DNA of 24,000 nucleotides from Candidatus Subterrananammoxibius californiae (GTDB taxonomy: Bacteria > Planctomycetota > Brocadiia > Brocadiales > Subterrananammoxibiaceae), in contig JAURAC010000003.1 in the NCBI GenBank assembly GCA_030586555.1, positions 84,073-108,072 on the forward strand, read 5' to 3'. The notes beneath the pieces are model-generated. The model searched no databases and was not told the DNA's origin. It worked only from the letters and a program-made list of their open reading frames with translations. Made by a program: the position numbers and the translations under genes. How positions within the stretch are numbered: the stretch's first letter is position 1; every line of letters begins with the position of its first letter. Positions 1 to 24,000 of this stretch are shown here, piece by piece.

Positions 1-886
1 CCAGGCTTTCCCTGCCATTCAAGCGGGTTATTACACTTCTTTCTTTATAACCTTTTGTTACGGTTGAAACATCGCCAAGTACGATTGGCACATTATTTTT
101 GACGTCAAGTACGATGTCATCAATCTCCTCAACACGCTTGAATTCATTAAAGGTACGTATCAGATATTCTGCTTCGCCTTCCTTGATGCTGCCACCTGTT
201 AAGTTAACGTTTTCCTCTTTCAGGCGGGCAGCGACCTTTGAGATTGGTATGCCGAGGCTGGCAAGTTTAGCCTCTTGAATTTCAACGTGTATCTCTTCCT
301 GAAGGCCGCCGCTGACCTTTACAGCGGCAACGCCCCCACGGCCACTAAGACCCGCGCCTAAAAGGCTACCGCCTTCCCTTACCTCTCCAGCAAGGCCTTC
401 TAATACTGGTTTTATCTCCTCCTCTGCAATTAGACGCAATGCAACAAGGCTTTCCTCACCATAAAGGCTGATGCGCATGATAGGGTCAAGGGATGGGTCA
501 AAACGCAATAGCACAGGCTGCTCAGCCTCTTTTGGAAGCGTTACAAGGTCGAGCTTCTCTCGTACATTAAGAGATGCGAAGTCCATGTTGGTCTTCCAAT
601 CAAATTCAATTACCACGTCTGAAACATCAGGCCTGGATATGGAAGTTACACGAACAACATTTGGTATTATGCTAACGGCATCCTCGATAGGTTTTGAAAT
701 AAGTGTTTCTATCTCGTTAGGCGCTGTGCCAGTGTAATTAGTTCTGACGGTAAGGGTGGGATATGAAATATCTGGCAAAAGATTGATAGGTAACTTATCA
801 AACGAAATCCAGCCAAAGATACATAACGCTGCCATCAGCATTACGACCGTTACTGGCCTTCTTATGGAAAATTCAACAATCTTCAT
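1..886 (-). CDS. RND efflux transporter permease (AcrB/CzcA family), N-terminal part; the 3' end lies beyond the window
   Basis: This minus-strand ORF is absent from the supplied track because it runs off the left edge. The ATG is the reverse complement of cat at 884-886. My translation is MKIVEFSIRRPVTVVMLMAALCIFGWISFDKLPINLLPDISYPTLTVRTNYTGTAPNEIETLISKPIED..., the canonical RND N-terminus, TM1 and first periplasmic loop. It starts 14 nt after the stop of the upstream GGDEF gene. Confidence 0.85.
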   Translation of the reverse strand, partial: MKIVEFSIRRPVTVVMLMAALCIFGWISFDKLPINLLPDISYPTLTVRTNYTGTAPNEIETLISKPIEDAVSIIPNVVRVTSISRPDVSDVVIEFDWKTNMDFASLNVREKLDLVTLPKEAEQPVLLRFDPSLDPIMRISLYGEESLVALRLIAEEEIKPVLEGLAGEVREGGSLLGAGLSGRGGVAAVKVSGGLQEEIHVEIQEAKLASLGIPISKVAARLKEENVNLTGGSIKEGEAEYLIRTFNEFKRVEEIDDIVLDVKNNVPIVLGDVSTVTKGYKERSVITRLNGRESL

Positions 887-900
887 CGGTGGGACTTATA

Positions 901-2874
901 TTACTTCTCTATTTGAACATGGGTATTCATGTCAGTTCTGTAAAAGCGATAGGTGTTTTTCCCGCTCTCTTTAGAATGGTACATGGCAATGTCTGCATAT
1001 TTGGTCAAGCTGTCTACGTCACCCCCGTCCATTGGATAAACGCCGATACCTATACTGGCGGTTGTGTGGGTTTCGTTGCCATCAAGTATAAAGGGTTGGT
1101 ATAATACATCGAGGATTTTCTGTGCAATAACAGCAGCATCTTGTGCATGGGTAAGGTCAGGGAGGATGACCATAAATTCATCTCCACCCATACGTGCTAC
1201 GGTGTCACCCTCACGCATAAGTCGTTTGAGCCGCTCCGCGACCGCCTTAATCAGTAAGTCTCCCATGTGGTGACCAAAAGAGTCATTAATGGTTTTGAGG
1301 TTATCGAGGTCAAGAAAAAAGACGCCCACCACCAGTTTGTTACGCTTCGCATGAATCAGTGCCATTCGTAGACGGTCTTCAAATAGCATGCGGTTAGGTA
1401 AGTTAGTAAGGGCGTCGTGGTATGCCATGTGTCTTATCGTAGCTTCTGACTGCTTACGCGCAATAGCGTTTCCTATGATTTCTGCCGCAATGCGTAGCAG
1501 AGCCAAATCATCCTCATGCCATGTACCGGTGCTCATAACGTTGTCAAAACCAATAAACCCGATTAATTTCTTGTCAATAGACACTGGCAGGGCTAATAAT
1601 GACTTGATATCTTGGTCCTGCAGGATTTCCTTTTCAGCGGCTGCTTCAGGAGGTAATTTGGACACATCTGTAATCTCTATCACATTACCCGCATACAAGT
1701 TTGTCATCCACCATTGTACCATGGAGGTGTGGAGATTTTGGAGGTTCTGGATTTCAGGCGCGACCCCATCGTTGCACCATTCATGGGTATTATCCATAAT
1801 TTTATCGTCGTCTCGGAACTGAAAGAGGTATGCCCTGCTGGCTCCACTCATCCGTCCAATGTCAGCCAATGAGGCAGAAACGGCAGTGTTAAAGTCCGAG
1901 AGTCTAACAAATCTCGTAGAGATACTGGCTATGGTCTTTTCAAAATCCATTCTATGCTTGAGAGCTTCTTCCGCTTGTTTTCGTTCGATAAACTGGCCAA
2001 TTTGGCTTCCACTAACGATCATCAGATAGAGCAAGTCCTCATCGGGTTGCTCTATCTCCCGGCTAAAGAACTCGACTGCTCCTAAAAATTTGCTACTGCC
2101 CATGATGGGAAAAGCAAAGGCGCTATGCAACCCTTCCTTGGCAGCAATAGCGGCTCGCTGAAAATTAGTATCGTGAACAACGTCAGAAATCCAGACAGGT
2201 TTGGCATAAGCCCAGACGCGACCCGGCAATCCAACACCTGGTGGAAATGTAGTTTTCCGACTAATTGCCTCAAACTCTGCCACTTTGACCGACGGTGAAT
2301 GCCAGATTTCAATACAACGCAATTCGTTTTTCTTGCCTGCGGTCCAGAGTGCGCCTAAATCCCACCCCAGACCTTCACACATAGTTTGAAGAATTTTTAG
2401 TGTAGCTTCATCAATGGAGGTAGACTCTGTCAATATGCGCGTGATAGCGTACTGCACGCCAAGGCGTTGTTCAACCAACTTACGTCCGGCGATATCTCTA
2501 ACTATTACCTGAGACACCCTCTTGCCTGCATATTCAATTACACTTCCTGTCAAATCAACCGGAACTGTGTTGCCGTCTTTTCTCAGTATTAGCATATCAC
2601 TTATAGACCCCGACCCTTTTTCAATTCCTACTTTAAAAGCAGTAGTAACTCTTTTAAGCTCTTCCTTCGGGTGAAGCTGAGTAAAATTCATATTTACAAG
2701 CTCTTTTTGTGTGTAGCCTGTTAGTTCCTCTGCTTTCTTATTTACTTCCAGCAGGTTACCTTCGGTGTCAGTCAGAAATATAGCATCACTGGCATAATAC
2801 ATCAAAGAACGATATTTTTGGTCGGGCTCGTCATGTGTCTTGTTGATATGGTTTTCTTCACACATCATTTGCAC
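901..2874 (-). CDS. PAS/GAF sensor diguanylate cyclase (GGDEF domain protein)
   Basis: 657-aa ORF. It has a PAS-like N-terminus (SDAIFLTDTEGNLLEVNKKAEELTGY) and two GAF-like sensor segments. The C-terminal GGDEF domain has an intact GGDEF motif and an RxxD I-site five residues upstream (LMREGDTVARMGGDEFMVILPD). The codon at 2874 is GTG; ATGs at 2868 and 2865 follow AGAGGTG and may be the true start. Confidence 0.85.
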   Translation of the reverse strand: MQMMCEENHINKTHDEPDQKYRSLMYYASDAIFLTDTEGNLLEVNKKAEELTGYTQKELVNMNFTQLHPKEELKRVTTAFKVGIEKGSGSISDMLILRKDGNTVPVDLTGSVIEYAGKRVSQVIVRDIAGRKLVEQRLGVQYAITRILTESTSIDEATLKILQTMCEGLGWDLGALWTAGKKNELRCIEIWHSPSVKVAEFEAISRKTTFPPGVGLPGRVWAYAKPVWISDVVHDTNFQRAAIAAKEGLHSAFAFPIMGSSKFLGAVEFFSREIEQPDEDLLYLMIVSGSQIGQFIERKQAEEALKHRMDFEKTIASISTRFVRLSDFNTAVSASLADIGRMSGASRAYLFQFRDDDKIMDNTHEWCNDGVAPEIQNLQNLHTSMVQWWMTNLYAGNVIEITDVSKLPPEAAAEKEILQDQDIKSLLALPVSIDKKLIGFIGFDNVMSTGTWHEDDLALLRIAAEIIGNAIARKQSEATIRHMAYHDALTNLPNRMLFEDRLRMALIHAKRNKLVVGVFFLDLDNLKTINDSFGHHMGDLLIKAVAERLKRLMREGDTVARMGGDEFMVILPDLTHAQDAAVIAQKILDVLYQPFILDGNETHTTASIGIGVYPMDGGDVDSLTKYADIAMYHSKESGKNTYRFYRTDMNTHVQIEK

Positions 2875-2892
2875 CTCTGGCAGATGGTTGTT

Positions 2893-4389
2893 TTACTCCT
2901 TAGCAACGACAGGCGAAGGTGCCTCTGTTCCAGAGACGACTGTAACTGCAGCACCCGACCCAAGGTCTTCATGTCCTACAATAACAATTACATCGTCTTC
3001 ATTAAGACCACTGATTACCTCAACTTCATTGCCTTCAGAAAATCCAAGCTTAACCTTTGCTTTATGTGCCCTTGTCTCCAACTGAAGCGCATCATTCTGA
3101 ACTTGTAGGGGCGAACGGCCGTTCGCCCCTACCTTTTCTATATCAATACGACTCCCTGTAGCTTCTGCAATGCCATCGGAACCCTCTAAAAGTTCAATGG
3201 TAATACCACCTGGTCCGCCTGAGGCGGACTTCTCGCTTACTATCCCTGTAACACACTTTTCTGCTTCGTGGTCAGTCGGTTGTGCTACCGGGTCATCTTT
3301 CCTACCTGCATGAGGTGGTCTGGACTTCAAACCTTCGGCTGAGCAGTTCGACCCTGAGCTCACTGCCGAAGGGTTCAGGTCGAAGCCAAATGAAAGCTTT
3401 ACGTAATCGCCAACAACAAATTTTTTAGCCTCCTGCTCAGAAAGTGAAAGTATAGCAAAATTTTTGACAACAAACACCTCTGCACCCTCTGATTCAAAGA
3501 GTAATGCCTTTTTGGGTATTATTAACGCATTCGCATGTTGTTCAGTGATAGTATAAACCGACGCAAACATGCCAGGCCTGAGAGGAGAGCCTTCTGTATA
3601 TTCAATTTCTATGGTTACTTTTATAGTTCCGCTTTCGGGGTCAACTACCGGGCTAATCATCTTTACCACGCCGTTAAATTGTAATCCCGGAAGCGATTCA
3701 ATGGTTATAATAGCGGGCTGTCCCTCTTTAAGCTTGCTCAGGTCTTTTTCAGGTACATGAATCCTTGCAAGCAGCGGGTTAAAGTTTGCTACTGCAAAGA
3801 CCTTCTGATTCTTTTGCACCACATTTCCCACCTCAATTACCCTACCAACAACTATACCAGTTATTGGAGATGTTATAGTATTGTATGTATATTCAAGGTT
3901 TTTCCTTTCGTAATCCACCATCGAGGTTTCATATTGCAGCCTGCTTTCGTCAAGCTGTTCTTTGCTGGTGATTTTATCCTCGTATGTACCCTGGGAGCGT
4001 TCGTATATCATTTTGGCATTTTCGCACCTTATCTTCGCATCTTTAAGGGCAAGGAGTGATTCTGTCTCGTCAAGTTTTGCAAGCGCCTGACCTTCAGCCA
4101 CTTTTTGTCCTTCTTCGACAAGTATCTCCTTTACTTGTCCAGAGGTTTTTGTCATTATATCAACCTGTTTCTCTGCCTCAATTGTGCAATTGATGAGTAA
4201 GTAAGTGTTTATATCCTTTTTTTTAACATGAGCAACCTCTACCGGTATTGCAGCTTTCTGGGGTAAGGAAGCGTTAGCTTCCCTGTTAAGCCCGGTCAAA
4301 GCCGATTCAAGAATAATTAATAAAGGTATAACAATTATGTTTATAATACCCGGTTTAGACATGTTCTTCTCGCCAAAAATATTAAACAT
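2893..4389 (-). CDS. Efflux RND periplasmic adaptor (membrane fusion protein, HlyD family) with an atypical ~110-aa C-terminal insertion
   Basis: 498-aa ORF. It has an N-terminal membrane anchor (IINIIVIPLLIIL) and coiled-coil/lipoyl-like segments (VKEILVEEGQKVAEGQALAKLD, ITSPITGIVVGRVIEVGNVV). The C-terminal beta-barrel (KVKLGFSEGNEVEVISGLNEDDVIVIVG) is interrupted by a low-complexity insert. An alternative start is the ATG at 4362 (MSKPG...). Confidence 0.8.
   Translation of the reverse strand: MFNIFGEKNMSKPGIINIIVIPLLIILESALTGLNREANASLPQKAAIPVEVAHVKKKDINTYLLINCTIEAEKQVDIMTKTSGQVKEILVEEGQKVAEGQALAKLDETESLLALKDAKIRCENAKMIYERSQGTYEDKITSKEQLDESRLQYETSMVDYERKNLEYTYNTITSPITGIVVGRVIEVGNVVQKNQKVFAVANFNPLLARIHVPEKDLSKLKEGQPAIITIESLPGLQFNGVVKMISPVVDPESGTIKVTIEIEYTEGSPLRPGMFASVYTITEQHANALIIPKKALLFESEGAEVFVVKNFAILSLSEQEAKKFVVGDYVKLSFGFDLNPSAVSSGSNCSAEGLKSRPPHAGRKDDPVAQPTDHEAEKCVTGIVSEKSASGGPGGITIELLEGSDGIAEATGSRIDIEKVGANGRSPLQVQNDALQLETRAHKAKVKLGFSEGNEVEVISGLNEDDVIVIVGHEDLGSGAAVTVVSGTEAPSPVVAKE
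3105..3132. repeat. GTAG-family perfect 28-bp palindrome inside the adaptor gene
   Basis: GTAGGGGCGAACGG|CCGTTCGCCCCTAC, read in frame on the minus strand as VGANGRSPL. Confidence 0.85.
3213..3229. repeat. Hairpin GTCCGCC-tga-GGCGGAC inside the adaptor gene
   Basis: It shares the 14-mer TCCGCCTGAGGCGG with the accB-murE spacer (12893-12906). It encodes SASGGP. Confidence 0.75.
3332..3372. repeat. Nested hairpin inside the adaptor gene carrying the GGGTCGAAC core (on the minus strand)
   Basis: CCTTCGGC-TGAGC-agttcgaccctga-GCTCA-ct-GCCGAAGG. AGTTCGACCC (3345-3354) is the reverse complement of 12905-12914. Confidence 0.7.
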
Positions 4390-4444
4390 ACATTAATTTT
4401 AGCATATAACCCGCATAAAGCAAGGAGTAAAACTTATTTAAGCT

Positions 4445-4479
4445 GTGCGTAATGAGCTATGAGCAATGAACTACGAGCT
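4445..4479. repeat. Heptanucleotide array upstream of the def promoter
   Basis: (GTGCGTA) ATGAGCT ATGAGCA ATGAACT ACGAGCT. The same unit family occurs at the ddl-ftsQ junction. Confidence 0.6.
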
Positions 4480-4487
4480 AAATTGCC

Positions 4488-4516
4488 TTGCTTTTTTGGC
4501 ATGCTGTGCGTATAAT
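4488..4516 (+). promoter_or_regulatory. Putative def-fmt promoter
   Basis: TTGCTT (4488-4493), a 17-nt spacer, then TATAAT (4511-4516). The def ATG at 4526 is only 9 nt past the -10 box and has no SD. Confidence 0.5.
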
Positions 4517-4525
4517 TATTTTATC

Positions 4526-5074
4526 ATGGAAATTGTAATTTATCCTGCACCTGTATTAAGATTAAAGGCTAAACCCGTAGAGGAGATAGATGATACTGTT
4601 TCCCAGCGTGCTGAGGAGATGCTGGAATTGATGTATGAGGCAAAAGGAGTGGGTCTTGCTGCGCCGCAAATAGGCTGGTCTAAGCGTCTAATCGTCAAAG
4701 ATGTTGCAGGCGAGAAGATAGACGACAAGGTTTTTATAAATCCAGTTATCATTGAGGAAAAAGGAGAGGTTATAGAAGAAGAGGGCTGCTTAAGTTTTCC
4801 GGGTGTATTAGGAAAGGTAATGCGCGCTGAGCAGGTGGTGGTAATTGCTTACAACCTGAAAGGCGAGAGGCTCGAATTTGAAGCTGTAGGATTGGATGCT
4901 CGTGTCTGGCAGCATGAGATTGACCATATTGATGGACGCCTTTTTATTGATAAGATGAGCCCTGCAAGCCGATTGGCCGTTTCAGGGCGATTAAAAGAAC
5001 TCGAACGAGAATACCAAAAACGGCAGTCAAGTTATCAGATATCAGCACCAAGTAAGCTGAAAGCTGATGTATGA
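4526..5074 (+). CDS. def: Peptide deformylase
   Basis: All three deformylase motifs are present: GVGLAAPQIG, EGCLSFPG and HEIDHIDG. The track ORF begins at 4466 inside a heptamer repeat. The conserved N-terminus MEIVIYPAPVLR begins at the ATG at 4526. Confidence 0.9.
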   Translation: MEIVIYPAPVLRLKAKPVEEIDDTVSQRAEEMLELMYEAKGVGLAAPQIGWSKRLIVKDVAGEKIDDKVFINPVIIEEKGEVIEEEGCLSFPGVLGKVMRAEQVVVIAYNLKGERLEFEAVGLDARVWQHEIDHIDGRLFIDKMSPASRLAVSGRLKELEREYQKRQSSYQISAPSKLKADV

Positions 5075-6063
5075 ACATAGTTTTTTTGGGAACATCTGAC
5101 TTTGCTGTGCCCAGCTTGCGTTCTTTGGCAGCCTCTAAGCACAAGATTTTGGCAGTGGTTACGCAGCCCGACAGGCCAAAGGGAAGAAGCAGCCAACCCT
5201 GCCCGTCTCCTGTTAAAGCGGTCGCCGATGAATACGGTTTGCGTGTAATTCAACCTGAAAATGTTAATCATCCAGAAACTGTTTTACTATTGGAGGAGAC
5301 GCGTCCCGATATTATTATAGTAGTTGCTTATGGTCAGAAGCTTTCCCAGCAAATTTTATCTATACCTAAATATCAATGTATCAATATACACGCCTCCTTA
5401 CTCCCGAGGTATCGGGGTGCAGCGCCTGTAAATTGGGCAATCATAAACGGGGAGGATGTTACAGGGGTAAGCATTATAATAATGGGAGAGCGAATGGATA
5501 CTGGCGACATTATCGCCCAGCGCTCATTATCAATATACCCTCATGAAACCGCAGGTGAATTAGAAAAACGTCTCGCCCCGTTGGGCGCCGAAGTTTTACT
5601 ATTTGTACTGGAACAACTTGAGAAAGGCACTGTAATTTCCAAAGCGCAGGATGATGCTAATGCAACCTATGCGAAAAAGTTAAAAAAAGAAGACGGCAGG
5701 ATAAATTGGAACCAGGATGCAAAGAGGATACACAATTTCGTCAGAGGGATGACGCCTCGTCCATGCGCATATACATATCTTTCTAAGGCAGATAAAAAAA
5801 TTAGAATAATTATTTTGAAAACAGAAATAGGCACTGTGTGGCATGGACAAACTTGTTTGTCCGTGAAACCACAGCCTGGTGATGTCATTGACATCTCAGC
5901 TAAAGGGATAAACGTGGCAGCAATTGATACAGCTGGTGCTGACTTCGTTCCAAGTATCTTGATTACCATGCTACAGCCCGAGGGTAGGCGGTTAATGAGC
6001 GCAGCAGAATTTATTCGAGGGCATAGTATTAAAGTAGGAGACCATTTCAACTCTATACCATAA
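5071..6063 (+). CDS. fmt: Methionyl-tRNA formyltransferase
   Basis: N-terminus MNIVFLGTSDFAVPSL plus the HASLLPRYRGAAPVNWAIING motif. Its start overlaps the def stop in an ATGA junction, giving the classical def-fmt pair. Confidence 0.9.
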   Translation: MNIVFLGTSDFAVPSLRSLAASKHKILAVVTQPDRPKGRSSQPCPSPVKAVADEYGLRVIQPENVNHPETVLLLEETRPDIIIVVAYGQKLSQQILSIPKYQCINIHASLLPRYRGAAPVNWAIINGEDVTGVSIIIMGERMDTGDIIAQRSLSIYPHETAGELEKRLAPLGAEVLLFVLEQLEKGTVISKAQDDANATYAKKLKKEDGRINWNQDAKRIHNFVRGMTPRPCAYTYLSKADKKIRIIILKTEIGTVWHGQTCLSVKPQPGDVIDISAKGINVAAIDTAGADFVPSILITMLQPEGRRLMSAAEFIRGHSIKVGDHFNSIP

Positions 6064-6069
6064 GTAGCA

Positions 6070-6089
6070 GTGGCGGATTAACCCGCCAC
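6070..6089. other. Hairpin after the fmt stop: GTGGCGG-attaac-CCGCCAC
   Basis: A 7-bp GC-rich stem lies 7 nt after the fmt stop codon. It is followed by an A-rich run rather than a U-rich one, so it is not a canonical intrinsic terminator. Confidence 0.4.
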
Positions 6090-6120
6090 ATAATAAAAAT
6101 AAAGGGGAGAACTTATAGCT

Positions 6121-6600
6121 ATGGAAGTGCTTGATAAGAAATTTGTATCGTTAAACAATCTGATGACCAGGTTAAGGAATAAGAAGTGTTCACCAGGCAG
6201 TTTGTTGCTTTTGTTTCCCCACTGCATACAATATTCTAAATGCAAGCAGAATATAAATGCAGATTTAGCAGAATGCAGACGCTGTGGCAAATGCAAGGTC
6301 AAGGATTTGTTGGAGCTTTCTGAAGAATACGGGGTTAGTATTGCTATAGCAAATGGAGGCAGGATTGCGCTCCAGAGGGTTATGGCTGACGAAGTAAAAG
6401 GCGTAATAGCAATTGCCTGTGAGAAAGAACTCCGCTTAGGAATTATGGCAGCCCTTTCTAAGAGGGTACTTGGAGTTGCCAATCTAAGACCTCATGGATA
6501 TTGTGTGGATACCGATGTCGTGCTTGACGACGTAAGAAAGGCTATTGAGCAGTTTTTAGAACGACCCCCTGTTTCAAACAGCGAATCCCCCTCGACTTAA
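6121..6600 (+). CDS. DUF116-family Cys-rich protein (soluble domain only)
   Basis: The motif pattern LLLFPHCIQ..C....C(RR)CGKC....GG....GVIAIACEKEL matches my recollection of DUF116/COG1852. It lacks the N-terminal membrane segment usually seen in this family. The 3' end overlaps the convergent gene by 27 nt. Confidence 0.55.
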   Translation: MEVLDKKFVSLNNLMTRLRNKKCSPGSLLLLFPHCIQYSKCKQNINADLAECRRCGKCKVKDLLELSEEYGVSIAIANGGRIALQRVMADEVKGVIAIACEKELRLGIMAALSKRVLGVANLRPHGYCVDTDVVLDDVRKAIEQFLERPPVSNSESPST

Positions 6601-8136
6601 AGGTAGAATATCTTTGTTAATCAGTGGGCAATTTTTTGCCCTAACATCAGGAGGAATAGGAAGGCCCAAAAACCCACCTTCTTCTCGATTATAAAGCTCG
6701 TATATTAGGAAATCTTTAGTCTCTTCTCTTTGTTCGTTTGTTAAAATACCCCCGTCCTTTTTCGAAGGCTCTTTTATCAAAATACCCCCATTCTCCTTCG
6801 AAAGTACTTTTGTTAAACTACCTTCGTTCTTCTCTGAAAGCTCTTTATCTATTTGAAGTACCCACCTCGTGCCATGAGCAAAAGGCATTTTAGGTGAAAA
6901 ATCTTTTGAAAATGTAAACCCCCCTCCATCGCAATAACACTCTCTAACAAATTGTTTAATCCTCTCTATTTTATCTTTCTCAATTTTCAAACCTAAAAGG
7001 TTCATAATGCGGAGGGCAAAATAGGTACCGTTTGTTGAGGCTATTCTTCCCTCAGAAGCACCATATCCACCCCGTTGTTCATCCCAGCATCTATCTATAA
7101 ATTTTAAAAATTTAGTCTTTTTCTCATCATTAAAGAACTTGTTGCGTAATTTAGTGAATTCTTCCTTATAATAAGGTTTATCGCCCATTAACGATAACGC
7201 AAAAGATGTGGCGGACATGGTCGGTTTTTTTTGGGAAGGGCTTGGGGCAAAGCCTAAGGCAGAGCCATCGACGTCGATAGACTTTTCACAGTTTTCTATA
7301 TAGTTTTCAATTTCAGACTTTGGGATTAGTTCAAATAATTTGTTCTCCCTATTCAATGACCAAAATAGTCTACTTAATAAGTACGTTACGCATATTCCGT
7401 CAGTCGTATTATTTCCTGGTTGGTCGTAAACATAATGAATATTATCCTTCAATTCTACACAACTTCTAATAAACTCGTTTAACTTAGTATCTCTCCACTC
7501 AATTATCTTTTTAAGGAACTCATTTGTGTTTCCATTATTAATTAATTTTTCCTTTATTGGTATGCCAAGTGCATGTTTTATCACCTCTATTGCATTAGAA
7601 GTTCCATAAATACTGACTTTCTCTTCTTTCCCGTTAGGGGTAGGGAACGGAACAATGCTATAACCTCCTTGTTTCTCATCAAAGCACCTATTTACAAAGT
7701 TGAGGATCCTATCCTGATTATGTTTAATAAACCCTCCGTCTTTTAATAAAGAGAGGCTTACTAAAGCGGCACGAGTAGTATCTATACTTCTTTGTAACCA
7801 ACAATACATGTAATCCCTGAAGCCTGGCTCTAATCCGATATCACTACTTCTTAGCAAAACAAGCATAGCGTTACCCACGTCTCGCTTGGCTTCTTCTCTT
7901 AGTTCTGCGTCTTTAATAGAAAAGATGCATGGTTTAATGTAGGAGGGGAGTACAGGAGGCTGTAGCTGTAAAGGTGGCATTTGAAGCGCTTTTTCTACTG
8001 GTGGATCTCCTCTCATAGACCAATAAATAAATATCCCACCTAAAAAGATAAGGCTGGAAAAGAATAGGATATTCATGAATAGTTCATTTATGCTCACTAT
8101 CCCTCCAACGCTTATCCCAGAAAACCATCTTCTCAA
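6574..8136 (-). CDS. Membrane-anchored protein with prenyltransferase / squalene-cyclase-type (alpha/alpha toroid) repeats; function unknown
   Basis: There is an N-terminal TM segment (NILFFSSLIFLGGIFIYWS). A motif recurs four times: ILNFVNRCFDEKQGGYS, LKFIDRCWDEQRGGYGA, IKQFVRECYCDGGGFTF and DFLIYELYNREEGGFLG. An alternative start at the ATG at 8076 (MNILFF...) would remove the 53-nt overlap with the upstream gene. Confidence 0.6.
   Translation of the reverse strand: MRRWFSGISVGGIVSINELFMNILFFSSLIFLGGIFIYWSMRGDPPVEKALQMPPLQLQPPVLPSYIKPCIFSIKDAELREEAKRDVGNAMLVLLRSSDIGLEPGFRDYMYCWLQRSIDTTRAALVSLSLLKDGGFIKHNQDRILNFVNRCFDEKQGGYSIVPFPTPNGKEEKVSIYGTSNAIEVIKHALGIPIKEKLINNGNTNEFLKKIIEWRDTKLNEFIRSCVELKDNIHYVYDQPGNNTTDGICVTYLLSRLFWSLNRENKLFELIPKSEIENYIENCEKSIDVDGSALGFAPSPSQKKPTMSATSFALSLMGDKPYYKEEFTKLRNKFFNDEKKTKFLKFIDRCWDEQRGGYGASEGRIASTNGTYFALRIMNLLGLKIEKDKIERIKQFVRECYCDGGGFTFSKDFSPKMPFAHGTRWVLQIDKELSEKNEGSLTKVLSKENGGILIKEPSKKDGGILTNEQREETKDFLIYELYNREEGGFLGLPIPPDVRAKNCPLINKDILPLSRGGFAV
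6743..6804. repeat. 36-nt tandem duplication inside the toroid-repeat gene
   Basis: AAAATACCCCCGTCCTTTTTCGAAGG (6743-6768) recurs as AAAATACCCCCATTCTCCTTCGAAAG (6779-6804). The two copies encode SKENGGILIKEP and SKKDGGILTNEQ. Confidence 0.7.
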
Positions 8137-8506
8137 ACGCTATTACCCAGAAGAAAATAATAAGTATTATAAACAGGAATGCAGCTGGTTCGGTGGGTTT
8201 AAATGGTTTGAAAAGGTCAAGAGCTCTCTCGAAAAAGCTAATCAAAAGGACAACGAAAAATGAGAAAAATAGAGGAATGCTATATTTTTTGATTCTGTAC
8301 CAGAAACCTCCCTTCCGGTTTTGGCATACGTTTGCAAAACTCTGGGCAAGTAAGACTACCGCTATTCCACACAAGAAAAGGAGTGCAATTGCATATCTGA
8401 GCGGAAAGTCTGGTGATAAAGATTCTTTGGGCGAAGGTTTTTCAAGAATGATATACGTTAACCAGACTGCAATAAATGCACCGAAGAAATGATTAATTGC
8501 ACCCAC
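8084..8506 (-). CDS. Small integral membrane protein (4 predicted TM helices), function unknown
   Basis: 140-aa ORF with a GTG start at 8506. A perfect SD precedes it (AAAGGAGG, then a 6-nt spacer, read on the minus strand). There are four hydrophobic stretches. It is the first gene of the operon divergent from mraZ. Confidence 0.6.
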   Translation of the reverse strand: MGAINHFFGAFIAVWLTYIILEKPSPKESLSPDFPLRYAIALLFLCGIAVVLLAQSFANVCQNRKGGFWYRIKKYSIPLFFSFFVVLLISFFERALDLFKPFKPTEPAAFLFIILIIFFWVIAFEKMVFWDKRWRDSEHK

Positions 8507-8593
8507 TAATTTCCTCCTTTTTCAGCTCTATTAAAAGTTATTTAGTAACCATGTACTTAAAGAAGTTAAGAAGTATAGAGTTGAACTATTTTA

Positions 8594-8617
8594 TCCCACC
8601 CCCCCCACTTCATCCCA
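8594..8617 (-). promoter_or_regulatory. Putative MraZ operator, mirror copy: three TGGGN boxes on the minus strand
   Basis: The minus strand reads TGGGA-tgaag-TGGGG-gggg-TGGGA, with boxes at 8617-8613, 8607-8603 and 8598-8594. It lies about 90-110 nt upstream of the GTG at 8506. Confidence 0.5.
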
Positions 8618-8632
8618 CATTGTAACACTTAA

Positions 8633-8659
8633 TTTATACCTTTTTTTCGTCATTGTCAA
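8633..8659 (-). promoter_or_regulatory. Putative sigma70-type promoter for the divergent operon
   Basis: The minus strand reads TTGACA (8659-8654), a 15-nt spacer, then TATAAA (8638-8633). The spacer is short. The module is colinear with the mraZ promoter module. Confidence 0.45.
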
Positions 8660-8718
8660 GAAATTTTTTATAGGCGTTTTCACAAATTTTTTTAAAAATC
8701 CACCACGTTCTAACACTA

Positions 8719-8768
8719 CAATATATTGATGTAATATCTTTTTCTAAGTCAATATATAGTTGATGTAA
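8719..8768 (+). repeat. Direct repeat in the AT-rich divergent spacer
   Basis: CAATATATTGATGTAA (8719-8734) and CAATATATAGTTGATGTAA (8750-8768). Confidence 0.6.
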
Positions 8769-8811
8769 AAATATACAAAAAAATTTTCTAAAAATAATAA
8801 TAAAATTTTTC

Positions 8812-8839
8812 TTGACAAAGGAGAAAAAAGGTTTATAAA
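8812..8839 (+). promoter_or_regulatory. Putative Pmra-like promoter of the dcw cluster
   Basis: TTGACA (8812-8817), a 16-nt spacer, then TATAAA (8834-8839), 42 nt upstream of the mraZ ATG. Confidence 0.55.
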
Positions 8840-8855
8840 GGCAAGTGTTATATTG

Positions 8856-8880
8856 TGGCAAAAAGTGGGGAGAAATGGGG
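8856..8880 (+). promoter_or_regulatory. Putative MraZ operator: three TGGNN boxes at exact 10-bp phasing
   Basis: TGGCA (8856), TGGGG (8866) and TGGGG (8876), each followed by a 5-nt spacer. The last box abuts the mraZ ATG at 8881. This matches the TGGGN direct-repeat operator described for E. coli MraZ. Confidence 0.6.
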
Positions 8881-9312
8881 ATGCTCACGGGAACCTTCTG
8901 TCACGCCTTAGACGAAAAAAACCGTTTATCCATTCCATCCAAATGGAGAAAAGACCTCGAAAAGGATGGAAAGGAAGTATACGTCACTCCTGGTTTGGAT
9001 CAATGTCTTTTCATATTGTCCTCTCTTCAGTTTGAAGAACTCGCACAAAAGGTCAAACAGCTTCCTTTTACAAAGGAAAATGTGCGGTCCTTTTTGCGGC
9101 TCTTTTTTTCCAAAGCTTCTCCGCCCCTTGAATTTGACAAACAGGGCAGAATCTTAATACCTCAGTTTTTAAAAGACCATGCCGAGATTGATAAGGAAAT
9201 AGTCCTCGTTGGTGTATACGACAGGATTGAAGCATGGAACCCAAAACTCTGGGATAGTTTCAACTCACAAAAGGAGGGGTCTTTTGAAAAGATTGCAGAA
9301 ACCCTCTTTTAA
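8881..9312 (+). CDS. mraZ: Transcriptional regulator MraZ
   Basis: MLTGTFCHALDEKNRLSIPSKWRKDL plus a second half-repeat FDKQGRILIPQFLKDH, giving the duplicated DxxxR MraZ/SpoVT-AbrB fold. The track start at 8845 is an upstream extension. Confidence 0.9.
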   Translation: MLTGTFCHALDEKNRLSIPSKWRKDLEKDGKEVYVTPGLDQCLFILSSLQFEELAQKVKQLPFTKENVRSFLRLFFSKASPPLEFDKQGRILIPQFLKDHAEIDKEIVLVGVYDRIEAWNPKLWDSFNSQKEGSFEKIAETLF

Positions 9313-9355
9313 GTCTTCATCTGAACAAGAAGTCCTTTTGTTTTTTATTATATTT

Positions 9356-10279
9356 ATGATGTCAGGGACGATTAAAAATATACCCATCCATAAACCAGTG
9401 ATGGTCGAGGAAGTCCTGGGATTTCTCAGACCACAGCCGGGTAAAATTATTGTTGATTGTACAATAGGGACTGGAGGGCATGCAAGTGAAATCTTGAAAA
9501 GAATTGAGCCCGGAGGGATATTAATTGGAATTGATAAAGACGAAGAAATGTTAAAAATAGCAAAAGAACGCCTTGGGGCTATTGGCAATTCCTTCAGGCT
9601 TTTTCATGCAGACTATGCTAACTTAGGGCTTGTTTTAAAGGAGGCAAATATTGAAAGGGTTGATGGAGCGCTTCTGGACCTCGGTGTTTCCTCACCTCAA
9701 CTGGAGATACCTGAACGAGGTTTTAGTTTTGATAAGGAAGGTCCTCTTGATATGAGAATGGACAGGTCGGGAGGTATTACAGCCTCTAATTTGCTTGGGA
9801 AACTTTCTGAGAGGGAAATGGAGATTACCTTCAGGAGATACGGCGAGGAACGCTGGTCAAGAAGGATTGCTCGGGTTATCCTTCGAGAACGGAGTAAAAG
9901 CCGTATTGAGACAACTACGCAACTGGCAAATATAATAGAGCGTGTGGTACCTCCTGTCCGCCCAAAAGCTGGCGGACGTGGAAGGATTCATCCGGCAACG
10001 CGTGTTTTTCAAGCCCTTCGTATCGCCGTAAATAAGGAACTTGAAAGCCTTGAGTATTTGTTAAATCATGTGCACGAGTTTCTAACTACAGGCGCACGCA
10101 TTGTGGTCATAAGTTTTCACTCTTTAGAAGACCGTATCGTAAAAAATGCCTTTCGCAATGGCGCTCAGGATTCGAACCTAAAAATTTTGACCCAAAAACC
10201 TCTGATGCCACGAAGTGCAGAAGTTATTGAAAACATTAGAAGTAGGAGCGCAAAACTTCGTGTGGCGGAAAGGGTCTAA
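9356..10279 (+). CDS. rsmH: 16S rRNA (cytosine1402-N4)-methyltransferase
   Basis: HKPVMVEEVL, TIGTGGHA, DLGVSSPQL, HPATRVFQALRIAVN and SFHSLEDRIVK motifs. The track start at 9209 overlaps mraZ; the ATG at 9356/9359 gives a typical ~307-aa protein. Confidence 0.9.
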   Translation: MMSGTIKNIPIHKPVMVEEVLGFLRPQPGKIIVDCTIGTGGHASEILKRIEPGGILIGIDKDEEMLKIAKERLGAIGNSFRLFHADYANLGLVLKEANIERVDGALLDLGVSSPQLEIPERGFSFDKEGPLDMRMDRSGGITASNLLGKLSEREMEITFRRYGEERWSRRIARVILRERSKSRIETTTQLANIIERVVPPVRPKAGGRGRIHPATRVFQALRIAVNKELESLEYLLNHVHEFLTTGARIVVISFHSLEDRIVKNAFRNGAQDSNLKILTQKPLMPRSAEVIENIRSRSAKLRVAERV

Positions 10280-10286
10280 AGGAATA

Positions 10287-10673
10287 ATGATTAGTAAATT
10301 CTTGCCTTTGGTAGGAATTACTGTTATAATGACACTATTTATTGTATGGGAACAAGTTCAGACTACAAAATGTGGTTATAAGGTGGCAGAACTGCAAAAG
10401 AAGATAACCGACCTTCAGGAGAAAAACAGAAGGCTTGAGTGTCAGGTAAGCGCCCTGAAAAAACCCGAGCGGGTTGTCAATGCAATTCAATCCATGGGGA
10501 TTGACCTTGCGCAACCCTTAGAGAATAAAGATATGATAGCAAAGACAAAACAGCCCGGTCCTCAGAGGGGTCGAACAACTAATACTATCGTTGCTTCTGC
10601 CAGAGCCGAGCTTGGCCCCCTCGGCAGAGGCAAAGAGGTGAAAAAGCAAAAAGGTGGAAAGGTAAAGAGGTAA
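10287..10673 (+). CDS. ftsL: FtsL-like cell division protein (single TM plus coiled coil) with a basic low-complexity tail
   Basis: It sits in the position of ftsL. It has a TM segment (FLPLVGITVIMTLFIVW) followed by a coiled coil (VAELQKKITDLQEKNRRLECQVSALKKPERV). The start is the ATG at 10287, just after the rsmH stop. Confidence 0.65.
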   Translation: MISKFLPLVGITVIMTLFIVWEQVQTTKCGYKVAELQKKITDLQEKNRRLECQVSALKKPERVVNAIQSMGIDLAQPLENKDMIAKTKQPGPQRGRTTNTIVASARAELGPLGRGKEVKKQKGGKVKR

Positions 10674-10703
10674 AAAAGAGCCTTTCAACCTTTGGTGCAT
10701 TAT

Positions 10704-12419
10704 ATGTTCTCAAAGTCATTTAAAATCAGGTTATCAGCAATTGGAATATTCCTAATAATTGCGTACATCGCACTGGGGGTTCAATTAGTTCGGATACAAC
10801 TGTTTGACTATGAGAAATATTCCAGGATGGCAGAGGCTCAACACAATAAGAGGATTGAGCTGACTGCGCATCGGGGACCTATCCTTGATTGTAAGGGGAG
10901 GAAACTTGCAGCATCCCTAATCCTTTGCTCGGTATTTGCCAATCCCACAGAGGTGCAGGAAAAACCCAGAACCGCCCACTTATTGGCAAAAACCCTTCGC
11001 TTAGACGTATCTCGGGTGCTGAAGTTATTGGAAAAGGAAAAGAAATTTGTATGGATAAAGAGGAAGATAACTGAGGACGAAGCCTCAGCAATTGAGAAAC
11101 TAAACTTACAAGGCATCGGTTGCAGGGAAGAAACAGACCGATTCTATCCTAACGGAACGCTTTGCAGCCAGGTAGTTGGTTTTGTAGATATTGACGGAAA
11201 AGGGTTAGAGGGTATCGAGCTCGCCTTTGATAATATCCTTTCGGGTGAAAGCGGCTATAGGTTGCTTCGAAGGGACGCCCTCCAGCGCCACCTCTCGACC
11301 CTTGAGGGGAAAACCCAGACCCCCAGACACGGCGATGGGATAATGTTAACAATAGATGCTGTAATCCAGACCATTGTGGAGGATGCACTTAGAAAGGCTT
11401 GTGAAACCTATCGTCCAATTTCCGCAATCGCCATTGCGATGGTTCCTTCAACCGGGGATATCCTTGCTATGGCTAATCTACCTTCTTATGACCCGAACTT
11501 CTTCTGGAGATATTCCCCCGATGAGTGGCGAAGTCGTGCAGTTACCGATTGCTATGAGCCTGGCTCCCTTCTTAAACCTGTTGTTGCATCTGGAGCGCTT
11601 GAATACGGACTGGCTACACCAGAGGATGTCTTCTTCTGTCATAATGGGGTATATACAATTGGTAAAAGAACGCTTCACGACGTTCACGAGTACGGAAGGC
11701 TTACTTTGGCTGAAATCCTTATCAAATCGAGTAATATAGGAATGGCAAAATTGGGGATGCTCATGGGGCAAGAAAAGCTTTATCATCACTTGCGCAAATT
11801 CGGTTTCGGAGAGAAAACTAATGTAGAACTTCCAGGGGAAATCAGTGGTACGGTACGGCCTCTCAGGGCATGGTCCTATTACTCGGTAACATCAATTCCA
11901 ATGGGACACGAAATAGCGGTTACCCCTTTACAGATTCTTACCGCCTTTTGCGCTATTGCCAATGGTGGGGAGCTTCTGCGTCCTCGAATTGTACGAGCTA
12001 TTACTGAAAGCAACGGCAAGACAATTAAAAGAGAGTTTACTACACCCACGAAGATACGGCGCGTAATAAGTTCTACTGTTGCCAATGACACAATGACCCC
12101 AATACTCTCAAGAGTGGTAAAAGATGGAACAGGGAAAAAGGTTGATATGCCAGAGTACGAGGTTGCTGGTAAAACAGGAACGGCACAGAAATTACTGCCG
12201 GGTGGAAGGGGATATACTGCATCCAAATATATAAGTTCATTTATTGGATACGCCCCTGCAAACCATCCCGAAATATGTGTGCTTGTTATATTAGATGAAC
12301 CAAGAAGTGGCGCTTATTATGGAGGAACGGTTGCAGCGCCTGCTGTACGAGAAATAATAAGGAAGTCATTAGATTACATGGGAGTTAAGCCTCAGGGCGT
12401 GCTTCCACCAACCTCTTAA
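10704..12419 (+). CDS. ftsI: Peptidoglycan D,D-transpeptidase (class B PBP, FtsI type)
   Basis: N-terminal TM segment, a PBP dimerisation region, and the transpeptidase motifs SLLK (SxxK), SSN (SxN) and KTGT. The ATG at 10704 is preferred over the TTG at 10692. Confidence 0.9.
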   Translation: MFSKSFKIRLSAIGIFLIIAYIALGVQLVRIQLFDYEKYSRMAEAQHNKRIELTAHRGPILDCKGRKLAASLILCSVFANPTEVQEKPRTAHLLAKTLRLDVSRVLKLLEKEKKFVWIKRKITEDEASAIEKLNLQGIGCREETDRFYPNGTLCSQVVGFVDIDGKGLEGIELAFDNILSGESGYRLLRRDALQRHLSTLEGKTQTPRHGDGIMLTIDAVIQTIVEDALRKACETYRPISAIAIAMVPSTGDILAMANLPSYDPNFFWRYSPDEWRSRAVTDCYEPGSLLKPVVASGALEYGLATPEDVFFCHNGVYTIGKRTLHDVHEYGRLTLAEILIKSSNIGMAKLGMLMGQEKLYHHLRKFGFGEKTNVELPGEISGTVRPLRAWSYYSVTSIPMGHEIAVTPLQILTAFCAIANGGELLRPRIVRAITESNGKTIKREFTTPTKIRRVISSTVANDTMTPILSRVVKDGTGKKVDMPEYEVAGKTGTAQKLLPGGRGYTASKYISSFIGYAPANHPEICVLVILDEPRSGAYYGGTVAAPAVREIIRKSLDYMGVKPQGVLPPTS

Positions 12420-12454
12420 AATGGGATGTGTCCCTATTAAAGGGAGGCGAAAAA

Positions 12455-12886
12455 ATGTGTTACATTGATACAGTAAAAGAACTGATTTCACTTACCAATA
12501 CATACAATCTGGTAGAAATTGAGATACACCAGGATATGACACGGATACGCATTAAAAAGAATGGTGCAGGCCGGCTAATAAGTAATCAGGATTGTAGAGA
12601 CGCAATGCCTTGCGTCTCTACAGAAGAGTTTCCAACAGAAAGCTGTGTAATTACCTCTCCTATGGTCGGCACTTTTTATAGAGCTCTCAGTCCAGGGTCA
12701 AAGCCTTTTATTGATATCGGCTCAGAAGTTAATTCTGAAAAGGTAGTGGGTGTTATTGAAACGATGAAAATAATAAATGAGGTTAGTGCAGGCGTAACAG
12801 GGAGGGTAGTTGAGGTCTTTGTTGAGGATGGCGAGGCTGTAGAGTTCGGTCAGCCGCTCTTTCGTGTACAACAAACACACACGTGA
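12455..12886 (+). CDS. accB: Biotin carboxyl carrier protein-like (biotinyl/lipoyl domain) protein
   Basis: SPMVGTFYRA...VGVIETMKIINEVSAGVTGRVVEVFVEDGEAVEFGQPLFRV is a BCCP biotinyl domain with ETMK in place of the usual EAMK. The N-terminus resembles AccB (LVEIEIHQDMTRIRIKK). A GGGAGG SD lies 7 nt before the ATG at 12455. Confidence 0.7.
   Translation: MCYIDTVKELISLTNTYNLVEIEIHQDMTRIRIKKNGAGRLISNQDCRDAMPCVSTEEFPTESCVITSPMVGTFYRALSPGSKPFIDIGSEVNSEKVVGVIETMKIINEVSAGVTGRVVEVFVEDGEAVEFGQPLFRVQQTHT
12593..12622. repeat. GTAG-family palindrome inside the accB-like gene
   Basis: TGTAGAGACGCAA-tgcc-TTGCGTCTCTACA with 13-bp perfect arms. It is read as CRDAMPCVST in the linker between the N-terminal and biotinyl domains. 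Confidence 0.85.
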
Positions 12887-12924
12887 AAAGCATCCGCCTG
12901 AGGCGGGTCGAACTTGCTTTTCAC
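12883..12924. repeat. Compound hairpin in the accB-murE spacer
   Basis: GTGAAAAGCA (12883-12892) pairs with TGCTTTTCAC (12915-12924). These enclose CCGCC-tga-GGCGG (12894-12906) and GGGTCGAACT (12905-12914). No U-tract follows. Confidence 0.7.
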
Positions 12925-12931
12925 TCCCCCG

Positions 12932-12950
12932 ACCCAAGCACTGCTTGGGT
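12932..12950. repeat. 19-nt palindrome ACCCAAGCA-c-TGCTTGGGT
   Basis: Perfect 9-bp arms. It is followed by CCCCG-N9-CGGGG (12952-12970). Confidence 0.7.
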
Positions 12951-12976
12951 GCCCCGAAGAGAAGACGGGGGTGTGT

Positions 12977-12996
12977 CCTTTTGAAAAAGGTGAGAG
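12977..12996 (+). promoter_or_regulatory. Conserved leader motif upstream of murE (CCTTTT-ga-AAAAGG-TGAGAG)
   Basis: A hairpin plus purine tract. AAAGGT begins exactly 21 nt before the ATG at 13007. Confidence 0.5.
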
Positions 12997-13006
12997 AAGT
13001 GTTTGT

Positions 13007-14476
13007 ATGAAACTTAGCAAATTGCGCTCATATCTGTTAAACGTTAAGAGCTACGACTTCAACGATAGGGATATAAATGGAATTGTTCATGACTCTCGTC
13101 GTGCTAATCAAGGATGTCTATTTGTAGCAATAAAGGGGTATAGTGTTGACGGGCATAATTTTGCAATGAATGCCATTGAACGGGGCGCTATTGCATTAGT
13201 CACCGAAAAGAAACTTGAACTCCTTTCTGGTACCCCACAGTTAGTTGTTTCTGATACAAGGAAAGCACTCTCTACACTCAGCCATTATTTCTATGCTGAG
13301 CCATCCTCAAAAATCATCGTAACGGGCATAACAGGTACAAATGGCAAAACCACCACATCATATTTAATCAAATCCATTATTGAAAGCGCTGGCGCACAAG
13401 CTGGTCTTATTGGCACGATTCTTTATCAAATCAATCAAAGGCTTATACCCTCAATCGAGACAACCCCAGAATCACTTGAACTACATGCCTTCCTTGCAGA
13501 GATGCTGGGTTTTGACATAAAATATGCGGTAATGGAGGTTTCATCACATGCACTTGCTCAATACAGAACGAGAGATATAAACTTTAGTACTGCAGTTTTT
13601 ACGAACCTATCCCATGACCACCTTGACTACCATCGTACTGTTACAGCGTATCGAGATGCCAAGGCACGATTATTTGAGTGCCTGAGCCATAAGTCTTTTG
13701 CAATCTTGAACGCTGATGAACAAAATAGCAAACACTTTGCAAGCAGAACACAGGCTCAAATAATCTGGTACGGCATGAAAAATAGGGCGGAAGTAACAGC
13801 AGAAGTAATTTCCCAGACCATTAATAATACAAAATTCAGGTTGTGTTGCCCAAGGGGGGAGGTGATTATAAATTCGCATCTTATAGGCAACCATAACGTA
13901 TACAACGCCCTCGCAGCATCAGCTAATGCACTAGCTCTTGGCTTCGACCTCGAAACGATAAAGAAAGGCATCGAAGCTGTCCCCTCAGTCCGCGGCAGGT
14001 TAGAAACCGTTGAGTGTGGTCAAAGTTTCCGAGTTTTCATAGATTTTGCCCACACACCTGATGCACTTCAAACCGTCCTTACTACATTAAGACCGTTAAC
14101 GAAGGGACGTATTATACTTGTATTCGGCTGCGGGGGGGACAGGGACAGAGAAAAACGTCCGAAGATGGGACGCATTGCAGAAAAATATTCTGACTTATTC
14201 TGGATAACCAGCGACAATCCACGTTCAGAAGACCCTGTAAGTATCATTAATGAAATCGAGGCAGGAATAACCTCTGGAAGTTATTACCACGTACAGCCAG
14301 ACCGTAGGCTTGCAATAGAGGAAGCGCTTTCCGAGGCTAAAAAGAGTGACACAGTTCTTATCGCAGGGAAAGGGCATGAAAGGTGCCAGATTTTTAATAG
14401 CACGGTGATCCCTTTTGATGATAGGGATGTTGTTAAAAAGATACTTGTAGGGGCACGACAAGCCGTGCCACTGTAA
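13007..14476 (+). CDS. murE: UDP-N-acetylmuramoyl-L-alanyl-D-glutamate--2,6-diaminopimelate ligase
   Basis: GITGTNGKTTT P-loop, GCGGDRDREKRPKMG, and a DNPR motif (typical of meso-DAP-adding MurE). The track start at 12914 reads through spacer hairpins; the ATG at 13007 gives 489 aa. Confidence 0.9.
   Translation: MKLSKLRSYLLNVKSYDFNDRDINGIVHDSRRANQGCLFVAIKGYSVDGHNFAMNAIERGAIALVTEKKLELLSGTPQLVVSDTRKALSTLSHYFYAEPSSKIIVTGITGTNGKTTTSYLIKSIIESAGAQAGLIGTILYQINQRLIPSIETTPESLELHAFLAEMLGFDIKYAVMEVSSHALAQYRTRDINFSTAVFTNLSHDHLDYHRTVTAYRDAKARLFECLSHKSFAILNADEQNSKHFASRTQAQIIWYGMKNRAEVTAEVISQTINNTKFRLCCPRGEVIINSHLIGNHNVYNALAASANALALGFDLETIKKGIEAVPSVRGRLETVECGQSFRVFIDFAHTPDALQTVLTTLRPLTKGRIILVFGCGGDRDREKRPKMGRIAEKYSDLFWITSDNPRSEDPVSIINEIEAGITSGSYYHVQPDRRLAIEEALSEAKKSDTVLIAGKGHERCQIFNSTVIPFDDRDVVKKILVGARQAVPL
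14447..14474. repeat. Degenerate GTAG-family palindrome forming the last codons of murE
   Basis: GTAGGGGCACG-acaagc-CGTGCCaCTgt, translated as VGARQAVPL followed by the stop. Confidence 0.55.
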
Positions 14477-14477
14477 A

Positions 14478-14500
14478 TTTTTCAAAAAAGGAGAATGGGA
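14478..14500 (+). promoter_or_regulatory. Leader motif variant upstream of the small ORF (TTTTT-c-AAAAAAGG-AGAATGGGAGAA)
   Basis: AAAGGA begins 21 nt before the ATG at 14508, the same spacing as at murE and mraY. Confidence 0.4.
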
Positions 14501-14507
14501 GAAAAGA

Positions 14508-14696
14508 ATGGTCATAAGGTGCTCTGTATGCAAAAAGATTAAGAAATTTGGCAAGTGGATTGAGGTACCTAAACCTCTTGAAGAAGAAATGAAAGAAGTT
14601 CCTGTCCTTTTAGTTCTTTGTGAAGACTGTAGAAAGGAGACATCTACCGTCATAAATCCGCCGGACACCGCAAAATACAGGGCAGTTTGTTTTTAA
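14508..14696 (+). CDS. Small zinc-ribbon-like protein (CxxC...CxxC), 62 aa, function unknown
   Basis: MVIRCSVCKK...LVLCEDCRKE has two CxxC pairs about 30 residues apart. It shares the dcw-type leader motif and fills the murE-murF gap. Confidence 0.5.
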   Translation: MVIRCSVCKKIKKFGKWIEVPKPLEEEMKEVPVLLVLCEDCRKETSTVINPPDTAKYRAVCF

Positions 14697-14701
14697 TTGG
14701 G

Positions 14702-14757
14702 CTATAGGCGACAGGTCATAGGTTAACTCCTATTACCCATAGCCAATCACCTACAAT
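14702..14757. repeat. Heptanucleotide array upstream of murF
   Basis: CTATAGG CGACAGG TCATAGG TTAACTC CTATTAC CCATAGC CAATCAC CTACAAT. The outer arms form a dyad (GGCTATAGG with CCCATAGCC). Confidence 0.65.
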
Positions 14758-14772
14758 AAAGGAGACAGCACG

Positions 14773-16224
14773 TTGGGACCGATTAGCGCAATTGAAATAG
14801 CACAAGCCGTAAGAGGGCAGATTAAGCACGGTAAGGGAGAAAGCCGTTTTGTCAGAATTTCCAGGGACAGCAGGCATATCTTACCTGGCGATTTATTTGT
14901 TGCACTGAAAGGTGAACGTTTTAACGGTCACGATTTCGTCTTAGATGCGCTCGCCGGAGGGGCTGCGGGGGTAATGGTAGAGACGCAAGATTTTGCGTCT
15001 CTACCAGGCTTTCTTAATGTATCAAATACAGATGTGGTGGTGATATTTGTAAACGACACACTTAAAGCGTTGGGAGACCTTGCAGCATACTATCGCCAGA
15101 AATTACCCACCCATATTATTGCTGTTACAGGCAGTAACGGCAAGACGACCACAAAAGATATAATTCATCACCTTTTAAGCCAGTGTGCAATGGCAACCAA
15201 ATCTCCAGAAAGTTTTAATAATTGCATCGGCGTACCGTTAACGATTTTTGAACTCAACAGTCAGACAGATTTTGGGATAATTGAGATGGGTACAAATGCG
15301 CCCGGGGAGATTAGAAGATTATCAGAAATTGTCCGACCACACACTGCTGTCTTTACGAACATCTCTGAAACACATCTGGAGGGTCTTGGAAGCGTAGAAG
15401 GCGTTGCAAAAGAAAAGGGGGAAATGCTTAATTACATTGATAAAGATGGAACAATAGTAATTAATGCCGACAACGTCTGGTGTAACAAGATTGCTAAGAG
15501 TTTTTCGGGGCGAATCATTAGATTCGGGATTAACAACCAGGCACAAATTAAGGGTTCAAACGTTAGCCGCACTGATTTAGGATTAGCTTTTACCGTTAAT
15601 GACGACTTCAGAGTAAATGTGCCATTTTATGAAATCCACAATGTTTATAACTGCCTTGCAGCTTTAGCCGTTTGCTACTCGCTGGGCTTTGATATTGAGA
15701 AATTAAGCAAGACTCTCTTACGCTTCCGCCTCCCCGCAATGAGGATGGACAGGCAAAATATAGGTGATATAGCAGTCATTAATGATGCATACAATGCTAA
15801 TCCGCAGTCCATGCTTGCCGCATTAAACGAATATAGTGAAATGAAGGTACACGGAAGAAAAATCTTTATATGTGGCGATATGTTAGAACTCGGAAATCAT
15901 GCAGAACGCCTTCATAAGGAGATTGGGATTAAGGTTGCTCACGCAGGTATTGACCTTTTGCTAACTGTAGGTAAACTCTCAAGATACGTTGCAGAATCTG
16001 CAACCGCACACGGAATGGCGAAAGAAAATACAATGTGCTATGACAGTTTAGGTGAGCTTCTTGCATCTATAGTCTATTGTTTGAAAGACGGCGATACAAT
16101 ACTTATAAAAGGGTCCAGGCGAATAGGGCTGGAAGGTATCATTGAACGAATCGAGTCCTATTTTGCCAATAGGGACAAATTTACTTCTTTGAAAAGAAGT
16201 AAGTCCGCTATAATTTCCGGATAA
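14773..16224 (+). CDS. murF: UDP-N-acetylmuramoyl-tripeptide--D-alanyl-D-alanine ligase
   Basis: VTGSNGKTTTKD P-loop, NDAYNANP and GDMLELG motifs. The TTG start at 14773 lies 7 nt after AAAGGAGA. Confidence 0.9.
   Translation: MGPISAIEIAQAVRGQIKHGKGESRFVRISRDSRHILPGDLFVALKGERFNGHDFVLDALAGGAAGVMVETQDFASLPGFLNVSNTDVVVIFVNDTLKALGDLAAYYRQKLPTHIIAVTGSNGKTTTKDIIHHLLSQCAMATKSPESFNNCIGVPLTIFELNSQTDFGIIEMGTNAPGEIRRLSEIVRPHTAVFTNISETHLEGLGSVEGVAKEKGEMLNYIDKDGTIVINADNVWCNKIAKSFSGRIIRFGINNQAQIKGSNVSRTDLGLAFTVNDDFRVNVPFYEIHNVYNCLAALAVCYSLGFDIEKLSKTLLRFRLPAMRMDRQNIGDIAVINDAYNANPQSMLAALNEYSEMKVHGRKIFICGDMLELGNHAERLHKEIGIKVAHAGIDLLLTVGKLSRYVAESATAHGMAKENTMCYDSLGELLASIVYCLKDGDTILIKGSRRIGLEGIIERIESYFANRDKFTSLKRSKSAIISG
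14976..15005. repeat. GTAG-family palindrome inside murF
   Basis: GGTAGAGACGCAA-gatt-TTGCGTCTCTACC with 13-bp perfect arms. It is read in frame as VETQDFASLP. Confidence 0.85.
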
Positions 16225-16256
16225 AGCATCTTCCTGGAAAATTATAAGGTTTTTGG

Positions 16257-16285
16257 CTTACCTTTCTTGAAAAAGGTAAGAGAGG
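16257..16285 (+). promoter_or_regulatory. Conserved leader motif upstream of mraY (CTTACCTTT-cttgaa-AAAGGTAAG-AGAGG)
   Basis: A 9-bp stem. AAAGGT begins 21 nt before the GTG at 16293. Confidence 0.5.
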
Positions 16286-16289
16286 ATTA

Positions 16290-17408
16290 TTGGTGTTTTA
16301 CCATTGGTTTTTTCAGTTCCAGAATGCCTCGATAGATTCCATAGGATTTAAAGCCGACGTTATACTCAGATGCACCCTTGCTACTCTAACGGCATTCCTT
16401 ACAACTATCCTCGTAGGAGCCTTTGTTATCAAAAAACTTAAGAAGTTTCATGTGGCTGAAGATACCTCTAAAACAGATTCTGAAGAACTTAAAAGGCTGC
16501 ACGAAGGCAAGAAGAACACCCCAACAATGGGTGGTATTATAATCATGATTGGCATCGTTGGTTCGACATTCTTATGGTGCAATCTGCGAAATGGCTACGT
16601 GCTGTTGTCCCTGTTTGCCATTCTGTGTTTCGGTATCATCGGCTTTTTTGACGATTACATAAAACTTACACAAAAACATGCAGCGGGACTAACCTGGCGG
16701 ACAAAACTAATGTCCCAATTTGCGCTGAGCTTTGTCCTTGCACTAATATTGTACTTCTGCTTCGGAGGTATCGAGGGGTTTACAAGCCTTGCTATCCCAT
16801 TCTTTACTCAACTCAAAGTGAATCTCGGGCCTCTTTATCTCGTAGCAATCACAATTTTCATAGCAGCATCCTCAAATGCAGTCAACCTTACTGATGGGTT
16901 GGATGGTCTGGCGATTGGTTGCACCATCATAACGGCAACTACGCTTGCATGTGTAACCTATATTGTTGGGCATGCAAGTGTAGGGGCGTATTGCAATACG
17001 CCCCTACATATTCTCCATATTCCTGAATGCACTGAACTAAGTATATTCTGTTCCGCACTGATAGGCGCCGGTCTTGGATTCCTGTGGTACAACTGCTTTC
17101 CAGCTCAAGTATTTATGGGGAACACCGGTTCACTATCAATTGGCGGCGTTCTTGGGTTCATTGCTGCTGTATCAAAACAAGAACTTTTGCTACTTCTTAT
17201 AGGGTCTATATTCTTTATAGAGCTTTTTTCTGTCCTGATACAGTTCACGTATTTTAAATTGTCAGGCGGGAAGAGGGTCTTCAGATGCGCTCCAATACAT
17301 CATCATTTTCAGTTTATGGGTTGGTCTGAAACCAAGATTACTAACCGATTTTTTATTCTTGCAGCAGTCATAGCAGCCTTTGGTTTTGCAGGGTTTACGT
17401 CTGGGTAG
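16290..17408 (+). CDS. mraY: Phospho-N-acetylmuramoyl-pentapeptide transferase
   Basis: A polytopic membrane protein with the NLTDGLDGLA, VFMGNTGSLSIGG and PIHHHFQ motifs. The start is either the TTG at 16290 or the GTG at 16293. Confidence 0.9.
   Translation: MVFYHWFFQFQNASIDSIGFKADVILRCTLATLTAFLTTILVGAFVIKKLKKFHVAEDTSKTDSEELKRLHEGKKNTPTMGGIIIMIGIVGSTFLWCNLRNGYVLLSLFAILCFGIIGFFDDYIKLTQKHAAGLTWRTKLMSQFALSFVLALILYFCFGGIEGFTSLAIPFFTQLKVNLGPLYLVAITIFIAASSNAVNLTDGLDGLAIGCTIITATTLACVTYIVGHASVGAYCNTPLHILHIPECTELSIFCSALIGAGLGFLWYNCFPAQVFMGNTGSLSIGGVLGFIAAVSKQELLLLLIGSIFFIELFSVLIQFTYFKLSGGKRVFRCAPIHHHFQFMGWSETKITNRFFILAAVIAAFGFAGFTSG
16979..17008. repeat. GTAG-family perfect palindrome inside mraY
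   Basis: T-GTAGGGGCGTATTG|CAATACGCCCCTAC-A. The core at 16980-17007 is a perfect 28-bp palindrome, read in frame as VGAYCNTPLH. Confidence 0.85.
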
Positions 17409-17424
17409 GTCTAAACTGACAAAA

Positions 17425-17487
17425 GAATTGGAAATTGGAAAATGTAAAATGCAAATTTAAAATTTTCACTTTTCATTTTCCAATTTT
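17425..17487. repeat. Heptanucleotide array with dyad symmetry between mraY and ftsW (possible weak terminator or attenuator)
   Basis: GAATTGG AAATTGG AAAATGT AAAATGC AAATTTA AAATTTT CACTTTT CATTTTC CAATTTT. AATTGGAAAATG (17433-17444) pairs with CATTTTCCAATT (17474-17485), followed by TTTT. Confidence 0.65.
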
Positions 17488-17517
17488 TTGCTGATATCTC
17501 AAAATTATACTATTTCT

Positions 17518-18663
17518 ATGCGCTATTTTAATCCATTCAGCCTGATTGTATGTCTCATCGCCGCGTTCCTGGGAATCGGTATTGTTATGGTTTACAGTAG
17601 TGACGCAGGTAGGATTATAGCGACTGACAACAACTACGCAACATTGCTGAGGCACGTCCTCTGGGTATTGTTCGGCACAATCGCAATGGTTGTCTTAATG
17701 TATATTGACTATCATATTATCCAGAAATACTCATGGCATATCATGGGACTTAGCTTCCTTTGTTTAGCTCTGGTTTTGATTCCGGGTGTGGGTAGCATGG
17801 TAAATGGCGCCCGTAGATGGATAAGAATTGGCACAATTGGATTTCAGCCATCCGAATTTGCAAAAATTGCAGCAATCATCTTTATCTCTAACTACATAGT
17901 GAAAAATCAGCAAGCTATGAAGGAATTTATAAAGGGATTTGTCATACCCATGGGGGTTGTAGGAATCCTTTCCATTTTTATACTTATTGAACCAGACTTT
18001 GGCACAGCCACATTTTTATCCCTCTTAGCCGTTACAATGCTCATTGTAGGCGGGGCAAGAATTGTTTATATAGTCTTCTGTGTTCTAACATTTGTTCCAA
18101 TTGTATATGAGTTAATCTGGGAGGTTCCTTACCGAAAGGAAAGATTTGTTGGCTTCCTTGACCCATGGGTAGACCCTCTCGGAAAGGGGTATCATATTAT
18201 TCAATCCTGGATTGCCCTCGGTTCTGGCGGCATCTCTGGCGTTGGCCTTGGTAAGAGTTACCAGAAACTATTCTTTCTGCCAGAAAGCAGTAACGATTTT
18301 ATCTTCTCTATAATAGGAGAGGAGTTAGGATTAATCGGCACAATAGCCATTATTGCCTTGTTTTCACTATTTATCTGGCAGGGAATAAGGGTTTGCTACC
18401 ATGCGCCAGATTTGTTTGGGTCTTTGTTAGCCTTTGGTGTTACTTATTTAATAGGTTTGCAGGCTGTAATAAATATAGGCGTTGTCGTTGGCTGTTTGCC
18501 CACAAAGGGAATTCCCTTGCCTTTTATAAGCGCAGGAGGTTCGTCTTTATTCTTTACCCTGCTTGGTATCGGAATATTGCTAAACGTAGCACGACAAACA
18601 AGACAGCCAGACTCCGAAGTACCACGTTCGGAGTATGGAATTCCTTATCCCGTACTCAGGTAA
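17518..18663 (+). CDS. ftsW: Peptidoglycan glycosyltransferase / lipid II flippase, FtsW (SEDS family)
   Basis: A polytopic SEDS protein with FQPSEFAKI, PESSNDFIFSIIGEELG and LPFISAGGSS. The ATG at 17518 is preferred. The TTG at 17488 from the track lies inside the heptamer array. Confidence 0.85.
   Translation: MRYFNPFSLIVCLIAAFLGIGIVMVYSSDAGRIIATDNNYATLLRHVLWVLFGTIAMVVLMYIDYHIIQKYSWHIMGLSFLCLALVLIPGVGSMVNGARRWIRIGTIGFQPSEFAKIAAIIFISNYIVKNQQAMKEFIKGFVIPMGVVGILSIFILIEPDFGTATFLSLLAVTMLIVGGARIVYIVFCVLTFVPIVYELIWEVPYRKERFVGFLDPWVDPLGKGYHIIQSWIALGSGGISGVGLGKSYQKLFFLPESSNDFIFSIIGEELGLIGTIAIIALFSLFIWQGIRVCYHAPDLFGSLLAFGVTYLIGLQAVINIGVVVGCLPTKGIPLPFISAGGSSLFFTLLGIGILLNVARQTRQPDSEVPRSEYGIPYPVLR
18611..18634. 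other. Hairpin in the ftsW 3' tail
   Basis: ACTCCGAA-gtaccacg-TTCGGAGT with an 8-bp perfect stem, encoding PDSEVPRSEY. Confidence 0.6.
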
Positions 18664-18676
18664 GGGTCAAACAACT

Positions 18677-19870
18677 ATGAATCTAATGTTTGCAGGAAGT
18701 GGCACTGGCGGGCACCTATTGGTAGGTTTGGGTGTTGCAGAGGAAGTAAAAATGCAATTCCCCGATTCAAAGATACTCTTCTTCGTAACTGGAAAAGACA
18801 TTGAAATACGATGCGTCTCAAAAAGGGGATTCGAGGTTCTTCCACTTAACGCAAGCCCATGGAAAAAATCCGTTTTACATATCCCTGAATTTGTTTTTAG
18901 ACATTTTAAGGGCATCTTCCGTTCCTTGAAGACCATTAAACAATTTAAACCCGATGTAGTCGTAGGTTTGGGTGGATATAGCTCCGTCCCGCCGTTAGTA
19001 GCCGCACTCCTGCTTGGTGTTCCCTATGTTCTGCTGGAACAAAACGTGATTCCTGGAAAGGCAAACAGGCTGATGGCAAGATGGGCTAAAGGGGTTTACT
19101 CCCACTTTCCCGAATGCGGAGTGCGGATTTCGGATTTAGGAATTCCTCATTTGCAGGTTACTGGCACACCCATTCGCAAGGGCATCTTGGATATGGATAG
19201 AGAAAAGGCTGCAAAAACACTCAAGTCCACCAAAATAATCGGCGGACTCGCCAATCTTTTTGGCGAGCTATCCCCATTTAAAAAAACGCTCTTAGTTATG
19301 GGAGGAAGCCAGGGCGCCAAATCAATTAACGATGTAATTATACAATGTCTTCCAGAGCTGGAAAAACTTTCACAGACGCTACAAATTATACATTGTGCCG
19401 GGGAAGCTGATTATGAAAGAGTGAGGTCTTCTTATAGCAAGAAAGTGATAAACGCACTTGTTTGCGGGTTCTTAGACAATATTGGCGCCGCATACAGTCT
19501 TGCGGATTTGGTTATATGTCGTGCTGGTGCAACTACAATCGCTGAGGTTACAGCCGTTGGGATTCCTGCAGTATTTGTCCCGTATCCTTATGCCACTGAT
19601 AACCATCAGTATTGGAACGCTAAGGCAATAGCAGAGAAAGGAGGTGGTATTATTATTGAAGAAGCAGCGCTAACGCCTCAAAGGCTTCTAAAGGTGATGA
19701 GTGAGGTCTTACAGGATGATAAAAGGCGTCTAAAGATGAAAAACGTTAGTAAATCTCTTGGAAAACCTGATGCTACTACTGTAATAGTCAATTTAATATG
19801 CCATATAATTGAACGTAATACAAGTATTGGTAGACAACGGACTTTATGTCCGTTGAAATCAACGATGTAA
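18677..19870 (+). CDS. murG: UDP-N-acetylglucosamine--N-acetylmuramyl-(pentapeptide) pyrophosphoryl-undecaprenol GlcNAc transferase
   Basis: MNLMFAGSGTGGHL (G-loop) and LLVMGGSQGA motifs. The track start at 18635 overlaps ftsW; the ATG at 18677 is preferred. Confidence 0.9.
   Translation: MNLMFAGSGTGGHLLVGLGVAEEVKMQFPDSKILFFVTGKDIEIRCVSKRGFEVLPLNASPWKKSVLHIPEFVFRHFKGIFRSLKTIKQFKPDVVVGLGGYSSVPPLVAALLLGVPYVLLEQNVIPGKANRLMARWAKGVYSHFPECGVRISDLGIPHLQVTGTPIRKGILDMDREKAAKTLKSTKIIGGLANLFGELSPFKKTLLVMGGSQGAKSINDVIIQCLPELEKLSQTLQIIHCAGEADYERVRSSYSKKVINALVCGFLDNIGAAYSLADLVICRAGATTIAEVTAVGIPAVFVPYPYATDNHQYWNAKAIAEKGGGIIIEEAALTPQRLLKVMSEVLQDDKRRLKMKNVSKSLGKPDATTVIVNLICHIIERNTSIGRQRTLCPLKSTM
19114..19141. 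repeat. Four heptamers inside murG
   Basis: ATGCGGA GTGCGGA TTTCGGA TTTAGGA, translated as ECGVRISDLG. Confidence 0.55.
19224..19267. other. Two adjacent hairpins inside murG
   Basis: AGTCCACC-aaaataatc-GGCGGACT (7 of 8 bp paired) and CTCGCCAA-tcttt-TTGGCGAG (8 of 8 bp paired). They encode KSTKIIGGLANLFGEL, in a segment that looks longer than in typical MurG. Confidence 0.55.
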
Positions 19871-19886
19871 AACATCGTTGTCTACC
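19829..19886. repeat. Three-way (Y-shaped) hairpin element spanning the murG stop; GTAG-family outer stem
   Basis: The outer stem GGTAGAC (19829-19835) pairs with GTCTACC (19880-19886). It encloses AACGGAC-tttat-GTCCGTT and AACGATG-taaaa-CATCGTT. The murG TAA (19868-19870) sits in the second loop. Confidence 0.7.
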
Positions 19887-19905
19887 TTCTTTCACAAAGG
19901 TGAGA
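19881..19905 (+). promoter_or_regulatory. Leader motif upstream of murC (TCT-ACCTT-ctttcaca-AAGGT-g-AGA)
   Basis: It has the same CCTT...AAAGGTGAGA architecture as at murE and mraY. An AAGGAGG SD follows at 19908-19914, and the GTG start is at 19923. Confidence 0.45.
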
Positions 19906-19922
19906 TAAGGAGGCTATAAAAA

Positions 19923-21494
19923 GTGCGCTTGGCAACTTTAGATGACCTGTCTGCGTGTGGACACGCACAAGCAGATAAGAATTTATCACCAACGAAACGA
20001 CTCTCAATTACAATTCCATCCTTTCATGTTAAAAATGTATATCTGATAGGCATTGGCGGTACAGGCATGAGTGGGTTAGCCAGGTTATTACTGACAAAAG
20101 GATATAAGGTTTCTGGTTCTGACACACAGCCCTCTCCGACTACCTTTGCACTTGAAAAACTCGGCGCAAGAATCACCAACAAACAAGATGGCAATGGGGT
20201 AAACCCCGAAACGGAACTGGTTATCATTTCTGCTGCAATTACCGAGGATAACCCAGACCTGATGGCTGCCCGCAGTTTCAGCCTGAAAGTGATTAAATAC
20301 TCACAATTCCTGGGTTCTTTAATGAAAGAAAAAAAGGGCATTGCTATAAGCGGCACCCACGGGAAAACAACCACTACCAGTATGGTTTCTACAGTTCTTA
20401 AATATGCTGGTATGGACCCATCATTTGTAATTGGCGGTGTTGTTCCAGAGATTGGGGGGAGTTCGCATTATGGCAAAGGGAATTTTTTTGTCGCAGAGGC
20501 ATGTGAGTACGATAAGTCTTTTCTTTATCTTTCTCCTCATATCGGAGTAATTACTAATATAGAAGAGGATCATCTTGATTATTACAAAAACATCGAAGGC
20601 GTAGTAAATGCCTTTGCCGAGTTTGCCACCTCAATTCCAGAGGATGGTTTGTTAGTAGTAAACAATCAGGACGATAATATAAAGAAGGCTATAAAGGGGG
20701 CTCACTGTAATATAGAAACCTACTCAATGGATGACCCTTTTGCAAACTGGACTGCCACCCGACTGAGGTGGGATAACACATTCGAGGTTTTTCACAATGG
20801 CAGCCCGTTTGGTGAATTCGGACTCAGGATTCCCGGTGTTCATAATGTCATGAATGCACTTGCAACCATCGCTACGTGCACGTTTGCCGGCGTGGAAAGG
20901 CAATCTATCATGGAAGGGTTGGCAACCTTTAATGGAGCACAACGAAGATTCCAGATTATTGACAGCGTAAACGGAATTACCATTGTAGATGACTATGGCC
21001 ATCATCCAACGGAAATTCGCGCCACCCTCAGGGCTGCAAGAGAGAGGTTTCCAGAAGGTAGGATATGGTGCGTATTCCAGCCACATCAATATAGCAGGAC
21101 AAAGTTACTGCTAAAAGATTTTGCCCGCTCCTTTGGTGATGCCGATAAGGTCGTTCTGACGGACATCTTCTCTGCACGGGATAGCGAGGAAGATAAAGCA
21201 GCAATAAACTCGTGCATTCTAACAAACGAAGCCCGCTTGCAGGGCGCTGATGCCCTGTATATTCCTCATATTGATGATGTGCCAGACCTCTTGTGCAGCG
21301 GTCTTATGCCTGATGATGTTGTTATTACCATGGGTGCTGGCGATGTCTGGAAGGTGTCTCGTAGCTTAATATCAAAATTACACGAGCATAAATCAAAAGC
21401 GTCAGGGGACAGGGGTCAAGAGTCAAGAGTTTGGACTCATAACCCAAGACTCATGACACAGGACTTAAATGGAATATTACAACCTGCCTTATAA
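19923..21494 (+). CDS. murC: UDP-N-acetylmuramate--L-alanine ligase, with N- and C-terminal extensions
   Basis: GIGGTGMSGLA and GTHGKTTTTS motifs. The GTG start lies 9 nt after AAGGAGG. The last ~30 aa are read through a heptamer array and overlap murB by 26 nt. Confidence 0.9.
   Translation: MRLATLDDLSACGHAQADKNLSPTKRLSITIPSFHVKNVYLIGIGGTGMSGLARLLLTKGYKVSGSDTQPSPTTFALEKLGARITNKQDGNGVNPETELVIISAAITEDNPDLMAARSFSLKVIKYSQFLGSLMKEKKGIAISGTHGKTTTTSMVSTVLKYAGMDPSFVIGGVVPEIGGSSHYGKGNFFVAEACEYDKSFLYLSPHIGVITNIEEDHLDYYKNIEGVVNAFAEFATSIPEDGLLVVNNQDDNIKKAIKGAHCNIETYSMDDPFANWTATRLRWDNTFEVFHNGSPFGEFGLRIPGVHNVMNALATIATCTFAGVERQSIMEGLATFNGAQRRFQIIDSVNGITIVDDYGHHPTEIRATLRAARERFPEGRIWCVFQPHQYSRTKLLLKDFARSFGDADKVVLTDIFSARDSEEDKAAINSCILTNEARLQGADALYIPHIDDVPDLLCSGLMPDDVVITMGAGDVWKVSRSLISKLHEHKSKASGDRGQESRVWTHNPRLMTQDLNGILQPAL
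21401..21463. repeat. Heptanucleotide array inside the murC 3' end, upstream of murB
   Basis: GTCAGGG GACAGGG GTCAAGA GTCAAGA GTTTGGA CTCATAA CCCAAGA CTCATGA CACAGGA, with an imperfect dyad. Confidence 0.65.
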
Positions 21495-22350
21495 TGAATT
21501 AATTAAACGTAATGAACCACTGAGTCGCTATACTACGTTTGGGATAGGTGGGACGGCTGAAATATTTGCAGAGCCTCGAAACAGCGCGGAGCTTAAGGAG
21601 TTTATAGAGTTCGGCAGGGATAGCAGGCTGCCAATAAACGTTATAGGTAAAGGAAGCAATGTCCTTGTAAATGATAGCGGCGTTAGAGGTATAGTCATCT
21701 ATCTTGCAAGAAACGGTTTTAAACGTGTAAAAAGAGAAAATTCTTCAATAATTGCAGGGGCTGGGGTTAGCCTTCCATTGCTTGTCAACAAGAGTGTGGG
21801 GTGGGGATTGGGTGGTTTAGAGGTGTTAACGGGGATTCCCGGAACAGTCGGAGGCGCTGTTGCCTCAAACGCTGGAGGCAAGTACGGCACAATAAGTGAA
21901 TGCATAATGTCTGTAACAACCATAGACATTGATGGTAGAACTCACCAGTACAACAGAGAGGATATTGACTTCGGATATAGAAAAAATTGCTTTCTTAACC
22001 AAATAATCATCGAGGCAATGTTAAAACTAAAGGAGTGTAACAGAGTAGCGTTGCTGAAGCGCTCCAGGGAAATTCTTCAAGAGAAGAATCTGCGTCAACC
22101 GCTTTCGGCAAAGAGCGCAGGGTGTGTTTTTAAAAATCCCGAGGGCTATTGCGCCGGTGCATTGATTGAACAGGCTGGATTAAAGGGGCAAAGGGTTGGC
22201 GGGGCAATAGTATCAGAAAAACATGCAAATTTTATTATTAATACAGGCAATGCCACCGCAGCCAACGTGCTTGAACTTGTTGACGCGATAAAGGGCGATG
22301 TTTTGCGGAAATTCAACATCTTATTAGAATTAGAAATTCAGGTATGGTAA
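21469..22350 (+). CDS. murB: UDP-N-acetylenolpyruvoylglucosamine reductase
   Basis: The LSRYTTFGIGGTAE FAD-binding N-terminus, GGLEVLTGIPGTVGGAV, and SAGCVFKNP...GGAIVSEKHANFIIN. Confidence 0.9.
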   Translation: MEYYNLPYNELIKRNEPLSRYTTFGIGGTAEIFAEPRNSAELKEFIEFGRDSRLPINVIGKGSNVLVNDSGVRGIVIYLARNGFKRVKRENSSIIAGAGVSLPLLVNKSVGWGLGGLEVLTGIPGTVGGAVASNAGGKYGTISECIMSVTTIDIDGRTHQYNREDIDFGYRKNCFLNQIIIEAMLKLKECNRVALLKRSREILQEKNLRQPLSAKSAGCVFKNPEGYCAGALIEQAGLKGQRVGGAIVSEKHANFIINTGNATAANVLELVDAIKGDVLRKFNILLELEIQVW

Positions 22351-22531
22351 TCGTCGCTCGTGACCCGTCGCCCGTGACTCGAGCAACGAAGAAAGGAGGC
22401 TACCAATGTATAAGTCAACGAATGCGGCAGTTCTAATGGATGAAATATCCTCGGAAAGCGAGGTATCCATCCATTCAGGCGCTACCATAAGCGAGGCGCC
22501 CATAGGAGCAGAACACAATATTATCTTCACC
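22123..22531 (+). repeat. Tandem duplication, unit 1 (murB 3' end + spacer + ddl-like 5' fragment)
   Basis: It aligns codon for codon with 22532-22921 apart from the spacer. The murB-derived parts are offset by 409 nt and the ddl-derived parts by 390 nt. Confidence 0.85.
22351..22392. repeat. Heptanucleotide array between murB and the chimeric ORF
   Basis: TCGTCGC TCGTGAC CCGTCGC CCGTGAC TCGAGCA ACGAAGA. It is absent from the equivalent spacer of duplication unit 2 (22760-22795). Confidence 0.6.
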
Positions 22532-22759
22532 TGTATTTTTAAAAACCCACCTGGCTATTACGCCGGTGCATTGATTGAACAGGCTGGATTAAAGGGGCAA
22601 AGGGTTGGCGGGGCAATGGTATCAGAAGAATATGCAAATTTCATTATAGATACAGGGAATGCCACTGTAACCGATGTGCTTGAACTTGTTGACATGGTAA
22701 GATGCGCCGTTCTGCGGAAATTCAATATCTTATTAGAATTAGAAATTCAGGTATGGTAA
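22406..22759 (+). CDS. Chimeric ORF: Ddl N-terminal 42 codons fused in frame to the MurB C-terminal 75 codons. A duplication relic that may be a pseudogene or a novel small protein
   Basis: MYKSTNAAVLMDEISSESEVSIHSGATISEAPIGAEHNIIFT aligns with Ddl residues 1-42. CIFKNPPGYYAGALIEQAGLKGQRVGGAMVSEEYANFIIDTGNATVTDVLELVDMVRCAVLRKFNILLELEIQVW aligns with MurB residues 219-293. The frame is intact, and it has its own AAAGGAGG SD at the same spacing as ddl. Confidence 0.6.
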   Translation: MYKSTNAAVLMDEISSESEVSIHSGATISEAPIGAEHNIIFTCIFKNPPGYYAGALIEQAGLKGQRVGGAMVSEEYANFIIDTGNATVTDVLELVDMVRCAVLRKFNILLELEIQVW

Positions 22760-22921
22760 GAACCCTTCCACTCGGGGGCGGAAAGGAGTCTGCAAATGTA
22801 TAAGACAAGAAATATAGCGGTCCTAATGGGTGGGGTATCCTCGGAACGAGAGGTATCCCTTCGTTCCGGCACTGCTGTAAGCGAGGCGCTGAAACAAGCA
22901 GGACACAATGTTATCTGTATC
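22532..22921 (+). repeat. Tandem duplication, unit 2 (murB-like 3' fragment + spacer + genuine ddl 5' end)
   Basis: See unit 1. The murB-derived parts share a run of more than 50 identical nt (gccggtgcattgattgaacaggctggattaaaggggcaaagggttggcggggcaat). Confidence 0.85.
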
Positions 22922-23773
22922 GAGGTAAATGATGAAAAGGTTGAGGAGCTTGACAGACATGAGATAGATGTCGCTTTCATTGCGCTTCATGGCTATTTTG
23001 GAGAAGACGGGGGCATACAGAGCCTTCTTGAATCCAAAGGTATCCCTTACACGGGCTCAGGTGTCGAGGCAAGCAGAATTGCAATGGACAAGATAGAAAC
23101 CAAAAGAAGATTCCTCGCCAGAGGTCTATCTACCCCTGATTACGTGTCAATAACCCAATATTATAACATGTCAGAAGTGCAAAGATTTGTTGATATGCTG
23201 GGTTTTCCCGTAATCGTGAAACCCGCAAGAAACGGCTCCAGTATTGGTGTCTCAATGGTAAAAAATCTTGCAGAATTAAAGAAGGGAATAGAAAAAGCCC
23301 TGAAGTTCGGTTCAAAGGCGCTTATTGAAAAACACATCCACGGAAAGGAATTAACGGTAGGGATTCTTGGTAATAATCCTCTTCCTATCATCGAAATAAA
23401 ACCTGCTGTGGAATTTTTTGACTACACAGCAAAATACAATGACAGCAGAACGGAATACAATATGGAAGTATCTCTACCTTCCTCTGTCTATAACGAGGTA
23501 CAACAAGTAGCCCTTAAAGCACATGAAACCATCGGTTGCAAAGGTTTTTCCAGAGTAGATATGATTCTCGAAGAGCAAAATCATGGTCCTAATGGCCTTG
23601 GTCTTGCCAGTCACATTTATCTCTTAGAAATCAATACAATACCAGGATTCACGGAAAAGAGCCTGTTGCCAAAGGCTGCCAGGGCTGCAAATATTGGATT
23701 TGTGGGTTTGTGCGAGACGATAGTCGAGTTTGCACTCCAGGACGTTGAAGCAGGCATAGAAGAATTGGTGTAA
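22796..23773 (+). CDS. ddl: D-alanine--D-alanine ligase
   Basis: VLMGGVSSEREVSLRSG, ALHGYFGEDGGIQSLLE, and an ATP-grasp core ending in YLLEINTIPGFTEKS. Confidence 0.9.
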   Translation: MYKTRNIAVLMGGVSSEREVSLRSGTAVSEALKQAGHNVICIEVNDEKVEELDRHEIDVAFIALHGYFGEDGGIQSLLESKGIPYTGSGVEASRIAMDKIETKRRFLARGLSTPDYVSITQYYNMSEVQRFVDMLGFPVIVKPARNGSSIGVSMVKNLAELKKGIEKALKFGSKALIEKHIHGKELTVGILGNNPLPIIEIKPAVEFFDYTAKYNDSRTEYNMEVSLPSSVYNEVQQVALKAHETIGCKGFSRVDMILEEQNHGPNGLGLASHIYLLEINTIPGFTEKSLLPKAARAANIGFVGLCETIVEFALQDVEAGIEELV

Positions 23774-23774
23774 T

Positions 23775-23823
23775 AATGAGCAATGAGCAACGAGCAATGA
23801 GTAATGAGTCACGAGGAGCGATG
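23775..23823. repeat. Heptanucleotide array at the ddl-ftsQ junction
   Basis: AATGAGC AATGAGC AACGAGC AATGAGT AATGAGT CACGAGG AGCGATG. Confidence 0.7.
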
Positions 23824-24000
23824 TTATCTAAAGCAGGGTGGAGGCGTTCCATATATTTTAAACCGCTTCTTGTGATACTCGGCATAGCGGCTCTTGGGTT
23901 ATCTATTCGATTTGGATGGCACTATTTAATTAACCTCGACACGTTTAAGGTAAAGCCAGGCACGTTTTCGTTTGAACTTCCTTCATGGGCAAAGGTGGAA
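23776..24000 (+). CDS. ftsQ: Cell division protein FtsQ-like (N-terminal part; continues beyond the window)
   Basis: This open frame is absent from the track because it has no stop in the window. It reads (MSNEQRAMSNESRGA)MLSKAGWRRSIYFKPLLVILGIAALGLSIRFGWHYLINLDTFKVKPGTFSFE, a basic stretch, one TM segment, and the beginning of a POTRA-like domain, in the position of ftsQ. In-frame ATGs occur at 23776, 23797 and 23821, and the real start is uncertain. Confidence 0.65.
   Translation, partial: MSNEQRAMSNESRGAMLSKAGWRRSIYFKPLLVILGIAALGLSIRFGWHYLINLDTFKVKPGTFSFELPSWAKVE

Follow-up and report, generated by a model that had tools for sequence, protein, structure and literature searches.

Double-foot REP palindromes in frame within cell-wall and efflux genes of an anammox-related Brocadiia bacterium

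The classical REP, BIME and REPIN elements of Escherichia coli and Pseudomonas (RAYT groups 2 and 3) have a GTAG guide-like foot and a hairpin, occur at high copy number and are tied to a single-copy domesticated Y1 transposase; bulges or a lone foot make them imperfect, and their location is overwhelmingly extragenic. The insertion sequences of the IS200/IS605 family share with the RAYT system a Y1 HUH family transposase and single-stranded hairpin substrates. Their two ends differ and enclose the transposase gene of the element itself; the cleavage site is picked by a tetranucleotide guide lying 5' of the hairpin, and the target tetranucleotide lies outside the element. The elements studied here are, by comparison, non-autonomous hairpins of 28 nt. 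A further case of in-frame palindromic repeats in essential genes is that of the Rickettsia palindromic elements (RPEs), which are ~100-150 bp long, restricted to Rickettsia and tolerated in surface-exposed segments; we know of no transposase for them.

Closer to the elements described here are the double-foot REPs of TnpA_REP subclass 2.4 (Bertels group 4), defined, together with their in-frame insertion, by Quentin et al. (2018, BMC Genomics 19:475), who also reported in-frame REPs inside tnpA_REP itself. These have a GT[AG]G 5' foot, a C[TC]AC 3' foot and a 28-nt perfect hairpin with three G-C pairs at the stem bottom, occur in Cyanobacteria, Bacteroidetes and scattered phyla, and are inserted in frame inside genes. 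Di Nocera, De Gregorio and Rocco (2013, BMC Genomics 14:522) record in-frame GTAG REPs within housekeeping genes, scores of them (e.g. Opitutus terrae GTAG-17/18/19), regarded by those authors as neutral inserts in linkers and loops. As at our locus, they lie entirely within ORFs (uvrA, dnaE2, ftsY, E2 subunits) and leave the frame intact, encoding 7-30 extra residues, with TAG stops often arising from the GTAG ends. Their families differ from the copies here in having a single unpaired GTAG foot and other stems, and part 1 of 3 of the intragenic-REP table has no entry with a VGA....PL or VET....SL peptide. The guide and cleavage motifs of RAYTs are GTAG and CT; nobody has yet demonstrated in vivo that RAYT disseminates REPs, and their spread is described as unresolved (Corneloup et al. 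2021). An initial annotation of the DNA studied here had taken REPs of this kind to be extragenic, which is wrong in view of the in-frame intragenic REPs of Di Nocera et al. and the REPs in tnpA_REP of Quentin et al. It had cited the Rickettsia RPEs as precedent, which are not the only one given the housekeeping-gene GTAG REPs of Di Nocera et al., and its implied novelty does not stand, both double-foot REPs and in-frame GTAG REPs being already published.

The window (the whole 24-kb stretch of DNA analysed) carries the following elements and host genes:

2893..4389, minus strand: RND efflux periplasmic adaptor gene (TIGR01730), host of the first REP
3105..3132: double-foot REP GTAGGGGCGAACGGCCGTTCGCCCCTAC, perfect 28 nt, in the adaptor gene, minus-strand reading VGANGRSPL
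12428..12886, plus strand: accB-like biotinyl-domain gene (BCCP-like), host
12594..12621: 28-nt double-foot REP GTAGAGACGCAATGCCTTGCGTCTCTAC, within the accB-like linker, read in frame c as CRDAMPCVST
12914..14476, plus strand: murE, host, with the REP as its C-terminal tail
14447..14474, plus strand: degenerate REP GTAGGGGCACGACAAGCCGTGCCACTGT, the last 9 murE codons VGARQAVPL, then TAA at 14474-14476
14773..16224, plus strand: murF, host
14977..15004: 28-nt double-foot REP GTAGAGACGCAAGATTTTGCGTCTCTAC, murF residues 69-77, VETQDFASL
16290..17408, plus strand: mraY, host
16980..17007: double-foot REP GTAGGGGCGTATTGCAATACGCCCCTAC, perfect 28 nt, mraY residues 231-239, VGAYCNTPL
18635..19870, plus strand: murG, host, with the REP dimer as its C-terminal tail, supplying the stop
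19830..19885: classical REP inverted dimer, 56 nt, GTAGACAACG...CGTTGTCTAC, overlapping the murG stop at 19868-19870

Five of these elements had been noted initially; all lie at the coordinates then stated, in the reading frames originally given and in genes whose identities (RND adaptor, BCCP-like, MurE, MurF and MraY) were confirmed. The murG-tail element is the sixth in the window and was missing from that list. The pattern GTAGRGRCG-N6-16-CGYCYCTAC matches the window four times (3105-3132, 12594-12621, 14977-15004 and 16980-17007), against a mean of 0.00 in 100 dinucleotide-preserving shuffles. A looser scan for GTAG...CTAC palindromes gave 5 observed and 0.36 expected, with a shuffle maximum of 2. 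Overall there are 5-6 copies in 24 kb, where 0-0.4 are expected, and a chance origin is excluded by the shuffles. Two of the copies, in the adaptor and accB-like genes, are also present in an independent assembly (GCA_016187585.1, L130; 97-99% identical), which excludes an assembly artefact.

The perfect copies in the window are 28 nt long (GTAGRGRCG-N10-CGYCYCTAC) and consist of a GC-bottomed 20-nt hairpin core between a 5' GTAG and a complementary 3' CTAC. The core starts with GGGCG or AGACG. Both feet are present in all four perfect copies, while the degenerate murE copy keeps GTAG and has CTGT in place of CTAC. The perfect copies fold into 12-14 bp stems (-20.8 to -24.5 kcal/mol, z -5.8 to -8.4) and the murE-tail copy into a weaker structure (-13.2 kcal/mol, z -2.8). 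Two of the three reading frames through the palindrome are stop-free in either orientation (V-G-A/V-E-T...P-L/S-L and R-G/R-D...P-T/S-T); the remaining one carries TAG. Unlike classical REPs, the 28-mers have paired feet and perfect stems and are intragenic; since they are fully symmetric, they present the same substrate on both strands. Only the 56-nt murG-tail element resembles classical single-foot units. It comprises two of them, each with a GTAGA foot and an 8-9 bp hairpin, in a REPIN-like inverted dimer, and in its fold an outer stem encloses the two hairpins (-29.2 kcal/mol, z -6.8). The window thus holds a different REP type as well as at least four inner-sequence variants of the double-foot type, and the initial wording, 'one family', was too loose. 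Each inner variant is 0-1 nt from a variant in distant phyla, and finding four of them in 24 kb means that they came from more than one source or that the transposase takes no account of the upper stem.

Other identities were considered. MITEs have terminal inverted repeats around a non-palindromic body and a target-site duplication; here the whole element is one hairpin, and the one clean junction, in the adaptor gene, has no target-site duplication. RPE identity was rejected, the elements here being 28 nt long, in a Planctomycetota host and without sequence relation to RPEs. CRISPR and attC arrays are excluded by the occurrence of single, dispersed copies. Lying inside ORFs and having no T-run, the copies are unlikely to act as terminators. 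Conserved coding sequence is excluded by relatives that have the genes without the elements. No Rfam covariance model matched anywhere in the window at gathering thresholds.

In a collection of genomes the palindrome pattern was found at at least 120 loci in many phyla, in unrelated genes and in intergenic DNA. Among the 129 matches listed, 90 were exactly 28 nt and 26 were 29 nt; 86 were perfect palindromes and 24 had one mismatch, although the scan pattern left pairing of the inner 5+5 nt free (chance of pairing ~0.001 each). Across phyla, conservation covers the outer 9 nt of the 28-mers, with co-variation in the inner 5+5 nt. RAYT-like genes lie within ~120 nt of the palindrome, or around it, at 5 of the 120 loci listed, and 28-mers identical to ours or differing by 1 nt adjoin RAYT-like Y1 transposase genes elsewhere or sit in frame within them. 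REPs identical to the mraY copy lie within and next to the RAYT-like gene of L046, and one more is found in L065. GTAGAGACGCAATGCATTGCGTCTCTAC, a REP flanking the RAYT gene of L049, differs from the accB copy by 1 nt; L049 is a textbook REPtron with tandem REPs either side of the gene. The murF copy is 1 nt from the widespread variant CAAAATTTTG. The RAYT-like proteins match NF047646 (REP-associated tyrosine transposase) with E-values of 1e-9 to 1e-16, scores that fall below the NCBIfam curated cut-off of 80 bits. About 90 of the best 120 RAYT homologues listed contain RDAMHCVST, the REP read in frame c. Table S1 of Quentin et al. (2018) lists GTAGGGGCGAACGGCCGTTCGCCCCTAC, letter for letter the adaptor copy, for the tnpA_REP AFZ53750.1, and GTAGAGACGCAATGCATTGCGTCTCTAC for ABB28784.1.

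The initial suggestion that these are REP-type GTAG palindromes of the RAYT/Y1 kind is therefore upheld, by near-identical 28-mers at RAYT-like genes and by the subclass 2.4 listing. We consider it highly probable that the elements are double-foot REPs, the cognate repeat of the subclass 2.4 RAYT/TnpA_REP Y1-HUH transposases, spread by RAYT and filtered by selection. Compared with the REPs of Quentin et al., Candidatus Brocadiia is a new host lineage, and the dcw cluster and an RND adaptor are new host genes, which extends the host range of double-foot REPs to anammox-related Brocadiia. The subclass is recognised by a cognate tnpA_REP (NH[IFV]H ... WQ ... YIxNNP) in the same genome, usually REP-flanked; neither the 24-kb window (tblastn included) nor the 4.75 kb of extra sequence in L130 contains a RAYT/Y1 gene. 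A RAYT profile search returned no Brocadiia protein among the best 120 matches listed, which are dominated by Bacteroidetes-type homologues. A RAYT encoded elsewhere in this genome, now or formerly, would have processed the hairpins on single-stranded DNA and so spread them, and selection would then have retained only the copies that leave the host protein intact. Weighing against this reading are the failure to find a RAYT gene in the window and the extra L130 sequence, the RAYT scores below the cut-off, the four inner variants within 24 kb, net length changes other than +28 nt (see below) and the want of an in vivo demonstration of REP spread by RAYT.

All the elements are in linkers, variable loops or C-terminal tails, i.e. 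in tolerant places. In the accB-like protein the REP is residues 56-65 and the biotinyl domain begins at residue 75. The murF REP is in a low-confidence loop (pLDDT ~61) between model strands 66-70 and 89-93, where E. coli MurF has gaps in the alignment. The mraY REP lies in a hydropathy trough with a hydrophobic segment on either side, and the adaptor REP in a variable segment of the C-terminal region, beyond the matched adaptor core. Comparable sites in other phyla include an E2 linker, a GltB interdomain region, an HlyD adaptor and a PKS linker. Essential cell-wall genes, too, thus tolerate double-foot REPs in loops, linkers and tails.

Comparison with relatives showed that the elements are not present at the matching sites of their murF, mraY, murE, murG and adaptor genes. 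The murF REP is missing in eight relatives (73-85% identity), with a net gain here of 6 aa, and the mraY REP in L003, L006 and L008, with a net gain of 12 nt; for both genes several alignments with the nearest empty alleles (73-85% protein identity) are equally good, so the break points are approximate. In murE, relatives end in an unrelated 9-codon tail (LQRPVFYFF), and the murG-tail element is missing in L003 and L008. The accB copy, by contrast, is orthologous in L003, L006 and L130. It is identical in L130 and the window in the alignment, and carries point changes in L003 and L006, where its pairing is lost. Among relatives it varies at 4/28 positions, against 3/54 in the flanks, and it has no conservation beyond neutrality. 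The proposal that the ~9 codons are lineage-specific thus holds for murF, mraY, murE and the adaptor, and fails for the accB copy, which is common to two relatives. These comparisons establish that the elements entered this Brocadiia lineage once it had diverged from the nearest relatives with sequence; the accB copy came in earlier. In MAG proteins, the finding marks short lineage-specific peptides (VGA....PL, VET....SL and RDA...VST) as inserted REPs; they are neither functional motifs nor errors of assembly.

The same data bear on whether the hairpins could serve the host operon, for instance as mRNA stabilisers, or as ribosome-pausing or processing sites that tune expression along the long dcw transcript, or as selected peptides. 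REPs elsewhere affect mRNA decay and translation termination, and the RNA hairpins here have very high stability (-21 to -24.5 kcal/mol); the murE and murG elements each overlap a stop codon, and the accB copy persists in at least three lineages. We nevertheless regard such a role as very improbable: all close relatives have the same operon without elements in the same genes, relatives show decay of the accB copy, many phyla have these sequences in unrelated genes and in intergenic DNA, the window has no Rfam match, and the sites are those that tolerate any insert. Most likely the elements are neutral passengers, not functional parts of the host genes.

The net length changes at the filled sites are +6, +12 and +18 nt, all multiples of three and none +28, so the events were not simple insertions of a whole 28-mer. 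The adaptor gene provides the sole clean junction; at mraY, murE and murG there is no clear pre-existing similarity. The empty adaptor site in L131 and L132 reads AAG-GTAG-AAAGTATGGATACA-CTAC-AAGTT and the filled site here AAG-GTAG-GGGCGAACGGCCGTTCGCCC-CTAC-AAGTT. Both share GTAG and CTAC, so both feet pre-exist; within the GTAG-N14-CTAC of the relatives, the interior alone has been exchanged for the 20-nt REP core, which has no similarity to the 14 nt replaced. The ancestral site is itself a weak quasi-palindrome (GTAG..GTAT GG ATAC..CTAC). At the murF site the ancestral GTA-TCGCAAG is similar to the REP arm GTAGAGACGCAAG, and CCAGG closes both alleles.

The weak adaptor quasi-palindrome, the partial arm similarity at murF and the high fraction of perfectly symmetric copies could all be expected if quasi-palindromic coding sequence had been perfected in place, by intrastrand template switching at replication and without any mobile element. 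This origin leaves unexplained why unrelated genes and phyla have identical 28-mers (the mraY copy in L046 and L065, the adaptor copy as the AFZ53750.1 REP), the conserved outer 9 nt and the association with RAYT genes, and the 20-nt core is unlike the 14 nt it replaced at the adaptor. It is largely refuted by the cross-phylum identity, and we give it almost no credence.

Copying assisted by homology, in which REP DNA from elsewhere in the genome overwrites sites that resemble REP ends (by gene conversion, microhomology-mediated repair or single-strand annealing at the replication fork) with weak or no RAYT action at the target, would account for the feet already present in L131 and L132, for the arm similarity and shared CCAGG at murF, and for length changes that indicate replacement instead of insertion. 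Feet of 4 nt are, however, very short for homologous recombination, the clean junction is a single one with no clear prior similarity at the three other genes, and the family is strongly tied to RAYT genes, which suggests that the enzyme is involved. We think this route unlikely. Since GTAG and CT serve RAYTs as guide and cleavage motifs, the adaptor observation also fits a RAYT-catalysed exchange.

Returning to spread by RAYT, we tentatively raise the possibility, itself doubtful, that the target supplies the GTAG and CTAC feet and that the moving part is the 20-nt hairpin core only. The core would be swapped into an existing GTAG-Nx-CTAC by RAYT cleavage and strand transfer, the enzyme acting at guide and cleavage motifs on both strands; the target tetranucleotide of IS200/IS605 offers a possible analogy. 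Feet supplied by the target would explain the adaptor empty site with both feet, the changes other than +28 and the symmetry of the copies, as well as entry into coding sequence without a frameshift when the replaced interior has the right length. If true, this would be a concrete and testable mechanism of REP dissemination, so far missing from the field. As far as we could find, a filled/empty junction with pre-existing feet has no description in the literature, and the adaptor pair is the sole piece of this work that goes beyond it. Flank searches for further filled/empty pairs with 12 cyanobacterial plasmids bearing perfect copies gave only filled orthologues or unrelated repeats, and a Bacteroidetes-type 30-mer had no match in plasmids. 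The flanks of the elements show only a weak bias, position -1 being T in 44%.

All five palindromes reported in the initial annotation were found where it had placed them, and the reading frames and peptides of those listed also matched its description. The pattern GTAGRGRCG-N6-16-CGYCYCTAC gave four matches in the window against 0.00 in shuffled sequences, and the hairpins of these copies are very stable (−20.8 to −24.5 kcal/mol). A sixth element had been overlooked, an inverted dimer built from classical single-foot REP units, whose fold consists of two hairpins enclosed by an outer stem. The elements are:

3105-3132, perfect copy with 5′ GTAG and 3′ CTAC feet, RND adaptor gene
12594-12621, perfect copy, accB-like gene
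14447-14474, degenerate copy, tail of murE
14977-15004, perfect copy, murF
16980-17007, perfect copy, mraY
19830-19885, 56-nt inverted dimer, GTAGACAACG...CGTTGTCTAC, overlapping the murG stop

The same adaptor and accB copies are carried by L130 (GCA_016187585.1), assembled independently from a strain with 97-99% identity, and are therefore not assembly artefacts. A direct repeat of CATATTC with a period of 9 lies directly 3′ of the mraY copy.

TnpA_REP transposases (RAYTs) of subclass 2.4, with the motifs NH[IFV]H, WQ and YIxNNP, occur in Cyanobacteria, Bacteroidetes and various other phyla, and their REPs have a 5′ GT[AG]G and a 3′ C[TC]AC, an arrangement termed ‘double foot’ (Quentin et al. 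2018). The perfect copies of the window fit this description exactly. The adaptor copy, GTAGGGGCGAACGGCCGTTCGCCCCTAC, appears letter for letter in Table S1 of Quentin et al. 2018, and the accB copy differs by 1 nt from another entry of that table, GTAGAGACGCAATGCATTGCGTCTCTAC.

A scan of a 185,579-species genome collection with a pattern in which the inner 10 nt were left free gave at least 120 loci. Those listed come from Bacteroidota, Cyanobacteria, Chloroflexota, Planctomycetota, Omnitrophota, Nitrospinota, Desulfobacterota and other phyla. Among the 129 matches listed, 90 were exactly 28 nt and 26 were 29 nt long; 86 were perfect palindromes and 24 had one mismatch; the outer 9 nt were GTAGAGACG or GTAGGGGCG, and the inner 5+5 nt varied with complementarity kept. 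The mraY 28-mer has three exact copies in L046, from a Salinibacteraceae genome, and recurs exactly in L065, from a Planctomycetales genome. In the flanks of 133 REPs (L009-L128), the base 5′ of GTAG was T in 44% and A in 12%, and the -1/+1 bases were complementary in 38% of elements versus 25% expected, a bias that is either a mild palindrome extension or a weak target preference.

Searching by tblastn with an ORF from L046 located RAYT-like Y1/HUH genes in five of the at least 120 loci, each at a palindrome. One locus (L049) is a REPtron, with the RAYT-like gene between tandem REPs on both sides, and another (L123) has one copy just upstream of the gene. The proteins match the NCBIfam REP-associated tyrosine transposase with scores below its cut-off, and their homologues carry the JGI name ‘REP element-mobilizing transposase RayT’. 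About 90 of the best 120 homologues listed contain RDAMHCVST, which is the REP read in frame c. Directly 5′ of this in-frame peptide, many of the homologues (P0121-P0240) have tandem QRDA/QRDT repeats that resemble a partly duplicated REP left arm, CAGAGACGCA, which suggests slippage at the hairpin. The interpretation of the palindromes as REP elements handled by RAYTs was essentially right; family identity and the RAYT association in other genomes are shown.

The claim that the elements depart from ordinary REP biology, however, does not hold. Double-foot REPs have been described within tnpA_REP itself with the frame intact, and unrelated genes also take REP insertions (Quentin et al. 2018). 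Di Nocera et al. 2013 list GTAG REPs that lie in frame inside housekeeping genes (~70 in Opitutus terrae) and report that TAG stops are often supplied by GTAG ends. With these two papers, both the family and the phenomenon were already known; the novelty lies in the lineage and the genes that carry the elements.

The window covers a planctomycete division and cell-wall (dcw) cluster (mraZ, rsmH, ftsL, ftsI, accB-like, murE, a 62-aa ORF, murF, mraY, ftsW, murG, murC, murB, ddl), with def, fmt, a DUF116 gene, the RND adaptor and a GGDEF protein 5′ of it. MurF is 100% identical to a protein named by NCBI as Candidatus Brocadiia bacterium, and its next-nearest relatives are Brocadiales MAGs at 73-85% identity. 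The syntenic DNA of relatives with which we compared the window came from L003, L006 and L008 (dcw cluster) and from L129, L131 and L132 (adaptor). The murF, mraY, murE-tail and murG-tail elements were found in none of the dcw-syntenic relatives; the adaptor element was missing from six relatives (72-81% identity) and present in a 99% relative. These five are lineage-specific acquisitions. The accB element is shared: L003 and L006 each have it with a single arm mutation that breaks or weakens pairing, and in L130 it is unchanged. It is therefore older and decaying. Relative to the relatives, the net length change was +18 nt in murF (6 extra residues), +12 nt in mraY (4 extra residues), +6 nt in the adaptor and 0 nt in the murE tail, which was replaced; none of these four showed a net gain of +28 nt.

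The adaptor provides a filled/empty pair. The empty site (GTAGAAAGTATGGATACACTAC) reads AAG GTAG AAAGTATGGATACA CTAC AAGTT in L131 and L132, and the filled site in the window reads AAG GTAG GGGCGAACGGCCGTTCGCCC CTAC AAGTT. Both feet existed beforehand, and a 14-nt interior gave way to the 20-nt core. By chance, GTAG and CTAC would fall precisely on the two boundaries of a random site with a probability of about 1.5e-5 per alignment, and Scalindua outgroups back the short form as the ancestral one. In murF, the sequence GTA-TCGCAAG of the ancestral allele is similar to the REP arm and CCAGG ends both alleles; the mraY, murE and murG junctions are too diverged from the relatives to interpret. 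Since GTAG is the presumed guide and CT the presumed cleavage site of RAYTs (Corneloup 2021), the adaptor junction fits either an exchange catalysed by a RAYT at motifs that were already there or conversion assisted by microhomology. Exchange at pre-existing feet, based on one clean junction, is a lead rather than a result, and this is the junction worth following up. A RAYT of this genome would presumably have acted on the hairpins in single-stranded DNA, and selection would then have filtered the outcomes.

Each element occupies a permissive site. The AccB copy falls in the linker ahead of the biotinyl domain, whose first residue is 75. In MurF the element encodes residues 69-77; these belong to a loop, modelled with low confidence, that lies between two N-terminal-domain strands and where E. 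coli MurF has gaps. The adaptor copy falls in the C-terminal region past the matched adaptor core (NCBIfam matches reach no further than residue 357); the segment that holds it differs from relative to relative, and a conserved stretch follows it at the C-terminus. In MurE and MurG, the REP forms the C-terminal tail. MraY residues 231-239 occupy a hydropathy trough flanked by two hydrophobic segments, and a HMMER alignment to Aquifex MraY (4J72) opened a gap at the REP site. In that alignment the REP-encoded VGAYCNTP shares Y, N and P with the native IAQYLNIP; close relatives have TSNYFQAL. The resemblance is probably a coincidence but may account for the tolerance of the insert.

About a quarter of the listed copies in other genomes fall within long ORFs, by a crude ORF criterion. 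Only two reading frames are used, a direct consequence of the sequence, because the third has a TAG in either orientation.

Host genes of REP copies in other genomes
2-oxoacid dehydrogenase E2: between lipoyl and E3-binding domains (Pfam)
Glutamate synthase: between GATase and central domains (Pfam)
HlyD-type adaptor, heptosyltransferase, FHA protein, Por-tail protein: between domains (Pfam-confirmed)
Type I polyketide synthase, Planktothrix agardhii plasmids: perfect double-foot REP, L133 601-628 (NZ_LR882937.1 36784-36811) and AP017993.1 93458-93485

The polyketide synthase REP adjoins the 3′ side of a region conserved with other PKS genes.

Relatives have further GTAG...CTAC elements in the same cluster, one of them an inverted REP dimer in the accB-murE interval, and an in-frame, REP-like VVGAGRACPY in the N-terminal (signal) region of the adaptor; the sites are L003 3156-3201 and 8072-8125, L006 417-493, L008 4049-4086 and L131 1061-1087. 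GTAG REPs of several families thus occur across the clade. A different palindrome of ~48 nt, CTTAATCCCCCC...GGGGGGATTAAG, lies in frame in murF of L003 (10040-10090) and adds SPLNPPFNKGGKGGLS to its product, P0004. Together these indicate that entry of small palindromes into genes is a habit of the clade. A hairpin similar to that in P0004 murF, CCTCCCCCC-gca-GGGGGGAGG, is in the gene 3′ of ddl (L001 1731-1751, past the window end).

Several other features of the locus were recorded. The accB-like biotinyl-domain gene (12428-12886) sits between ftsI and murE, and a conserved 62-aa ORF with CxxC...CxxC occupies the murE-murF interval (14508-14696), both as in L003, L006 and L008; murD was absent from the mraY-ftsW junction (~17408-17488) in the window and likewise in these three. 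Between DUF116 and mraZ there is a strain-level cassette swap: the window has a 2.2-kb segment (6563-8719) encoding a 520-aa ORF (6574-8136, minus strand) whose one match, a weak one, is to a prenyltransferase toroid, whereas L130 has a DUF4258 and MqsA-antitoxin pair. The murB 3′ end and ddl 5′ end, the two genes being only about 80 nt apart in relatives, are covered by a diverged tandem duplication of ~400 nt (22123-22350 versus 22532-22759, 87% identity; second block 22391-22456 versus 22781-22846, 77% identity). A 117-aa ORF at 22406-22759 is chimeric: its N-terminus is ddl-like, and its MurB_C domain is 80% identical to the C-terminus of the real MurB.

Follow-up and report, generated by a model that had tools for sequence, protein, structure and literature searches.

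The window analysed here, a 24,000-nt stretch of a 3.34-Mb metagenome-assembled genome (MAG) from a Brocadiales-order planctomycete that is the sole member of its own family, carries def and a dcw operon that includes ftsL, ftsI, murF, mraY, ftsW, murG, murC, murB, ddl and ftsQ; the closest relatives of its MurG (44–50% identity) also belong to Brocadiales-order planctomycetes (Ca. Loosdrechtia, Scalindua). Runs of imperfect 7-nt units had been predicted at seven sites along this stretch, and all seven sets of coordinates proved correct. Each site shows one autocorrelation peak, at lag 7, where 0.51–0.81 of positions match (shuffle P ≤0.0004 for each), which bears out the predicted constancy of the period. 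At six sites the match at other lags is ≤0.36, and the A/T-rich site at 17425–17487 reaches 0.54 at lags 6 and 8 besides its lag-7 peak. Tandem Repeats Finder (TRF) scored period 7, 14 or 21 at six of the seven sites, with 14702–14757 falling below its threshold. The seven arrays, and an octamer array in the same operon, are as follows.

4445..4479, no strand: direct heptamer array of ~4–5 ATGAGCT-type units in the divergent spacer upstream of def (TRF period 7/14 at 4451–4480; lag-7 match 0.68, P <0.0002)
10628..10676, no strand: purine-rich octamer array of AAGAGGYN-type units at the ftsL–ftsI junction (TRF period 8/16)
14702..14757, no strand: weak, hairpin-forming inverted pair of CTATAGG-type units between a zinc-ribbon ORF and murF (lag-7 match 0.51, P = 0.0004)
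17425..17487, no strand: A/T-rich inverted pair of AATTGGA/AAAATGN units between mraY and ftsW (TRF period 7; lag-7 match 0.75)
19114..19141, plus strand: in-frame heptamer array of ~4 TGCGGAG-type units inside murG (TRF period 7 at 19124–19145; lag-7 match 0.81)
21401..21463, no strand: partly inverted GTCAGGG/GTCAAGA ... GACTCAT array ending just before the murB start (TRF period 7 and 14; lag-7 match 0.66)
22351..22392, no strand: TCGTCGC/TCGTGAC array directly 3′ of the murB stop (TRF period 14; lag-7 match 0.60)
23775..23823, no strand: direct AATGAGC array of ~5–7 units between the ddl stop and the body of ftsQ (TRF period 7/21, score 54–61; lag-7 match 0.79)

Several gene assignments in the original prediction required adjustment. 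The first array does lie upstream of def, but ~50 nt before the real start (likely 4526) and upstream of a promoter-like site, as judged from the Pfam match to def, which starts only at residue 21 in the long ORF that opens at 4466. The array described as lying between murC and murB is inside an extended murC ORF, the non-conserved 3′ extension of which reads through it (Pfam matches MurC only as far as residue 473 of 523). The array placed after murB indeed follows the murB stop directly, although what comes next is a chimeric ddl′–′murB duplicate and not ddl. The tandem duplication next to murB (22123–22350/22532–22759 and 22391–22526/22781–22916) has unrelated spacers of 40 and 21 nt, and array 22351–22392 is missing from the paralogous spacer. 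The small zinc-ribbon ORF upstream of murF (62 aa, 14508–14696) is also called in another assembly (L152, 761–949), and the murG array encodes ECGVRISDLG, a variable loop separating the two glycosyltransferase domains.

Folding back, predicted for several arrays, holds for three, namely 14695–14765 (−17.9 kcal/mol, z −1.96), 17415–17495 (−19.8 kcal/mol, z −3.83) and 21395–21470 (−20.2 kcal/mol, z −3.06), whereas the arrays at 4445 and 23775 are unstructured direct repeats (z +0.25 and +1.53, respectively). The mraY–ftsW array forms a long hairpin followed by a T-run and belongs to a dispersed ~55-nt palindromic family with 84–92% identical copies on contigs C47, C61, C56 and C128. The ddl–ftsQ array holds TGA and ATG in all three frames and recurs unchanged in another assembly and in contigs from two further sequencing runs. 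The ftsL–ftsI octamers belong to another repeat class of this genome, smaller than the heptamer one (102 lag-8 arrays versus 8 in the shuffle), dominated by the AAAAGGTT/AAGAGGCT classes.

A period-7 scan of the whole genome with shuffle comparison, the check proposed alongside the prediction, gave a strong excess over shuffled sequence: TRF reported 762 period-7 arrays versus 70 in a third-order Markov shuffle (real/shuffled 276/90 at period 8, 241/94 at period 9 and 92/21 at period 6), and lag-7 self-match segments numbered 449 versus 5 (58, 102 and 60 at lags 6, 8 and 9). The arrays are short (median 3.7 units by TRF) and imperfect, of ordinary composition (A 30, C 20, G 21, T 29%), and divided among ~133 unit classes with no motif common to all units (EM information content 4.06 bits versus 3.3–3.5 in controls). 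An inverted partner within 90 nt, with a hairpin, accompanies 37% of arrays compared with 1.6% in controls. Some arrays form dispersed 55–70-nt families of like architecture; among these, ~70-nt (GAGTCAG)n-(GACTCAR)n units share 84–89% identity with each other. The palindromes of an AAGGCTG family, flanked by A-rich and T-rich sequence, look like bidirectional terminators. The genome also holds separate RPE-like hairpin elements, and arrays coincide with an assembly gap.

By location, 218 of the 449 lag-7 arrays are intergenic, 192 genic and 39 at gene edges, a roughly 6-fold intergenic enrichment in a genome that is 87% coding. About 40% lie in frame within genes (e.g., DnaG, MnmE, XerC, MurG, LpxB), in the stop-free orientation only and at sites that correspond to loops and linkers in conserved proteins. 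Where both orientations of a unit contain stops (AGCTATG, AAAATTT, AACTATG), its arrays are almost exclusively intergenic, and for units open in one orientation the genic copies take the open one (AAGACTC 16:1, ACTCCTG 0:11, ACGACTC 6:0). Intergenic arrays show no orientation bias relative to transcription, which disfavours a strand-specific RNA role. In MurG, nine array codons come with a net gain of only 2 aa (alignment with 20 homologues); MnmE and XerC each hold ~13 array codons for a net +7 to +11 aa against most relatives (just +2 for MnmE against one relative). By these length comparisons, arrays overwrite sequence and do not merely insert.

Against this background the dcw operon does not stand out. 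The original statement that arrays occupy most gene junctions was too strong, since they occur at 5 of ~15 dcw junctions, although they do fill four of the six spacers of at least 45 nt (genome-wide, 16% of co-directional 45–100-nt spacers hold an array). The window contains 6 TRF arrays; across the genome, 24-kb tiles average 6.0, and in 50% of them the count is equal or higher. Punctuation of the operon therefore finds no support in the density, nor in array-rich relatives, whose dcw junctions carry arrays differently; the dcw arrays merely fill available spacers, and nothing points to a dcw-specific role. As a by-product, the ends or stability of transcripts may be influenced by the hairpins at 14.7, 17.4 and 21.4 kb.

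Comparisons between near-identical strains (99.2–99.9% identity) bear on how the arrays change. A strain that differs by 9 SNPs over 10.7 kb has all six dcw arrays at unchanged copy number; one SNP between strains falls within (21414) and one beside (21400) the murC–murB array. Because copy number is constant in ~18 arrays compared (six in the dcw operon, about 12 elsewhere), the arrays are not hypermutable tracts. One of ~20 arrays compared does differ by exactly 7 nt ((GAAAGAA)3 versus (GAAAGAA)4 at C16:24089), so that the suggested slippage-proneness is borne out once elsewhere in the genome and not in the dcw arrays. At two further loci, array and non-repeat sequence are alleles between identical flanks: in dnaG a 75-nt array allele faces a 72-nt non-repeat allele that relatives show to be ancestral, and a second pair lies 3′ of xerC.

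Across the order, the spread of arrays is patchy, units are lineage-specific and positions are not conserved. Of the 17 genomes sampled, 3 rise clearly above background, and each uses units of its own (G012 has 29 arrays per 60 kb, G025 has 12 per 60 kb and G017 has 4 per 80 kb; the 14 others have 0–2). The other families are mostly array-poor, and two array-rich ones use their own units at different dcw junctions; G012 and G017 carry dcw arrays at other junctions and G025 at none. Scalindua, Loosdrechtia and other relatives give 0–2 TRF period-7 rows per dcw locus versus 5 in the window. Conservation of position in sister genomes, which the original prediction made a test, was thus not found in other families of the order, even in array-rich ones.

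Tandem arrays of 7 nt in several unit families per genome are known as STRRs from heterocystous cyanobacteria (Calothrix, Anabaena/Nostoc), where about a hundred or more arrays lie mainly in spacers, including those within operons. The arrays described here share with them a 7-nt tandem unit dispersed in many copies across the genome. Terming them STRR-like thus names the right class (short degenerate heptamer arrays, many unit families, mostly in spacers), but they fall outside the named families: STRR1 (CCCCAGT), STRR2 (TTGGTCA) and STRR3 (CAACAGT) yielded 0, 4 and 0 tandem 14-mers in any rotation, compared with 38–91 for the genome's own top units. They differ further in their host (Planctomycetota, order Brocadiales, not a heterocystous cyanobacterium), in their ~133 unit classes, in strong unit drift inside arrays, and in being a third inverted and ~40% in-frame genic. 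Rickettsia palindromic elements (RPE) and REP/MITE-type elements are small hairpin-forming repeats of spacers that also occur in frame within conserved protein genes, a likeness to the present arrays; RPE and REP copies have one consensus and a fixed length and arise as insertions. Mobile palindromes of this type were rejected, since the arrays have no common motif or conserved flanks and share only the 7-nt period, often take the place of existing sequence instead of adding to it, and since the net length change in MurG, MnmE and DnaG is far smaller than the array.

Heptamers are the predominant class of long simple sequence repeats (SSRs) in several phyla, with polymerase slippage as a proposed cause (PMC4679880; PMC4692102). 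As far as the long-SSR survey of Mrazek, Guo and Shah (2007) is represented in those papers, such repeats have a sporadic phylogenetic distribution, 7-nt units in excess over other 5–11-nt units and an intergenic excess, and slippage with a ~7-nt polymerase footprint was proposed (PMC4679880, PMC4692102). Our arrays likewise exceed what composition predicts with 7 nt predominant (TRF counts), have a sporadic, lineage-specific distribution (3 of 17 genomes) and changed by a whole unit in one of ~20 cases. In contrast to the survey as represented there, in which units divisible by three dominate coding regions, 7-nt arrays are common in coding sequence here and can replace native sequence without length change. 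In marine Beggiatoaceae, TAACTGA repeats (2–6 copies, ~170 sets per genome) lie in many cases near start codons and in some inside ORFs, including, as here, a MurG; one orientation has stops in all frames, and a translational role was proposed (MacGregor 2015, PMC4679880). There one dominant unit is strongly oriented to the downstream gene, whereas the present genome has many units, and its intergenic arrays favour no orientation. The GGGAATC/GGGGA(C/T)T repeats of Xanthomonas and Nostoc comprise ~180 heterogeneous arrays per genome, mostly of four units, with some inverted pairs able to form stem-loops and with length and sequence differing between close species (Rehm et al. 2015, PMC4692102); they are G-rich and quadruplex-forming with a single consensus, unlike the compositionally ordinary arrays here. 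TAACTGA, GGGAATC and GGGGAYT are essentially absent from this genome as tandem copies. With these arrays, a repeat class already known (STRRs/heptamer long SSRs) gains a new lineage.

Taken together, the seven sites are probably ordinary members of a genome-wide population of ~450–760 degenerate heptamer arrays, a DNA-level SSR class like long SSRs and STRRs. Slipped-strand or template-switch copying in a 7-nt register would make and remodel such arrays and could also turn adjoining sequence into array, after which selection would purge those that add stops or harm proteins. Certain observations appear to count against this account: a few unit classes recur (25, 23 and 20 arrays for the commonest, out of ~1170 possible classes) far beyond what random birth predicts, and the frequent inverted partners, the dispersed 55–70-nt families and the bracketing of PF05635 genes described below point the same way. 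Moreover, simple slippage does not produce a same-length 72-nt replacement as in dnaG, and stepwise 7-nt growth within essential genes would pass via frameshifts. Jointly, these features suggest a more specific mechanism of writing or spreading.

One candidate for such a mechanism centres on PF05635, an Avd-like four-helix-bundle family, and on 23S-rRNA-IVS-like cassettes in which such a gene lies between inverted arms. Inverted arrays bracket PF05635 genes on both sides in 5 of 11 cases, compared with 19 of 1001 small genes (1.9%; P = 2e-6), and 8 of 11 have an array on either side compared with 18.5% of small genes. In array-poor relatives, 11 of 20 PF05635 genes carry an array of period 7/8 at one end or at both, and in ~9 of 20 the flanks are complementary, in some cases at period 9. 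An active mechanism tied to such cassettes (arm, four-helix-bundle gene, inverted arm) may have written or spread at least the inverted pairs, with gene-less hairpin arrays as miniature derivatives, as MITEs are of insertion sequences, or by templated conversion that overwrites local DNA. The abundance of cassette-arm unit classes (ACAGTAG, GAGTC-type, AAATATC, AAATTGG, CGTCGCT) among solitary arrays, the dispersed (GAGTCAG)n-(GACTCAR)n copies and the same-length dnaG replacement fit this reading. Nonetheless we regard it as unlikely: PF05635 copy number does not follow array density across the order (20 in G003, 14 in G010 and 11 in G008, each with few arrays, versus 5 in array-rich G012), the family has no known nuclease, transposase or polymerase activity, flank listings contain no target-site duplications or conserved termini, Y1 transposases do not correlate with arrays, and arrays of like units are expected to resemble each other without common descent. 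The narrower proposal of an active, largely sequence-independent conversion that overwrites 30–75 nt with 7-nt-periodic DNA, often as an inverted pair, and is tied to PF05635 cassettes is more doubtful still. The window arrays themselves were rejected as cassette arms, as none of the genome's 14 PF05635 matches is in the window and the cassettes occur elsewhere.

It is similarly improbable that the arrays are selected cis-acting RNA elements punctuating operons, with hairpins as terminators, attenuators, RNase III sites or 3′ stabilisers and direct arrays by start codons as translational-regulator sites, together setting differential dcw expression. Such elements would accord with the three dcw sites that fold significantly better than shuffles, the T-run after the mraY–ftsW hairpin, the terminator-like AAGGCTG palindromes, the spacer enrichment, the retention of all six dcw arrays between strains and the role proposed for Beggiatoaceae repeats (PMC4679880). 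However, retention among 99.9%-identical strains says little, positions differ in other families including array-rich ones, ~40% of arrays lie within coding sequences, and the average dcw density and lack of orientation bias speak against it; a simple terminator scan matched no array site and gave no terminator-like excess overall (17 versus 19.6 expected), and there were no Rfam matches. Hypermutable contingency loci toggling genes by slippage (phase variation) are very improbable, for despite the one 7-nt difference between strains and the in-frame ATGs in the array at the ftsQ 5′ end, because of which a one-unit change would shift upstream starts, ~18 arrays are unchanged, arrays are short and imperfect, they occupy essential housekeeping genes where frameshifts would be lethal, and no surface or variable functions are linked to them.

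The finding is an ordinary one as far as dcw biology is concerned. For annotation it matters that arrays produce longer or fused ORFs, as with the murC tail, the alternative starts of ftsQ and a CbiO–CobD fusion. Near-identical strains that differ at few arrays amount to natural experiments, with one single-unit change and two array/non-repeat loci, one of them within the essential primase gene with alleles of similar length; these polymorphisms and the bracketing of PF05635 genes by inverted arrays offer concrete handles on repeat birth. Heptamer arrays, a long-known and unexplained oddity of some bacterial genomes, now extend to anammox-related planctomycetes, and active conversion tied to PF05635, if true, would explain the preference for 7-base repeats in bacteria of many phyla.

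The 7-nt periodicity described for seven sites in and around the dcw cluster was borne out at every one of them (listed below in window coordinates, with genes on the + strand), each giving one autocorrelation peak, at lag 7, with 0.51–0.81 of positions matching (shuffle P ≤0.0004), and the tandem-repeat finder TRF reported six of the seven (at period 7, 14 or 21).

4445–4479, array upstream of def
14702–14757, array upstream of murF
17425–17487, array between mraY and ftsW
19114–19141, + strand, array inside murG
21401–21463, array between murC and murB
22351–22392, array after murB
23775–23823, array between ddl and ftsQ

Folding back, which had been proposed for several arrays, holds at 14.70, 17.43 and 21.40 kb, where inverted array pairs gave z-scores of −1.96, −3.83 and −3.06 against shuffles (the 17.43-kb element is one of a dispersed ~55-nt palindromic family), and fails for the def-upstream and ddl–ftsQ arrays, which are direct and unstructured. 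To place arrays at most gene junctions proved too strong: they occupy five of ~15 dcw junctions, or four of the six spacers of at least 45 nt; genome-wide, 16% of co-directional 45–100-nt spacers contain an array. Nor is the dcw cluster special, with six merged TRF arrays in the window against a mean of 6.0 per 24-kb tile.

The window occupies positions 84073–108072 of contig C90 in a 3.34-Mb draft genome (150 contigs, 42% G+C, 96%-complete), and its + strand carries def, fmt and the dcw cluster in the order mraZ, mraW, ftsL, ftsI, biotin-lipoyl protein, murE, a 62-aa zinc-ribbon ORF, murF, mraY, ftsW, murG, murC, murB, a ddl′-′murB chimera, ddl and ftsQ; no Rfam families or tRNAs were found within the window. 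The zinc-ribbon ORF (14508–14696, murE/murF interval; CxxC...CxxC) has a good ribosome-binding site. murD was not located between mraY and ftsW (17409–17487; loci L174–L178), and three further genomes of the order share this murD-less arrangement, marking an order-level trait rather than a local loss. A tandem duplication at 22123–22916 comprises the murB 3′ end (228 nt, 87% identity) and the ddl 5′ end (136 nt, 76%), yielding a 117-aa chimeric ORF (22406–22759; Ddl-like N-terminus and MurB_C domain) that is called in another assembly too; the spacer of copy 1 is the 22351–22392 array, and that of copy 2 is an unrelated 21-nt sequence.

Enrichment of period 7 over shuffled sequence extends genome-wide: TRF reported 762 period-7 arrays versus 70 in a third-order Markov shuffle (period 14, 203 versus 18; period 21, 67 versus 3), and an independent lag-k self-match scan found 449 segments at lag 7 versus 5 in shuffle (lags 6, 8 and 9: 58, 102 and 60). 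Individual arrays are short, with a TRF median of 3.7 units and lag-7 segments of about 27–31 nt, and degenerate, with adjacent units differing by single bases; together they fall into ~133 unit classes, most frequently AGCTATG (25), AAGGCTG (23) and AAGACTC (20). No shared unit motif emerged (EM over rotations and strands, 4.06 bits versus 3.3–3.5 for random heptamers), and a one-mismatch network of units carried no information, since chance alone predicts a giant component. A reverse-complement partner lies within 90 nt of 37% of arrays versus 1.6% of controls, and some classes form long palindromes, for example (AAGGCTG)n, a self-complementary AAAAGATCTTTT-like centre and (CAGCCTT)n with A/T-rich flanks.

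Other repeats were noticed alongside. murG carries in frame a ~45–50-nt twin-hairpin element (window 19222–19272), a 13-aa insertion absent from 20 of 20 homologues, with similar copies at 14 genome loci (13 within ORFs); in behaviour it resembles in-frame palindromic elements of the RPE type and is distinct from the heptamer arrays. A perfect 14-bp hairpin in murF (14975–15006; TGGTAGAGACGCAAGATTTTGCGTCTCTACCA) belongs to a dispersed family of 32 loci, 20 within ORFs. The idea that other small hairpin elements are nested in arrays, on the model of Nostoc SDRs, was rejected, the counts being 0/7, 0/14 and 2/32 loci where the background is 3.3%. The genome also has a second repeat class, made up of purine-rich, Shine-Dalgarno-like octamer arrays (AAGAGGYN / AAAAGGTN; 102 loci versus 8 in shuffle), 70 of the 102 outside ORFs and one immediately upstream of ftsI (10628–10676).

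The closest MurG relatives, Brocadiales-order planctomycetes (Ca. Loosdrechtia, Scalindua, others), share just 44–50% identity, and this genome is the only member of its family among species representatives; since genome and metagenome collections, metagenome contigs included, contained no sister genome with MurG above ~50% identity, conservation of array position is assessable solely at strain and order level. Across 17 sampled genomes of the order (11–80 kb each), lag-7 arrays were frequent in G012 (29 per 60 kb) and G025 (12 per 60 kb), present in G017 (4 per 80 kb) and numbered 0–2 in the remaining 14, with units varying from genome to genome. In the dcw cluster, G012 has arrays at ftsI–murE and mraZ–mraW, G017 one in the mraW–ftsI interval and G025 none, and Scalindua and Loosdrechtia show 0–2 TRF period-7 rows per dcw locus versus 5 in the window; array positions are thus unconserved above species level. 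Mismatch-repair loss was dismissed as a general explanation, since MutL occurs in both G012 and G025, which are array-rich; RAYT/Y1 transposase was likewise dismissed as mobiliser (found in 27 of 31 genomes, arrays or no arrays). MutL (PF01119, PF08676), present in 29 of 30 relatives, was not found in the 96%-complete draft, where MutS is intact; either a genuine loss or a gap in the assembly could account for this.

Crude ORF-based calls, which make 87% of the genome coding, place 218 arrays between genes, 192 within genes and 39 across a gene edge; the calls follow a longest-ORF approximation, and 5′ "genic" arrays may precede the true start. Genic arrays form in-frame parts of conserved proteins (for example DnaG, MnmE, XerC, LpxB, BioF, PabB/TrpE-like, M16 peptidase, MurG). 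Unit classes that contain stop codons whichever way they are read lie almost exclusively in spacers, units open in one orientation are genic only in that orientation, and intergenic arrays are unbiased in orientation relative to transcription, the pattern expected of near-random birth followed by purifying selection. Three proteins compare with relatives as follows.

MurG, array of 9 codons, net +2 aa
MnmE, array of ~13 codons, net +7 or +8 aa (three relatives +8, one +7, one +2)
XerC, array of ~13 codons, net +7 to +11 aa

In these proteins, and most clearly in dnaG, arrays replace sequence as well as adding to it. Elsewhere, in a single 649-aa ORF (contig C34, 60659–62608), a CbiO-like ABC ATPase and a CobD/HisC-like aminotransferase are linked by a heptamer array (SPQPSAF) that is free of stops, which may reflect fusion of two genes mediated by the array or the loss of a stop codon.

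In dnaG (contig C16, 21118–21192), a 75-nt inverted array, (GAGTCAG)4...(GACTCAG)5, stands where two assemblies of the same species (GCA_016198835.1, L159:5452–5523; GCA_016187585.1, L160:2338–2409) have a 72-nt non-repeat linker between flanks 99.3–99.9% identical. In more distant DnaG proteins the linker is about as long and begins, like the non-repeat allele, with L-K/R-K-L/F, so the non-repeat form looks ancestral and the array form derived. A second array/non-array allele pair lies immediately 3′ of xerC (42 versus 27 nt); both pairs may reflect one-step origin or old alleles moved by recombination, and the data fit either. On the window's contig, C90, a 52-nt G/C-rich hairpin element (108516–108567, 444–495 nt beyond the window end) is matched in the other strain by a 19-nt heptamer-like stretch (CAATACGAGCAATGACAGC), and an N run (assembly gap, 109838–109937) has the same AATAGGC/AATAGCC array sequence on both flanks; the other assembly is continuous here, indicating a scaffold broken or duplicated by the array.

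Arrays also associate with genes of the PF05635 family (23S-rRNA-IVS/Avd-like four-helix bundle). This genome has 11 clear members, none inside the window; the family is regarded as Avd-like (PMC10053308). Automatically detected arrays lie on both sides (within about 50 nt) of 5/11 versus 19/1001 other small genes (1.9%; Fisher P = 2e-6), and on at least one side of 8/11 versus 185/1001 (Fisher P = 1.5e-4). Genes bracketed on both sides include the following.

C53, 42957–43310, PF05635 gene
C90, 143352–143735, PF05635 gene
C118, 4349–4711, PF05635 gene
C50, 10814–11194, PF05635 gene
C70, 25535–25921, PF05635 gene

The bracketing arrays are inverted, and several more PF05635 genes have sub-threshold but visibly periodic inverted flanks. 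Of 20 PF05635 genes from array-poor relatives, 11 carry an array of period 7 or 8 at one end or both, and the flanks of about 9 are complementary in inverted orientation, some with period 9. PF05635 copy number did not correlate with genome-wide array load. Because recurrent unit classes, frequent inverted pairing, same-length replacement alleles and the PF05635 association go beyond simple slippage, an active writing or spreading mechanism retains a small share of probability; its stronger form, in which arrays would be written over existing DNA by a conversion process tied to PF05635 cassettes, is more doubtful. That the arrays punctuate operons through a selected role in RNA would likewise be quite unlikely, since positions are not conserved, orientation is unbiased and array density is average.

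Strain comparisons spanning roughly 70 kb bear on mutability. A second assembly (L152) aligns to the window from 13.7 kb on with 9 SNPs and zero gaps over 10.7 kb, so copy number is identical in all six dcw arrays; contigs of two further sequencing runs agree at ddl–ftsQ. One exact one-unit change, (GAAAGAA)3 versus (GAAAGAA)4, emerged from two further contig sets and about 34 kb of strain sequence that was not identical. SNPs were not enriched within arrays: the dcw locus looked suggestive, with 3/9 in or beside arrays, but under automatic boundaries the arrays, at 2.9% of bases, contained 1/~67 SNPs. The arrays are thus capable of slippage and not hypermutable; phase variation is highly improbable.

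The predominance of heptamers among long SSRs and the slippage hypothesis date from 2007 (work cited in PMC4679880 and PMC4692102). The closest named families are STRRs, TAACTGA repeats and GGGAATC/GGGGAYT repeats, and none of their units is present as arrays in this genome. We found no published report of heptamer arrays for anammox-related planctomycetes; the Kuenenia genome paper gives just 260 short tandem repeats, type unspecified. On the best-supported reading, the heptamer arrays are probably a class of DNA-level repeats that is specific to this lineage and that selection has filtered; the dcw arrays would be unremarkable members of it.

Follow-up and report, generated by a model that had tools for sequence, protein, structure and literature searches.

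Two mraZ-type cassettes in one intergenic region

The window analysed here, a stretch of 24 kb of DNA, harbours a dcw cluster with the order mraZ-rsmH-ftsL-ftsI-BCCP-like (biotinyl-domain protein)-murE-murF-mraY-ftsW-murG-murC-murB-ddl. Its first gene, mraZ (8881..9312, plus strand), encodes a protein of 143 aa, which was assigned to the MraZ family by Pfam (1e-30) and by TIGR00242 (128.9 bits, cut-off 98) and which matches MraZ entries of the PDB at 6e-23 (the structures from M. genitalium and M. pneumoniae were aligned). Both DXXXR motifs are kept (DEKNR at residues 11-15 and DKQGR at residues 87-91), and so are the residues for contact with DNA, K13, R15 and R91; of these, R91 corresponds to R86 of M. 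genitalium. In the M. genitalium numbering, K13, R15 and R86 were named as the basic residues contacting the boxes of the operator (PMC12957436). The closest MraZ proteins, with 58-97% identity, are encoded on Brocadiales or Brocadiia-like metagenome contigs.

Inspection of the sequence and a motif scan placed the native promoter Pmra at 8812..8839 of the plus strand, with the -35 element TTGACA at 8812-8817, a spacer of 16 nt and the -10 element TATAAA at 8834-8839. It is followed by an MraZ-type operator (8845..8878, plus strand) with the boxes GTGT at 8845, GTGG at 8855, GTGG at 8865 and ATGG at 8875. These boxes have an exact period of 10 nt (10/10/10) and the array abuts the mraZ start codon ATG at 8881, the third box (GTGGGGAG) being at the same time the Shine-Dalgarno sequence of mraZ.

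A second promoter is predicted on the minus strand (8631..8659) and is referred to here, together with its boxes, as the mirror. Its -35 element TTGACA (8659-8654) can be combined with the -10 element TAAATT (8636-8631) or with TATAAA (8638-8633). The first combination, TTGACA-17-TAAATT, gave 10 of 12 matches in the promoter scan and has a spacer within the range of 16-18 nt typical for sigma-70-type promoters, whereas the alternative TATAAA is left with a poor spacer of 15 nt. Just downstream of the predicted -10 element and oriented with transcription, a putative MraZ-type operator (8596..8628, minus strand) is present, with the boxes GTGT at 8628-8625 and GTGG at 8618-8615, 8608-8605 and 8599-8596. 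The first of them begins 2 nt past TAAATT or 4 nt past TATAAA. The boxes are arranged as GTGT-N6-GTGG-N6-GTGG, then N5 before the last GTGG, and thus have periods of 10/10/9; the fourth box, after a G8 run (8606-8599), is 1 nt out of phase. Three TGGNN boxes with a phasing of about 10 bp had been proposed for each copy in an earlier, sequence-only reading of this DNA; the phased array stands, but each copy contains four GTG(G/T) boxes, and the periods of those in the mirror are not uniform.

The two sequences quoted in that reading lie exactly where it had placed them, and its colinear alignment with small gaps was confirmed. MAFFT aligned the plus strand at 8790-8900 colinearly with the minus strand at 8680-8575, with two small gaps, and the best inverted local alignment in the intergenic region 8507-8880 scored 64, as compared to 19.7±2.9 with a maximum of 31 in 1000 shuffles (z of approximately 15). 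In an inverted-repeat search, the similarity was split at the indels and appeared as the pairs 8642-8693/8778-8829 and 8603-8630/8843-8870, the latter with 82% complementarity. According to a hand count, the native and the mirrored operator agree at 15 of 16 positions in the box cores and at 10 of 18 in the spacers between the boxes, and the Shine-Dalgarno part of the native third box (GGAGAA) is gone from the mirror, where it is not needed. Recognition by sigma-70 puts no constraint on the sequence of the spacer between the -35 and -10 elements; the spacer of the mirror (AATGACGAAAAAAAGG) shares homology with the Pmra spacers of the relatives described below. The string AAGTGTTA is common to both cassettes and, with the phased GTGG arrays, is found nowhere else in the window. 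Likewise, the combination of a perfect intergenic TTGACA, a good -10 element and a phased array exists only at these two sites in the 24 kb. By alignment, the minus-strand region 8659-8596 is a diverged homologue of the mraZ promoter of this lineage and of its MraZ-type operator.

The regions upstream of mraZ were read in eight distinct relatives from a Brocadiia-like planctomycete lineage (L001, L082, L083, L084/85, L094/95, L096, L097 and L098); in a further one, L086, the last 30 nt before mraZ were also read. All eight contain CTTGACA, an A-rich spacer and TATAA, followed by three to five GTG(G/T) boxes with an exact period of 10 nt, which end at the mraZ ATG and are separated by variable bases. 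A position matrix was derived from the 31 boxes of these relatives, with the window excluded, and both strands of the 24 kb were searched with it (48 kb). Among three-box sites, the mirrored array ranked first with 31.8 bits, followed by the native array with 27.7 bits and by the next best site with 17.1 bits. The boxes of E. coli MraZ are TGGGN repeats. The published consensus of the MraZ operator, with which the native array and the arrays of the relatives agree, consists of three GTG(G/T) boxes with spacers of 6 nt (PMC12957436).

As a baseline, 78 distant mraZ loci were collected by an MraZ search of genome contigs; they are mostly from Firmicutes and Mollicutes, and their MraZ proteins have at most 48% identity. 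At 53 of these 78 loci, the 1 kb preceding mraZ contained a strict triple array on the coding strand, and none was found in their 515 kb of flanking sequence, so the array is a specific signature. A mirrored array on the opposite strand was found at none of the 78 loci, and a second, inverted array at the mraZ locus is unusual. When the metagenomes were searched with a 23-base pattern of the cassette, there was one chance match, in the microvirus-like contig L093; the known relatives were also not recovered by this search.

The divergent genes and the strain-specific segment

The mirror element is located approximately 120 nt upstream of a good ribosome binding site and the start codon of a 140-aa ORF on the minus strand (8084..8506). 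The leader between the mirrored operator and this ORF (8507..8595, minus strand) contains the ribosome binding site AGGAGG, separated by 6 nt from the GTG start codon at 8506. For the leader, there was no match in Rfam and no stable structure (fold z-score of 0.17), and comparisons with the intergenic regions of the relatives and with the 5' coding sequence of mraZ revealed no significant similarity.

The 140-aa ORF encodes a predicted four-helix membrane protein, for which a word-indexed search returned no homologue except itself. It overlaps by 14 nt with the gene of a 507-aa protein (6574..8097, minus strand), whose last codons and stop codon fall within the antisense 3' end of the DUF116 gene. 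For the 507-aa protein, a membrane helix at the N-terminus and an alpha/alpha toroid of the prenyltransferase-beta type (Pfam PF00432, 42.6 bits, above the cut-off of 26.5) are predicted; two close homologues were found by the word-indexed search and 69 distant ones by an exhaustive search. Its AF2 model, which is of moderate confidence (pLDDT 61), was matched by Foldseek to the beta subunit of RabGGTase with an E value of 7e-7 and a TM(target) of 0.62-0.64, and at this confidence it also superposes on the beta subunit of FTase. There was no PADLOC defence match and no informative NCBIfam match for the two genes.

A homologue of the 140-aa protein with 32% identity (E value of 7e-16) is encoded in L092, where it precedes a homologue of the toroid protein with 39% identity. 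There, the gene pair stands in another context, and its promoter, an ordinary TTGACA-17-TATAAT, lacks boxes. L091 contains the toroid gene alone, downstream of a TTGACA-17-TATAAT promoter which is likewise box-free. Since the homologues have box-free promoters elsewhere, the predicted MraZ-type control is not intrinsic to the module and would belong to this insertion.

According to BLAST comparisons with L001, L082, L083 and L084 and to the sequences of the junctions, the homology to the relatives ends at 6590/6591 and resumes at 8676/8677. The segment in between (6591..8676; 2086 nt, or 2.1 kb) comprises the mirrored cassette, the leader and the two genes. It replaces approximately 80 nt of the ancestral spacer between DUF116 and mraZ and alters the last residues of DUF116, and its right junction is 17 nt away from the -35 element of the mirror. 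Beyond this junction, the ancestral region upstream of Pmra (8677..8811, plus strand) is common to all relatives and contains the conserved dyad CAATATATTGA (8718-8729) / TCAATATATAG (8749-8760). The GC content of the segment, 37.1% versus approximately 43% in the flanking genes, is weak evidence of atypical composition. Signs of mobility were not found: neither of the two ORFs is recombinase-like (no integrase or transposase), and the junctions show no terminal repeats or target-site duplication.

The ancestral gene order is def-fmt-DUF116, a spacer of approximately 260-480 nt and mraZ, without divergent genes, as seen in L082, L084/85, L094/95, L097 and L098. Besides L082, the segment is lacking in L001, which has flanks with 95-96% identity and an identical MraZ; there, a DUF4258/MqsA-like toxin-antitoxin pair takes its place. 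The presence of this pair at the same position marks the spacer as a hot spot for strain-specific cargo. In L083, no mirror was found within the 453 nt upstream of mraZ, and the 381 nt which could be read upstream in L096 do not contain such an operon. The mirror element is thus missing from nearly all relatives, including L001 with its closely similar flanks. Four contigs assembled from other sequencing runs (L087-L090) agree with the window at 100% identity over 8979-5838, that is across both junctions and both cassettes, and the arrangement is therefore not a misassembly. From the comparison of the readable loci, the segment is a strain-level accessory feature and not a conserved part of a regulon.

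Origin of the mirrored cassette

While the native cassette shares 99% identity with its counterpart in L082 and 87% with the one in L001, the identity between the mirror and the native cassette is 66-72%, and the identity between the mirror and any Pmra cassette is 53-78%. Thus, the mirror is not a recent copy of the promoter next to it. What had been described as a whole second copy of the cassette is a true homologue of the mraZ promoter and operator, but not a fresh duplicate. Furthermore, the flanks differ from those of L001 by only 4-5%, which together with the diverged mirror makes a duplication of the resident promoter after the split of the two strains implausible.

A mirrored cassette at the equivalent position was found in L096, a low-coverage contig whose native MraZ is 58% identical to that of the window. 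In L096, the mirror leads directly into a second mraZ start (MIVGSFEHTVDEDEK), at which the contig ends. In the earlier reading it had been asked whether related genomes keep the mirrored cassette; L096 has a mirrored module, and most of the relatives lack it. The mirrors of the window and of L096 share 71% identity and are no closer to each other than to ordinary Pmra cassettes, and this value gives no reason to regard them as sisters.

Two origins can be envisaged from these sequences. The cassette may have come in with the segment, or the mirror and its cargo may represent an older variant of the locus, which was exchanged via the conserved flanks. The mirrored case in L096 points to the older variant. 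The likely origin is an older inverted duplication of Pmra at this variable locus, or an import with the segment. Where L096 reads 'ATGATAGT', the window reads 'ATAAAATAGT', and the mirror of the window could be the remnant of an inverted Pmra-mraZ' duplication in which the coding part was replaced. The sole indication for this idea is the 5-nt coincidence 'ATAGT' with the mraZ' start of L096; a search for a remnant of the mraZ coding sequence behind the mirror of the window yielded nothing significant (z of at most 2.6, tblastn E value of 2.1).

A decayed ancestral spacer was also considered as the source of the mirror. By eye, the region 8583-8600 resembled the left intergenic DNA of the relatives ('GAACTATTTT', 'TATCCCA'). 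This candidate was rejected, as shuffle-controlled alignments revealed no significant similarity (z of at most 2.3).

Predicted control by MraZ and known systems

We propose that the mirror acts as a sigma-70-type promoter for a membrane module of two translationally coupled genes, which encode the 140-aa four-helix protein and the 507-aa anchored alpha/alpha-toroid protein. The start site on the minus strand would be located near 8623, and the four GTG(G/T) boxes, which start 2-5 nt past the -10 element, would cover it in a similar way as at the native promoter and in M. genitalium. In the latter, box 1 contains the start site, and mutation of the boxes weakens repression step by step (PMC12957436); in B. 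subtilis, too, the boxes are needed for repression (bioRxiv 10.1101/2022.02.09.479790). MraZ produced from the adjacent gene would bind in a cooperative manner to the boxes of the mirror and repress both this promoter and Pmra, and the accessory module would thereby become a strain-level addition to the MraZ regulon. Co-repression by MraZ is plausible, since the boxes and the DNA-contact residues of MraZ are intact. We consider it fairly likely that the module is transcribed from the mirror and that MraZ represses the mirror in parallel with Pmra; the accessory genes are probably switched together with the operon for cell wall synthesis and division.

In this form, the earlier suggestion that the neighbouring operon is wired into the MraZ regulon can be retained in part. 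In line with it, the cassette faces the divergent genes, its boxes score as well as the native ones and the contacts of MraZ are kept. However, the operon had to be given up as a resident, conserved member of the regulon: it lies in the strain-specific segment 6591-8676, is absent from the readable relatives, and its homologues have box-free promoters. Absence of the mirrored module in all relatives despite a conserved gene order had been named as evidence against the regulon; since the operon is absent from most relatives along with the module, gene order is not conserved and this argument is not strictly applicable.

The pattern of kept box cores and drifting spacers fits a constraint on the GTGG cores of the mirror. 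It is equally expected, however, if the copy was derived from another mraZ promoter, and the conservation of the boxes could have been inherited from such a donor instead of being selected at the present site. In addition, the fourth box is not in phase with the others and the spacing of the hexamers is unlike the native 16 nt, and the strength of the promoter and the cooperativity of MraZ could suffer from this.

These reservations lead to the main alternative, which we regard as possible but rather unlikely, namely that an inverted duplication of Pmra and the mraZ start left the mirror behind as a relic, that the module is transcribed constitutively, and that the boxes are inherited and weakly bound or unbound, with no meaningful coupling to division. 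Such a by-product would look like the mirror of L096, which runs into a second mraZ start codon and with which the window can be compared at 'ATAAAATAGT' versus 'ATGATAGT'. The strain-specific occurrence of the mirror element and of the operon, the box-free promoters of the homologous gene pairs, the phase of box 4 and the changed spacing between the -35 and -10 elements would all be accounted for. Yet a neutral relic with approximately 30% divergence is expected to have lost some of its box cores, whereas the mirror has four consensus cores, three boxes in perfect register and a score above that of the native operator. In M. genitalium, graded binding and repression were still obtained with two to three boxes (PMC12957436), and no significant remnant of mraZ was detected downstream of the mirror. 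Another explanation would be that two strong promoters resemble each other by chance, or that the assembly produced a chimeric or inverted-repeat artefact. Both cassettes are indeed AT-rich promoter regions, and other strong promoters of the lineage (L091, L092) also begin with CTTGACA. This explanation is effectively refuted by the z of approximately 15 of the inverted alignment, by AAGTGTTA and the phased GTGG arrays, which are restricted to the two cassettes in the window, and by the four independent assemblies, which show 100% identity over the two junctions and the two cassettes. Moreover, the copies differ at approximately 30% of the positions, so collapsed or duplicated reads do not explain them.

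A different role of the second array would be that of an auxiliary operator, which serves mainly the autoregulation of mraZ by ring bridging or by titration of MraZ, with control of the accessory genes being secondary. MraZ forms octamers or dodecamers, only four subunits of which touch one operator, and oligomerisation aids binding when a longer spacer separates the boxes (PMC12957436). The two arrays of the window lie within approximately 250 bp, and twin arrays are arranged in the same way in L096, where another gene follows downstream. We consider this role very improbable, however, because the close relatives L082 and L001 run a nearly identical dcw operon without a second array, a second array was seen at 0 of the 78 distant loci, and looping by MraZ is not reported in the two studies of the operator (PMC12957436; bioRxiv 10.1101/2022.02.09.479790). 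A broader variant would be that, in this FtsZ-poor planctomycete lineage, the Pmra cassette was duplicated recurrently and that one MraZ ring bridges the twin operators approximately 250 bp apart. This variant is improbable as well; if true, it would provide a cooperative bidirectional switch, by which accessory genes of the envelope or a paralogous regulator would be locked to the programme of division and cell wall synthesis.

For the reading we prefer, repression of the mirror by MraZ in parallel with Pmra, the significance lies in the fact that a complete promoter-operator cassette copied onto unrelated genes would be a clean example of MraZ regulon expansion. The case shows how an accessory module can come under regulation when it borrows a core promoter at a hot spot of insertion. 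Its practical weight is limited, since it concerns a strain-specific feature of an uncultured MAG and target genes without known function. Nevertheless, the cassette is small enough for reporters in E. coli and could be studied cheaply in a heterologous host.

Among known systems, the segment resembles flexible genomic islets. In syntenic relatives, the spacer between DUF116 and mraZ is empty, or occupied by a toxin-antitoxin pair (L001) or by the module for the 140-aa and 507-aa proteins (window), and the inserted DNA has a lower GC content; in difference to such islets, the cargo of the window came with a copy of the adjacent core promoter or was joined to one. The 507-aa protein can be compared to toroids of the PF00432 type (prenyltransferase beta subunits and squalene cyclases), since it passes the gathering score and its model, of moderate confidence, superposes on the beta subunits of RabGGTase and FTase. 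However, its identity to these proteins is approximately 13%, it has an N-terminal membrane anchor, and instead of an alpha-subunit gene its partner is the gene of a small four-helix membrane protein.

As in divergent promoters which share a repressor, two outward sigma-70-type promoters are located with their -35 elements approximately 150 bp apart, an operator follows each of them, and the regulator is encoded on one side. They differ from this scheme in that a central operator common to both is lacking: each promoter has its own complete copy of the cassette, which probably arose by duplication, and the operators are on the outer, downstream sides and not between the promoters.

The closest parallel are the MraZ-binding repeats (MBRs) at the mra promoter of E. 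coli, B. subtilis and Mycoplasma. The GTG(G/T)/TGGG direct repeats and their period of 10 bp are the same; they also run in the direction of transcription, and in their predicted position they overlap the -10 element and the start site or follow them directly. The window likewise encodes a cognate MraZ, in which both DXXXR motifs, K13, R15 and the equivalent of R86 are present, and the expected repression would rely on cooperative binding of several subunits (PMC12957436; bioRxiv 10.1101/2022.02.09.479790). In contrast to the MBRs, the mirror is followed not by mraZ and the dcw cluster but by an accessory module of two unrelated genes on the opposite strand, and its last box is spaced by 9 nt and not by 10 nt. 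A phased array of MraZ boxes is documented only at the promoter of the regulator itself (PMC12957436; bioRxiv 10.1101/2022.02.09.479790), and in B. subtilis the triple repeat exists genome-wide only at Pmra (bioRxiv 10.1101/2022.02.09.479790). Judged by its sequence, the mirror is thus a known kind of element, a predicted promoter with an MraZ-type operator, in an undescribed arrangement, as a complete inverted second copy which heads accessory genes outside the dcw cluster.

The mirrored operator and its counterparts

The operator of the mirrored cassette, the diverged inverted copy of the native mraZ promoter (Pmra) and its MraZ-type operator, reads GGGATGAAGTGGGGGGGGTGGG at 8596-8617 on the minus strand. 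This sequence matches the quadruplex motif G3-N7-G3-N1-G3-N2-G3, both on the non-template strand and within the leader RNA; the native operator contains no such motif. The mirrored operator also harbors a G8 homopolymer, which is present in four of four independent assemblies and could be prone to slippage.

A relative has its own mirrored Pmra cassette on the minus strand of contig L096 (1-135). Directly behind it lies a second, divergent mraZ start, MIVGSFEHTVDEDEK, at which the 6 nt GATGAA are duplicated in tandem. Since this 1.4-kb contig is covered 2.3x and breaks off 16 codons into the second mraZ, the combination of mirrored cassette and second start may be a chimera.

The only metagenome match to the cassette pattern (L093, 2159-2221) falls inside a coding region and was rejected as a chance match. 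With its two genes for paralogous capsid-like proteins, this contig resembles a small ssDNA virus; its match is unrelated to the mirrored cassette.

Strain variation between DUF116 and mraZ

At the left end of the strain-specific insertion that carries the mirrored cassette, the 507-aa ORF terminates within the 3' end of DUF116 (6574-6600), antisense to this conserved gene upstream of mraZ. The two genes are convergent and overlap by 27 nt, and no terminator was found between them in this region. The insertion altered the C-terminus of DUF116, which is ...ESPST* in the window versus ...ESPSSKTTT* in the relative L082. The insertion is present in four independent short-read contigs (L087-L090), all of which end at the same base, 8979, inside mraZ, suggesting that co-existing strain variants at the locus created a branch in the assembly graph.

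In L001 (1448-2806), a relative with 95-96% identity in the flanking DNA, the site of the insertion is occupied by a DUF4258/MqsA-like toxin-antitoxin pair. Approximately 100 nt of the ancestral spacer are duplicated on either side of this pair (about 1770-1868 and 2757-2855), which is also located between two long hairpin elements of ~70 nt each (about 1895-1967 and 2592-2667), reading GAAAAGGGGACGCTTCTATTT...AAATAGAAGCGTCCCCTTTT.

The dcw promoter region and cluster

A dyad, CAATATATTGA(TG) ... (A/G)TCAATATATAG (8718-8760), with arms ~20 nt apart, precedes the -35 element of Pmra by about 50-95 nt. It is conserved within a variable spacer in all relatives (upstream regions of L082, L083, L084, L098, L001 and L096), and may serve as the binding site of a second regulator, a dimeric one, that acts on the dcw promoter.

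In the window, murD was not observed in the mraY-ftsW interval, and ftsQ, ftsA and ftsZ are absent from these 24 kb. Directly after the full-length murB (21469-22350), a 117-aa ORF (22406-22759) matches the C-terminal domain of MurB only, and looks like a partial tandem duplication. The ftsI-murE interval contains a 152-aa ORF with a biotinyl/lipoyl domain (BCCP-like; 12428-12886). Because the same gene follows ftsI in L086, and probably also in L082, this predicted BCCP-like protein is a conserved, unusual dcw cluster member in this lineage.

Follow-up and report, generated by a model that had tools for sequence, protein, structure and literature searches.

A diverged tandem duplication of the murB-ddl junction and the intact chimeric open reading frame at its join point

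Between murB and ddl in the dcw operon of the window (the whole 24,000-nucleotide stretch of DNA analysed) lies a short open reading frame that begins like Ddl and ends like MurB, which raises the question of whether it is an assembly error, a by-product of a duplication, or a gene in its own right. The earlier note, made from the sequence alone, had interpreted it as an intact chimeric ORF created by an old, diverged tandem duplication, and the analysis supported this interpretation overall. The features of the region are as follows.

21469..22350, plus strand: murB, full length, 293 aa, parent of the tail (Pfam FAD_binding_4 and MurB_C positions 4-98)
22123..22531, plus strand: repeat unit copy 1, 409 nt, comprising the murB tail (22123-22350), spacer 1 (22351-22405), and the Ddl-like head (22406-22531) (repeat search and alignment)
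22152..22208, plus strand: gene-conversion tract copy 1, 57 nt, identical to 22561-22617
22392..22399, plus strand: Shine-Dalgarno sequence AAAGGAGG of the junction ORF (sequence)
22406..22759, plus strand: junction (chimeric) ORF, 117 aa (ORF list, Pfam, AF2, and omega)
22531..22532, plus strand: novel join point of Ddl codon 42 to the MurB Cys codon TGT (alignment)
22532..22921, plus strand: repeat unit copy 2, 390 nt, comprising the MurB-like tail (22532-22759), spacer 2 (22760-22795), and the genuine ddl head (22796-22921) (repeat search and alignment)
22561..22617, plus strand: gene-conversion tract copy 2, 57 nt, identical to 22152-22208
22796..23773, plus strand: ddl, full length, 325 aa, parent of the head (Pfam Dala_Dala_lig_N and Dala_Dala_lig_C)

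The presence of a murB-3'-end/spacer/ddl-5'-end unit twice in tandem was borne out by the repeat search and the alignment. The repeat search paired 22123-22350 with 22532-22759 (228 nt, 87% identity) and 22391-22526 with 22781-22916 (136 nt, 76% identity), and the tblastn E-values between the copies (1e-36 to 1e-39) exclude a chance resemblance. The MurB-derived halves differ at 29 of 228 nt and the Ddl-derived halves at 32 of 126 nt, close to the previous counts of about 28 and about 33, and the identical run of more than 50 nt reported between the MurB halves measures 57 nt. The chimera consists of 42 Ddl-like codons (residues 1-42), then the final 75 codons of MurB (residues 43-117) and the stop, and its breakpoint lies at the Cys of SAG-C-VFKNP, as had been described. 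A T5A5 palindrome adjoins the breakpoint. The 7/14-nt heptamer array was found with TRF at 22352-22378 in spacer 1 and, as noted before, is missing from spacer 2; a homologous array is held by the single murB-ddl spacer of the close relative L031. The spacers carry indels between the copies, and the junction ORF is without a frameshift over 354 nt. The arrangement is thus a direct head-to-tail repeat that has one novel junction and leaves both parent genes intact, and the empty single-copy arrangement exists in the relatives L026, L031, L033, L034, and L035, as for an ORF formed at a duplication join point.

The junction ORF has its own Shine-Dalgarno sequence, 6 nt upstream of the ATG, as the earlier note had claimed. 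It is the duplicated ribosome-binding site of ddl, and its ...AGAAAGGAGGCTNCCA-ATG ending matches the single murB-ddl spacer of L031. No plus-strand terminator or promoter signal was detected within the duplicated unit. The 117-aa frame has accumulated no stop or frameshift, in agreement with the previous reading; it is open in the window, L023, L024, and L025, so that the disrupted frame of a pseudogene was not observed. The probability of finding no stop, given the observed substitutions, is 0.17 for the window and 0.28 for L025. The Ddl GG motif has indeed gone from the chimera (LMGGVSSE to LMDEISSE, GG to DE). Peptides unique to the chimera head or to the junction exist, e.g., ...GAEHNIIFTCIFK.

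The same structure was found in two further NCBI assemblies, one of which (L024) differs from the window by 4 SNPs in 5.6 kb. A 90-aa version lies between murB and ddl in L025, on a contig with about 81% nucleotide identity to the window. L025, which is not a sister of the window lineage, joins at the same murB codon, and its Ddl-derived head is shortened in frame to 15 codons; the Shine-Dalgarno sequence and the first three codons are kept in both carriers. The comparison with related genomes proposed earlier gave a negative result for the nearest relatives L031 and L026 and also for L033, L034, and L035, all of which have murB, one spacer, and ddl; these five are related to the window more closely than L025 is, or to a similar degree. 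Among 92 species representatives of Brocadiales, no other adjacent double MurB tail was found, and the 91 other species are without the ORF. Since close relatives do without it, the ORF is dispensable and, as a gene, would be accessory. A search of 5.8 billion proteins yielded two short chimeras only, P0001 and P0003, the metagenome contig search for further carriers returned distant single-copy MurBs only, and the genome contig search for further carriers gave no match. Three candidates were rejected as carriers: P0012, a 103-aa MurB_C-only protein, comes from a broken murB located on a scaffold unrelated to this one, and the 89-91-aa open frames G087 and G044 are frameshifted or broken murB genes in low-quality MAGs. 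The L032 contig stops at the murB stop codon and is uninformative on the duplication because the break lies within a REP-like palindrome.

It might be suspected that the assembly collapsed or expanded a repeat or joined two strains into a chimera, as the source genome is a 150-contig MAG with 5% contamination. Artefactual duplicates are, however, expected to be near-identical, and here the copies are 13-25% diverged, with indels in the spacers. Two other assemblies share the structure, one of them with independent SNPs, a diverged species (L025) has a homologous one, and the chimera head differs by 22-25% from any family ddl, which shows that it is not the ddl of another strain. The collapse to a single copy that the earlier note had considered was not borne out in the other assemblies or in the diverged relative, and an assembly artefact can be practically dismissed. 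The duplication is real and inherited.

The chimera matches Pfam MurB_C (PF02873) at positions 25-98 of 99 only, compared with 4-98 in the genuine MurB, so that the first ~22 residues of the C-terminal substrate-binding domain are missing. The breakpoint was considered as a domain boundary, and this was rejected, as the tail starts about 22 residues inside MurB_C. FAD_binding_4 (PF01565), the domain that carries the flavin and the catalytic Arg, was not found by Pfam in either the 117-aa or the 90-aa protein; the parent MurB has both domains. No Ddl family match (Dala_Dala_lig_N or the ATP-grasp C-terminal domain) was obtained for the chimera with Pfam. The breakpoint Cys, present in all family MurBs, corresponds in the alignment to Ser238, the catalytic serine of S. 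aureus MurB (1hsk), and the Ser238 and Glu308 positions are kept in the chimera tail. The homologue search with the window murB retrieved 118 full-length MurBs, and two residues invariant in all of them are changed among the active-site and substrate residues of domain 3: the His271-equivalent His (H34Y in the window, H34Q in L025) and Asn40 (N40D in the window chimera). From the missing FAD domain, the truncated MurB_C, and the lost invariant His, the product is predicted to be incapable of acting as a reductase. In an AF2 run on the fragment with a MurB alignment, pLDDT lay at 92-98 in the tail and under 50 in the head; high confidence in such a run is no proof of stability, and independent folding of the truncated tail domain is uncertain.

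The neutral branch of the chimera head amounts to about 0.20-0.26 substitutions per site. Calibrated against dS values of 0.43 (window-L031) and 0.64 (window-L025), this is comparable to a species split and agrees with the claim that the event is old. The chimera head retains ancestral states at 5 sites that are derived in both the window ddl and the L031 ddl (the reverse applies to 1 site), and in the head tree, the window chimera falls outside the window ddl and L031. The branching in the tail-only nucleotide tree was not resolved. In the 57-nt tract, the window paralogues have 0 differences, and every other family sequence pair has 4-19; permutation tests for gene conversion between the tails gave p=0.007 in both the window and L025. 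Gene conversion between the two MurB tails is still going on, and consequently, the raw divergence under-dates the duplication. A copy that donates sequence to an essential gene has to remain compatible with that gene, and such indirect selection could mimic protein-level constraint.

The dN/dS (omega) of the MurB-like half, the calculation of which had been suggested, is significantly below 1. In the ML branch codon model, the tails on the chimera branches had an omega of ~0.36 (omega=1 rejected, p=0.015), not different from the background of 0.22, and the heads had an omega of 0.88, which is indistinguishable from 1 and differs from that of real Ddl heads (p=0.0009). Across estimates, tail omega ranged from 0.19 to 0.39, with omega=1 rejected. 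Branch-polarised counts gave 14 synonymous to 13 non-synonymous changes in the tails, where neutrality predicts 23% synonymous (p=0.0009), and 7 to 26 in the heads (tails versus heads, Fisher p=0.017). These counts and the ML model replaced the "private change" counts (5:5 and 2:7, not significant), which are biased against homoplasious synonymous sites. Relative-rate tests gave 28 versus 2 changes for the head and 12 versus 14 and 11-14 versus 12-16 for the tails, and across the 124 nt left unconverted, the tail of the chimera changes no more than the real gene (11-14 versus 10-14). The selection signal (p=0.001-0.015) draws on about 27 substitutions from two lineages and on trees violated by gene conversion, and the window case was chosen for its intact ORF, which is an ascertainment bias. 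A neutral substitution pattern, which the earlier note had named as a sign against its reading, was thus found for the Ddl-derived head and not for the MurB-derived tail. The MurB-derived 75 residues appear to be under purifying selection as strong as that on genuine MurB, and the Ddl-derived leader has evolved neutrally.

These patterns were weighed under several explanations. The frame may be a non-functional relic, a neutral by-product of the duplication with a tail refreshed by murB conversion, subject to indirect compatibility selection and left open partly by luck; we hold this to be somewhat unlikely. Such a relic would be in keeping with the conversion demonstrated in both carriers, the fully neutral head, the loss of the catalytic-type invariant His in both carriers with N40D in the window, the loss or absence of the duplication in all close relatives, the probabilities of a stop-free frame, which are not small, and the non-significant private-change counts. 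However, conversion erases synonymous and non-synonymous differences alike and therefore cannot create the omega ratio of the tail, and where the tail was unconverted, it evolved no faster than the real gene. The absence of frameshifts alongside the spacer indels also speaks against a relic, and the persistence of H34Y and N40D in the chimera indicates that compatibility selection via conversion is not strict. A relic also fits poorly with the deletion bias of bacterial genomes, as about 400 bp of useless recombinogenic DNA would have lasted for a dS of ~0.2 per lineage.

Alternatively, the open frame might be kept to let ribosomes run over the additional 400 nt of operon mRNA and thereby avert Rho-dependent polarity on ddl-ftsQAZ, the amino acids being irrelevant. 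The genome encodes Rho, the ORF sits within the operon without an internal terminator or promoter, its head is stop-free despite 28 substitutions and was shortened in frame in L025, and the start region has been retained in both carriers. This explanation, regarded as quite improbable, accounts for the open frame but not for a tail omega of ~0.36 against ~0.9 in the head, and the polarity over 354 untranslated nt is assumed for this organism. The reading towards which we lean slightly is that the ORF encodes a putatively translated and selected, non-catalytic fragment of MurB domain 3 derived from the junction duplication, and probably represents a new small gene born inside an essential operon.

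A 390-409-bp segment covering the murB end, the spacer, and the ddl start was copied in head-to-tail orientation within the dcw operon, and across the single new joint, the ribosome-binding site, the start codon, and the first 42 codons of ddl came to precede the final 75 codons of murB in the same frame. Judging from the context, the ORF may share the operon transcript and be translated from the duplicated start of ddl, the Ddl part serving as a translation-initiation leader only. The product would be a ~13-kDa non-catalytic fragment of domain 3, the substrate-binding lobe, and selection may act on its fold or binding surface. The fragment would most likely bind the contacts of domain 3, either the UDP-sugar substrate or product or a surface of MurB or a neighbouring Mur enzyme, and thereby modulate the MurB step rather than catalyse it, as an accessory gene product. 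A bolder and rather unlikely version is that the same in-frame fusion of the ddl start to precisely the Cys codon at the opening of the MurB active-site loop arose twice independently, in two non-sister lineages, and was selected each time, which would make it a convergently born, catalytically dead domain-3 regulator or binding module of peptidoglycan-precursor synthesis; otherwise, the T5A5 palindrome by the breakpoint might be a duplication hotspot.

Spontaneous short-homology tandem duplications occur in enterobacteria; in bacteria, tandem duplications tend to be short-lived, and ORFs at their junctions are regarded as noise. The murB/ddl case resembles tandem-duplication join-point ORFs in its two head-to-tail copies with one novel junction, its combination of the 5' end of the downstream gene with the 3' end of the upstream gene, its intact parents, and the recombination between copies. 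Unlike most bacterial tandem duplications, which are transient, it is old and 13-25% diverged, and the junction ORF has lasted for about the time of a species split in an essential, highly conserved operon. It also differs from known join-point ORFs in this essential setting and in the split selection regime within one ORF. The constrained MurB half beside the unconstrained Ddl half provides an internal control and would make the locus a clear natural case of a gene born at the joint of a duplication. A further difference is the recurrence of the chimera with the same breakpoint in a non-sister lineage, which poses the testable question of whether a hotspot, selection, or concerted evolution is responsible. 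Should the product be real, it would be a stand-alone non-catalytic MurB domain, which could signal or adjust the MurB step or the assembly of Mur enzymes in Planctomycetes that contain peptidoglycan.

New chimeric genes that arose by tandem duplication have been surveyed in Drosophila (PMC4503668), and no description of a Ddl/MurB fragment chimera was found in the literature. Natural Mur fusions include MurE-MurF, MurC-Ddl, MurC-MurB, MurG-MurC, and MurD-FtsW, of which MurC-MurB and MurC-Ddl are known in the PVC superphylum (PMC10214165). The chimera resembles them as a hybrid polypeptide from neighbouring dcw genes in a PVC host. In contrast, Mur fusions are, according to the methods of that study, two complete Mur/Ddl enzymes, both active and joined end to end, of more than 600 aa (PMC10214165); the chimera joins fragments in 117 aa, neither parent activity is predicted to be possible in it, and it is additional to the intact parents. 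The tail resembles domain 3 of type II MurB: residues 43-116 align with 238-311 of 1hsk (E=1.6e-14) and with 225-298 of 4pyt (E=1.5e-17), 3tx1 also being of type II. Unlike these three enzymes, the chimera is without the FAD-binding domains 1-2 and the beginning of MurB_C, and its His271-equivalent is replaced.

In the dcw cluster of the window, murB and ddl are separated by an additional ORF; the last gene of the cluster in the window is ftsQ-like, and its start follows ddl:

19923-21494, murC, dcw cluster
21469-22350, murB, dcw cluster
22406-22759, junction ORF, 117 aa, between murB and ddl
22796-23773, ddl, dcw cluster

A repeat search of the window recovered a MurB-derived repeat (22123-22350 and 22532-22759; 228 nt, 87%) and a Ddl-derived repeat (22391-22526 and 22781-22916; 136 nt, 76%). 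The earlier note had proposed an old tandem duplication of the murB-ddl junction that gave rise to a chimeric ORF; this interpretation was supported, and the descriptive claims behind it were right to within one base. The MurB-derived halves, estimated to differ at about 28 of 228 nt, differ at 29 and share an identical run of 57 nt, and the Ddl-derived halves differ at 32 of 126 nt (estimate, about 33). The ORF joins in frame 42 Ddl-like codons (the head) to the last 75 MurB codons (the tail), the claimed SD sequence AAAGGAGG lies 6 nt upstream of its ATG, and a 7/14-nt heptamer array (22352-22378) is present in spacer 1 and absent from spacer 2. No plus-strand terminator or promoter signal was detected within the duplicated unit; Rho is encoded in the genome.

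The genome is a 3.3-Mb MAG of 150 contigs. The exact 117-aa protein and the same murB-ORF-ddl order were found in GCA_052360945.1 (100% identical over 5.6 kb) and GCA_016198835.1 (4 SNPs in 5.6 kb, all outside the ORF), so the assembly artefact considered in the earlier note does not apply. Mis-assembly of repeats was ruled out by the 13-25% divergence between copies and by spacer indels. The only four differences from GCA_016198835.1 are located at window positions 21400, 21414, 22385, and 23274: the first two in the murC-murB heptamer array, the third in spacer 1, and the last in ddl.

Among 92 Brocadiales species, two adjacent MurB tails were found only in the window's genome, the sole species representative of its family among the Brocadiales genomes examined. 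Two apparent short frames in other Brocadiales MAGs, L038 (G087:C12) and L039 (G044:C178), were rejected as frameshifted murB: in both, murB is split across reading frames, as is murC in G087, probably through sequencing or assembly frameshifts rather than biology. Family-level relatives were retrieved via MurB (70-83% identity). The duplication does occur among them: L025 (JGI 3300037247; ~81% nucleotide identity) carries a 90-aa ORF between murB and ddl, in which the first 15 ddl codons run without an indel into the TGT (Cys) codon of C-V-FKNP that is also the join point in the window's ORF. L031, L033, L034, L035, and L026 have murB, a single spacer, and ddl, with no insert. The L032 contig stops in a REP-like palindrome just past murB and is uninformative about the duplication; this GC-rich palindrome (4389-4415, GGGGCGAACGGCCGTTCGCCCC), with GTAG...CTAC flanks, directly follows the murB stop, matches a REP-like family present elsewhere in the window's genome, and indicates that REP elements also occur in the murB-ddl spacer within the family.

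In the MurC+MurB+Ddl tree, the window's genome was sister to L031 (support 96/97), followed by L026 (88/91), with L025 outside; a clade of the two carriers was rejected (p-AU 0.002). The distribution of the duplication therefore requires two gains, or one gain and several losses. The tails have undergone gene conversion: paralogues group by genome in four-taxon site patterns (11 sites versus 1), nt 29-85 of the window's tails show no paralogue differences (4-19 in all other family pairs), and a GENECONV-style permutation over variable sites gave p=0.007 in each carrier. Outside the converted tracts, the window's tails differ at 28 of 124 nt, equal to any two species. The head is not converted. 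Five head sites share a derived state between the ddl genes of the window and L031 with the chimera ancestral, and one shows the opposite pattern; in the ML head tree, the chimera falls outside the pair formed by these ddl genes (71/86), and constraining the window's ddl and chimera together cost 3.1 lnL (p-AU 0.077). From this site pattern and tree, the window's duplication most likely predates the split from L031 and was then lost in L031, a history that is favoured, not proven. dS is ~0.43 to L031 and ~0.64 to L025, and the chimera-head branch measures 0.20-0.26 substitutions per site.

With two carriers, these data could be accounted for either by two independent duplications or by one duplication followed by concerted evolution and losses. 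Independent events agree with the non-sister position of the carriers, the grouping of tails by genome, the head lengths (42 versus 15 codons), and a window head younger than the split from L025. Moreover, the window's head has 3/3 states specific to the clade with L031 and L026, the L025 head has the L025 state, and the two heads share no derived states. A single event agrees with the identical murB codon at both junctions, the conversion demonstrated in both carriers, and one chimera-only shared state at tail nt 176. In both copies (22130-22140 and 22539-22549) and in L025, a T5A5 palindrome (TTTTTAAAAA) follows the breakpoint codon at a distance of 3 nt; if the duplications were independent, it would be a candidate site of pausing or template switching. 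Spacer 1 (22351-22405) resembles the single spacers of L031 (2348-2436) and L026 in its heptamer array and ...GGAGGCTNCCA-ATG end; spacer 2 (22760-22795), with a GAACC start and CTGCAA-ATG end, resembles those of L033 (4392-4478), L025, and L035, outside the L031/L026 clade. No simple history explains these differing affinities.

Head and tail have evolved differently. In relative-rate tests, the window's head had 28 chimera-unique versus 2 parent-unique changes with L031 as outgroup; its tail had 12 versus 14 (unconverted part, 11 versus 14), and the L025 tail 11-14 versus 12-16. The chimera tails differed from the consensus ancestor at 24 and 22 of 225 positions (genuine MurB tails, 20-26), and the window's chimera head at 28/126 (near-clade Ddl heads, 7-10). 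Branch-polarised counts gave 14 synonymous and 13 non-synonymous changes in chimera tails (omega 0.39 in the window, 0.19 in L025), 12 and 16 in parent tails (0.49, 0.34), and 7 and 26 in chimera heads (1.3, 1.1). Chimera tails departed from the neutral expectation of 23% synonymous changes (p=0.0009), and tails differed from heads (Fisher p=0.017). A purpose-written GY94-F3x4 branch model placed the MurB-like half, for which the earlier note had allowed neutral decay, below 1 (omega_fg 0.36; omega=1 rejected, p=0.015; not different from background 0.22, p=0.27), in a test that draws on ~27 changes and on trees violated by conversion; a stricter private-change count was not significant. For heads, omega_fg was 0.88, a value not distinguishable from 1 (p=0.76) and different from that of real Ddl heads (p=0.0009).

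By ML, omega was 0.48 for the real MurB tails of both carriers (22123-22350; L025 3734-3958) and 0.21 for relatives with a single copy (p=0.067), a difference that may reflect relaxed or altered constraint with a second tail present, or conversion from the chimera. Eight nucleotide changes clustered in 15 nt of the window's murB (22285-22299) yield D-AIKGD. The sequence at this site is D-M(V/I)R(C/S)A in every relative and in the tail of the chimera itself; the chimera copy is thus closer to the ancestral sequence than the working gene.

The product matches Pfam MurB_C over positions 25-98 of 99 only, with neither FAD_binding_4 nor a Ddl domain. Residues 43-116 align with residues 238-311 of S. 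aureus MurB (1hsk), which places Cys43 at catalytic Ser238, Glu113 at Glu308, and Tyr76 at His271. The Cys opens the MurB tail in 9/9 family members and two outgroups; it occupies the Ser238 position (C-V/I/A-FKNP; window 22120-22140) in 11/11 Brocadiales MurB tails examined (L004-L035). The His is invariant in 118 full-length MurBs and is replaced by Y (TAT) in the window's chimera and Q (CAA) in that of L025; the former also has N40D at another site invariant in the 118. AF2 gave the tail a pLDDT of 92-98 and left the head unmodelled. Judged from its sequence, the product can be neither reductase nor ligase; it is predicted to be a non-catalytic, truncated fragment of MurB domain 3 that follows a neutral leader.

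We lean towards a translated, selected accessory mini-protein consisting of this fragment. The main rival, a possible though less probable one, holds that the ORF is a relic that owes its intact appearance to conversion and indirect selection. Simulated probabilities of no stop under neutrality were 0.17 (window) and 0.28 (L025), so the open frame by itself is weak evidence. Conversion wipes out synonymous and non-synonymous differences equally, and the tail ratio is thus not explicable by conversion.

The points of interest are the selection contrast inside one ORF and the recurring breakpoint. A Ddl/MurB fragment chimera was described in no paper found in the literature search. Natural Mur chimeras (MurE-MurF, MurC-Ddl, MurC-MurB, MurG-MurC, and MurD-FtsW) are complete bifunctional fusions of >600 aa (PMC10214165); the junction ORF, in contrast, falls outside that class and belongs to an already known kind, the join-point ORF of a tandem duplication.
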